NCBI GenBank assembly: GCA_977016875.1
Contig: CDRNST010000060.1
Coordinates: 6,200,001 to 6,264,000, forward strand
Reading direction: 5' to 3'
Source of the DNA: Pavona decussata
Lineage: Eukaryota
Length of the DNA stretch: 64,000 nucleotides
A program made the position numbers and the translations under genes. Each line of letters opens with the position of its first letter. Position 1 is the stretch's first letter. The notes beneath the pieces are model-generated. The model saw only the letters and a list, made by a program, of their open reading frames with translations. It was not told the origin of the DNA and made no database searches. This document shows positions 1 through 64,000 of this stretch, piece by piece.

Positions 1-121
1 AAGACTCTGGCAAATTGAAATAAGAAATTAGAAAGTTTTTTAAATTAAATTTTTAATTTCACTTTTAGAGTGAAGCTTTTGTTGTATTTTTATTTTAAGC
101 GATGCCGTCCCATAGATAATT

Positions 122-425
122 AAAGAAATTAAGCAATGAGGACGGTGACGGCGCTGAGAATGCCACAAAACAAAACACTTGATGAGCACAAATAATCGCG
201 TTGCACGGCGTTTTCAGTTTTGGTACATTTCTTTTCCATCTTCTGCAAAGCAACAACGTGAAATAACCACATTCAAGGTTTTGTGGAGAACTTGATCACA
301 CGACGGTCGATTTTTCATTCTTTAATTCGCCGCTTTAATCGAGAACTAGCACAAATAAAATGAAGTTATTTTTTCTACTGACGTTTTCGTTGCTGTGGCC
401 GTCGTTACTCGTTGTCATTCATTGC
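122..425. mobile_element. Decayed MITE-like repeat (AAGCAACGACGACGGCGACGGC-type family)
   Basis: Left end aagcaatgaggacggtgacggcg and right end ggccgtcgttactcgttgtcattcattgc are loosely inverted. Family recognised from memory of cnidarian repeats. Confidence 0.5.
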
Positions 426-472
426 AAAACTCAACAGTAATTTCGCTGTCATCAAAAATCTTATTGAACGAA

Positions 473-622
473 TGCAAATATATGAAACATATATTTTGAA
501 CTGCGAATGAAAGATCAAATAGAAGACAGGTCCTCGCAGTTGGTACGCAAAAACAAATTCAGGCTTTCTTTTCGCAACTGCTTAAGTTGCGTACCAACTG
601 CGAGGATCTTTCTACTATTTGA
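473..622. repeat. Internally deleted member of the tRNA-like palindromic repeat family
   Basis: Perfect 20-bp inverted repeat tcctcgcagttggtacgcaa (531-550) / ttgcgtaccaactgcgagga (587-606). The head aatatatgaa..tgaactgcg matches 34448 and 60820. Confidence 0.75.
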
Positions 623-1018
623 AAAAACTTATTGTTAACAAGCCGGCTTTTCTTTGAGTTTGTCTGCATTTAATTTCGTTATCATTTGCCGAATAATTAA
701 AGTTTGGAATTTCGTGGTTACCTGCAATGTCGAAGAAGGCACAAATGTACGTTTTGTGTAAAATAAATGAAGTATAGTTCACATTAAAGGACAGATGGTA
801 CGGACATCCGTGGGCGCAATGTTTCGTTGTGTCAACGTATGCGACATCCGTGGCAGACATAATGAGATGTAATGAGCAAACATTTTCATTTTTCCCGATC
901 TTTCCTTGGCCTTTTTTTTTTAAAGCAAGCCTAAGAAATTCTTCGAAAACATTAGAAGGTAATCATAGAAACTGTCCGGAGTTGCCTCCTTCGGACTGAG
1001 TTTTAGTGATTGGAATAT

Positions 1019-2173
1019 GAGCCTCTCTATGGGTATTTCCGAAGAAATCGAAGACGCGAAGATCACCGCTGAAAAAACGAAGATCTGAAAATTTACCAAA
1101 CTTTGCGTGATCAAATTGAACACTCAGATATAAATTAAAACTGTCAACTGAAACTCGTAAACGATACAGTATCATTTATTTCTGAATTTTGGCATTTTTA
1201 ACCACATTTCTGTGTGTTGAAATTGGGTTGACAGACCTGCTCGAATCCCAATGTGTGTCCGTTGTGTTGATAAAAGCCTTTTCAGTTTTAGTTTTACAAG
1301 CATGCGTATGTCTTTAAGCGATTTTCCTTTTGTATAAGAGAATCTTCCCTTTAGATCAAAATGTGATGCGACCGCTCTTAATGGTGTTTGTCTTGATCGT
1401 GAGGGGGAATTCTCAAATATACTGAATGGAGGGTTTCTTACTGATCACTAAGAGCAGTAAGGATTAGGTGTTGATATACCATTGTGTATGCTAGCTCTGT
1501 GACATTTGTTAAGCTTATCGGCTTTTATTGACTTCAAGATTTTAGGTCTGAGTGCTAAATAAATGTTGTCTGTAAAGATACAGGATCCGTGGATTTCTTA
1601 ACTCGTGAATTAATGCTTCTGCTATTGTATCTCGCTGCGTGAGGATTGCACGGATACGAGTGTCTAACAGATTGCAATCTTTACAAAGCTTATCATTGTT
1701 GTCTCTTGCTTTCGAGAGCGATAGCTTCGTTGTAGCGCTGTCTTTTAGCTCTCTGAGTTGCTTCTTATCTGAAAAACAGCTATTGTGTTCTTAGAGCTGA
1801 CAACGTTGTTGTGAGTCTCTAGGATGTTGGTGTATTTCTTCTGGCGAGTGTCTTATGTTGTTTCTCATACAATACTGCAGTTTCGATTTCTTGGAATCTC
1901 ATCAGAAGCTAACATGTTAAAATGGGGTTAAAACGTCGCCAAAGAATCCAACAATATTTTATTGTTTCAAGAACTGTTTATATTAATTTTCGTGAATTTA
2001 AACAGTGAGTTATGCAATTTGCTATTGAAGTGAAATATTTATCAATTGTGAATAACACTGAATAAGCGTTTAAACCATTTCAATCTGAAAAAACGAAGAT
2101 CTTCCTAAAAAAACGAGGATTTGCGAAAAAATCGCGAAGAAAACGAAGACCGTGGGTACCAATAGAGAGGCTC
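1019..2173. mobile_element. Non-autonomous TIR DNA transposon, 1155 bp, 6-bp TSD
   Basis: TIR gagcctctctatgggta / taccaatagagaggctc (16/17 match); TSD GAATAT at 1013-1018 and 2174-2179; CGAAGA motif clusters at both ends; no ORF. Confidence 0.88.
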
Positions 2174-2202
2174 GAATATCCTTTTAGATTCATAGTGACG
2201 TT

Positions 2203-3700
2203 TGCCTGTTCTGTAATACTGGTTAGACATTCCACAATTGTAGTTGTTTGCCTTTACTTTCCCTTCCAGACTCGCCGGAGCAGTTGCCTTGGTTTGTTAT
2301 ACCTTATACAATTAGAATAGGCCAGTGATAACTCACTTCTCACAGTCTCCCGTTACTAAAAATAGTGACTCTCGTTTTCAAGTCCATAGATGGTCTCATT
2401 GCCACTACATGGTTTCGCTATGAGCTGAGCTTATGTAGTCTCTTTGTTCAAATAACTAAGGATGTTAACTCTCAGTCATTACGATAAAACATTTGAAAAC
2501 ATTGATAACTAGTATAGTTTTTGGGTTGCATTGGTAGCAGTTATTGGCTTTAGGTCAAATGTTTGTCGGTCATATCAAACAAAGCATTGAGTTACAGTTT
2601 TGAGGTTTCGAATAAATCCTTTCCAGATAATGTTTTCTACTAAATTTTGGACAATTCAATATCGAGCTTTTTCTCATTTAAAACACCAAGGCCTAAAATT
2701 ACTCACCGAATGGCAGTTAATGTTGTATGATTCCGCTGTCTAACCGACTGAATTTGGCCGCTGCTTGACGCAGATTCATTTCAATTCTTCAACCCCTGCT
2801 GTCACTCTCTTTCTTGTCTAGCCAATCACTTTCTGCCGATTACCTCACCTCAGGCCAATTCACAACAAATTACTTTTGTTGCTTGGTAGAATGTCTCTGA
2901 ATATCGCTTAAAAAAAAAAAAAAAAAAAACAACGACTTTTTGTCACAGTGCCTGTTCTGTAATACTGGTTAGACATTCCACAATTGTAGTTGTTTGCCTT
3001 TACTTTCCCTTCCAGACTCGCCGGAGCAGTTGCCTTGGTTTGTTATACCTTATACAATTAGAATAGGCCAGTGATAACTCACTTCTCACAGTCTCCCGTT
3101 ACTAAAAATAGTGACTCTCGTTTTCAAGTCCATAGATGGTCTCATTGCCACTACATGGTTTCGCTATGAGCTGAGCTTATGTAGTCTCTTTGTTCAAATA
3201 ACTAAGGATGTTAACTCTCAGTCATTACGATAAAACATTTGAAAACATTGATAACTAGTATAGTTTTTGGGTTGCATTGGTAGCAGTTATTGGCTTTAGG
3301 TCAAATGTTTGTCGGTCATATCAAACAAAGCATTGAGTTACAGTTTTGAGGTTTCGAATAAATCCTTTCCAGATAATGTTTTCTACTAAATTTGGACAAT
3401 TCAATATCGAGCTTTTTCTCATTTAAAACACCAAGGCCTAAAATTACTCACCGAATGGCAGTTAATGTTGTATGATTCCGCTGTCTAACCGACTGAATTT
3501 GGCCGCTGCTTGACGCAGATTCATTTCAATTCTTCAACCCCTGCTGTCACTCTCTTTCTTGTCTAGCCAATCACTTTCTGCCGATTACCTCACCTCAGGC
3601 CAATTCACAACAAATTACTTTTGTTGCTTGGTAGAATGTCTCTGAATATCGCTTAAAAAAAAAAAAAAAAAACAAAAAACAACGACTTTTTGTCACAGTG
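2203..3700. repeat. Direct tandem duplication, 2 x ~746-752 bp
   Basis: Unit starts tgcctgttctgtaatact at 2203 and 2949 and ends aacgactttttgtcacagtg at 2950 and 3700. The only differences I saw are in homopolymer tracts. Confidence 0.95.
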
Positions 3701-4082
3701 TTTGAATAACGCTGTGCATTTTGATCAGTGTTCGAAAAGATTAGAAATTCATTAATTTCTAACCTCAAAGTAATTTAGATTCCAGGCGGCGCTGACATGA
3801 ATTCTTCCTTTGGTGAGACTGTTACCGACATATTAACAGCGTTTCGTAAATTGCTGCAAATTGCTGGACGTTTAAAGTCCTCCACTCTAATGTAGGGAAA
3901 ACTTTCTTACGACTATCACGTATGCGATCGCGCCGTGTTTTAATTGCATCACGTATCTCAGCTGCTTTATATATTTTATGTATACGCAACACTTTGTAAA
4001 TGTAAATGAGCTTGACTTAAATTCGCTCGGTCGAAAATTATGGTAGGTAAAAATTCTTTGTAAGAAAATGTCAAGAGAAAGC

Positions 4083-4142
4083 CAATCTCGTTCCCAAGGA
4101 TTTTCTTGTAATTCGAAAGAGAAAAGCCCTGGGACCGAGGTG
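4083..4142. repeat. Short palindromic MITE-like element (CTCGTTCCCAGGG...CCCTGGGAACGAG type)
   Basis: caatctcgttcccaagg ... ccctgggaccgaggtg imperfect inverted arms. Confidence 0.65.
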
Positions 4143-5954
4143 GACAGACAAAAAGCATAATTCTTGTTACCAGTCTCAATGGCGCAATTTATTTGTCACA
4201 CTTGAGTCGCATGGAATATTATTGAAGCCCAACAAAAAGGAATAATCTCAGTAAATGTGCCAAATAAGCACACACAAAAAAGGTAACACACTTTACTTTG
4301 AGAGCTGAATGGTTTAAAAGTCGTACAGAGTCCAAATTCGATGTTTATCTGAAACCTGAATGTTATTTATCGCAAAGGTAGTATGACTTACAAATTGGGC
4401 CTATGCAGCTGGTCTCACGTCTAGCCATTATTCTTGTGTTTTCCCTTAACTCGATTTAATATATACTGTTGTTGGCTCGGCTTTCTATGATACTTTACTC
4501 TTTTTCGCTGAAATTCGTTTCAGAACAATTTGATGCTCGTTCTTTTGAAAAGTTACCTACAACTAATGCTTGGAATAATCATTAAACGCGAGAAAGCGTG
4601 TATCATCAGCATAACCAACACTGACAAAAAAATTGAGAAATTCAAGATGTGGAATATTCGACACGCCAACGGTTTGCTTTGCTTCAACATGACGAGTTAT
4701 TAGTGAGTTTTAGAACGTCAAAAGTGTCAGGATGCCTCCTTCGTTCAGTCTTGATTTGATCAAATGTATTGTCGATTGCAAACTGTGGAAGAGTCGCCAA
4801 TAAGAGTAGTTTATTGTAACTAGAATTTCAGTTTTATTCAAAAAAAAAAGTCTGTTAGTTTTTAAATGTGGGGAAAAGTTTCAAATGCCGGGGCTCCCTT
4901 CTGTGTTATACGAGGAAACATCTTAATGAATCTCGGAATCGTCAAATCTTTAAAATGCGTTTTTCGATGTTTAAATAGTTTTCCGCCTTTTTTGTGGTTT
5001 TGGTGGCGAAGCATTTACGATATCAGCTATGAAAATTTCACAGAGACATGATAAATGACCCTCTCTGAGCAGTACTCGTCTTCCGAATTCCCTTCACCTC
5101 TCTTTATTAAGATGATAATACCTTACTTTATCAAACCATGAAAACTCCACCAGAGAATTTTAAGACTACAATCAGAAGAAAAAAGTCATTTATGGAAATA
5201 CTTGTGGCTGTTCATAATATTTTGTAAAAATATTTCAATGATATTTTACATTGTTACTTACTGTTCACTTGAAATGGTGTTTGTTTGAAAAAGGGTCCTT
5301 AGGTTTGGTACTTATGGCATCAAGCGTTCAGTTCATGTGGTTGTATAGTAGTTTAAAGCAAGTTTTATATTCAATGGCACTTTCCTGTGTTTTGGTTGAT
5401 CGTCCAATGAGTTTGCATATTTGTCAATTGTTTTCCTTTTAGGTATTTTCTGGAGTAAAATGTAATGCATGGAAGAAATTGGCTCCAATTGCCGTGTACT
5501 TTCGTATTTAGAGATGAATACAAAGGAACACATTAAGATTTAGTAAGTAATCCGAGTAACTGTCCTTAAGCTATACTCCACACCAGCCTCTGACGTTGAA
5601 AGGGGAATGTGGCGGGCAATTTAAAATAATTTGCGACATTTTTGTAGTATATCTTGGGCGAGACATCTTGCAAAATGGGAAAATAACTATTTAATAAGCG
5701 ATAAAAAAGCATCACCGAAAGATGCAATAAACCGCAAACTATATACAGCACGTATGATTGCGGAATGTATTTCACAAAGTTCCTGTGAATGGGTCGTCGT
5801 CGTTAATCGTGCTCCCCCATTTATCTAAATTTTGAGTGAGAGCTATGCTTTGGCCGCATATTGACGCATTTGCTGTTAACTCCAGTAAAAATGAATTTAT
5901 ATTTGATACCAGATAAGCTCCCACCTGCGGTTAATCACTGCTCCCATCGGTGTG

Positions 5955-6175
5955 TGAAAGTGTGGATGAAAGTCTAAAAGCTTAGCCACGAAATAGCTGC
6001 TAAGCAGCACTCATCCTCTAACTTTTGTGTCCAGAACATGAAATCATTAAGTGTGACCAAACGAAAGCTACTGAGCAGTATTTGTTGTACCAGGTGGTTC
6101 TGTGGTTTTAATGATAAAGTGTGGCCATTCAAATGAACTTATAAGCAGTGAGTTTCTGTGACTCTATTTGTTTGT
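5955..6175 (+). repeat. Degenerate copies of the ~107-bp dispersed tandem repeat
   Basis: gtggatgaaa, aagtgtgacca..gaaagctactgagcagta, tgtggccattcaaatgaa; same family as 49436-49770 and a fragment at ~11955-11990. Confidence 0.7.
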
Positions 6176-9100
6176 CATTCTCCCTAATTTGTCACCGATT
6201 TTGCTTGGGTGAAGTATTTGGGTGTGAAGGGTTCCCGTGAGATATTCCCGGAAGACGTAAGACAGATTAATTGCTTCACCATTGGAGTCACCCCGAGCTC
6301 AAACCACGAGCGATACTACAAATAAATCTTATGAATTGGCGGGAGTTGCTTGACGTTAAAAATCGTATTAATGTTTTGCATCTTTTTCTGATTTGAAAAA
6401 AAAAAAAAAAAATGGTGCAAATAAGAACCACACTGTTACGCTTTCTAAAGATTTTACCTCCATTATCTTCTGATCGTGTTTCTCTTTTGTGGGAAATTGT
6501 TCAGTGTTTTCTATAAATACGTTGCAGTTAATTGGAAATATTGCAATTTTTGTTAATATCCCCTTCTCTATTTAAGTCCGAACTTTTAGGAAGATGACAC
6601 GAAACGAATTTCATTCTTATGGCTGAAACAAGGAAACACTCTATGGTTTAATATTTGCTCATGTCAGATAGGTCTTGGTTTATTGCTGTTTGAAAGAATG
6701 GTTGAAGATGTCCTTTTCTTTCGCTGACAAGAAAGAACGTTTACTTTCACTTTTCTTCTCATATAAACGAGCTATTAACTCAAACACTAAAATAGTGCTA
6801 AGATATGTAAATATAACAAGCATTAAACTAAGAAAACCTGGTGAACGTTTCATTTGCCATAAATATTTCAAAACATCGCGAATAAATGGCAACCACAGAC
6901 ATAACCGGTACATATACGGTACATATTCCTAATTGTAGCACGTATTATCCGCCTCTAAACCCATTACAAATGAAAACTGAGGGACAATTTTCCTGAAAGT
7001 GCATTAGAGCAACATCAAATATTTTTGTTCTCAACATAATTTGTATTTGGTCAACATCTCGTGCGTGCTTCGTCGATCCGAATGGCCAAATTACGCAACT
7101 GTGATAACTTATCGGCTTTGAAATGTCCCGGCTTCACGTCATTTTGACAACCAATCCACAAATTCCGTGATAAATTTCCAGTAATGTTATGTTTGCTTTT
7201 GTTCCTTCGCTGGAAAACGTTCCTGCGCAGACTAAGCGATGCATGAGAAGTTGCAAATGGTTTTGTGCATTGGTGACGCAGTGAGACCATTGGTAGTAGC
7301 TGTACTTTGTATGCTGAGCACATTTATTAGCTTTACCAAAAAGCCACCAAGGCAGCTATTAAGTATTAAACTTAAGAAATTCAATTTGATTTCATCATGA
7401 AACCGTCACGAAAGCGAAAAATCCACTTGAGTGTGGTTTTGTTTTGTCAGTTTTGTCTCAGGTTGTATTCTTGACTGCTCCATCAAGAATGTCCAAAATT
7501 CTGCAGGAGTTAAGGTAATTATAACATAAGCAACAATATAAAACAGGATTCACTGAAGCACGGTTTTTCTTACCCGTTTTATAGTTCGGCGACAACGAAA
7601 GGGTGACCTTTTAAACTGAGACAGCAGCATTGATTCTTATGAATAAAGGAAATAAATTATTACCGAGTCAGTGCAGAATAAAAGTCCTGAGTTTCCTGGT
7701 TTAGCTTTGAATTAACACTTAGCAAACTCTTCCTCTTACCTTCCTATCTCCAGTTAGCTGCAATTATATTTTTCGGCTTAGGTGTTTGTGATCAGTCGTC
7801 GAGCTAGATTGTAGTTTTATGGCGGTTTGTCATTGTGCTGCTTTGAAAAACTAATTTAAACTCAGTTTCGATCACGGGCACCTGCCTTTGTAACGCTCCT
7901 TAGCAGCATTAAGGGCGGACTCCCGTTTTGATAGATAAGGATGAATTAATTGTTTGTCTTCCGAAATGTCATAACTGATGGAGATCTGTTTTTGAGAAAT
8001 CATACAGATATCTAGCATGTTCGGGACTTCAGTTGTAACCCCCAATGAAGAAACCAGCGAAAGAATTAAATTCTTACTATAGGTGCAGTACTAATTTTCA
8101 TGATTACCCACCATGAACCCTGGCTCTTTTGTTGCGAGGAGTCGTGTGTAGATATATGAAAAGCAAATCAATGAAGTCATAGCGCGTCATCTTCGTATTT
8201 AATGAATATTTTAAGACTAACAAACAGCGTTAGCGCACAACACCGTTTCTTATTTATTTTAGTTTTCAAAACAAGTGATCAAACTAAAGCTCGCTTTACC
8301 AGTTTACAGTGAAACCAAAAAATTGTTTGTCACTTGGTTAAAATAGTCATGGTTTATTTTTAAAGCGTAGGAAGCGGATTAATTTGTCTTCAGTGGTCGC
8401 AAAGCTATTTCGATTTTCGCGACGTGGGAAGTAGTTTAATTTAAGGATTTATCAACGGGAGGAAATTGTAACCCGTCAACTTTACATATAATTATAAAAG
8501 CTTTTACGCCACCGATCGTTAATACTTTAATCCCATATTATAGTTGACTGCACGTATATTCAACAGTGATACGCTGCACTTTAAGGTTCGGTATTTGTTA
8601 AAACATTTCTATTGCTACACACTTTTTATACACAGGGAAAACATTTTCCATGAAAACCACACTTTTAAATTGCTATACATATAGAAGTAATATTTTTAAT
8701 TATTATTTGTTTCGGATTGAAGTATTTTTGTTTCGGTTCACTTTCAACTGTAATTTCCGAACGAGAAGAAAAAATATCGTGTAATTTTCCAAGTGTTCTT
8801 GTGACTTACACTTTTTATGTGCGAAATGCTAAAAATTGATGTTGTAAAACATGTTGAATAAAGTGAAAATTACCATTCATGTTGTCAAACTAGAAATGGC
8901 ATTATTATATACTTGTTCAGTTGCCACCATTCAGTAAACTTGAAATGAATTTTCTCGACAGAAATAAGGTATATCTATGTATTTATCGAAGGTGTTGTCG
9001 ATCATTTCCACTTTTACCAATGTGACCTTAATATCATTGTGAACGGGTTCGTGGTCAGCGACAGATAATTAGTAAAACAATTTACCAAAAGCTGTGTCAG

Positions 9101-10070
9101 GTGGTTTTTTTTCGATGAATTATACTCAAATGGGGAAACGAAAGTGCATGTTCTTGCAAAGTTGTGCAGATATTTTTTCTTTTTTAATTCTCCATAAGCA
9201 ATTACGTTGGAGAGCCCCAGACATGCCCTGGCTGTATTTTCTTTTAACGCTGATTTGAAACAAAATAAATTTGAATAAAAATATAAAAAAGCTTTTTCCC
9301 TGGCACTTGTTTTCTCTGTTTTTGTCTTTCTCATCGAAGAAATCATCTTTAGTTGAAAGAGCCCCACAATACCGTCTTCGATCTTCCTGTTTACAGTCGA
9401 CGTCTTGGTGAAATATCTTTGAAATTTAATGAGTTTTTTTTCTTAGTTGGCATTAATTTTTTCCAATTTAAAAATTTGTCAGTTTCGTTGTTTTTTTGTT
9501 TCATTTATAGTGACACTTTCATATGTTAGTTGTCCAATAGGCAAAAGGTAACTTTTTCTTTTCATGAAATGAAACATTTTTTATTTTACATATCATAAAA
9601 TCTTTTGGAGAACATTGCGGTGCCCAATTGCCCCAGAAAATTTTTTAACTTCACTTTTTAGTTTCTTAATCCTACTATGATAAAAACGTCGTCGTTGAGC
9701 TTCAAGCCTTTTAATATGCCCTTTGGTTGTGATAATCTCTTTTTTATTCTCATTTGAAGTGAATACCCTTAATAAACATTTTGCAGATTGAATTATGAGC
9801 GGCATGAAAGAAGAATATTAAAGACGAGCATGTTTTATCATGTATTCCTGTAAAATGTTTCCGTTAAATGTCTAACACCTTGTCTTTTGGATTTTAAGTT
9901 GTTCGTTTTTTCCCTTCGATCTGGGCAAAAAACGTTTCATTCATGTTTATGTTAATTCGTCGGCGTTTATGTCCGTCTGGATTAAAATCTAAGCTGCACT
10001 TGATGTTTTTTATTCATCTCAATTTATTTCATGGTTTCCTTCGACTGCATATAATGTTTGAGGTTTAAAT

Positions 10071-10119
10071 CCTCTCCCCATTGACGCAGCACCATAGTTT
10101 CTTTAGAAACTAAGACCCT
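10071..10119. repeat. Fragment of the Penelope-associated terminal repeat family also at 63816
   Basis: Reverse complement agggtcttagtttctaaagaaactatggtgctgcgtc aligns with 63816-63860. Confidence 0.6.
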
Positions 10120-13100
10120 TATCCATTTGTCATTAACTGGCTGTCACGACTAACCTTTTATCTTAGCATTCTCCTTTCAATAGCTTTCAGACCGAAGACG
10201 AAGATACCGAACACGTTTCTTAGGATTCACTCTTTACGGCGGCCAAATTACCTTTGAAAAACCTTCATATGAACTGTCAGAGGTAGCTGATTAAAGCTGC
10301 TGCGTGGTGTTTCAAGCTCGCTGTTTTTGTTATCAACCCAACTAATTTTGAAACACAACATTCCCTCCAATATAAAATCTTCCCGTAAACAAGTTTTCCC
10401 AGAAAAAAAGCGCGAAAAAGTCCTTTAAAAGAACTTTGCGGGTTATGTTTCCCGTGCCAAACATGAGTTGGTTTTTAGCCAGGCCTAGCTGTCTTTCGAT
10501 CCCAAATTAAGTCAGTTTTCAACATTAAATTACACATGTTTCTGATACTCCTTTATTGCTGGAGAAAATCTCGATTTTTTTGTTTTGAATTACTTCCTTT
10601 CTATTTGCTTACTGACTTGTCTAACAAACGTTGTCACTTACTTGCATGTGGTCTAGCGTTACCAACATACCTTGGCTGGAATAAGTTCACGAAGAAACGT
10701 CAATGATATTCGTCTCATATTACTTTGTGACTGCACGTATTTTATGTTCAGCTGTACATATTTTACGTTACCATTTTTCATTCTCATCGGCTATGATCAA
10801 GTACATGTTTTTTTCAATACATTAAATATGGAAACCCTGATATCCAGCCAGGATATTAAATATTTTGACATCCACTGAGTTTTTTCATAAGGCGTTTTAC
10901 GTAAATAGATGAGCTTATGGTTAAATTTTCGAAAGGATTTAAATTGTTAGGAAAAAACCAGATGATGATGTTTGGAATATTCAGAACTCGTAAAAATGAA
11001 TTTGATGGAGCAAATAACCTTTGTTTTAGAGGATTCCAAGGATTTGGTAGGATCGTCCAGCTTTATATACATTCAGTTTTGGTGTTTGAAAAATTTGAAC
11101 TAACTTGCCATTTGTTTGCAGCAAAGAATATTGAATAAAATTTACTAATTTTCCAATGGGTTTGAATTTAATTCTCTTTTTTTTTTATTCGTTAAGCGAT
11201 TGAAGAAGTGTAGAAAGTAAGGTACTAAAAGCAAATAGATTTGAGCATAAATAACAAGTTTGTGCACAACTATGCGCTGTTTTGTTTACATTTTTAGTTT
11301 GAAATGGATTTTTCTGACCCTTACCAAAAACCTAGACTAAACCCTAAATAACATAACAAATTTCAGCGTGCAGGCCTAAAGACCAAGTTTGTTTTGTTAT
11401 TCGAAAAAAGCAATGGAATAGTCTAGAAATATCTGGCGTTATTCCACTATATGCTGTGATAACAATGCATTGATCTACTTACCCCAGACCAGTACGAACA
11501 CATATCAGTTCCTGCTATGAAATACTGTTTAGAGAAACCCTTATTTCTTGTAACAAAAAAAAATTTATATTTTTATGTTGAGTTGCCTTCACACCTTCCT
11601 GATACTGTTTATTTATTCAAAGCTGCTCTCTTTCTCTTTATCTAAGTCAAGATTAGCATATAAATCATGGACACCTGCAAAACCAAGCACCTTTGAGAGT
11701 ACCAAGACAATCAGAAAGTGCTGGAATATGTAACGTTGTCAAGAAAAGTAAACTAAGCCTATATCACTTTGATTATTTTCTATTAAGGAAATTACTCGTG
11801 GGATGTTATAATCGGGAGTAGATAGTAGAACATATTATATTCACGGCGAAAATTCGAGATTCTCGAATGTTCTTCTTTACCTCTATAACTTTTTATTGTT
11901 TTTGTTAAATCACGGTTTTAATGGCATGGCGCTGCTGTACATGGAGTCGTAGGATGTGAAAGCTATTGAGCAGTATTTTCCTGCTGTGATTATATCACTC
12001 TGTTTCTGTTTTCTCAGTTTGGAAGACATAGTTTGACCTATTTTCAAGCAAGTAAGGATAAAGAAATCCAATAAAGAAACAATATCAACAATAATTACAA
12101 TAATGCCCGACGCGTTTCATTTCAACGTTTCTTCTTTTTGGCAAAAATGAGGAATGTAACGACTTTTTCGTAGGCAGGAAAAAATTTGTTCATTTTGGAG
12201 CAGTTTGCTTTTTATTGTTCTTGTGGCTGTAAATATGTATATTTACTTTATGTTTCTCAGTGGAAGTGGTGTAAACTTGTTGCCAAAATATTAATGCGGG
12301 ATTTAGTTTAATTGGGTATCGCAATGACATTTGCAAACTTGAAGTCGGTAGTTAAAACTAGCAAAACTCTCACAGCGTTTCATTCCGAGAAACCAACAGA
12401 AGCAATTCTTTAGTATTCCGTAAAATTTAAGTTCGACAGTAAAGAAATCATAAATTTTGGGATTTAAATTTCTGTTATAAAAATCAATTCTAAACATTTC
12501 CATGCACAGGAAGTCTAGCTAATTTGTTTTGAAAAACCAGAAATTCTTGCCAAGGAAATAGTGTTCTCCAAAAAACGGAAAAATTTCATCCAAATTTGGT
12601 GGATGACCAGAGTCCTTCATTTTAAATTTATGCTCTGGGACCCATTTTTTTCTCTAGGATAATTTTTCGGACTTTTATTATCGTATAGAATTGCAGGATG
12701 ATACGCTAGACAAGACTTCACTTTAGACTTACCTTCAGCCGTCTACGGTGCAGTACTCTTCTAAGTAAATATTCCAAAAACTGTGGGGTATCTTAACTTT
12801 TTTCGCGTACATCACGATCGTGCAACAATCTAGTTCTGGTTCACACTTTTAATTTCCCAAATTTACGATGCAGTCGTAATGAAATGCTCTGTTCGCGCCC
12901 AAGCCGCAGTCTTAATACTCAACTTTGTGTTTGTTCCGCTCAGGTGTGGCGTCACCAGGGTTAACAATAGACACAACGTTATTATTCACTTTCCGTCTAA
13001 CATCTCATCACCAAAAATACTCTGACAAATATCCTTATTGGTCAAAAAAATTTAATACGAGAAAAGATTAAAACGGCACTAATTGATTTTGGAAATTCAT

Positions 13101-13490
13101 TACAGGAGAAACCTAATATAAAACTGTTTCTTGCTGGGAGATACGTAGTTTTCAAAAAAAAAAAAATAAATAAATGAAAAAATAAAATGGACTAGTTTAT
13201 AAATTAAAAGTTAAAATTATTTATATGCGCTTTTGGCAGACTAAGTAAAAGAGGACCATTCATGAAAACATTTGTACATATAATTGATTTATACGTACAA
13301 GCTTTTTCTTTGTGTTTATCAAAAACTTTAGAAACTGAATTAATCAGTTGTTTTCTGGAAACCATTAAAATGTAAACTAGTCAGTAATGAATTTCAATAG
13401 CTTTCAGTGTTTTGGTTTTTCTTACAATGTACTTGTACTCACTGTAAATGCTTTCAACCGAGGAGCTATGTCAAAAGTAGGTAAATAATA

Positions 13491-13702
13491 ATCATCCGGG
13501 TGAGTGTAGTCCTGATAAGGAATGTATGAGGAGGTGACATTGACTGACATTTTGACAACCTGAGCGGAAGTCATCATCAGAATCAAGTAAACTGTGGGTC
13601 GTCAATGATCTGAGTGCTTTAAGTCTTTGAGAGAGTACCTGGGTTTCAGTCTTGTCCAAGGAACGGGAAGAGATAATCCTGACCCAGTTGTCGTCTGTCT
13701 TA
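13491..13702 (-). mobile_element. Internally deleted Penelope-like retroelement relic (N-terminal ORF scrap fused to terminal repeat)
   Basis: Minus strand KTDDNWVRIISSRSLDKTETQVLSQRLK resembles the PLE N-terminal V-N-I/L-S-S-x-x-L-x-x-x-E-x-x-V-L-S-x-G-L motif, followed by the hammerhead-bearing terminus ...caggactacactcacccggatgat. Confidence 0.7.
13540..13586 (-). ncRNA. Decayed minimal type I hammerhead ribozyme
   Basis: Minus strand UUGAUU-CUGAUGA-UGAC(UUCCGCUCAGGUU)GUC-AAAAU-GUC-AGUCAA; stem I and stem II are intact, and core GAAAC is mutated to AAAAU. Confidence 0.7.
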
Positions 13703-13703
13703 T

Positions 13704-14057
13704 GTAGTAGAGTAGTTGTAGAGTCTTTATTTAGCGAGGGTAATACATAATGGTGCCTAGCACTCACAAACTTGCAGCCCTCAAGACTAAAATCAGTACC
13801 GACAAATAAATAAAAAGAAAAGAAAAAACAAGCATAAATTACAGATACGCTAGAAAATTAGATTACAATATACAAACTTATTACTATGAAAATGATAAAC
13901 AGATCTTTGTTTTTCAAGTAGAAAGAAAGTTAACATAATTGTTCTTAAAAGCACAAACACTGGCTTTCTTTTTCAGATTCACGGGTAGCTCATTCCACAG
14001 TTGAGTTGTTGTGACACTGAATGTCCGAACTCCCTCCATTTTTCTTGTAAATTTCGG
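13704..14057 (-). mobile_element. 3' end of a CR1/L2-group LINE (5'-truncated)
   Basis: Minus strand PKFTRKMEGVRTFSVTTTQLWNELPVNLKKKASVCAFK (ORF2 C-terminal LWNxLP motif), then a 3' UTR, AATAAA and a short CTA-type repeat tail. Confidence 0.8.
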
Positions 14058-14884
14058 TTTTTGCCCTCAGTACGTTGAAGTCGCGGACGTTACTGTTGAG
14101 TTTTTGGGCGGTGCTTTTCAGCTGTTTTATAAGCTCGTCTGTCGGCAGCAGTCAGTACAACAGTAGTATAGTCAATATACTGAGTAATGTTTTTGATTGG
14201 TAGCTGCATTGTAATGTTTTCTTCGACAAGAAACATTGCTCCAGTTTGTCCCTTTTCACTCACATGTGTACATGTTTGTGTGGCGGTAAACTGAAACCAG
14301 GCCCATAGAAAGACTGAAATTTTCACCAAGCCAGTAGCACAAGAACGGCCTATTTTACACTGTTTTACACGGCCCATAAAATTTGATGTGACAGCCGTCT
14401 AGGACCGTCAGTGGTTAGTTGGATTGCCTTCAAGATATTAATCAAGCGTGCACCGCGACTAGATCAAAATTTAAATATAAGACATAAATTTTAATGAGTA
14501 GCTCACGTCTTGAAAATGTAAAATGTCTTAAAATCAACATGACACAAACAACCACCACTGCTGGCAATAGACGAAATCTTTTTTTTACGAGCTTAATTGC
14601 GGAATAATCTGAACTTATGTTTCCCGAGGCAACTGTCTCGGTTGCGTTTATACAGACTACGGCCCAGGAAACCTAAAAAATACTGGAGAAAAACCACGAT
14701 GGACAAACAACCCAGATGTGCGCAGCGCAGAATTCCTTTCTCGGTTGATACCGTTGGTACACGAGTTAACTCCAATACTTGTTTATTGTAATGTTCAACC
14801 AACTTCTCATTTGCGCCTAATAATGGACCGAGATAACATTTTGCTGATATTGAAATTTAGTTTAACAATGTAATAAAGTTTTCT

Positions 14885-15078
14885 GCCAGGGTTCGATTCT
14901 CGGATTCGCTGTGTCATATGTGAGTTTAGTTTGTTGTTGGTTCTCGTCCTTGTTCCGAGCGGTTTTTCTCCGGGTACTCTGGGTTTCCCCTATCCTCAAC
15001 ACCAAATCAAACCAAATTCCAATTCGATCTGAAGAGTGCCCCCAAATAGTGTTTTGCGCTAAGGATATTGACACTTAA
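14885..15078 (+). mobile_element. 5'-truncated tRNA-derived SINE whose tail is split by the large transposon
   Basis: B-box GGTTCGATTC at 14890, body tttttctccgggtactctgggtttcccc, tail ttgacacTTAA that appears to resume as TTAAatgaagt at 20009. Confidence 0.72.
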
Positions 15079-16774
15079 GTGTCTGTCCATGATACAACCA
15101 GGCAGGACCAGGCAGGAGGTGATAATACTCAAATCACCGATTTGGCTCAAACTTGGCAGAAACATTGAGTGTCATGAACATATTCATGTGCTAAAACATC
15201 AACTCAAAATATTCCATTTTACCAGCGTTATGGGTAAAACCTGAAAAATGGCCATTTTGGCACAAATTTATGCATATTAATTAGTCAAACTCAATTGAGT
15301 GGTTAGACAAATATAATTGTGATCTGGAAATAAAACCCACTGAATTGTCTTGCCCACTGACCAGGCTTGTAGCACCGTGCTTAATTTCAATCGGTACCTT
15401 CGATTTTGTCATTTGCCTGAACCTGAAGTAAGAGGCTGTTTTAGACATTTTCACGAGAACCTCAAATTCGGCTTTTTTGTACCCAAATATCTCTAATGGC
15501 CAACAACCTAACTATGTAATTTAACTATAAGATTGAAGAGGCATATCATAACCTTCAAAATACGGAATAAAATTTTTGGGCAAATGAATAGTTTGTTTTT
15601 ATGAAGCAAATATGTATTACCACCTGAACGACTTTTGTCGATTTCATCAAAATTCATGTTGCAAAAAAATAAATATATATTTTCTGACTGAACATGAAGA
15701 GACACGTTATGTTTAGTTAAGTATTTTTTGACAATAACAATGACAAAATTTGGCGATATAAGTGGGTAAGGATTCAAGTTTGACCAAGCTATTAACAGCT
15801 AGGTCCAGCTAGGTTTCCCCTCTTTTCATACAAATATTTGCTTCCAAGAAAGCCTATCTAAAGAGGTAATCTCTTTCAAACAATTGCCACTAACGCATAG
15901 TAAGAACTAAAAATGCTAGTGGCTGATACATACATGTCTTCTCAGTGCACCAGACTCCATCCTAGCTACCAATTTGTATCAAGCCATCGTCAAATTCAAT
16001 GAGCCGGCTCGATCGTATCGTCTATATGCCTCGATTTTTTCAACACGGATCCACCATTACCATCAACTGATTAAAATTATCAGAACATACCATTTTTGTT
16101 TCCAAAATAAACAGAAATCAAGGTAAATAACTACATAACTGACATGTAAGCTTGACAGGAGAGGATTCGCTGTTTATATCCGCCATCTTGGTTGCCAAGT
16201 TATGAGCCTGCTTCGCGGTCAGCGGCTATGGCACAAGTTTGTCGCCGTTGAGAGCGCCACGAGCTAAAGCATTGTCTTTTTAATACAATTTATAAAACTT
16301 TATCACATTTCCTCCGCTTAACGAAAACAGGATAAGCCTAGAAGGGTTAGAGGACGTAACAAGAAAACTGAAAGCTATTTCAGCTTGTTGATATTCAACA
16401 TAAAAGGTGGCCCAACACAGTTTTGTACCTACGCCCCAATATACCATCAGTCTCAAATCATTCAAAACCGAATGCTCAAGACTAACAAGAAAAAGGATGA
16501 TAAAAAATAAAACCACGGAGATCGTGACTTTGGCAGTTAGTTGCCTTGTTTGTGCTCGCAACGTTGCTGGTTTTGAACCAGAGGCAAAGACAGAAGACAA
16601 TGAATAGTCCGGCCCTTAAGCAGCAGAAACATTGACGCCCCGGACGTCACAATGGCAATGTTTCCCTTTTCACGCTACGACATCACCAGTTCAACCATTC
16701 CATTCGTCCAGCCTATCGTCTGTCCGTTTGGTCGTTTTGTCGTTCGTTCAATAAGTCCGTCAGACAGAGTGGCA

Positions 16775-16846
16775 GACTGACCGACCGACCGACTGACTGA
16801 CTAACCGATCATTCATTCGTTCGTTCGTTCATTAGTCATTCATTCA
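16775..16846. repeat. Compound tetranucleotide microsatellite (GACT/GACC then CGTT/CATT)
   Basis: gactgaccgaccgaccgactgactgact...cattcgttcgttcgttcatt. Confidence 0.8.
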
Positions 16847-18382
16847 ATAGATCTCCTTGACAGACTTAATACTAATTTTGCAGTGCTACCATAATCTTTT
16901 TCTTCCCTGGGCGTTTCCGCTTTGAATATATCCATCTGATGCTGACGGCAACGTCTACAAAGTCCTAACGAATTATGCGAAGAATAAAACAAACAACCAA
17001 TTTACTTATAACAAACAAAACAATACAAGGTTTAGCTTCCTTCTCTTCAAATCGCACGGTACGGCGGAAGGCATGAATCGCATCGAGCGTAGATTCGTGA
17101 GTACAAGCGTCGCACATCGAACGCTTATCACTTGAATAAGATTTTCGGTGAGAATGGTTTACTCTGTCTCATTACATATTGTAATCATTAGAACGTACAC
17201 AAGTAAGGTCTCATGAAGAAACAAGTGATGAATCTCAACACGTGCAACACGTCGATGACTAACATACATCTTGCAATTTGAAATTAATCCAGCACATCTT
17301 CTGACAAAAACTAGTTTGAAACTAAACAAATTCCCAATAGACACGCTAACGCAACAACGAGGAAAGCTGCCCGCAACAGCGCAGTCAGAAGTTGATCGTT
17401 CATTTTGCCGCCAAAAAATATTTCCCGCCAAAAAATGTCTTCAGCTGAAAGGAGCGCTTTTATTGACTGAAAAGTTCACTGCTTATCATAACTTTTTGCA
17501 TACATGAAAACTTTCATCTTTCATCATATTTTTGCTTCTCATACAAAAGAATTACATCAAGTAGAATAGTCTGCTAAAAAATTGTTTGGCTGTCAGTTTT
17601 CACGCGAAAGCGGAAAGTGCCATGTCACGCATCAGCGCAGTCGTAAACAAAATTATGCAAATTTTTGGCGACAAAAACATTTTTACACCTTGTCAGCTTT
17701 GATAAGGTTTCAAAGGAAAAAAGTTTCATTTTAGCAATTCTCATCTGATAATTTATGGGAAAGCAAAAGGACCTTATCGATAAATCTCCATCAACTGTTT
17801 ATTACATACCGTGTAGAATTTATTGAAATGCACGTGACAATGCAAGAACCACAAACGCAACTGAATAACTTTCTTACCGGACGATCAAAACCTTTTTGGT
17901 ACGTCCATTGAATAATGAAGCATAACACAGACAACAAACTTTCTTTGAAATAATTCTTATTAAGCAAGAGTAATTCATATTTCAAATTATTTTTACTTGA
18001 AGATTGCGTGGACTAGACTACAAAGGAAACATTTCGGGCCTGAAATGTAATTCGATACTTTTTTTTCAAAAGATTTCCCTTTGTGAGATCAGCTTGAAAA
18101 ACGGCTTTCGGCTCACTCAAATCTACCTGAAAGTTAAAAAAATCGGACACGACTTTCTCTGCACGCTGAATTTCACTACTACTACGAAAATTCGAATGAT
18201 AATTCTCCACTAACATAGAAATGTTGATGATATTTTCGAGCGACTGTTTTTAGCTAACGTGTCTAAGAATTTCCGAGCCATCGCACAATTGCGTCGAGCG
18301 AGTGCCGCAAAGTCTGCTATTGTTACTTTGCACAGTGCTGAACCTATATAATCATGATAAGGAGATTAACTTTATGCTTTAC

Positions 18383-18779
18383 CTGCTCCTACTGGAACAA
18401 GTTTCTTCCACCTCTTCATTATTTCCTCAGAAATCTTCTTTGATACGCCCCTGTCGCATTTTCCTTTTCTTGATCCATGCAATGGGTGCAAACAAAAGCG
18501 AGAAGGGCGCCAGTTCAGTCCAAGGAGGTCTCGATACTTTAGGCAAACTGTCATACCTTCCCCTTATTCATTAAAGTGCCTTGTCCTCAGGAGTATCAGT
18601 TCACTTTCTGACGAAACGGATTTTACAGATTTTTAAGATGGAGTTTGATATCTCTCTTACATGAAGCTATGGCCGGGGATGTATTCTTTGAGAAGGGAAT
18701 ATTTTGGTGACAATCCACAGTATGTGGATTCTCCTCTGCCTATAGAGCATTTGAGAGGCCTCGGTGTTCGAGGTGGCAT
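18383..18779 (-). pseudogene. Disrupted first exon of a Cys/His-rich transposon protein (probable transposase N-terminus)
   Basis: MPPRTPRPLKCSIGRGESTYCGLSPKY../..SCKRDIKLHLK../..SESELILLRTRHFNE*GEGMTVCLKYRDLLGLNWRPSRFCLHPLHGSRKGKCDRGVSKKISEEIMKRWKKLVPVGAG followed by donor |gtaaag; two frameshifts and one stop. Confidence 0.7.
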
Positions 18780-21700
18780 GTTCAAATTTTAACACACTTG
18801 TTAATTCGAATCCAATCTAAACTCGTGCGAAAGACGCGCGAACACGCGAACGACACGCGATAACAGGTGTTAGCAACCGCAGACAGCACGCAGGCTCACA
18901 AACGCTTTTCCAAAATGGCGAAGTCAAAAGAAAACATACTCTTGCCAGATTTTGATGTCAATTATATTCTAAATGGATTTATGACAGCTTATTTACCTTA
19001 CATCCTGGAACGTTTTTGGAAACAAAATCGTTGTATTCACATTTTTCATCAGTTGATGACAATGTTGAAATAATCGAGGCATGCAGACGATACGAACAAG
19101 CCGGCTAATTGGATTCTATGGTGGCTGTGAGATAAAACGCTAGTTAGGATGGAGCCTGAAGCACTGAGAAGACATGTATGTATCAGCCACTACCAATTTT
19201 AGCACTTGCTATGCTTAGTGTGCAATTACTTCAAAGAGATTACCTGTTTCGATAAGCTTTTTGGAGGTAAATATTTGTATGAAAAGAGGGGACACCTAGC
19301 CGTTAATAGCTTGGTCAAACTAATCGTAACCCTCGGATATCGCCAATTTTGTCATTGTTATTGTTAGAAAACATTTATTGAACATTCCGTGTCTTTTCAT
19401 GTTCAGTCAGAAGATTGAAGATTTTTTTTTTTTTGCAACATGAATTTTGATGAAATGGACAAAAATCGTTCAGGTGGTAGTGCATATTTGCATCATACAA
19501 ACAAACTATTCATTTGCCCAAAAATTTTATTCCGTATTTTGAAGGTTATGATATGCCTCTTCAATCTTATGGTTAAGTTACATCGTTAGGTTGTTGGCCA
19601 TTAGAGATATTTGGGTACAAAAAAGCCGAATTTGAGGTTCTCGTGAAAATGACTTAAACAGCCTCTTACTTCAGGTTCAGGCAAATAACGAAATCGAATG
19701 TACCGATTGAAATTACGCACTGTGCTACAAGAGTGGTCAGTGGGCAAGACAATTCAGTGGGTTTTATTTCCAGATCACAATTATATTTGTCTAACCACTC
19801 AATTGAGTTTGACCAATTAATATGCATAAATTTGTGCCAAAATGGCTATTTTTCAGGTTTTACCCATAACTCTGGTAAAATAGAATATTTTGACTTAATG
19901 TTTTAACACATGAATATGTTCATGGCACTCAATCTTTCCGCCAAGTTTGAGCCAAATCGGTGATTTGAGTATTATCACCTCCTGCCTGGTCCTATCGTGG
20001 ACACGCACTTAAATGAAGTGTTTTGAATTATAGCGAAAGGATAAAATATTGAATAACATAGTTTGTTACGGTGGGCTAACTGCAACTTTGCCAACTTTTG
20101 TTGACAAGTAGAAAAAAGTAACCATTGCATTGAGCATTAAACATTGTCATTAAAATTCATTTACATGCAAGTTTCAAATAAAAATGAACTGTGGAAATCT
20201 CTCGGGTTCCCGGTTTGCTAGCCACCTCTACAAAAAAGCTACCAGCCACCATATTTTTACGCAACTACCTAAAAAAAATTGCGTTTAAATAAGTTTTTAA
20301 TCCAATAAAAAGTACCTCATTTGACGTGTAACTCATCTCTCAATCCAACACAATATTTCGAACATCGTACCAGTTAGCCGATTGAGTTGGTTCTTTGTTA
20401 GGCGCTGTTTTGATACGAGGGCCCATCTTCGCATGCGAGAGATTCGACTTAAACTAACTTCGAATTCATAGTCACAAAATTATTAAAAGAATGAAAACAT
20501 GTCCTTACTTGGATCTGTTGCTGTTCCATATTATCTTGAAAGCTGCATTTTAAGCAACGACAAAACAAACATAAATTTTTGTATTTCAAAGAAGACGTTA
20601 ATGTAACAGATGAAGTCTTCCATTCATCAGCAATGATCTTCTAATTAATGTACCACCTTCATTACAAACCACTCACGTGGTTCTCTGCCAGGCAGGAGTC
20701 AACCGAGTTTCTTTCAGACGCGAGAACGACAAAACAAGTGGTAAACCACCAGCAAAACGTTCCGGTTTTTATTGACTGAATTAAATAAGAAATTATCCTG
20801 GTTGTCTTCCAGCAGATTGTAAAGAAGGAAAAAAAAACTTAAATTGAGTATATTGTGAAACGGCTTTTGAGTAAGAAATTTCTCAACGTTATTAGGGTTC
20901 AAATCGGTTCAATTTGTTTGAAGTTTTGCAAAGTCAGCAACTGCGAACAATCAGCTTAGCTAGAATTTTTGACCTTGGTTATTGCTACGTTAAAAATTAG
21001 GCATTCTTCCGACACATCAAAACAGTTCACCGGTCTTGGCGGGGTGTCTTTTCTCTCCGGCTAAGGCTTCTTTGGCCTGGATTCTGTTCAATTCATTGAG
21101 TTGACTAGATTTTTTAAATAAGCTTCGCTACTATCTAGAATATTTATTCTTTGAATTAAAATGAAATGTAAAAAAAAATTGGTAAGTGCATATGAAACAC
21201 CACATTTTGTGTAAATATATATTCAGGGACAGTTTGTGTGCATGTTGATTTGGGCTTACGTTGTTTGGGCTGTTGAATTGAACCCATACAGAGCTGGAAC
21301 AAATGCAAACCACTTCCATTTCCATCCAAACCATCCGCCGCCAAAGATAATTAATACTTGTTCTTTGTAGGGTTATTATTCACAAAAGCGAAGCATTATT
21401 TTAACATTTCCATCGATACATGTTTTTTTGCTATTCAAAGTGACACTAGCCTGAATAGGTGATACTGCTCCTTAAAATCTCGCCTTTTTAATGATAAAGA
21501 ATTTTGATTTCACAGCGTGAATGTGAATTTGGTTACAGTGGAAGTGCACTTAGCTATCCAAGTTAGTCTACAGACATTCCACTCAAGCCAAGCTGTGCAA
21601 TTAAGAGTTGTAAGTTGATTCTGCTGTCTTTCTATACACCGACCAAGCAAGAAAGACACTCGGTGTCTACGTCTACCTCTTCCTTCTAATTGTTGCACAG

Positions 21701-22964
21701 CGCCTAACTTATATATTTTAGCCTATGATTATCATTTTGCTGAATGTTAAATTCAAGCAATGTGCATGAAGTGTGTTCGACTCCACAAAAAAAAAAAAAA
21801 GAAAAGAAAAAAATGTTTGAGACCATAGACCTCAATACCCAATCGAGGCAGTTCGCGGAAACCGAGCTAGCAATGCAAGCTCCCCTTACAATAGGGGTTT
21901 CAGACAAGGCAAGGAATTTTCTTAGAAACCATAAGGGGTTATTTAAATAAAGATACCTCTTAAAGAGAGTAATAAATTAGCGTAGCGTACAAAATAGGAA
22001 TGTGAGCTTTAGAGAAGCAAACGTACAGGGTACATGTTTTGGCAAATTAGTATTATTATTACTCTCGTAAAGCTGATATTAAGTTGATGTTACACGAGCC
22101 GATTGCCAAGGACTAGTTTAGCAGAGCAACGCGATTATTGTTTAGTGTATGTCACACAAAGCGACACTTAGCGAAACATGCAGGGAAAAGCTGACAACAA
22201 CATGCAAGTTTCTCTGGACGATTTATAGTACAACTAATCTCGTTGCCAGACCACGCCCAACCCTGTTTCAGCAAGTGACAGAGACCTCCTTAGTATATAC
22301 TTCATGCTTCATTGTCGTGTTCAAGACTTGTGTGGGATGAATATTTGAGAGTTAACATATGAAAAACTCACATTAGATATTTCATAAAATCACCCTCATT
22401 TACCACTGCATTCTTCTATTTTGCCCGTGTTCTCCTGCTTACTGTTTCCCATGTTTTCTCTCACTTTGTTGTGGTCGCCTCGTTTTGAAGAGGGCAGCTA
22501 ATTAGGCTCTGGAGAAGCTGTGTGCAAAGAAACCGACGACGGGAGTTTTGCACAAAGCAACGTGAACAAAGTTTCTGATTTGGTGTTGCTAGTTTTCAAG
22601 CAGTGATAAACTGACAGCTGTTCAATATCTTATAGTTTTGTGTTTTTATGCTAATTTGCTGGGCAAAGATCGTTACTAATTATAGTCGTCTGCTGGAGCG
22701 TTATCAACAGGGTCAAATTTAAATTGAAGTCTGAGAATGTTGTTTGTTATGGAAATTATTTTGTTTAATGATTAATAACAAACAGGTGACTTTCGAAATG
22801 TATTTTTTTAATACATGAAAAACAAAAAGTAAAACTATGACCGTCAAAACATGTGAAGTCGTAAAACATTGATATTAACAAAGTAACTTTTTCACTCTTA
22901 GGGCTGATTGAGATATTATACATAAAATAATGCTCCAGGTGAACCGACCGGCCAAAGAGATGAT

Positions 22965-23055
22965 AGAAAGCCAAGGGGGCACCTAGCGCCGAGTTGGCTA
23001 CGTTAAACCATCCCATATCCAACAAGTGCAAGTGGAATAATTGTTTCACTAAAAG
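22965..23055. repeat. Fragment of a dispersed repeat (tagcgccgagttggcta..catatccaacaag..gtggaataattgttt)
   Basis: Recognised from memory as a common cnidarian non-autonomous element end; no second copy in the window. Confidence 0.4.
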
Positions 23056-23805
23056 AAACCAAATATATTCCCTTTAGAGGATATTGCGTTTCACGACAAT
23101 CTCATTGGTTCTCTAGTCAAGACATATCAGAAAATAAACAAAAAATAAATAAATAAAGTCAAGTACAGTTTCTAATGATTGTTTCCTTCATTTTTCTCGC
23201 GATAATTTGTATATTATTATGTGGTTGATTATGCAATCAACAAAGTCTTTAGTCAGTCTCATCGTACATGAAGTCATGTGGGTTCATGTACGACTCGAGT
23301 TTGTTGAACAATTGTTTCAGAAATATCTGCTTCAAGCGAAATCGTCATGAAATTTGCAGTTTTGAATATTTTCTGAGATTTTGGAAGAAACAGACATTTG
23401 TCTTATAATCCTGTCATTATTTCCAATTTGCCAAATGTAACCAATTTCCAAAATAGATCTCTCAACTATTTACTAAATTAGACAGATATCCACTCTTTCC
23501 TGAATTAAAATATCTATATTCTGACCGGCTTTCTGACCAATAATTGGTTTATCAACAGAGTTTTGTGCTTATCAGTCTTTCTTATTGTACTCGAGCTAAT
23601 GGTTGCAATTTCGTAGTTCACAAAGCAGGGAAGATACCTGTAATTCTTCAGGTTGCAAAGAAATTAAATACGATACCCTGTAAGCGAAATTAAGACGGAA
23701 ACATCGTCTTGCAATTCAGAAGTAGGCTAATAGGTACATTTGTACACTTTTTTTGGATTAAGGCATGTATCGAGAGGTTTATCTTTGTTCAATATTCTTG
23801 TAATC

Positions 23806-23860
23806 CTTCTCCTCCTCCGCTCCTTCCTCCTCTTCATCATCATCATCATCATCATTATTA
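23806..23860. repeat. Compound (CCT)n/(CAT)n microsatellite
   Basis: cctcctccgctccttcctcctcttcatcatcatcatcatcatcattatta. Confidence 0.8.
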
Positions 23861-23945
23861 TAATATGGTAACAGAGTTCTCAACTGGATGCTAAAAATTA
23901 GTAAAAAGCTGTACAGGGCGCACAGCGTAACCTGTGAGCCCAGGA

Positions 23946-23946
<1 letters not shown>

Positions 23947-23999
<53 letters not shown>
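23947..23999. repeat. (TTA)n microsatellite, ~17 units
   Basis: Perfect run directly after a GC-rich hairpin. Confidence 0.95.
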
Positions 24000-24000
<1 letters not shown>

Positions 24001-24290
24001 TAAACAATATATAAAAAAATAATAGCGTAAATGATAAATACAAAGGAACGGTAAAAACGATAAAAGGTATTTAAAAGGTATTTAAAAGTGAAATAATTAA
24101 ACAAATAACTTCGCGCGGATCGAGTCGCATTGTTTGTTCAGTTTCGGCTTTAGGTCGCGATAAACAACATCTCGAAGATCAAGCAGTCGAGTTTGCTCTG
24201 ACACTTTCTCAGGATTCTGAAGTTGCTTTTAATGGTCTCTGGATCCTGTCCATGCTCGTCCTTTACATGATTGCCAATTGCGGTGCTGTT
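24000..24290 (-). mobile_element. Penelope-like retroelement relic, GIY-YIG endonuclease C-terminus plus 3' flank
   Basis: Minus strand STAIGNHVKDEHGQDPETIKSNFRILRKCQSKLDCLIFEMLF(frameshift)RDLKPKLNKQCDSIRAKLFV* with the stop at 24097-24099; matches the PLE H..H...F.IL...E..I..LKP.LN pattern. Confidence 0.82.
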
Positions 24291-26787
24291 TATCCGATGT
24301 GGTAGTTCTGGGCCAGTTGGAAAAGAAAGGTTGAACGTGAATATGAAATTCTCAAGCTCTTGGATAAAACTTGGATAAAATAAATAGTAAATAATTGTAG
24401 TTTATTTACCAAAGTTTTTTGTCTCGGGATATTTAATTAGTGGCAGTACCCTAAAGAAGGCTTTTCATTATGACTGACGTTAAAAGGTATTTAAGGGATT
24501 TCGCAACTGAAAGGTTTGGCATTTCGATCAAAACAAATGAGCCTTTCGCGCCAAGCAGCCAGACGGTACATTTTCATGTAACAATAAATCTTGATTAAAT
24601 GTCAAAAACAATCAGATATGTCGTGAAAATTCTGTAAATATTTTTTAATTATTTATCGCTTTCTTCACGTTATTTTCCGAGGATCTAGTCATCTATGTCA
24701 TATTTTGAGAGTAGTGTGATTTTCTGAGGTAAATGAATTTCATTTAAGATCACATTTCACTTGTTTCAAGCCAAGGAACACAACAAATCCAGTACTGAAA
24801 ACAGTACCTTTTGGTGTAACTTGTCGTTCTTTTCATACGAGAATAGGCCTTAATTATGGATTTTGAAAACACTTTTTAATATTTAATTTTCAATTAACAA
24901 ACTGAAAATGTGTTATCTGCACTTCTTGAAAAGCGCATCTTCTTGGTTTCTGACCGATCCTTCCGCCAAAAGAGATAATTGCGTCGCTAGGAAAAGGTTT
25001 CGTAAGATCACACTTGCGTCTTAGTTGAGCGACAAAGTTTTTTCATATGGTAATTATTAATCATAACATCTATGGAATAAAAATAAATGACATCTCACTC
25101 ACCAGAGGCCAAGCGTGTTACGAGAAGCTTTGTGTTAAAATACAATATACCTTTTTTGTAAGATAGCTGAAAAGTACGAAAGGAAAGTACTTCTCGGTGG
25201 ATTTCTGTTGAATAGCGACATTAAACAGTTTTGTTCCGGTGTTAAGTTCGAAGCGCAGGCATTACCTTTATCGAGTTACTGTCTTTAGCGCCGACAACTT
25301 ACTTCCAACTCTTCTTCTTCTTAAACGCTTCATGTCATCTTTTTGCCAAATGTTGTGTGATAGCCTGAAAGCGATCATGATATACCCTGCGCATACCACC
25401 CGTAAGCATATATGCTGTAAATACACTGTTAAACTATACCTTGCTTGAGGATTCTGGCCTCAGAAGTGCAAATAAGTGGCGATCTGTATGCGGGACGGCC
25501 ACTTGGAAAGATCTCAGAGGTGCTACTACTGAGTAGTTTCAAAATGTGCGAGAAAGTGATATAATACTTGTAGTACTGCCGTGAGTGTTTTTTTGTCTGA
25601 GTGTGTGTGTGTATGGAGGTTTCTGGACAGTCACCATGAACCAAGTTCTCGTTCGTTAGAATGGTTAAATAAACAATTTTGCTAAGGACGTCAAACAAAT
25701 ATATTGCTTAGAGATTGTTGAAATGATCTACTGGTACATTGTAGTATTATGCCTAGGTACAAGAATCCACTTACCCTCTCTACGATCAGCAAAAGTTCGT
25801 TCAGCATTCGTCCTTCGTCTGAGTATTAATAAAAACTTTTCGTCTCACTAATTGGCGTACGAGGGCTTTTGTTTACTTCAATTTTGCCTTAATCGAAAGC
25901 ATGCTAATTAGAGCCTTTTTTGACTAAACAACACGTACCTGTTTAATTGAAAGGTTTGTTACTCGTATTACAATTTTGGACACTGATATTTCAAAATTGC
26001 ATTAAAATACAGTATTATTATCAACTTAGAGTGTCGAGAAGTTTAAAGAAGTCAAATGTGTATAATTGTGGGATTTCGATAATGTGTGTTAGTTACGGTA
26101 AAAATAATAGCATATTCCTGTGAGACAAGGTGACATGTGTAATTGAATTTATAGCTTTACTGATCGGTGTATTCGTTTTCTGTTCTTATGTCATTCATCG
26201 ACGCAGTCTTTGCCAAAACTTGGCTGTCAAAGATTTTTATTAAAAATGGGCAACCTTTACCAAGTAAAAAAGTAGCTGTAGAATATAAATAAAATAACTT
26301 TTTTGATAAATTGAACACTTCTTTTTGTGAGTGTAAAATTGACTTATATTTTTAAAAAGGTGTTTTCAAAAGCAAATTACTTTCTCATTTCATGTTAATT
26401 AGTCTTTTAGCAACCAACTAGAGTGACATTTAAGAAAATTAGTGTATTTATGAAAAGGGGGCTCAATGGATTTTGTTGTTGAAATTTTAAAACCAGAAAT
26501 ACAGTCACTGTACTACGCAATAAAGTATAATTTTATTCTATAATTTAAATCAAGATGTTAAAATAATGTTTAAAGGGAACCAGTATTTAATACGGACAGT
26601 TTCATGAGTAAACCATTAACATTTAAAATTATACGTTGTTAAGGAAGAAATTTCGGTTGGACTCATTACCCTGATCGATTGATTGATGTTCATTATCCTG
26701 ATAATTGCAAAGACGACAGATAATATGTATTTCGCTATGCCCGGCTTTTAACCTTGAAGTTCGTTGCCGAGATAGGTGGAGTATTTG

Positions 26788-26925
26788 TGATTGGCAGCGG
26801 TTGCATGTTTTCCCGCGCTTAACACTTGTCACGTGTTTCCAACGCTAGTTACCGGTACATTTCACACCAGTTACAGCGTTTACGTTCGGAACTGTGATTG
26901 GTTCAAGTCATTATTGACGTTTTTC
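26788..26925. repeat. Degenerate TTTTCCCGCGCTT-type minisatellite-containing repeat
   Basis: gcggttgcatgttttcccgcgctt..cacgtgtttccaacgct..ctgtgattggttc. Confidence 0.55.
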
Positions 26926-29900
26926 TGTTATTTTCTTTGTGATTTAGGTCTTTAGGTCCTCGACAGACTAGGAAGAAAGTTTTCTTCAAATATTTGTATT
27001 CAATAACTAAAAATGAGTTCACAGTTGTTAGTGCTTGGTAGCGTCTTTCCATACACTAGATGCCAAAATTTATCGCTAACGGATATTTTATGCGATAGGC
27101 TCGAAACTGGCATTTGCTGTGTGTAAAAGTGCGAACGCATGGGGAAGACAAAAAAGAAGACAAAGTAGAATGAGATCTGTACCGAGGAATGTGTACTGAA
27201 GAAGGTGAATCAGAGGAGGATAAATCAGTGAGACTTGTGACAAATCTATCTGAAACAAAAAGAAAAGAGTCTTGTCATGTTCAATAAAATCTCCTTTTTG
27301 CCAAATCAGTGAAATTTTCGAAACAGGTGACAACAAGCTTTGATAATCGCATAGTTGTCATTAGCTCTCTCACAGACTTAGAAAACCGAGCTGCCGCGTT
27401 TGTTATCGACAAGTATAGTAGTTTTCCTTTTGAAAAGAAAAACTATTTTGTTGTCAGGTAAACTAAATTGTTAAAAGTTTTTTTCTATGAATATCTTGCT
27501 TCACACATTGGCTTTTTGTCATCGACAAACTTTCATGACCAAGGTAGTAGTTTACAATTGGCGCAGTCTGTCAAGGAGTCACGTAACAGGTATGAATTTA
27601 AAATTCGACGATCATACTTGAAATAAATCAAAGTCGCGTTCTGTGATCTAAACATCTCGATTTTTTAACACAATCGTGGGAACGTACCCATAGAAGCTCA
27701 AAACGCCGTTGATGGTTTTCTTTAAATTTTTGAACGCAGTTTGAAGTAATTTGGAAAAGCTGTTCATGTTCAAAGACCCCTGGCGGTTATGTTTTTTGAT
27801 ATAGATGATCAAACTAGGGCAGGTTTAACGACAGAAATTAAAACGTTTTTTAAAGAAAAGAGGACAAAACAACTTAGAAAGTATCCCAGAGTTTGAATAT
27901 TTGAAACTACTTTTAGTTCAAATTTCTCAGCGTTTTAAATAATGCAGTGGATAATTTTTTGCTGGCTGAGTTTTTTTAACTGACTTCTCAAAGAATAATT
28001 TTCCTGCAATAAAGTGGAACAATATTGTTTACAATTGGAGTGATCCGTTTGATGATTCATAGTTTAGACAGCAGAATTGAAAAAGGGAAAATTATCGAAA
28101 ACTTTAGTTTGCAGAATACTGGTATTCAAATTAGGTCAATAATAACGAACAGAACCGCCCAAGCTTGAGTTTAAATTGTCAATCCGTAGGATTTCATCCA
28201 CGGAACATAATTAGGAGTCAAGAAATGTGCTTCTGTTGGTACATAATTATTTATTTTTTAATCCTTTCTTCATTATTGATTATTGCGGTAGCAATATTAT
28301 TGTAAGGACAGATCACTGCCGGTTTCTTAATAAACTGACTTATATGAGAACGACTTCTTTGATGATAATCAAAATTATCTCTGGCGAACATTTTATAACA
28401 GCAGATCATAGCACTTTCTATGCACCTTTACTGGTAATTGTCGTTTAATGCTTTAAAGCTAAATTGGAACTGAGAATATGTTTTATTGGTCTCAAAGGGG
28501 ACACTTTTGCCTTTTTGGGAACGTAATAGTTAGCATGGGGCCAGTCTATTGTTTCTACAAGAAAATATTATATTTGTATCAGACTGACCATTCAGAGCTT
28601 AGCTAGCATTTTTGTGCAAAAAAAAATCTCGATTAATTATTCACTTTGATAGTTTTTTTTAGAACACCTCGTCTGATCGTGGTTTTAAGAGTTGTAGACT
28701 TTGTAGTCAATATGAAAGCCCCATGCCGTGAAGCAAATTTCTTCCAAACAAAATATATAAAACATAAGGTTTTGAATACATGTACTCAAAGATTCGTCAT
28801 TGATTTTCAGTAATACTTTATTTCGTGCCTAACCTTTTCTGTGTTCATTTTTATATTTTCTTTTAAAGTAGATTTTGTATTGTCCAAGTGTTTAAGAATG
28901 GCGCCATCGGGTCTTGCCTCCCACGTTTGAAAAGTCTTTATCATTTGAATATCATTTTTAAATTTAGATTAATTTTAGAATTGATACTATGATCTGTTTT
29001 CAGTGAATCTTTGGCTAGTTGGAGAACAAGCTTGCTTATGTTATTAATTTCTCTGGCTGCAACTGATACGTAGCTTGCATTGTCGTTAGTTTTTCCACGT
29101 CACGTTTTCTGCCATTCCGGCATTTGTTCTAACGAGCAGTTAGTTTTAATAATCATAGGTATCAACTTTTAGATTTAAAAATCGTTCCTTAGTTACTGAC
29201 AATGGTGGCGAAATCCTTTCACAAACTGCCTGGCTAATATAATTACACCGGCTTTACCTCTTCATTGTATAGACACTGTTATCTAATCTGTTATTGCTTG
29301 TGTGTTTATTACAACCCTCTGCATCGTAGGAGTACAACTGTTTGGACAAATTTGAAATTCTTTTTTTTGTCTAACACACACCGGGGGACGGTTAAATTGC
29401 TGTAAATATTGTTACATTTTTTAGACCATGTTTAAGACTTCAAAAGAAGGCCTAATATGAAGGAATGAGATAATTAGTTTCATGTCAGATTCATGGAGAG
29501 ACGGTTTTTATTTTCCTGTAAAAAAAGTTGAATAATTTTTTAGAGCCTGAAGATAAATCTTTAGGGATTCCGAACTTTTTCGGAAGTAAATTATTGCCAA
29601 TTACCGCTACATCTGTGTAAAAATAACGCTTACAATTACCCGGGGTCGCTCCGCAAATATAAACAACTTGTGTTCTTTCTTCCACGCCAATGATATCAAT
29701 CTCAATTTCTTTAAGAATCATAAACTTAATTAGCGCAAAATGCATAAGAAAAGAGCCCTGACGTAATTGTCATAAAAAATACAGTGGTACATGCTGAAAA
29801 ACCTTGAACGTGTTTTCACATGGGAACATTCTGGAACTGAACTGTTGAAATTTAAACGGTTCACTGGAGAAAAAAACTGTTTTGTCTTGACAATCATTTC

Positions 29901-32900
29901 TTGAAAATTGTCATTAAAATTTAACTTTTCTCCCACGAGGGTTAACTATACCATAGCGAGACGGAGTTTCGCCATCACATTATTTACAGAAAGGAAGGAT
30001 TTGAATGAACTCAGAAAGATTAAATTAGGGAGCTTTTTTGTGTTTGGTACAATTTTTTCATTGACAGGATTGTCGGCTTTAAGTGCTCTGTTATGACCAA
30101 AACGATTTGATTTACAATATAAAAGCCAATGATAAAAGATTGCTGGTGTCGTGTTATTAAAATTAGCCCATTGATTTGTTTGCCTCCAACGCAGCACGGC
30201 AACTTGGGATTAGCATAAATATCTACAGGTATAGATATAATATGAACACACACGGAAAAGTTGCTTAAAGTCGCGAGCTCTCTCTCTCCGGGGAGCTATA
30301 TACTTGTCAGCCCACTAAAATCAACAGAATTCGATCATCCTTAAGGCGACACTGTAGCTTCATAGACCTTCCGAAAGAACATCTCCGAGGAAACAAGACG
30401 TATTGCTGGGTATACAAGATGACATAGCAATGCATTTTGTTCTTGCGTGCTTTGTTTTCTCCCTCGTGAAAAGGAGTTTGCAACACAACCCTTCTGTTGA
30501 AGGTTTGCTCCACTTTTACTTGTTTCAGTTTTCATCGATTTTTCAGATATTTTCTTCTCTTATACAATCACATGCATATGTTTACTGTAGTTAAAGACAG
30601 CTAAATTCGTCCAGTGAACTTTCCCTGTATGTCGCCCATCCGAATGACCAGATAACGATATATTCTCGTCTAAGAGTAACAACTTGATGTTGCCTTGTAA
30701 GAACGTTTAAACCTTTCGCTTCTGGTGACAGTTTTGGCCACAACAGGTCGAGCTCTAGAAAACAAACAATACGTTAAAACTGTATCAAATCTTATTAATG
30801 CTTAAAGACAGGAAAATTAATACCTATTACATTGTTGCTTTCATCAGTATCGTACAATGAATTTTCGCTCTGAAAATCATTATGAAACACTACACTTTGG
30901 GGCAAATTTTTCAAGCAATTTCTCTTTATTTTGTTTGGTTGCTTGCCAACAAGCGGCATTTTGTAATTGTGTTTTAAATTCTGGTAGATTTATCTGGGAC
31001 AGCTCTCACTTTGACGCAATAAAATGCGGATAAATTGCTCAACAATAAAGTAATTCTTAGACGGTAAGGAACTGCTTCGTTTTCGCTTTAAGGCTTTATA
31101 AACTCAGTTTTAAAGTGTCAAGAACCAATTATGACATTATAAGAAAAGAAACAACTTCACGATGCTGAGACATTTTTTAAGAACACATTTATTGGTAGAT
31201 GGGCTCCATTAATGTTACGTTTACTTTTGATTTGTAGTTTATGCAGTAAAAACAAATATTATATCAAATTGCTCATGCGTAAAACCTAATTTCTATGTGA
31301 AAGTTGCATGCTGAGCTGGTTTGATGGGAATATGAAATAACAGAGTATTTTGATATGGTTTTGAATAGCGATCACGTTTCGAGTCGACTAATTTTCTTTG
31401 GATAATATTGAGTTTATCTGTAATACCTCATGTTTTGAAAGACAACCCAAAATCTTTTGAGGAATCTCTCCTGACTCTGCGATCATTGCCGCATATTGCA
31501 ATCAATATTTTACAGTTGTAGGCAAACAATTGAATACTTGTTGTAGTAAGTACGTCATGCTGTTGCAAGATAAAACAAACGGAGCCTGTGTCTCTAAAAG
31601 AATTCATTTGACTGTTGTTTTTTTTTCTTTAAAGTTTTCATTAATTCCTTATCGCAATTTAATTTCAAAACGCGAGAAAAATGATAAAATACAATTTAGC
31701 TTTTAATTTCGATTTCCACGTTATTGCTAGAAGCAGATCGTGTTGCCACCCACGGATAGAAAAAAGTAAATCGAGGCGGGTGGTAAAAGAAAAATTGATT
31801 GCTTTGCAATAAAGTTTTCAGGGAAAAACTAGCTGCTGTAGTTAATACCTGAATAGAAATAAAACGTATCTTTTTGTGTCGTATTTTGCAGTAACATCGT
31901 ATTTCTTATATTACTGGTTTCGTAATTTGAACTTCAAAGTAGACGTTACATAACTTTACAAGAGTGAGAGCCATCTTGAAAGATGATAATAGTAATAACA
32001 ATAATAAGTTTTACAACGTCGAGTATAATATTTCATGATATATTATAATTTGCGGCAGCTCGATTTTTTTATAAGGGGGGGGGGGGGGGGAGATGGCGAG
32101 ATGGAGTTTTGACAAATTTGCTAATAGAGTCTAACGATCGCCCCTATAAGCTGATAGTGAAAGCCTCTAAGATCTCCTTCTAATATCACTAGTTAATCAA
32201 GCATGAGCGGTGACGTAAATGCAGAGATAATGCAATGATATAATGCGCATGTCTTTTATTACAGAAGATTAATGATATCAAGGTGAAGAGAGAATTCAAA
32301 GGTTGAATCATAGGACGTACGGTATTGCTTGAAATCTTTGTGTTATCTATTTTTTGTGTCAGGCTCAAAACATTTATCACCAATAAAAATTACGAGCCGT
32401 GTTTACTGAGGGTGCTTCAATAAAGGTGATGGCAAGTGGTTGTAGAATTATGCATGATTTTGGACGGAGCATAAGGTATCGTCTTTGAAATCCAAGGGAC
32501 TTCTTGTTTAAAGTTTCAATTCGGTTCCATCCTAGCCGCCAGTAGCCAAAGATAGATATATGCATATATATTTCGAAGAAAATATCAAGTGATTCTCTGA
32601 AAGGAAAAACAAACACAATCAAATTTTAGTGTTTATTCCGAGAAATAGACGGAGAACCACTTTTTTCAACCTACAAAACGCTTGTTTAGCCAAAGACAAT
32701 TCTTTATAATTTGAGAGGTTTGGTAGCGTATATTTTTTGTTTTGAACAAAACTGGCCATTATTTTGCGTTTTATTTTGATTTCACGGCCTTTAATTTAGC
32801 TGATTTTTGGTAGCTGTAAAAGTACGTGACATGGGTCCTTGAATGACTGGGAGATTGCCACCATTGCGATAGGAACATATCTCATTTGTAGAATGGAAAT

Positions 32901-34437
32901 GTGTGGAGGATAAATCTAATACAATTGACATAAACTGATGCTTCCTGTTGTTAAGTGTAACGATAAGATTTTAACATTAATATTTAACGTAACTGGAAAG
33001 ATATTATTACACGTTCTACACGCTTTTTTAGTGGAAATGTCTCTTAGGTCAACTGCAGGTTTGTCGGATAGGTGGAAAAAACTGTCCAGTTATGCTGAAA
33101 TTGTTGAGCACTGATATTTTTGCTTTCAAGGGAAAAAATCAAGAAAAGTGTCGCTATTATGTTGTGCGTGTTCAAAACATTACCCAAAACCTTTAAAAGC
33201 ACGCGATTTCTGATTGCATTGCCATTGTCTTCAGGAAAGTCATCTGTTTGCGATTCGAAATTGATAAAACAAACTAAAGTCGTCGACTGGCCACCTTTTT
33301 AAAAGATGGCCCGAGAGTGTTGGATTTTCCTTATTACTGGAAAAAGAGTTATAACCGGAATTACGTTGTTTTATAACATTTCTAGATTTATGCTCCAAAT
33401 TCAAATTTTCGTGTTACAGGGGCTCTAAATTTCGGATTTTATGAGATCGTTATCAGTATTGTTATTGTAGAATAAGGGCAATTGAACAGATCCTTAATGT
33501 GCACTTGGTTTACCATTGATTGGTCACTCTTAGGAAACAGTTGTCATGGTGCGCACCGGTAATGGTACAGTTATTTTATTTTATAAATGAACCATAAATC
33601 TCCATGTTGAATCAAATTTGCTGTCATCTACCCATGACTATTCATCACTGCTCGGCTTGCAGAAAATTGTTGAATGCCAACAAATATATCTGCCGGTAAT
33701 TATCGGGCGGTTTTTTTTTGTTTGTTATTGCGTTTTCGGTTCGCGTGTATTAGTTCCCAAGAAAACGTGTCCATAAAGAAGCGGTTTTAATAGTGTTTAA
33801 GTGTGTTCGCCCAAAAGGGGCCTCTTGAAACTGCTAATAAGACCTGCTAGAACTTCAATTGTAGCAGATGGAATTATTAGAAAATCTAACTATTCGCCCC
33901 ATTTCGCGCTTAGCCAGCTTTCTGTAAATGTATCCTTTGATATCAGGATAGAAGCATGATGTGAGTTTTATGCCTCACACATTCACTACTCCACTTTCTT
34001 CAACTTAAACTTTATAAGATTCATGTTTTAGAGAAATAGACCGGTCAAGTCTTCATCCGTACACGTGTCCACTGCATTTGATTTAACTAATGCAAATGGT
34101 TTAACACCTCCAATGTTTACCATGCGTGATTAGCATAAGTATATATTTGATGGCGGAGGCGTAAATGTATTTTTGCTGACTGAAAGACTTCCAGATTTAC
34201 TCTTCTATTAGATAGAACTGAGTTGCAGAACATTGCAATTTTTCATAATGGCAGATTTTGCTTTGGCTTGTTTCGTTGTCCTGTTCGCAGAAAGGACTTT
34301 GCAGCACAGTATTAACCCAAAAGGTTTGGTCGACTTTTTGTTGACTTTTACTTTAAATTATTATGTATAATAATAATGTTTTTCATATCTGAGTCAAACG
34401 CGTATAACCCTATTGTTTTTTATAGTTCATTTGTTAA

Positions 34438-34915
34438 ATGGAATGGGAATATATGAAAATATCATACATGTGAATTGCGAATGAACGATTTATTACATGG
34501 AATGGAAATATATGAAAATATCATACATGTGAATTGCGGATGAACGATTTATTACAGGAATCCATCGCAATTATGTAGGCACCTTAGTAGTTTAGGCAGG
34601 GTCTTGGGCTCGAATCCTGGTTAAGCCTGTATTTTATTTTTTCGCTAAGTTCAGTTTTGCAAAACCGTCATGTCTTTGGTGTATGAAATCGGTCGTCTGC
34701 GGATGACATTTATCGTACTTCATGTATTTCATTTATTTATCTTCTATGGGGATATTACGAACTCAACCGCAAAATACTGATCACTCCCAATGAGCTTGAT
34801 AGCTCAGTTGGTAGAGTAGTGCTCAGGTATCACACAAGTCATGGTTTCGAATCCCGTTCATTCCTGGATGTTTTCAGGCTTTCTTTTCGAAGCTGCGTAT
34901 GTAACCGCAATGAAT
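34438..34915 (+). mobile_element. tRNA-like (A-box/B-box) repeat element with a 59-bp head duplication
   Basis: Tandem copies 34438-34496 and 34497-34555; A-box TAGCTCAGTTGG at 34800; B-box GGTTTCGAATCCC at 34843; second B-box remnant at ~34607; tail ttcaggctttcttttcg shared with 558-574. Confidence 0.78.
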
Positions 34916-37900
34916 GGCCTTCCAGTACTAACTCACTTGTTTGAGTTCGTTTCAATTATGTTATTATCTATCTCTTTGCACCGAAGCATGCCAAATGAAT
35001 ATGTGTTCTGAAGTCAGGCAAGCAAAACTGAGTTCTTCCCGTGAATGTTGCTTGAGCAAGTGGACGTCGACATAAATAATTACGCATTATCACCGCTATG
35101 TTTTATTAGAATTCAAAAATATAATGGTTACAATTGCTATCTTTGTTCAAAGCTGTCGACAGTTAGCTTGGACTGCACTTTTGCGGGCTCCCGAAAAAAA
35201 ACAACATCAACAACAAAAACAACAACAACGACGACAACATAAAAACAAGCAAACCTGGGACAATACAAATCTCCATCATGGCCGTGTTTTTTGAGTAAAC
35301 GATCATCAAATATTTGTCCTTCGATCATATAGTGTTCTCGGTTAACGTTTGTTTGAAGAACAGGGGTTTTGTGATAAACAATCGGGTACACTTCTTTGTT
35401 ATACATATTCAAATGTAAGTGAGATGCATCAAAGTATTAGCTTACCTCCGTTTTAAAACCATTGAGCTCTAGTCCTCGTCAAAATGTCACAAAACGTCAA
35501 AAAAGCTTTTAAGCTTTCAAAAAGACGTCATTGTGTAAGGACAGTAACAACAACCAAACGTACTGGCAGCAGGTGCTGGTGGAGTATACTCGAAATCCTT
35601 GCTAGGGGGGGAGGGGTCGGGGATAAATTGCGACATTAGAATGAGTTCAATCAGTTTCCAGATGCGACGGTCATGAACCTCTGTGAAATGATTAATTCAC
35701 TATGAAACCTTGATAGTTGGTCTCCAAAAACCCTCCAAATTCAAAATGCCAGTGCCATCTCCGCACGTGGAATTTTCCTGAGATTTAATCTGAGTCTTTG
35801 TGAGCTTTCTACAGTGCGAAGGAGGAAACATTTTGTCTTACCTTGGCCTTGATACAGGGGCGGTTAAGTGTCAACGTCCACTCCGATCTGGACTAGTGAT
35901 TGCCAGTTGTAGTTAAGTGTACGTAACGGATGTCCGTGCGATTAAACGTGATGTGAGGATCTTTGTTCTTGTTATTTACTTCTTGTGTAATACTACCCGC
36001 GGGGACGTTATTTTGTGCCTTGATGTTAAGTATTCCTTTTAGCCCGCATGACGCAGTGATCTCTTGCTTTCATGAGGGTTTTGGTTATGTAAAATACTTC
36101 AACAGATTTCATGATGATTTTTGCTCTAGTATACTTTTATAATCGGCAAGTTAATAGCATGTTTTATACAGTGCGCAAAAGAAAAAGGAACATAAGATTT
36201 AGGAAGCCTGATTGTCACGAGTTTGCATTTTACTTCCTGTTTCTACTATTTTGGAACCTAGAATAACCTGCAGGCTTGTGAGTTGTATGGATCGGTATTT
36301 GATTCGCATAGCTTTATATTCCCGTTTTTATAGAGATCGTTGTTTTTTCAATTTTTATTCATTCCAAATGCTTGTGCTTTTAGCCGAACTAATTACGGAG
36401 ATCCTAATGCTCTATGTAAATTTGCACATCTAGTTCTACAAAATGTCCCAGCTTTGACTTAATTCTGTTATCCAAGGCGATGGTCTGCTGTCGTTGATTT
36501 TAAGACGCCGAAAAGTAAGACAGCAGGTGTAAAACATGCCTTTTTTTCTATCTGTAGTTTTATACGAAAAGTCGCTTAGATATCGACTTTAAAATCATTC
36601 CGACTGTAATCATACTTGTTCGACGAATTCGGACGAGCTGGGCAACGCTGAAGGGCAACATTTTGTTAGGAAAAATATCAACTTTTTTTCATGATCACCG
36701 GAATTACACGCACACACAAAAAAATATATATTTGTAATATTCCTGCAACCTGATTGGTGGAAAAATAAACAACTTCAAATTGGTTGAAATTGCGTTTGGA
36801 GAAATCACGCAGGTTTCATTGTCGCTCAACGTTTCAACAAATTTTGATGCGTTGAGTAATTTATCCTCTAAAGTTAAATTTAGAGCGCATAAGCCAGACA
36901 TTTTCGCCGCACGTTTTGCGTTTTTTTTAAAAATGAAATCAGACTTCTCGTAGGCAGCTGAAATAGTGTTATTGCGTTTTATTGAGCCATTAATTATAAA
37001 GTTGGATTTCTTTTGCTTTCAACTGTCAACTGCAAAGTTAGTGTCGTGTTGTTTGATTTACAATGAACAGTCAAGGGAAAACATGCATGCCATTTATATT
37101 TTTTTCTTGGCATTTCTTTGTTACTTTCGCCGAAATGAACGGTGCTGTGGTTTTTCATGCATGTGTGTTTACATTTCCAGCTATTGAAAAGGGCATTTTG
37201 AAACAAATAGAACATTGTAGATTGTAAGAATTTAAAATTAACTTTAACACATAGAACTCACTGGAAAATTAAATACCCATCGTTTTTTTCATTCATTTAT
37301 CATTTTGCGCACGCGCCTTTTGGTGTTAGGGACGTTTAGAGTGAAAATTTACGTCACGTGTACTCATTAATATGCTTCTTTTGAGCAATAGATAAATTCT
37401 ATCTTCGTAATTTGTGAATAGATAAGGTTTTGCTCAGTGGTACTAGAGGCACTTGTGTTCAAATGACCAAATATTCACATTACTAGTAACAAGCTGGCAC
37501 CGGTAGAGAATTTCCCCGAACGTTTAACAAAGGTTCTTCACAGCTGGTTTTCTGGTGAAATTTTGCTGTACATGCTTGCTAAGTAACTCATCGATTCCTG
37601 TCGAGATGTGGCTTATAGTGATCTTCTTTATTCCGGCTCATTGCCACTACTTCAGCCAGACCAGTGACCAAGGTATTTGAACATTTCACTATTTGCACTT
37701 CTAATTCAATGAACAGTACAATGTGAACATCTCTCATTCGGTTAACTTCTTGCCAGTTTCGTCATTTGAAAAAACTCAAAGATCACTCAGGTCAAATAAG
37801 GCTATTGTTATATTTGTCAATGTACTCTGTCTTCTATAATCCATTTCATGCGAGAATGAAAGAATTACCATGGATATAGCTTTTCTGGCAGATTTTATTC

Positions 37901-40900
37901 CTTCGTGGGATTCTTCCGACGGTACCAAACATATTGGTCGATAAATTGTTATGTTTACCGAGTTCCCTGTCGCGCGTTTTACCGCAAACGTCAGGCGCTT
38001 TTTATTAACAAGTTTATGTCGGTCACTGTGATTACCAAGTATCGTTTACGTTTGCTAGTATATCATGTATACAATTTAAACACAAACAATTATGAAACAA
38101 AAACTGAAAGTTTTCTGTTGTCGTAGAATTTATGACTGAAGGCAATTTGAATATTTTGTTCACTTTTTCTCATAGAAAACTCTCGGTCTTTTTTTATGCC
38201 ATTGAATGTATTATTCATTTCATTCGTCTCTTTGTATTAGTTTAAATTGCTCAGCCGGGAAAGAAACTCCTGCTCACCAAGCGGAAACGCGCGAGTGGTA
38301 AACGTGACCATCTAATCTTGTATCTTCAACATCTCTTATATTTCTTTTTTTTTTTTTACTTAATCCTCACGAAAGGGATGATTGTAAAACTGTTCTTTAC
38401 CGTCCATTAATATCTAGTGTTTTTTTCTTTTAAATTGTTTTCTCTTAATAAGGTAAGGTTCTTTAATGTGAATTTTCTCGTTGATAAGAAATATATTTTA
38501 TTTAGTGCCAGAGAGAGAGAAACAGACAGTGAGCACGGCGGTCAGTATCAGATAACCTATAGACCGTTGATAAAGAGGTCAGCCAAACTGAATAACATCG
38601 AATAACATACGTTCTCGTTACGTACACAGCCCAGCAGTTATTTAAATAAACAAAAGCGCTCTTAAGTCAACAGAGGTGCGAAAAATAATAATAACAGTTG
38701 TGATGCTGAGTGCTAATTTCTGTTGTAATAAACAGCGGCGTTAAATTCAAGCGACGTTTCGATCTCTGGGACATTCACTTTAGAGTCGGTTCAAATAAAA
38801 CGAAAAGTTTATATACTTATTTTATTCGAGCCGTTTGGTCTTTTCGAGGTAAATAAAAAACTGTTCGAGTTGATTGAGTTCGAGCTCTGGGGAGTAAATT
38901 ACTGTAATAGGGTGAAACCGTGGAAACTGCGTATGGTACGATAATGGTATGACCTTAGGCGACAACAGTTCACTACCGAAGGTATTGTTCTGCTGACAAA
39001 AACTGCAAATGTTGACTTTAAAATGAGATAGAAAAATGATAACATAGGAAAAATGAGAGAAGTAAAAATATATCAAAAGAAGAAGACTAACACCACCTGC
39101 ATGGGCGATACTTAGGCGATACTTTATGCCGGTTTTAAATTAGAAGCCTTCGTTTTTAATTGCATTTGGTCGATCTTAATAAAATTGTAATGTGTTTCTT
39201 CGTTAAACTATGCCGGATTGAAGTACAATTGATTTCAGACTTCAGGGTTTTTTTTTTTTTTTTGGCCTATTTTAGGTTGAAGGGCTTCTTCTACAACTAC
39301 TACACATTGTGAAAAGAGCATGCACCATTTTAAATAATTCTGAATGACTGGACTTTTGCACCCAGTCCTTCAAATTGGCGTTGGGCGGTGCATCTCCCTT
39401 ACGTTATGCCGGCCAGCACTGGGAAATGGAAAGTTCCTTTTTTTATTTTGTGTCAAGTTCATTGAATGACGTTTAGCAGCAATAGTAACGTCGAGAAAAA
39501 CAAAAATAAAGGAAATAAAGAGACTCGGGGAAAGGACGGATTGTCCCGATAACGAATTGTTTGCTTTTCTCAGAAGGAGCGAAAGTCCAAATAATTAACT
39601 ACCATTTTCTTTGAGTTTATAGCTAAGCCTTAGCTTAAGGTGGATGTGACGGCTCATTCTTGTCGACATGCTTTTGTTAAACTCGACGAAATATCGTCAG
39701 TCGACGACAGCACATTTCCTAATTGTTATCGATGGTGAATTAGTCGCGTGGGCTATTTATTTTTTGTCTCACGTTAAACTTTGATACAAAGCCGCAATTT
39801 TCTTTATTTATGTAATCGGTTTATTTCTCTAGAGTGTTCTAAAACAAAGCGCATTAAAATTTAAAGCTACGTAAATATGCTTTTCATCTTCATATTTACT
39901 TCAGAGGCTTGTCATTCGAGTAATATGTCTTTGAAAAATAAGTACAAATTACAATTAGACATTTAATATTTAACATTTCTACTGCGCAAATAAACATGTA
40001 AATATGATCAAATGGCACTCCCTGTGTTACTGTTGACACTTAAGACCGTGAAATGTTTATTTATACACGGAAAGCATCACAGCACATTTTAAAATGCACT
40101 TTAGTTTTCTTTGCTTTAAATTATTCCAGTCAGTGAAATCCTCTGAAAATGTCGGAAAACGTTCCATAGAAACATTTGTTAACTATTTTACTTTTACAAC
40201 AATTCACGCTTATTCGCGGACATGTGTTGTTTTTGCTCTGTGTTAATTTTGATTCCTTTTCTTGGTGACCCAGTTCAACGATGCTTCAATGCAGTCAAGC
40301 AGATTTAAAATTCTAGATACATGTTATGTTATGTGTCGGTATGTCAGTAGTCTTGCTTGTTTTTATCTATGTATTCAAGCTTTGCTGTATAGTCGATTAA
40401 AAAAATACGAGAAAAGTCAAGCAAGTAAATCAAATCGGACTTTCCCTACCGGTGACAGTAAGTCCCTTTCGTGGAAACCCTACAGGGTCCTTGTCCCAGC
40501 GACTACTTCTAAAACAAGAAAACGGAAAATTCTAGATGAAATTGTTCCCACGGTAAATTTAAAGAAGTTTGTTATAATTTTCAAGCTGTTGATTGCTACT
40601 GATTTACCTGTTTTGATATATTGGAATGATACAGTGTGGAGATTTTGTTTTATTTCTAGCTAGAAGTACGTTTGTAGTAAGATTTTCACATTTTAGTGAA
40701 CGCCAGAAAAGAATGTGTAAGCTGTAAGGGCAAATAGAAGACTGATAAGCGGCACCAGGATCACTTCAGAACTGAAAAAAAAATAACGCTTTTATTAAAC
40801 AATTAGCAGGCACTATGGCTCGAAGTGCGCTTCTTCAAGGAGCAGACAGCTCAGTTATCCAGTGCATGGTGTAATCCCTGTGAAGTGGATAACGCTTTTC

Positions 40901-42169
40901 AAAATTAAGGGTTCTGGTCACTAACAAGGATTAATCGATGGAAATTATCGGTCTATTCTGACTAACCCGGGCCTGATGACTTTTCAAAAAAAAAAAAAAA
41001 GAAAAAGAAAAAAACCGACGTGGGATTAATTCGGATGGTGGTTTTTACTTTGTAGTTTGATTGAAGTGGAGGAGGGGGGGGGGGGATGTATTTGACGAAC
41101 AATTGGGTAGGGAGGGGTCCCTGACCCTACAAAATCTATCTGTGTTTAAGATAAACCAAGACCAGACTTTGATATTCCCGCTCTCGTTATTAAAACAGAA
41201 TGCCCCATTTTGTCGTTCAGTCTTTGGATAATAACATCAACCTTGGACATCTTTTACAGTTTTTTTTGTTGTTGTTGTGTATTTAGTTTTATTATTTAAA
41301 TTAATTCCACGAGGGTTCTTCTGTTCAAGTCATAAGTCCCTGTAAAATACACCTTATTACTATTGTCAAACATACATTAAATTTTGTTTCCTATTTATAC
41401 TTTGCTTGGTTGCGAGAATTAAAATTGCTTGTAGCGAAACGATTAAAGAAAAAAAATCGAGGTTACACAGTTTTAATTTCTGTTCAGTTGTTTCTACATT
41501 CAGAACGAAAAGAAATAAAATAAAAAGGAATAAGATAGTGTAAGGACAAACAATCTCCAACTGCAAATGCCCTTCAGGGCCAAATAGTGCAGTGTTAACT
41601 TTCCCCCCTCTCTCCCTTCAAACCCTTACCCCGCGTAACAATGAAATATATTTGATTTACAGCATTTCTTTGTTTCCAGCAGTTTCGTTTTGTCTGCGGT
41701 TCTTATCAACCTGCCTGGCACTCTCATTGCAGATATTTCTAATTTATAAATGCTTTGACAACAATTGCGTTGTTTAGACTTAAAATTTCTTTGGTAACAC
41801 TTTGTGGTTTGTTAATGCCTGTATTTATCCTTGGCAGGAAAAGTGAAAGCTTCATTCATTCAAACTGAAGTGGTCCGCTATATCTATATTCTGTTGATTA
41901 TGGCTCTTTCATATCCTATTTATTAATGAACTATCCTAAGAAGAAGGAAAAAAGAAAGAAAAAAGGAACGTAAATGAAATCAATTAAGGATAACAATTTT
42001 AGAGCCAATTCCCTCAGGACAAAACCAACATTGATTACCACCGACAAACACGCCGTAAAAGTTTTAGTTTCACCCCGTACATATTTTTCTCTTTTTCCTA
42101 CATTTATCGTAGCTACAAAGAAAAAACACACATTAAAGAACTCATGATTTAAGTTTGGAAATAAAAGGG

Positions 42170-42280
42170 CTTAACTGCGCATGCTCTCCCACAGCCCTTG
42201 ATAGCGACAGCTGTTTCTTTAAATCGTAGATCCTTGGATGTGCACTCGTGACACGTGACAAGTAAATCCATGCAAATTAC
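42170..42280 (+). promoter_or_regulatory. Candidate proximal promoter of the PKD1-like gene
   Basis: Cluster of an NRF1-like TGCGCATGC (~42176), E-box CACGTG (~42252) and octamer ATGCAAAT (~42270) about 170-270 bp upstream of the ATG. Motif matches only. Confidence 0.3.
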
Positions 42281-42444
42281 TTAAGGTGATAGCTGCAATG
42301 CTAGTGTAGTCTTGCGTGGGCTGCAAAGCTGGGAAACCACACATTTGACAAAATGCTTAATAGGTTAAGGATGTCGTGTTTGTCCTCCGTGCCGTCTTTT
42401 AACAGACTGCAATCCAGCAATGTGTTTTATTTTATTGCGACAAA

Positions 42445-42544
42445 ATGAGAATTATCGTAGGGGCAGTGATTTGGTGCATTGTCGTCAGGGAATGTAGGCA
42501 GAAAGAGCTTGTCGACGCTCGCTCTTCCTTGGCAAAGATAACAG
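42445..42544 (+). CDS. PKD1-like exon 1, putative signal peptide (MRIIVGAVIWCIVVRECRQKELVDARSSLAKIT)
   Basis: AAAATG start context, short hydrophobic core, donor ACAG|gttaaa in phase 1 matching the exon 2 acceptor. An upstream acceptor at 42405 leaves room for an additional 5' exon. Confidence 0.65.
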
Positions 42545-45500
42545 GTTAAAAAAAACTATCGTGCTAAATTAGTCTTCAGAGGCTTAATAGTGACTTCCTT
42601 ATCATTTTTGATTGTTTGTTATTTACAGCTAATTGTCGCAGACCTCTCGGAATGGCGAGTGGAGAAATCCGGAACGAGCAGATCACAGTCTCTTCGGCTT
42701 ATGACAACGACTTCTCCACGTATGGATCGCACCGGGCAAGGCTGAATTTAACCACTTGGCCACCAGGTTTTCGAGCTGATCCGAATCAGGTCGGTGGATG
42801 GATAAAAGTGGAGTTGGGAAAGAAGATGGTCATAACGGCAATTGCTACGCAGGGATATGGCGATGATAGTATCGAAGAGTGGGTCTCGCAGTATATGATC
42901 ATGTATTCCAACGGGGCCGATTACCAATATTTCAAAGATCTGAAAGGTGATCTTAAGGTAGGTTGAACAAAGCCAAGTAGATAACGCAGCTTTCTTGTTA
43001 AAAAGACATGAACTGAATACAGTGTACTACACTGTCGGGGTGAAATGCTTCCGCCACTCAATTTACTATTCCAATCTAGATTATTAAATATTTCTTGAAC
43101 CGCGGTACCTTTGTCAGTTGAATTGTTATTGCTGTGTCGGCTGGTGATACACCGTATACTGATTTCAGCTTGTTTATCCACTGCTTTGCCGACTATGTTA
43201 TACGTCTGAAAGGCTATATTAATTTAATGCCTTGTTGCTCGTGTTTATGATATATTTTCTCCTGCATACCAACAGCTAATTTAGTCCTAAAGATAATGCC
43301 CTTTAAATATCTGGTTGGCGAAATCCGCTTCGTCGTAAATCAAATTATAGCACATTTGTTCCGCCTGAAATTAAAGGATTTGCATAAGATTTTCGTTTTA
43401 TTATGAAATCATTCAATCTAACAACCGTTGGTACTTCCATCTACGAACAGGACAACATTGTACCTTCCGTTCCACCAGATAATTGTGGCGATTAAAAATT
43501 TTAGTTTGAAATCTGAGTCAAGATGGTACTATTTTTGATTAGAAACTTTAAAACACGTTGAACTTAATGCTGTTTTACATCCTTACACAATGGAAATCCA
43601 ACAGCCACACATCGACGTTAATATTTAATGTACCTCAAAGGGATATCCCGCTTTTTATTCCGCTTCAGAAGCAAATGTTAGAAAAAGACCACATGTAATT
43701 ACTTTCAAATCCAAAAGGTATAGTAAAACGCCTTTTGACGCGTTTATTAAAAGCGCGCCTTTTTTGTGTCCTAGGACTTCAATAGAGTAACACAGTGAAT
43801 GTTGTGTGGCAAAGAAATTTTGCCTTGTTTCGTCTAGGTTGTTTGGATGTGGTTTAATTGCTTTTACCTCAAATTGATTTACTTCCAGGCGTTTCAACGT
43901 CAACAATATGCAAATGTATTTTTCGCATTGAAAAGAGTTGAAATATCTCGACAAACTTCAAATTTACCGCCAATCTTGTTCTTGAGATTTCAAATTGAGA
44001 TAAACCCTTGGTGAATCTTAAATTCCAGTGATGCCGTTTTTGAAGCTGAAATTAGCTTTTCTGGAGCATTTGGTTTTGTGGAAACTTATGTTTTGAGTTT
44101 TAAGATAACCACAATAAAGGTAAAAAAGGTATTTCTGTCTGTGATGCAGGACGCAAATCAACTGGCTTATCTCGTGCCGTGACTTGACGGCGAACTTTTT
44201 ACACGCTTGAATTTCTCACTAAATCATTTCAACTAATAGCTTTAGATAAAGTTAAATAATAATTTTGTTTTACCTAAATTAATTGAATTTTAGCAAAATC
44301 ACCGATATCCAGTTAACATAAACAGAACAACGGTTTGGTAAGTGTTTACATGTCGAACATTTACCACCAAACAGGGCAATTTACCGCACACACATTAAGA
44401 CTTTGTCAATTGTGGTTTTTTCTGCAAGCAGATTATTCTTGTTATATTGTTATCTTTACCAGGCTCTTCAAGGTTAATCTCGGTTTACTCAGCAAATAAT
44501 TTTTGGAAAAACGACACTAAAAAGTAAATGTCAATTATCCTTACAAATAGTATTTTTCACTCGCCATTTTAAAAGACGTGAAAATATGTTTTCTTCCATT
44601 TTGTTGATGTGAAAGACTTATTCAGAACAACTTGTTAAAATCCTTTTACGTTAGACTGAAAGGTGGTATGGGTATATGTAAATCAGGCTAAGGAGCAAAT
44701 AAATGAACATTTTTACAGCTTTCTCATTTAATCGCCATTCTTAAAAACAGGCCATCACATTTCTTTAAATTTGAGTTTGGCAAGTTTAGGCTCATAGAAA
44801 TCTTCCTTTGCTACGTAAAACCCTACATTAAACCCTTTTTTCTGCATTTACAGTTTTTTACGGGGAACAAAGATGGCAGTTCTATTCATCGAAATGAGGT
44901 CCCTTTGCCCACAGTCGCATCTTCGATTATGATCATGGAAACATTTAGGCATAACAACTTCGCACTCAGGATGGAATTATTCGGTTGTGAACCAGGTGGG
45001 TATATTTAGGGGAGGCCTGGATTTTGTTATGCGATTGATTGGAGAAGAACATCGTAAAGTACTTTATCTTGTTGAAGTTTTTAGTTCGCTTTCATGGTCT
45101 ATTTTGTAGTATACGTTTTACTGTATACGAGTTACTCTTTAAGGAGGTAACAAAAGTTGCGAAGAAGGGACTATAAAAACAGGGTCATTTTTGTACATAT
45201 TTCTATATATTTCTATATGCCACTCAGTAAATTTCGAGTCAAATCAATGAATTTTTTTTCAGTTTGTTTTAGTCTTATGAGCAATCAAGTATAATGAAAG
45301 AAAGTGTATTATCAGGGTTTTTATCTTCAAAGGAACGTTCATTCATGGTAAGTGGAAATTGGATTCTGTGGAATGAAAATTAGAGAATTTTGTTTATCCA
45401 GACGACTGGCAATACTAAAAAAAAACAACAACAATATTTCGCTCCAAGCTGGCACCACAAGAAAAAGTACAAACACGTCTATCTCCTCAGCCGTCGACAT

Positions 45501-46464
45501 CACTTTCATATTGTTTTTGTTTAGGTAAGTTTTGCTAAGGATTTTTTCTTGGGCAATACTTGACATTGAACTTTGCATGTGTAGGTCCTTGTTTTCCTAA
45601 ATTGTGGAATATGGGTTTACCGCGATTTTTTAACAGGGCTTTTAAGCCAGAAAATTCCGTATAAATCATGAAATAATGACATTTGATATGGATTTGCAGA
45701 ATAAAGGAAACTGGACGTCAACCAAAAGGGTTTCTGTGATATCTTAACTATCTTAAATCGATTTATGACATCGAGGTGAAACCATTAGATACATTCTTCC
45801 AAAAATGTGGGAAATCTTTTTAAAAAGGTTTCCTTTTCCCTCCACTGTTGTAATTTCTTTTCAGTTTGATACACTATTAACCTCATTACCCCCACAAGTT
45901 GCAATCCTTAATTAGCTTTATTCAGAGTAGCCTTGCAATGACTGGTACGATAGCATGACTAATTCACCACATGATACTGATGCTAATGTAAACCGCAGCG
46001 ACCACTTTATTTTCTCATTGTATTTTCCTGTATGCATAGCCACCGTTAATTATTTCTTTATACATGTATTCAAATCAAAAGGACAACGTTGCGTTTAAAT
46101 TTACAAACCATATTTGGGATGGGCAACATCTGTGGTCAGTTACGACACTTAATTAAATGCGAATAACATGTACATTTCGCACTGTTTTTACATAAGGTTC
46201 TGTGCCCAGCTGCTAAGAATGATTCAAATTTTCGTGTTTTTTTAATATTAGAGAGATTTAGCATGGCGTTTACGGCAAACGGCAAACGCCAGGCTGAAAT
46301 TTTCTCTTTGATGAAAAACAATGAAGCTTTTTCGGTTGAAGCTTATCTCCACCCAGTCGCCGACAGCTATCGAGCAAGTACGAAAAAGAGAGAAGTGAGT
46401 ACGAGGAACACAAGTTTATGCATTTTAGAACAAACAGCGGCTTGACGTTTCCCGTTTGGTGTTA

Positions 46465-46495
<31 letters not shown>

Positions 46496-49400
46496 ACTTC
46501 TTTGTTGCTCCTTGGCAATTTTGATTGCAATCCCAAGTATCTTAGTCTGTAACTCCGTTTTCATCTTTCCGCAGCTCCTACCGTCTCCTTTTGTGTGCGT
46601 TTTTTTTCGTTCTCTGTTTTATGATGATATAGTAGTGTAATAAGTTCTGTCTGTCAGTAGGGTAATATTATCAGTAAGTAATGCATTGAGGCAGGATAAG
46701 TGGCGTATGTAATTACAGCGTAGTATGTAACGCATGCAAATTAAATGAAGCAATGTATGGCAAATGCTTTGGTTAGTTGCAGCCATTAAAACAGTAAAAT
46801 GTTCCTTGCATTCAAAGTAAATGACGTCATAATTGGCGGAAAATATGATAACATTTTTTAACATTATAACATTTTGTTAAGATCAGACATGAATGATGGA
46901 TGCTCTTTTTTCCAACTCCCAGCTGTCTTAGCTGAGAAAAGACGTTCCAAAACAAAACGTGTTGATTATGATTGGTGAATTTATGGGCTTCTTTACAAGG
47001 AGGTAGGGTAATCGTAGTTACCCTACCTCCTAGTTTGTTAGGAAAAGAACCCGTTTCAAAATTCCGACCCAACAGGTATAGTGACTTCGTTTTAGAGCTG
47101 ACCAACGAAACATTTTGTTAAAGTGCGGGAAACAAATGACCTTCACAAACCTTTTTCCCATCGGGTGCAACTAGATTATTCCCTAGTAAACAGGAAAGGC
47201 AAAAGAATTCTTTTGACTGTAAGTGGGGTGGCAGGGAGACTATTTCAGTAGCAATTGGAAAAATCGCGCTATAATGAAGAATCTTGTAGTGCAATGTGAA
47301 AAATGAAAGCTGTAAGGTGTATGTTCATTGGGTGCTGTTTTAAAACGATAATTCATGTAACTTTATCATAAAATAGATAAATATTTTATGAAACGACTGG
47401 TAGAGATTGATTGTAGTTTGCCTTAACAATCATGGTTTTGTTTTGTTTGGTAGGTTATTATTTTGTGGTCTGGCTCATGTTAGCAGAATATACTTGCACA
47501 ACAACTTATCTGGATAGCGAGAGCCCGGAGTACCAGGATGTGGCTGAAGACGTCACCTATGTGGTAAGAGCGTGTGAAATGATGGGAAGGGCGAGGAAAT
47601 TCGGGAAATATAAGGAGGACGCAGGCCTAGATTTGAAGTGTATGTGAGCAAATTGTCATGAATGTTAATTCCTATTTTACGTAGTATATGAGAATTTACA
47701 TAAACATTAAGCAAATTACTTGACTTTTTATTGGCCTTCCAATACTTTCGCTCGCCACCCATTGGTCAAATGGCGTCACGTGATGCAATTTGTCCCAACT
47801 AAAACGAAGACAAATTATGTGATATTCCTCAAACTTTTGTTATCTCCAGGTTTTCAGCTAAAGTCGTTTCAAGGCCATGAAACACAATTAAAACGTTCAA
47901 GATGGGAGGGCGTTTTGCGACTGGTGCAGACAAGAGGGTCTATTTACTACGTAGTTGTGGAAAGTGATCGCGGAAATTAAAACAGAAAAAAAATAGCATC
48001 CAGTCAACATCCTACGTGCGATTCAAGGATAAACGGATGGCAAACACAATGACCTTTATTTGGCTTTAAAAGTATCTTTGACGGATTTTTATCCTTGGGC
48101 ATGGTCTGTTCAATAGCCTCGTTGTTGTGTGACTGTTTTCCTCTGGGAACAGGCCATTTCCTCGGAGAAATATCGTTGTACTGTTAAGTTGATACCAAAC
48201 TGGAGGATAGTATTTTTTGCGTTACATCTCCGCTCGCGCAAAAATTAAAGATCGTTGCTTCTATATTGTTTTATTTCAATTTCATTTCAGAGTACATTTG
48301 CTCTGGAAACCACCCCTGGATTCCTATCAGCAAAGCTGCTACGGTTCATGTATGTTCGTTTATTAGTAATCCAGTCATTTAGCTTTAATGTTGCCCCAAT
48401 CCCTCCAAAGTCTCTCTCCCCTTCAAGGGGATTCAATATAAATTCGCGGTTACAGGCTCAATGAGTGACAACGTTAGTTATACCAACAGAAATTTAGAGT
48501 TTCCCTTGCAGACGATCTCTTTGACTTGTCATCATCTCCTTCATAAGGTTCACGTACCGAAAGACTGTCCGAGTAAGAAATTTAAAACTCGATAACACGA
48601 GATTTTTCATCTATATACAATCGCTATATGCTGCTAATGGCTCACAAATTCTCGTGAACTATTTTATTGTCAAACAGTTGTTTTCTAGTGGGCTCCAATT
48701 GGTCCATTTCGTACGTTGTTTTCCGATTTGGCTAATTGCTGATTCTCGAATTGGCCTAAGTCATTTCTTACAAATCAATATATAGTTCCCTGCCATTTCG
48801 GTTCACAAATTGGGTATTTCGCTTGTAAGCATTTTCTTAAGCAGATGCAATCAAAGACGACCATTAAAGCACGATGACCTGCAGTGATACCAAACGATGC
48901 GTCCAAAGGCAATAGGAGCTGTTTTGCACAATTTGGAGAGTATGGAAAGGGGGCTTGCAGTGAGGGTAGAGGGTGGATGATTCTATTTTTTAGCCCAATT
49001 TGTTTCAGAGCCCACTACTCTAATTTCTCGGTCAAAACCTCAGCGCCAGAAAAAGTTTTTGTTCCATTCGCTGTCCAGTATTTCTTACCCCTTTCCCTTA
49101 GAATAAGTGAACACGACTCTATTTTTGCCCCTTCAAAATCCTTAATCCACGTACGTCTTTAGTCCCCAGACGCAAGGAGCTGAAGCCAAATTGTCTGCAG
49201 AAGTTAAGATTTACTGCATTGAAGCGAGTGTTCACGACATCACTGCTGCTCTCACAAGTTACGTACAAAGTAAAGTGGGTTTGTTTGACCAACACTTCAT
49301 CAAACTGCAATACTCTTGTAAGTATTGAGGCTTTGCAGCCATCCAACGGATGAGATTAATGCTTCAAAAGACCCTTGCCTGTGCCTCAAAAATAAGTGAA

Positions 49401-50832
49401 GCGTACAGCTTTGAGTCACGATCAACAATATTCACACTATGTTTATTATGCTGTACAAGGCTGTTCTAAATTTTTGAGTCTGTGGATGAAATCTTAAAGT
49501 GTGACTGTGCAAATGAAAGCTACTGAGTGGTACTTTCCTGTAGAGCTTTTTGATATCCTCTACAAGGTTGTTCAAAACTTTTGAGTCTGTGGATAAAATC
49601 CTGAAGTGTGACCATTCAAATGATAGCTACTAAGCAATACTTTGCTGTATGGTGCTGTAAAGCAAGACCTACGAGTGCCTTGTTGTTATGTTGTTATTCA
49701 AGTCTGTGGATGAAATTCTGTGTGGCCATAATTCCAAACACTATCGAGTAGTATTTTTCTGTTGTGTGAATGAAAGTTGCAATTCTAAATTGCAATTGTA
49801 AACATATATCGAAATATAAACCTACTAAAGTAGTTGTTTTCTATGTATTTTTTATTCCCAAAAAGTTAAATCAGTTTTCCTTTTTTACAGTGGATCATCA
49901 ATGTCGCCCTCCTGATGTGCACATTCACCTCAACAAAACGTACACCAACGCTACAAAGATAACAACAGTTGATATGTTTGTTGTCGTTGGAGAGGTCACA
50001 CCCCGTTGCAACACTTCCAAGTCAATGCTGCTCACCTGGGAAAGTAATGAAGTAGAAGATTTAAACGGGGCGTTCACAATGAGTCAGACCCTAGCTGTTG
50101 CTTCCCTCAACCTCACGATTAAACCAAAGACGCTCTCTGTTGGTTTGTATTTCATACGACTGATCGCGGAGATGACAAAAGAGGAGGGGGCCATCGGTTA
50201 CGATTATGGCTTTCTCCAGGTTGTGTTACCTGATCTTGTTGCTACGATACGTGGTGTTCACAAGGTGGTGAAGGGAACAGGAAATGTTGTACTAGATGCG
50301 ACAGACTCTTATGACCCTCACGATCCCGCCGCAAAGGACCAAGGGATGGTCTTTACATGGCTGTGCCGAAGAGAAGACGAAGATTTCTCGAACTTACAGG
50401 CACTTCCGATCGACACTCCGCTCGGAAGGGAGAAGGTTCTTGGAGGATGCTTTGGATATGGTGTCGGAAGGATGAACACAACGGAGCCTATTCTGGAGAT
50501 TGAAATAAACAGGATGGTCTCCAAAAACACGTATGTGTTTAAGCTGATTGTTGAGAAAGAAAACCAAACTTCTGCTGCTAATCATACACTGAAAGTGGAC
50601 TCGTCCATTGCTTTTTCTATAAGGTGAGACAAGTGAGAAAAAATTTTCTACGTTTGATAGCCATAAGCAAGTATTTATGTAAATATGATAGGATTTAGAA
50701 CGTTACTTGTCTGTGGTAACCAATATCAATTAATGAACTAACTTCTGGTCACTTCTGTTTGGTTGTTATGAAAGGAGGTCAAGTTTTCTATTATTTTGGT
50801 CTAAACTGGGTATAATCATAATCATAATCATA

Positions 50833-50864
<32 letters not shown>

Positions 50865-53800
50865 CATCATCATAATGAATCATAATCATGATGATAATAA
50901 CAATGGAAGGAGTAAATGATCAAAGCAAAATGATTGTGTGCATTTCTTGTCAACAGATGCAAAATCAACTGCGGTGACAAAGTAACTGGTAATAAGAAGA
51001 TGGCTATAGAGTCCACTTGCATTGGTCTCTCCTGCAGAGCTGCTCAGCGCTATAATTGGACCCTGTACAGGCTCGCTGTGGGGCCTGTTAACGAAACGTG
51101 GTTTCAAGTAAACGACTTGGAAAATAGGATACTCACAGACTTGGACAGTCCAACTCTGGTCTTTAAAGGCAGGTTTTATGGGCATTTAATTACTTATTTT
51201 TGGTTTGTGTCTAGGATTCAGAACCTTCTCAGTGTAATCGCGCACCTTATTCTGAGTAGTTTCACGAACTTGACGGAAGAGTATTTCACGAGTTTTAGAT
51301 CAAATATTAGCATAATGCCAAGAGAAGGCTTTATGTTCGGATGATGTACGTAGCAAGAATCGGTTCGATAACTGGGAGCAAGGTAAACAGGTACACATTC
51401 ATGTACTAACTGAGCTTAATGAGCTATATACACAAAAAATATCGTGTGTATAGCTTTTTTTATTATAATTTATTACAGGCAAATTAAATGATTGGGACAA
51501 TTCGTTGGAAGATGACTCGGTGTACAAGCTGAGGGCATCTCTGTACCTGGATGGTGACACAGTGGAGGAAAGTGAGATTATGTTTAAGACCAACTCGCCT
51601 CCATCCCCAGATCACACGGGTGGCTGCTCTGTAACCCCTGAGATGGGGTATGCAGTCACAACTGAGTTCACAATTTCCTGTCAAGGTTGGTATGATGAGG
51701 ATTTACCACTCAAGTATGAGTTCAGGTAAGTGTTTTTTAGGTTCTCACCAAAATGTTTGTCATAGTGTTGTATGTAGAAAACATTCTTATACAGCTGCGG
51801 TGTTGTTGTTTCCGGTGATGTTTTCGAGAAGTTTGTCGAATATGATTTTAAGGGCGCTTTCCATTAGTCAGAACTGGCCAACCAGATCAGCTGGTTCCCA
51901 AACTGAATGCACCAATCTTCAGATTCTTTGAAAATGGAACATACCATTCCCTAAGGATGTGCTGTTTTGAAGAATTTGTAGAGCCAACCTTTCAGAATTG
52001 GCGAATTCAATTTACAAACAGACCGGTCTGATCCGCCAGTTCTGACAAATGGAATGCACCCTAAAATTAAGTGTTATGCTTGTCGGCGTCACCTTCAAAA
52101 ATAAACTATCGTGCTCCAAATTATGCTCGACTTGTTGCTACTATGCTCGTAATTATGCCAAAAAATTTTCCCGCTCCCGCAGCTTGAAACAGACACAATT
52201 TTCATAATAAATTAGCCTCGGTCGCATAATGAGAGTAACTAGGCCTAAAAGGCTAGAACTGCTTGAAGATAGGATGGAAACAAGCCTACAGTGCTGAATA
52301 ATAAGGAAACTGCGTAGAGCATTAAACCGACTTTTACTCAATAAACGGACAACAGTAGCAATAAAAAATGTCGCGAAATGGCATTGTTAAACCGGCATTA
52401 TGTTTCATTTTAAACATGTTGTATTGATCACCGAAAACCCCCTCTGGGGAGTGTTCAATAAAGTATTATCTTATCTTATCTTATCTTATCTTATCTTATC
52501 TTATCTTATCTTATCTTATCTTATCTTATCTTATCTTATCTTATCTTATCTTATTATGCGACAACCCCTTATTGGTGTGGTCTGAAAGCTGTCAGTCTTC
52601 TTGAAATTTTCAAACGTTGTCTCTCTTGGCGTTGAAGCAATTCAAAATTTTAAAATTGTGGTATATCACGTAAAGAATATCTTATTAGTTTTAGTTGGGG
52701 GATAAAGTGTCATGTAATATAGTTTTATCAATCACAGACAAGAAAATATTTTGGTACAACTTTGATGTGGTAAAATCCTTAATTTTGTCCTGTTACGTGT
52801 CATTTATGATATTGTGTCATTGTCAAGCCGAGCAATATTTGATAGCTTTCGAAGTGTATTATACATTTTTTGTTACATGTTTTAAGAGCTCTTCCTTTTT
52901 TTTATTATCACTCAGGTATCATACAAACACGGGCGGTTTTGTAATCCAGAAAGGAAGCTCACCTAAAGCGACGACCAGACTGCCTCTTGGGAATCCAACG
53001 CATGGTTACATCATTGGACTAGAAATTCAGATCATCGACTCGCTCGGTGCCGCTTGGATGAAATTATTGACTGTTACGGTATGTAATCAACATCAACTTA
53101 CTCCCAGCAACATCCATTGACTGGGAAGACAGGCCTATTATTTTGATTTACTAGCGAAGCTTATGTGGCTTGTTTTGGGTCTTCAGACTGTAGTCTCTCA
53201 CATCTTTTTTCGGCGCATCCGGGAACAGGCTTGATCAGTAATGCCAGAAGCATTTGTTCTCTTGAGATAAAATGGAAGACGTATGAAACCTTTCTTTTTT
53301 TACTGTAGGTAGAAGCAATGTCGGATAAAGATGTAACTGGAACATTGATGAACATGGCTAGTGGAGAGAAAAGCCCCCTGGGTAATCTTCTGCAGTCAGG
53401 TGATGTAGGCAAAGCGGCTCAGATGGCGTATGCGGTGCTCTCCATGGTGGATAAGAGCGAGGGGAATATGGACTCAGGCGACAAGAAATCGGTGATTACC
53501 TTCTTATTTTTGTTATCATCAGGGACCACAAACAACGTCACAGAACTTTGACGCCTTGGACGTTTTAGTCGCTACTGGAAGTAGTAGTTTCTCTTAAATA
53601 GCAACTTTTTGTTACTCGGTGGGAGATACAAAAATGTTTGTCTTCACGCTTGTCGCTTGATGTAATGCTCTCAAAACACGCATTAGATAAATAAAGGAGT
53701 TCTTTCCAGTAGCCACTCGTAGCGTCCCGGCATCATTGCTCTCTTTGGGTTCGTTTTTTGGGAGAATCCAAAATATTTAACGGATTTGTGATCTCAGATC

Positions 53801-56800
53801 ATTCGGATCATGGTGCATCAAAGGAACCGACGAATCCACTCTGGACAAGGATTCGTCGATTCCTTTGATGCGCCATGATCCGAGTGATCTGAGATCACAA
53901 ATCCGTTTCTGGATTCTCCCAAAAAAACGCACCCTGAACGTCCATTTTTTTAAGAATTCACAAAACAGAGTTTTAACTTTGCACTACATTTTTACATCAA
54001 GATAGGTTTGCATTGTTGAATGTTGTTTTGCTTTTCACAAATACCATTAAAATATCTGTTAATGCTTATCGGCTTACTTGTTTCCGGACATTGTGAAACT
54101 TGGAAACAAAGCTGTCATTGATAGGGCGAGGACATGTTTTCTTTATGGAGAGGAGACTGTACTGGGTGAATTTTTATTCCTTCTCCGGGTAAAACGAGCA
54201 CGCGACTTCTGCAAGAGAGGGGCCACTTCCCTTTGTATGTTGCTCACTCTCAATGTTGCGACTAATACAATTTTTCTCTTATGTAATAACAATCAAATGA
54301 ATGTCCGCGATCGGTTTGTTTTGGGTTTTTAGCATAGTCCGATTGGAGAAATAGAATAAAAATAAATAAGGCAATTTCTGTAACGTTACTGATAAAAGTA
54401 AAAAAAAAAAGCAATAAAATAAATAAAACAAGATAACTGCAAATCTTCTTCTCTCGTAAACACGTAAAATCTAGACTGCATTGTTCACAAGCACGTTTTC
54501 TTAGCACTCGCTTTAGCTTAAGTTTACCATTGTTTCAGTCATTAAAGGAACACCGATACATCGACATGGTCGGCAATTATCGTATGTCATCGACATCAAG
54601 ATTTACCTCCACAGCTTCCCAAATATCCCTCCTGTGAAGTTCATACAAATTACTCTACATGCGGCCACAATCCAGCTGACAACTTTCATGGGTTTTTCTC
54701 CTGATATTCTCATTCTTCTTCCCCACACAGCTGGTTTTTTGTCAAATTTCATCACTCTTCCCAGTGACACTCTGGTTGCAATCTAATTTCTTTTCTTTTC
54801 CACGGTTGACAATAAAAGTGGGCTGCTTGTGTTTTCCCAGTTCGTCTGGTTTCCAATTATTTCACGTCAATTTGTTGTAAGCGTTGAGGTTGAATCTTGA
54901 CCTTCAATCATATGTTCGAACTGATTAACCACTGTCACTAATTCTTTAAGTAAGTTCTCGCTATTACCCCAATTCATTTGTGCTTAATAATACACACATG
55001 TTCACTGATTGTTCCCAAACTAGCTAATAGCCTTTCCATCGAACAAACGCACATTTTAACTTCAGTTTTTTTACTTAATGTATTAACTGAACCTACTAAT
55101 ATCTAGTCTTTGCTTATATTAATTAATAACTAATTAAACAACCTTAGTTGTTGTGAACTTCAGTTGCTATCTTGTCCTCGACACCAAGCGCCAGTCGGTC
55201 TCCTGGTGAACTCCTCCGTCACTGGTCCTCTTGGCAAGTGATTTTTATAAACTAGCTATCTGCCTTTCCATCTAACAAACGCACATTTTAACTTCTGTTT
55301 TTTTACTAATGTATTAACTGAACCTACTTATATCTACTCTTTACTTATATTAATTAATAACTAATGAAACAACCTTAGCTGTTGTAAACCCACCATTTGC
55401 TATCTTGTCCTCGACACCAAGCGCCAGTCGGTCTCCTGGTGAACTCCTCCGTCACTGGTCCTCTTGGCAAGTGATTTTTATAAACTAGCTATCAGCCTTT
55501 CCATCTAACAAACGCACATTTAAACTTCTGTTTTTTTTTTACTAATGTATTAACTGAGCCTACTAACATCTACTCTTTGCTTATATTGTAAACTGGTCTT
55601 CTTGGCAAGTGATTTTTGCAAAGTTTTGTGCTGGATTGTTACGTTTCGCCGGTGATTTCGTAGTTTGTTGCTGGGTGTATTTTCCCCAACTAAGGACGCT
55701 CGAGGCGTGCAAACTAAAGTGGTAAACGAATTGCAAGGAGATGAGACTCAAAGAAAGCAAAGTAAACTAATTAAAGAAACAAGAAAACAATCAACATTAA
55801 TAGGCTCGTCTATTGGCTCTGATACTGGAACGTTTTTAAACAAGGTGTAAAGCTTTAAAGGGCTGTAAAACCCTAATACGGCCAAAAGATGACATACACA
55901 AAGACGCACAACAACAATTACAACAACAGCAACAACAACAAATTAATTCCTGTAGGCAAAAGTAGAAATAAAACTAAGTAAAATTAAAATCGATTTTAAC
56001 TTTAGCTTAATCGAACATATTTATCATGTGGTACTGCACTACTGCGCACGTGTTACACGGATAGCCACGAAACGTCACGTGATGGCACGAATCACCACTC
56101 AGCACGGATCGAGCACTGTCACGATCAGTCACGAGTAATTATCGATCATTTTCGACCATGTTGTGCATGCTTTTGACTCACAGATTGATGTGGTTAGAAA
56201 TGATTTGCGCTCAAAGTTTAAGGTCACCAAGTCGACGGTCCTTAACGTAAGTACATATCACGACGAGGCACATTCTCACACATGCGCTACCTTTAATTTA
56301 TTTTCCTTCATATATTTCTTTATTTGTCCATCTTTTGGTTGTACTTATTTGTCATGTTGTGATAATAGTCATGACGTGATTGAGATGTGAATTAATAATA
56401 TGTTTCGTTAAAATAAATAGTGTCAACGTATTTTTGGGGTGTGTGCTATTTGTACTTTTTGACCCTTAATTCTTGCCACCATTAAAACCAATTGCGAGCC
56501 ATTGTACAGGTTTTTATTTTGTGGCATTAAATCGCATATGTACTGTGTTTTTTTTATTTCATTTGTTTCACCCATACGACAAACAACAAATTGCATTGGC
56601 AACAACGCCAACAACAGGAAGAACGGGAACAACAACAACATAGAACAGCAATGGAAACGAAGACATGTAAATAACATTAAGATTTCGTTGTAGGCTACAT
56701 TTCTTATTTTGTATCGGTTTTAAATCCTTCTGTGTTTGTCAATGTAAACGTGTGGTTTTCTTTGTTATCCATACTTCGGTCCATACTTGTCGTGTGTGCT

Positions 56801-59800
56801 GGACAGGTCCCTTTTCAATAATAATTCAATATGGTCGAAATGACACAAACGGGCTGCATTCTGCATCCACATCAAAGGACTGCAAAAATATTGTCAAAAT
56901 ATTTAAAAATATATTACGTTAAAACACTTTATACCAAAGTGTACTTAAGTTGAATGCTAGCTGAATTTGTTTAACTGAAGCAATTTGAATGTGTTTAAAA
57001 ATTTAAAAACCCGTCAGTCAGGTGAGTTTTGTCTTTTAAAAAATCTCAATTCAGGCACCGTTTACCATAAAAGTGAATTCATTTTGTTGAGTTATTAGTG
57101 ACGATAGAATGTGAAATTGTTGCTATCCTTTATTCCCAAGAGGCGTCTGACGTTTCATTCCAGTTTTCATTTTAAACTACAACTTTTTAGTGACTATTGA
57201 AGAACGTAACTAAACCCGGGCGTAAACGTTTCCTTAAGAACATTTACACCGGCATCTAAGAGCCATGTGTTTAAAATAACTTGTAAAATACGGGAAAAGG
57301 TTTCTCATTGTTGTGCTCAGCTGGTTCAAGATGAATTCATGACGTGCGCGCAAGGGAGGACGAGTAACCTGCCACTTGAGATGAGTTCCGAAGTGCGATC
57401 AGGATCAGCGAGGGTGTCCTGGATGTTTGTTAATTTAATTTTGAGACTGTGACGGGCTGACGCTGTATTCTGTTTTTGTTTGCAGCTGAAAGACACGATC
57501 ATTAACCAGATGGCCAACGTCAAAGTGACCAGCATTGAACAAGTTTCACAAATGGCAGCAGTGGTCGCTTTAGCAACGGAACAAGGGGACGAAATATCTC
57601 AAAATTCGCAAGTAAGAATTGTTGATTAAATTATAAAGACAATCAGTTAGTCCGGCTGTCAATCAGTCAGTCATTCAGTCATTAGTCAGTTGGTCAATCC
57701 GGCACATATTCAGTCAATCATTTATTAGGTCAGTCAGTCAGTCAGTCAGTCAGTCAGTTAGTCAACCGTCTCTCAATTAATAAGCGCGTCATTCATTTCA
57801 ATTATCCAGTCAGATGGATTTTTTAACCCGTGTTATTCGTGTATCCAGCTGACAATTTCGTTTTTTCTTGTTACGCAGGAAAACGCAGTAAATCTCCTAG
57901 AAGGTACTGCTGACTTTGTGTCATCTCAAATGAAGTCCGGCGCTGCCGATCCCGAAGTTTTACAAGGCGTCGGCGCCAGTTTACTACATGGTATCTCAAA
58001 CGTCATAACTGCAGCTTCAACTGGAGCTAAAGCGGAAGACAAGGAGGAGTCTGGGAACGAAGACGATGAGGAGGAAGCGGAGAAGGAGAAGGAAAAATCC
58101 AAAGGAAAAGTACTGTTATTTGTGAATACACTTTTCACTCTTTGGCAATATCATTTGAGCGTTGATATCATTAGGTTACTCCTTCGTTGCAGCATGTAAC
58201 AGCTACCTTAAAGTGGAAATTGTCCAGATACAGTTTTATATTACAAATTCCAGGACAGGGCTTTTCATTCATTGCGACCATAAACTTTTTCGAGAATCAA
58301 CATCCTGAAAGTTTTAGTCTGCAATCAAACTCAACTTTTGCTATCTTTTGGTTGGCGCAAATTTGTTCTTTAACGTGCATTAGGAAACACTCGTTTTTAA
58401 ATCTGTGGCTTGAGCCGACAGCCGGATTAAACGTTCTTGTTACTTGAAGGGGAAGTTTCAAGGGATCTTGTGTCATTTCAAAAGTTCAGAAGGCAAAACG
58501 GTTTTGCCATTAGGCCATCCCGAAAAAAATGTTTCCTTTCCCATCGCCCGACCGACCCATTTTTTCGAAAAGTAAAAAAAAAAAAATAAAAAAATAAATA
58601 AAAAAAATTCCAGATTCACTAGTCAAAGAAGCAAATACTTTAATTTACGAGCACATTATCTTGTTTTTTTTTTAACAACAATTGGTATGATGTGATGTCC
58701 TTGTCTTTAATTTACATCGACACTACGAATAACGAACGAAAACACCACGTTTTCGAGTTGACTTTGTAACCAGGCTTTCTTACTTAGCAGCCCGGCCTTC
58801 TCTGGAACCCAGACCCCTTCAAGTGTTCATTCTTCTTCTTTTTTTTGCCCGAGCGACCGACCCACCATCACAAGAGACGGGGCGATAGGAAGCGAAACAT
58901 TTTATTGGGATAGCCTTAACAGAAATCTAAAAATAATATTCCACTTGTTTCTATGGCCATAGATGGACTGAATCGTTAATGTATTTTTGGCCGCTGTAAA
59001 GAGATTCCAGAGCTGGCGTTTTGAGTGTTGTCCCGTGGTAAGAAAGAATCGGAATGGTTTGGAAAGGAAAGGCTTTCCTAACATTTTTTAAGTTCTGCCT
59101 TTTTCATGTCCAAAATGCGCTAAAACAGATCATGATTTCTTCCCTTCAGGAATTCGGTTGATTTCTTTCCCTTGGTGTTCTAGATTGACTCTGTATTATT
59201 ACTCCATTTTCACTTCCAAAGGTTACAATCCCCGGGACATGTCGGTCCCCCTTAAGGTCCATACTCGTTATTTCCGAATCTGGGTCTTTCAATTAAGTTT
59301 TATTCACTTGTCACTTTCAGAGCAAAAATGTAGCTGAAAAGACTCTCAAGTTAATGGACAAGGTAGGATCAAGTCTTCTGGGTACGAAAACTGTCGGTGA
59401 AAAGCCAAGCGTGTTTAAAACCAAGTCCCTAGCCATGATGCTGGATAGACAGGTGCCATCAAAGATTGGCAACAAAAAGCTGAGCGACGGGGAGGGGGAC
59501 GGGGGCGTCGCGTTACCTTCAGCTGATACCCTATTTGGTGACGAGGCTGGCAATCTTCCTTCAGTTGATTCTCAGGTAAGAGCCTAGGCACAGTAAGCCC
59601 CTGTATTGTCTCACTATGATGCCTAAGGGAAGCGTCCTTCTCTGTAGCTGTTTATTGACTTGTCAAACTTTGGGGTTTTATCTGTTGATTCAAAAAAGTC
59701 GTAAACGTAATGGTTAGTAACTCTTAGTATGTTTATTGGCAATTAAACCATTTAAAACGGGTTTAGCGTTGTCTCATTTATGACTTTTACCCAATGAAGA

Positions 59801-62800
59801 CCCTCCTTCTCTTTACTCTTTGTAGATGCTCAAGTTTAAGGACAACCCTTACACTTGGGACGCATCGTCCAAAGGCATCAAGTCTTCAGTCATCGACTTT
59901 TCTTTGAAAACCGCAAACGGGAGTGCCATTGACGTTTCAGGACTTTCGAAACCAGTGGAACTGTTCTTGCCTCAGAAGAAGGAAAGCGAAGAGAAAGCCA
60001 ACACGACGACACCTGTGTTTTTTGCTAAACCCAGCGACGGATCAAACAACATAAGGTTGGTATTTTCACAAAAGATGATAATTTCTTTACGGAATACATT
60101 TGCGCTGCGTTTTTCAGGGGGATCTATAACTAAATGTTTTTAACTATGTACCTGTGAGCACTTTACTCATTTGAGTTATCGGGCCCCTAGTTACCGTTAA
60201 CAAGGGAACTGTCTTAAAAAAGAGAAGTATGTTTGAAAATTTTGTTGTTATTAGGTACCATCAAGTGGTGGTTCCGTCAAAAAGCGCATTGATTTTTGTT
60301 GAAGTCAAACCGGAAGAGGGCAAATCTCTGGAGGTGTACGTCAGCTACAAAACACGCCCTACGGTGGATAAGCACAGCTTTACTGCTATCATCCCTGACA
60401 TCGACTACTGCAACGATACTGAAACCGGCTTGAATTGCAGCTCGGAAGCTTATGTGATTGCCGTAAGCAGCGCTGTTACTGGGCACATCGGTGTGCACTA
60501 TATTGGTATCAGGTATCCTGAACCCGAAAACGACGATCCCACACCCCCGGAGGGGGAGGGGGAGATAGACGCGCGACGCGTGAGACGAGGGTGCGAGAGT
60601 CACGGGGGCAGACAGAAGCGGGCTTGCATCGGTGTCAAAGATCCCCCAACCACCCCTCCCCCAACGCCTAAGATGGTTATTCCGCAGTATAACGAGAGTA
60701 CTGACGTGAATTATACATTGTCAACCACTGTGACAAAGTGTTTGTATTGGTCTGAGAAGAAGCAAGCTTGGACAGACGATGGCTGTAAGGTAATCAATTT
60801 TTGTCTGAAAGTAAATAAGATGAATATTATATATTTGAATTGCAGATGAAAGACCATCGCAGTGGTGAACACTATTTGAGCAGTTGCGAAAAGAAAGCCT
60901 GAAAAAAGGAGGATACCTCTCTTTCGAGTTAGGAACCGAGTTGTGAACCTCGGTTCCTCACTCGGTTCGTAACTCGATTGCTAACTCCATTGATAGTTTA
61001 TCTCATGCAGTTGTAGTTGGGGAAATTATGTCACTTTTGTTGACGCTCTGTTAATAGAAAGCAGAAGACATGATTCTCTTGAAGCAATAAAGATAAATAA
61101 AAATCATCAGAAGAGAAGAAACGTCAGTATAGATGGGGAAATAGTATCATCATGACACTTTTCTCGACTCGCGCGTTCTGTTAAAGTAGAATGTTTTGTT
61201 GTCAGTAAACAGTAATATTATATCAGCCTTCTCATCGTATGAACTACCACAAACAGCCAAGAAAACAACAATAACAACAACACAAAGAAACAAAAACAAA
61301 ATACTGCCCTGACTTGTTTCACTATGCATTTCTCCAGGTTGGACCAAAGACTGTAGCCGGCAGTCTTCATTGCCTCTGCACCCATCTGTCCGCATTTGGT
61401 GGAGATTTCTTTGTCGCACCAAACCCTATTGATTTCGACAAGGTCTGGGCCGCGTTTGGCAACCTGGCCGAGTCTGGGAACTTTGTGGTGTTGGCCACTG
61501 TTTGTTCCATATTTGGACTGTACATAATTGGCTTGGTGTTTGCTAGGAAGGCAGACAAGAAGGACGAAATGAAGGTAGGTCCTAAGTCGCAGCTATAAAG
61601 TTCTAACTAGAAAATAAATCGTTTAACTCTTTTAAACCCAGTAGTGATCAGCATCTTATTTCTCCTTACAATATCACTACTTGATTAAACTTACAGGTAA
61701 TGAGAATAAAGGAAATGATCATCACATACTGTTCAATAATTTTGGTGTCAAATATTTCTTTCAACATTTAGCTATATCGAGCCGTGTAAACCGGGATAAG
61801 TAACACTAAAAGAAAGTGCTCTCTTCATTTCCTTTGACCTGAATGGTCACAGTAGCAATTCATTAACAAATTAAAAGTAAGAATCATCTTATACAGCATA
61901 ATAAACAGCAGCACAGCAAAAGACTACTGATAAACCGGTTTCGTTTAAGTTAGAGAGTGATTCTTTTCTGTTTCGAGCTCTTTTGCTTTTGTGTTAATTA
62001 TTCCCTTAGGCAAGGCACTTGATCACGCCATAGTCATCTCTCGATATTCATATCAATAATTGGGTAAAATAAATTATCAGGGAAACTGACATACTACTGA
62101 GGTTTAGGGAAGAACTAACTACAGTCGGGTTGAAACAAGAGAAAATAATTTTCTCTCGGCTGAAAGCAATGCTTTCTGTTTACCTTATATGATATGGAAA
62201 TCAGAAGTAAGCGTGCATATTGCGTCGTAAAAATTGACTTGTTTTGTTTTCAGGTCGTGGCTAATGTGTACCTGTCCGAAAACACCGAAGAAGGCTACGT
62301 GTATGAAATCTCTATTCAGACTGGAATGTGGAAAGGTTACGGAACAACAGCTAACATCGGATTGATTATCTACGGCGAGCAAGGCGTGACTCCGACCCTA
62401 CCCCTGTCAGATCCGGAACTAAATAAGATATTCTTTGCTCGTGGGAGTATCAACAACTTCACACTGTCTGTGCCTGAATCGCTGGGCGACTTGGTTAAAA
62501 TAAAAATTTGGCACGATAACAGTGGGAAGAGTCCAGCTTGGTTCTTTTCACAGGTGCAGATTGTAGATGTGCAAAGTGGAGAGAAATGGCATTTTCTTGG
62601 TAACCGATGGCTTGCTGTTGAAAAAGAAAATGGACAGATAGAAGTAGAAATAAAGGCTGCTGCTAAAAAAGAACTCGCGGGATTTAAAAACCTGTTTTAC
62701 TCCAGGACCGCGCGGAGTCTGGGTGATGGTCATTTGTGGCTATCAGTGTTCACCAGGCCCCCGCATAACACATTCACTCGCTGTCAGCGTTTAACGTGTT

Positions 62801-63519
62801 GTTTGTCAATTCTGTTCGCCACTCTGATAACGAACGCTATGTTTTATCAATTTAACAAAGCACCAGAAGACACTTTCCAGATAGGACCGATCAAATTAAG
62901 CTGGAGACAAATTAAAATCGGAATCCAAAGCAGCATCATCGCTATTCCGGTAAATGTCTTGGTGGTGACAATCTTTAAGAACATTAAGCACCCGCTTCCC
63001 GAAGAAGCGCGATTAGCCAACCAGAAAGTACCCGGATGCCTCCCACATTTTTTTGTGTACGTAGGCTGGATACTGTGTATCCTCACTTCATTGGCAGCCG
63101 CCACTTTCACTGTCTTTTACAGCATGATGTGGGGCGCGGAGACATCAAACCAGTGGCTCACTTCAATCATGGTGTCATTCTTTCAAGACGTCATCGTCAC
63201 ACAACCCATCAAAGTTGTTGTGATTGCTTCAATGCTGTCACTTCTGATCAAAAAGCCCCCAGAGCAGGAGTCAGTGGTCGGATCGTCTGTGTCGAGAAGT
63301 GGCGGGAAAGACAGTGATGTGGCGCCACCTGCGGGAGAGGCGCTGAGAAAAGCGCGCGAATTCCAGACGAAGGTGCTAGAGATGTTCAGGACTATCATGG
63401 AGATGGCTTTTTTCTTTATTTTTATCGCTTTACTTATGGTGGTGTGCTATGGAAATAGAAAGTCTACCAGGTTTACGCTGACTGCAGAGCTAGAAAATCT
63501 GTTTGGCGGATTTGATAAG
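42445..63519 (+). CDS. PKD1L2-like: Polycystin-1 family (PKD1-like / REJ-domain) receptor gene, 18 coding exons in window, 3'-incomplete. join(42445..42544,42629..42957,44854..44995,47454..47563,48291..48349,49163..49317,49891..50623,50957..51168,51479..51725,52916..53078,53309..53491,57486..57611,57879..58109,59321..59575,59826..60055,60255..60789,61338..61574,62254..63519). Orthology to a specific vertebrate paralog is not established.
   Basis: Manual splicing gives one open frame of 1771 codons with every intron phase matching (GT-AG, one GC-AG). Family hallmarks: REJ motifs (VVLDATDSYDP, FTWLCRR, GGCSVTPEMGYAVTTEFTISCQGWYDEDLPLKYEF, LPLGNP), GPS (CLYWSEKKQAWTDDGCKV...HCLCTHLSAFGG), PLAT (YEISIQTG...GTTANI...IKIWHDNSGKSPAWF...RWLAVE), then HLWLSVFTRPPHNTFTRCQRLTCC and multiple TM helices. 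Confidence 0.95.
42629..42957 (+). CDS. PKD1-like exon 2, F5/8 type C (discoidin) domain N-part
   Basis: CRRPLGMASGEIRNEQITVSS...ARLN...WIKVELGKKMVITAIATQG...EWVSQYMIMYS; acceptor tttacag|, donor AAG|gtaggt. Confidence 0.93.
44854..44995 (+). CDS. PKD1-like exon 3, F5/8 type C domain C-part
   Basis: FFTGNKDGSSIHRNEV...ALRMELFGCEP, the classic discoidin end. Not in the ORF track; phase 0 in, phase 1 out. Confidence 0.92.
46250..46491. mobile_element. MITE in intron 3 (AG..CT ends, ATT TSD; PIF/Harbinger-related by inference)
   Basis: agagagatttagcatggcgtttacggc / gccgtaaacgcgaagctaaatctctct; ATT at 46247-46249 and 46492-46494. Alternative reading is a TA TSD. Confidence 0.85.
47454..47563 (+). 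CDS. PKD1-like exon 4, SEA-like domain start
   Basis: YYFVVWLMLAEYTCTTTYLDSESPEYQDVAEDVTYV; acceptor ttggtag|, donor GTG|gtaaga; phases 1/0. Confidence 0.85.
48291..48349 (+). CDS. PKD1-like exon 5, SEA-like
   Basis: STFALETTPGFLSAKLLRF; strong acceptor ttcatttcag|, donor AT|gtatgt; phases 0/2. Confidence 0.8.
49163..49317 (+). CDS. PKD1-like exon 6, SEA-like C-part
   Basis: PQTQGAEAKLSAEVKIYCIEASVHDITAALTSYVQSKVGLFDQHFIKLQYS; acceptor tctttag|, donor |gtaagt; phases 2/1 bridge exons 5 and 7 exactly. Confidence 0.82.
49436..49770 (+). repeat. ~107-bp tandem repeat, ~3 degenerate units, intron 6
   Basis: agtctgtggat recurs at ~49477, ~49584 and ~49701, with aagtgtgac..aaatga.agctact. Confidence 0.85.
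49891..50623 (+). CDS. PKD1-like exon 7, REJ domain N-part
   Basis: CRPPDVHI...LTIKPKTLSVGLY...VVLDATDSYDPHD...FTWLCRR...GGCFGYG; acceptor ttttacag|, donor AG|gtgaga. Confidence 0.93.
50812..50876. repeat. (ATAATC)n grading into (ATC)n microsatellite
   Basis: Direct reading. Confidence 0.9.
50957..51168 (+). CDS. PKD1-like exon 8, REJ (ends at a GC donor)
   Basis: CKINCGDKV...CIGLSC...YNWTLY...PTLVFKG; only AAG|gcaggt keeps frame with exon 9. Confidence 0.85.
51479..51725 (+). CDS. PKD1-like exon 9, REJ
   Basis: KTNSPP...GGCSVTPEMGYAVTTEFTISCQGWYDEDLPLKYEF; donor AG|gtaagt. Confidence 0.93.
51852..52061. mobile_element. PIF/Harbinger-type MITE, 210 bp, TAA TSD, intron 9
   Basis: gggcgctttccattagtcagaactggc / gccagttctgacaaatggaatgcaccc; TAA at 51849-51851 and 52062-52064. 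Confidence 0.85.
52430..52554 (+). repeat. (TTATC)17 tail preceded by AATAAA; probable 3' stub of a retroposon
   Basis: gaaaaccccctctggggagtgttcAATAAAgta then TTATC x17 (52466-52550). Confidence 0.8.
52916..53078 (+). CDS. PKD1-like exon 10, REJ C-part
   Basis: RLPLGNPTHGYIIGLEIQIIDSLGA; phases 2/0. Confidence 0.92.
53309..53491 (+). CDS. PKD1-like exon 11, helical post-REJ/GAIN region
   Basis: VEAMSDKDVTGTLMNMASG...LLQSGDVGKAAQMAYAVLSMV; phases 0/0. Confidence 0.88.
53747..53934. mobile_element. Fold-back MITE, near-perfect 188-bp palindrome, intron 11
   Basis: Arms of ~88 bp (gggttcgttttttgggagaatcca...aaggaaccgacgaatcc / ggattcgtcgattcctt...tggattctcccaaaaaaacgcaccc) with an 11-nt loop. 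Confidence 0.9.
55017..55618. repeat. ~233-bp tandem repeat, two full units plus an internally deleted third
   Basis: aaactagcta starts at 55017, 55249 and 55482; gtcctcgacaccaagcgccagtcggtctcctggtgaactcc in units 1 and 2; the third jumps to actggtc.tcttggcaagtgattttt. Confidence 0.92.
57486..57611 (+). CDS. PKD1-like exon 12
   Basis: LKDTIINQMANVKVTSIEQVSQMAAVVALATEQGDEISQNSQ; acceptor tttgcag|, donor |gtaaga. Not in the ORF track. Confidence 0.9.
57642..57765. repeat. Degenerate (CAGT)n microsatellite
   Basis: gtcagtcagtcagtcagtcagtcagtcagttagtc with degenerate flanks. Confidence 0.85.
57879..58109 (+). CDS. PKD1-like exon 13, ends in an acidic/charged linker
   Basis: ENAVNLLEG...VGASLLHGISNVITAAS...EDKEESGNEDDEEEAEKEKEKSKGK; phases 0/0. 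Confidence 0.88.
58513..58915. mobile_element. MITE, 403 bp, GG..CC ends, TTA TSD (Zator- or Harbinger-type), intron 13
   Basis: ggccatcccgaaaaaaatgtttcctttcccatcgccc / gggcgataggaagcgaaacattttattgggatagcc; TTA at 58510-58512 and 58916-58918. Confidence 0.85.
59321..59575 (+). CDS. PKD1-like exon 14, GAIN
   Basis: TLKLMDKVGSSLLGTKTVGEKPSVFKTKSL...VALPS...VDSQ; donor CAG|gtaaga. Confidence 0.92.
59826..60055 (+). CDS. PKD1-like exon 15, GAIN
   Basis: FKDNPYTWD...SSVIDFSLK...IDVSGLSKPVELFLP; phases 0/2. Confidence 0.92.
60255..60789 (+). CDS. PKD1-like exon 16, GAIN with basic-motif loop and first half of GPS
   Basis: VYVSYKTRPT...HYIGI...RRVRR...RQKR...CLYWSEKKQAWTDDGCK; donor AAG|gtaatc. 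Confidence 0.94.
60818..60906 (+). repeat. Head fragment of the tRNA-like palindromic repeat family
   Basis: tatatatttgaattgcagatgaaagaccatcgcagt...gcagttgcgaaaagaaagcctga, whose end is the reverse complement of 559-581. Confidence 0.65.
61338..61574 (+). CDS. PKD1-like exon 17, GPS cleavage site (HL|S), stalk and TM1
   Basis: HCLCTHLSAFGGDFFVAPNPIDF...VVLATVCSIFGLYIIGLVFARKADKKD. Confidence 0.95.
61622..61725. repeat. Fragment of a TTAACCC-type MITE
   Basis: ttaactcttttaaacccagtagtgatcagcatcttatttctccttacaatatca...atgagaataaaggaaatgatca; family recognised from memory. Confidence 0.5.
62254..63519 (+). CDS. PKD1-like exon 18, PLAT/LH2 domain plus TM2-TM6
   Basis: 422 codons with PLAT motifs and hydrophobic helices; acceptor ttttcag|, donor AAG|gtaata. 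Channel-domain exons are expected beyond the window. Confidence 0.95.
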
Positions 63520-63815
63520 GTAATACATTCGCTGTCTGGTAAATTTGGTTTGTTTTTGTCTCACATTACGAAGAACATGTCGCTGTTTTCGTTATTTTAT
63601 AAACCCCAGTGACATTTACCGCTTAGAAACTTACAAATGTAAAACTTTCAAATAATAAGCAAGTAAAATATTTCGTAAAGATCGCTTCTAATCACTTTCA
63701 ACTCTTCTTGTCACCGCTAAACCCATAAGTGCGTCCAACTTGCAGAACAGTTGTTTGTCATTGTTGTTGCCATCCAGCAACTCAGGACATTCGCTTCAAC
63801 CCGTCCGGCCTTATA

Positions 63816-63955
63816 AGGGCGTTAGTTTCTAAAGAACTGTAGTGCTTTGTCGGTGAGGGAGTGAAAACTAATATGGTTTTATCAAACGGGTTAATAAGGT
63901 AATTTGACCACTGCAAAGAGATTTGAGCGCTGACGTTAGGCCTTCGTGCAGAAGA
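63816..63955 (-). mobile_element. Decayed Penelope-associated terminal repeat with a broken hammerhead core
   Basis: Shares ttagtttctaaagaa with 10071-10119; minus strand tctgcacgaaggcctaacgtcagc resembles CUGACGA..GAAAC.GUC with GAAA deleted. Confidence 0.5.
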
Positions 63956-64000
63956 CAAACAAATATTTCGGTGCGTCTTAGTACAGTCCATTCGCGCTAA

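Follow-up and report, generated by a model that had tools for sequence, protein, structure and literature searches.

The locus that begins at position 42445 of the window (the whole stretch of 64,000 nucleotides of Pavona decussata DNA that was analysed) raises the question of what kind of polycystin carries a discoidin domain and a SEA-like module at its outer tip, and whether such a protein comes from one intact gene. Proteins of the polycystin-1 family are regarded as sensors, and knowledge of their ectodomains is drawn from vertebrates and sea urchins; to our knowledge their ligands are almost unknown. Taking all of the evidence jointly, it is probable that the locus (hereafter gene A) is one intact stony-coral gene for a discoidin-tipped receptor-channel subunit of the polycystin-1 family, ~2508 residues long and with 11 transmembrane (TM) segments, which would belong to a subfamily older than the split between stony corals and sea anemones.

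The junctions, read directly, give a model of 20 exons on the + strand, with 2508 codons that are all open and 11 TM-like segments. All 19 acceptors are AG, and the donors comprise 18 GT and one GC. The 18 exons inside the window sum to 5313 nt (1771 codons, up to 63519), and exons 19 and 20 add 737 codons past its end; the 1771-residue model of the initial annotation is therefore reproduced in length up to 63519, but is incomplete, having missed the last 737 residues (i.e. the channel-like half). The domain order proposed there (F5/8C, SEA-like, REJ, GAIN/GPS, TM1, PLAT, TM2-6) was recovered exon by exon, the SEA-like part through sub-threshold matches in paralogs, and the introns after 42544, 44995 and 49317, which it had put in phase 1, indeed follow phase-1 donors. 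The start codon is the ATG at 42445. Exon 1 (42445-42544) consists of this ATG and a hydrophobic, signal-peptide-like stretch that runs up to a phase-1 GT donor at 42545; P0271 and P0273, orthologous ORFs of other samples, begin at that Met and have this stretch in common with it as far as the donor. Positions 1-40000 of the window hold no stretch resembling any exon of gene A, and Rfam gave no match over 42000-64000.

Gene A carries a bona fide F5/8C (discoidin) domain at its tip. Exon 2 (42629-42957, with a phase-0 donor) begins with a conserved Cys and encodes the first two thirds of the domain; on its own it matches Pfam PF00754 (F5_F8_type_C) with an E-value of 4.8e-11 and 43.3 bits against a cut-off of 28.2. 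The last third is found in exon 3 (44854-44995, with the phase-1 donor directly after it), which alone covers profile positions 86-127 (E 0.32), completes the domain with a closing Cys near its end, and is 43-60% identical across all tip-bearing paralogs and the coral assembly L010. Against PDB, the best matches of the discoidin exon include a factor VIII C domain (1.5e-22) and neuropilin b1 (4e-18). A whole-library HMMER search with the same exon gave no long single-discoidin polycystin among its best 150 matches, and the matches listed consisted only of multi-discoidin proteins and single-exon ORF fragments.

The tip is followed by a REJ module and a membrane core. REJ starts in exon 7 (49891-50623, with a phase-1 acceptor) and continues through exons 8 (50957-51168), 9 (51479-51725), 10 (52916-53078) and 11 (53309-53491, with homologs in the paralogs), after which comes a 4-kb intron. 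Pfam PF02010 matches exons 7 (E 8.2e-33), 9 (5.4e-16, profile positions 279-351), 10 (2e-6, positions 353-414) and 11 (0.036, positions 416-452), together covering positions 6-452 in order, and orthologous ORFs of exon 7 are 60-91% identical in many coral samples. The stalk between REJ and GAIN is made up of exon 12 (57486-57611, 36-50% identical to paralogs B, C, H and I) and exon 13 (57879-58109), of which the tail is acidic and of low complexity, and which has homologs in the paralogs with the donor position kept. Exon 14 (59321-59575, 52-54% identical to paralogs B, I and J) lies in the stalk/GAIN region. The GAIN region continues in exon 15 (59826-60055), conserved in all paralogs and in Nematostella, and in exon 16 (60255-60789), conserved in all paralogs, at the end of which the first half of the GPS motif matches Pfam (E 0.017-0.067, with profile positions 2-21 covered at 0.067). 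Exon 17 (61338-61574, 53-80% identical in the paralogs) encodes the second half of GPS, and its translation reads C-x-C-x-H-L-S directly upstream of the TM1-like segment (61473-61547); judged from this translation, the HL|S site at the predicted GPS is intact.

Exon 18 (62254-63519) holds a PLAT domain (Pfam PF01477, E 4.8e-19) and TM2-TM6, and finds polycystin-1 in PDB with an E-value of 1.8e-51. The TM-like segments of gene A are arranged as 1 + 5 + 5, of which the five in exon 18 form the second group. Beyond the window, exons 19 (64581-64752 in window-equivalent coordinates) and 20 (65005-67046, likewise) both match PF20519 (Polycystin_dom), exon 20 also matches PF08016 (PKD_channel), and Ion_trans was matched downstream in Pfam as well; the S5, pore-helix and S6 stretches of the last exon are well conserved relative to PKD2L1. 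Among the features of the polycystin-1 (PKD1/REJ) family, gene A has REJ, GPS before TM1, PLAT in the first cytoplasmic loop, and eleven TM segments, TM6 being followed by a polycystin/TOP domain and TM7-11 being TRPP-like. No Pfam match to LRR, WSC, C-type lectin, SUEL or PKD repeat was found on any exon scanned (exons 1, 4 and 5 being covered only inside longer open frames or not at all), which agrees with the absence of these modules and of a PKD-repeat array described initially, and only ~298 residues lie ahead of REJ, filled by the F5/8C domain and the SEA-like module. Since a PKD1 ortholog has LRR, WSC, C-type lectin and a PKD-repeat array in its ectodomain, none of which is present on the exons scanned, gene A is of the PKD1L/REJ type and not of the PKD1 ortholog type.

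The module between F5/8C and REJ (~108 residues, split over three exons) is probably a non-cleaving SEA domain. It starts in exon 4 (47454-47563, phase-1 acceptor and phase-0 donor) with a predicted first strand and helix, continues in the short exon 5 (48291-48349, phase-2 donor) with a conserved P-G-F-L-S motif, and has its second half in exon 6 (49163-49317), between a phase-2 acceptor and a phase-1 GTAAGT donor, both phases being kept in the paralogs and L010. Exon 5 is 72% identical to L010:15862-15915, and its motif and phase-2 donor are also found in paralogs C, D, E and L010 (in paralogs I and J the motif only). No paralog, other coral or Nematostella copy was found with the module undivided in a single exon. 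Of all Pfam families, only SEA was matched by two or more of the 11 exon-4 homologs, and the three matches (paralogs B, F and I, at 13-16.5 bits against a cut-off of 26.4, E 0.01-0.09) are in register on profile positions 2-35 of 106, i.e. the N-terminus of the domain. The nearest named atlas clusters of gene A's own exon 4 carry PF01390 as well (scores 0.86 and 0.84), and the size of the module and the alternating hydrophobic pattern across it (alignments A1 for exon 4 and A2 for exon 6) would fit the beta-alpha-beta-beta-alpha-beta fold of the SEA type. It could also be that exons 4-6 encode an unrelated linker domain specific to this family. No exon of gene A or of its paralogs reaches the Pfam SEA cut-off (PF01390), the exons of gene A, in which the module was scanned in pieces, have no Pfam SEA match at all, and a whole-genome Pfam SEA scan found none in its cluster; exon-level profiles found no SEA chain among PDB sequences, and the atlas gave no neighbours for exon 6. 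Given the in-register matches, the atlas neighbours of exon 4 and the fitting size and hydrophobic pattern, however, such a linker appears rather unlikely, and a SEA domain is preferred. The autoproteolysis site that many, though not all, SEA domains have (G-S-[VI]-V-V or G|S-V-V-V) is absent from the equivalent loop in the copies in which the junction was read; this loop spans the exon 5/6 junction, and its sequence is F-S-P (F-I-P in gene A), in most cases with a Q after it.

The same tip is carried by at least nine paralogs in the Pavona decussata genome. Paralogs B, C, D, E, F, G, H and J and the L010 assembly all run, on one strand, from F5/8C and the SEA-like module through REJ to the channel, and so does Nematostella DS469513.1, within 12 kb. 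The phase-1 boundary between SEA and REJ is kept in every copy read, and so are the other phase-1 boundaries wherever junctions were read. Between paralogs A and B, identity is ~24-33% in the SEA-like module and REJ; it rises to ~50% for the discoidin domain and lies at 50-80% for the membrane core. Six further ORF sets, from coral assemblies, contain 1:1 counterparts of the A clade. By these comparisons, gene A is one conserved orthogroup in a tandemly expanded, discoidin-tipped subfamily, and the layout is real, belonging to an old family common to corals and sea anemones rather than being a one-off invention. With the tip present in the paralogs, L010 and Nematostella, and the SEA/REJ boundary kept, the shuffling event (if there was one) predates the coral/sea-anemone split. 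The term 'lineage-specific' in the initial annotation consequently does not hold for this gene or species, and would have to be rescaled to the coral/sea-anemone level. The literature searched contained no description of a discoidin/SEA-tipped polycystin, and none is present among SpREJ1-10, the human members, Nematostella polycystin 1 and the Acropora REJ protein. The phase 1-1 boundaries of both N-terminal modules are symmetric, as was first stated, which is compatible with exon shuffling but no proof of it, because this is the commonest class for extracellular modules.

In a tandem family of this size, a copy could be decaying or silent. The family has at least 45 members, contig C35 holds partial dead copies of the 5' part of gene A, four coral metatranscriptome runs gave no sign of expression over 44800-50700, and one junction of gene A has a non-canonical donor, around a 310-nt segment that is missing from the paralogs. 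At this junction, between exons 8 and 9, the homologous frame is preserved only if the donor is the GC at 51169. Its position is fixed by comparison with the homologous paralogs I, J, B, H and F, in which exons 8 and 9 are fused as one exon; the GT-AG alternatives were rejected, as these would add or delete residues without support from the paralogs. The intron (51169-51478, 310 nt) is single-copy in the genome, which rules out a transposon origin, and GC-AG introns are a known minor class. Against decay, furthermore, stand the 2508 out of 2508 codons that are open over 20 exons with every other splice site canonical, the 60-90% protein identity of orthologous exons in other coral assemblies, and a dN relative to L010 of 0.21-0.33 on the tip exons, far below the saturated synonymous sites. 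A pseudogene is therefore very unlikely, and gene A is, as far as its sequence tells, intact.

Whether exons 1-20 form one gene bears on the same transcript data, in which the contigs show no exon-exon joint over 44800-50700, and hence no RNA junction between exons 6 and 7. These RNA contigs are short and ~96% identical; they fall on exons and introns without distinction, and they break at 48979 and 49849, neither of which is a splice site. Protein word searches with the last exon, the P0007 discoidin exon and a REJ exon had only single-exon genomic ORFs among their matches, and P0156, considered as a transcript, turned out to be genomic. Two adjacent genes could be imagined, in which exons 1-6 encode a small secreted discoidin-SEA protein and a tipless polycystin starts at exon 7 or later: retention of the intron after 49317 leads to a stop three codons on, an in-frame ATG is present at 49770, upstream of exon 7, and the first NCBI annotation of the Nematostella locus consists of three predicted proteins, with the F5/8C part as a separate protein of 161 residues. 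However, the donor of exon 6 and the acceptor of exon 7 are both strong, both phase 1, and kept in the paralogs checked, L010 and Nematostella. Moreover, the short SEA/REJ intron of Nematostella, at just 89 nt, speaks against two genes, and in another coral the gap is ~0.2 kb and is read through in frame (P0308); a terminator and a promoter would not fit into gaps of this size. Orthologous ORFs begin at the exon and do not share the ATG at 49770, and a polycystin that started at exon 7 would be without a signal peptide, the conserved start and hydrophobic leader being found in exon 1 only. Two genes are thus the least probable of the explanations considered, and exons 1-20, on these comparative grounds, probably form one gene, as part of the joint explanation given at the outset.

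If gene A is one intact receptor-channel gene, its discoidin tip may bind an extracellular ligand, such as a glycan, a lipid head group or a matrix protein. The uncleaved SEA-like module and REJ would then serve as a stalk, transmitting movement induced by ligand or force to the self-cleaved GAIN domain, the movement of which could gate a heteromeric cation channel, formed by the PKD2-like C-terminal half of gene A together with polycystin-2-type partners. The discoidin-tipped subfamily would already have been present before stony corals and sea anemones diverged, so that module swapping at the polycystin tip was apparently under way by that time. A wider reading, which we put forward tentatively and hold to be less probable than not, is that discoidin/SEA-tipped polycystins are anthozoan-wide, tandemly diversified, ligand- or force-gated TRPP receptor-channels, each paralog being tuned to a different cue by its fast-evolving SEA-like module and REJ; candidate cues might be egg-coat or sperm ligands (as for sea-urchin REJ), surface glycans and lipids of microbes or symbionts, or matrix. 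What makes the subfamily of interest is that a conserved cnidarian group joins a well-understood binding module, the discoidin domain, to a PKD2-like pore-bearing scaffold. It is also a tractable system, since screens for binding to glycans, lipids or matrix could be run on the tip expressed by itself, and the compact Nematostella copy is suited to knock-out.

Compared with known systems, gene A shares the REJ-GPS-TM1-PLAT-TM core with polycystin-1 proper, i.e. human PKD1, the hair-cell polycystin 1 of Nematostella (OK338071) and the REJ skeletal-matrix protein of Acropora digitifera. Polycystin-1 proper carries both WSC and PKD repeats, and its vertebrate forms add LRR, C-type lectin and LDL-A modules (PMC8846589; PMC4890752); gene A is without all of these and is a different member of the family. 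It is closer to human PKD1L2, PKD1L3 and PKDREJ and to suREJ3/SpREJ3-4, with which it shares REJ, GPS before TM1, a cytoplasmic PLAT, 11 TM segments, the polycystin/TOP domain and, towards the C-terminus, a six-TM half similar to polycystin-2 channels. In PDB its last exon is indeed much closer to PKD2L1/PKD2 (4e-42) and PKD1L3 (7.5e-30) than to PC1 (1e-13). At their N-termini, PKD1L-type polycystins and sea-urchin REJ proteins have modules of the C-type lectin, SUEL, EGF, PKD-repeat or WSC kind (PMC1934368). None of these members has been reported with a discoidin domain or SEA, whereas gene A has one F5/8C domain and a SEA-like module, and no PKD repeats. A similar design is found outside the family: adhesion GPCRs, of which ADGRG6 and ADGRF5 are examples, combine SEA and GAIN in one ectodomain, and follow the same logic of a tip for ligand binding, a SEA module and, beside the membrane, a GAIN domain that cleaves itself. 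Their core is that of a seven-TM GPCR and their SEA is often cleaved, whereas gene A has an 11-TM polycystin core and no site of the G-S-V-V-V type. Finally, the F5/8C domain with its flanking Cys pair (in gene A, one Cys opens exon 2 and the other lies close to where exon 3 ends) is common to the C domains of coagulation factors V and VIII, neuropilin b1/b2, retinoschisin, lactadherin and DDR1/2, the best solved relatives of the gene A domain having E-values of 1e-22 to 1e-7 in PDB; none of these proteins is known to carry it on a polycystin/TRPP scaffold, whereas gene A does.

Gene A, the plus-strand polycystin-1-like gene that starts at position 42445, was modelled by reading junctions in the sequence, with GT/AG pairs picked by frame and by homology to its paralogs in the same genome. 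The 18 exons inside the window total 5313 nt, i.e. exactly the 1771 codons of the initial annotation, but the gene does not end at 63519, as had been assumed there: two further plus-strand exons lie in DNA fetched past the window, at window-equivalent positions 64581-64752 (exon 19) and 65005-67046 (exon 20, the last). With these two included, gene A runs to 20 exons and 2508 codons and encodes 11 TM-like segments in a 1 + 5 + 5 layout. Every acceptor is AG, and every donor but that of exon 8 is GT (18 in total). The introns after 42544, 44995 and 49317, which had been called phase 1, all have phase-1 donors, while the intron within the discoidin domain is phase 0, that after exon 4 phase 0 and that after exon 5 phase 2.

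Plus-strand stop-to-stop open frames were each scanned singly against Pfam, where F5/8C exceeded the cut-off (E 4.8e-11), REJ matched on four exons that cover the profile in order, and GPS (first half) and PLAT were also matched. Searches against solved-structure sequences agree with the Pfam scans, the discoidin exon finding factor VIII C domains (1.5e-22) as well as neuropilin b1, and the PLAT-TM exon polycystin-1 (1.8e-51). The GPS HL|S site is intact. LRR, WSC, C-type lectin, SUEL and PKD-repeat families, previously reported absent, gave no Pfam match on any gene A exon scanned. Exons 19-20 carry Polycystin_dom, PKD_channel and Ion_trans (Pfam). Among solved structures the last exon is far nearer to PKD2L1/PKD2 (4e-42) and PKD1L3 (7.5e-30) than to polycystin-1 (only 1e-13), which puts the protein in the PKD1L/REJ type, where the C-terminal half presumably lines the pore. 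Compared with PKD2L1 it keeps S5, pore helix and S6 well, with I-L-G-G-E in place of I-L-G-D in the filter region, and the best named relatives of the last exon are proteins of Stylophora pistillata (80% identity) and Nematostella vectensis (62%).

Whether the discoidin and SEA-like tip (exons 2-6) is part of the same gene as the polycystin core was addressed by comparison. In four coral metatranscriptome runs the contigs were short, ~96% identical and without splice joints, covering introns and exons alike, and protein collections returned single-exon genomic ORFs only. Polycystin-type last exons number at least 45 in the genome, and many of the close ones have exon-2-like discoidin exons 15-27 kb 5' on the same strand. 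Nine loci, neighbouring or related, were compared for exon order, and in paralogs B, C, D, E, F, G, H and J it runs exons 2, 3, 4, (5), 6, 7 to last exon. The order is also kept in another coral on a 1.4-Mb contig (L010), with 51-74% identity on the tip exons, where dN is 0.21-0.33 and synonymous sites are saturated. In Nematostella (DS469513.1), F5/8C, REJ, GAIN, PLAT and channel exons lie on one strand within 12 kb, a second copy starting about 6.7 kb downstream of the first. The phase-1 borders of the SEA-like module recur in all paralogs whose junctions were read, and both the F5/8C donor and the REJ acceptor were read directly as phase 1 in L010 and Nematostella. The intron between the last SEA-like and first REJ exons is 89 nt in Nematostella, and in another coral short enough for in-frame read-through (protein ORF P0308). 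A separate, tipless gene starting at exon 7 would leave its polycystin without a leader, whereas the exon 1 Met and hydrophobic leader are kept in orthologous ORFs. The comparative evidence is thus strong that tip and core belong to one gene, as judged from genomic sequence. In a last-exon tree, paralogs A, B, C, H and J each cluster with counterparts from other coral assemblies, the placement of Nematostella being unresolved. In the first NCBI annotation of Nematostella (DS469513.1:1130520-1152197) this compact ortholog is broken up into three separate 'predicted proteins', F5/8C (161 aa), GPS+PLAT (315 aa) and channel (442 aa), with the REJ exons uncalled.

Both families are large in this genome. 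Polycystin tandem clusters occur on contigs C60 (6.17-6.50 Mb, about 11 genes), C214, C6, C126 and others, and a first count gave 539 candidate F5/8C exons, some of them in long, evenly spaced arrays (C250, C232).

The roughly 108 residues of exons 4-6 probably form a SEA domain, judging by profile matches of homologs. No single exon of the three reaches the Pfam SEA cut-off, the gene A pieces being without any match; SEA is nevertheless the sole Pfam family with matches in more than one of the eleven exon-4 homologs, namely in paralogs B, F and I (E 0.01-0.09), all three aligning in the expected register to profile positions 2-35. Among named language-model clusters, the nearest to gene A exon 4 carry PF01390 (scores 0.86 and 0.84), as leads only; PDB profile searches with single exons and an atlas search with exon 6 were blank. 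The loop matching the G|S-V-V-V site of cleaving SEA domains spans the exon 5/6 junction and reads F-S/I-P, usually followed by Q, and self-cleavage is therefore not expected.

The exceptional exon 8 donor lies in the REJ region, where exons 8 and 9 are fused in paralogs B, F, H, I and J. There gene A holds a 310-nt segment (51169-51478), single-copy in the genome, missing from those five paralogs and bracketed by the 5-bp direct repeat AGGCA, and the homologous frame is regained only via a GC donor at 51169 and the AG at 51477-51478. In its behaviour it is a GC-donor intron private to gene A, perhaps one gained recently.

The window, from an assembly of 602 Mb, is 37% G+C, contains no runs of N and shows undepleted CpG. 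Contigs from runs labelled coral metagenome match it at 95-99% identity, in line with a stony coral as the source. Its first 42 kb (1-42400) show no likeness to any gene A exon on either strand and only five open frames of at least 110 codons, and look gene-poor. Introns of gene A hold (ATAATC) x 15 (intron 7, 50812-50898), (TTATC) x 18 (intron 9, 52466-52554), a 233-bp unit x 2.4 (the 4-kb intron 11, 55017-55587) and two units of a 107-bp satellite (intron 6, 49447-49649). The satellite family forms long arrays elsewhere (e.g. C248:75-86 kb, 106-bp spacing) and its contig depths, summed, amount to 16,000-48,000 in the four metatranscriptome runs. On contig C35 (G000:C35:2964303-3076000), exon 2 recurs in at least six dead copies (87-93% protein identity, 1-3 stop codons each) spaced every 23-33 kb, several with a 90-93% identical satellite copy about 3.3-3.8 kb downstream; the pattern suggests tandem amplification of a pseudogene fragment from the 5' part of gene A. 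Paralog I (G000:C60:6444001-6466000, minus strand) has SEA-like exon 4/5 matches and REJ-to-channel exons, with no discoidin exon in the 3.4 kb fetched 5' of exon 4 (ending about 1.3 kb before the neighbouring gene), and may have lost its discoidin module.

The domain order, the HL|S site, PLAT, the 11 TM-like segments and the PKD2-like pore module are directly observed. In the proposed mechanism the discoidin tip could bind a ligand or receive a pulling force, and this event would be relayed via the uncleaved SEA-like module and REJ, together acting as a stalk, to GAIN and the membrane core.

Gene A was compared with ten sea-urchin REJ proteins and five human proteins (PMC1934368), Nematostella hair-cell polycystin 1 (PMC8846589) and an Acropora REJ skeletal protein (PMC4890752), none of which carries discoidin or SEA. 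The suggestion that the tip is lineage-specific is borne out to that extent, but the order is shared by eight paralogs, another coral and Nematostella, and the tip is not peculiar to this gene or species. Since the domain layout is kept across relatives and full-text literature searches found no paper combining a discoidin/SEA tip with polycystin terms, the architecture is real, conserved and undescribed, inside a well-known family. Where those described members between them bear C-type lectin, SUEL, EGF, WSC, PKD repeats or LRR, gene A bears a discoidin and a SEA-like module.
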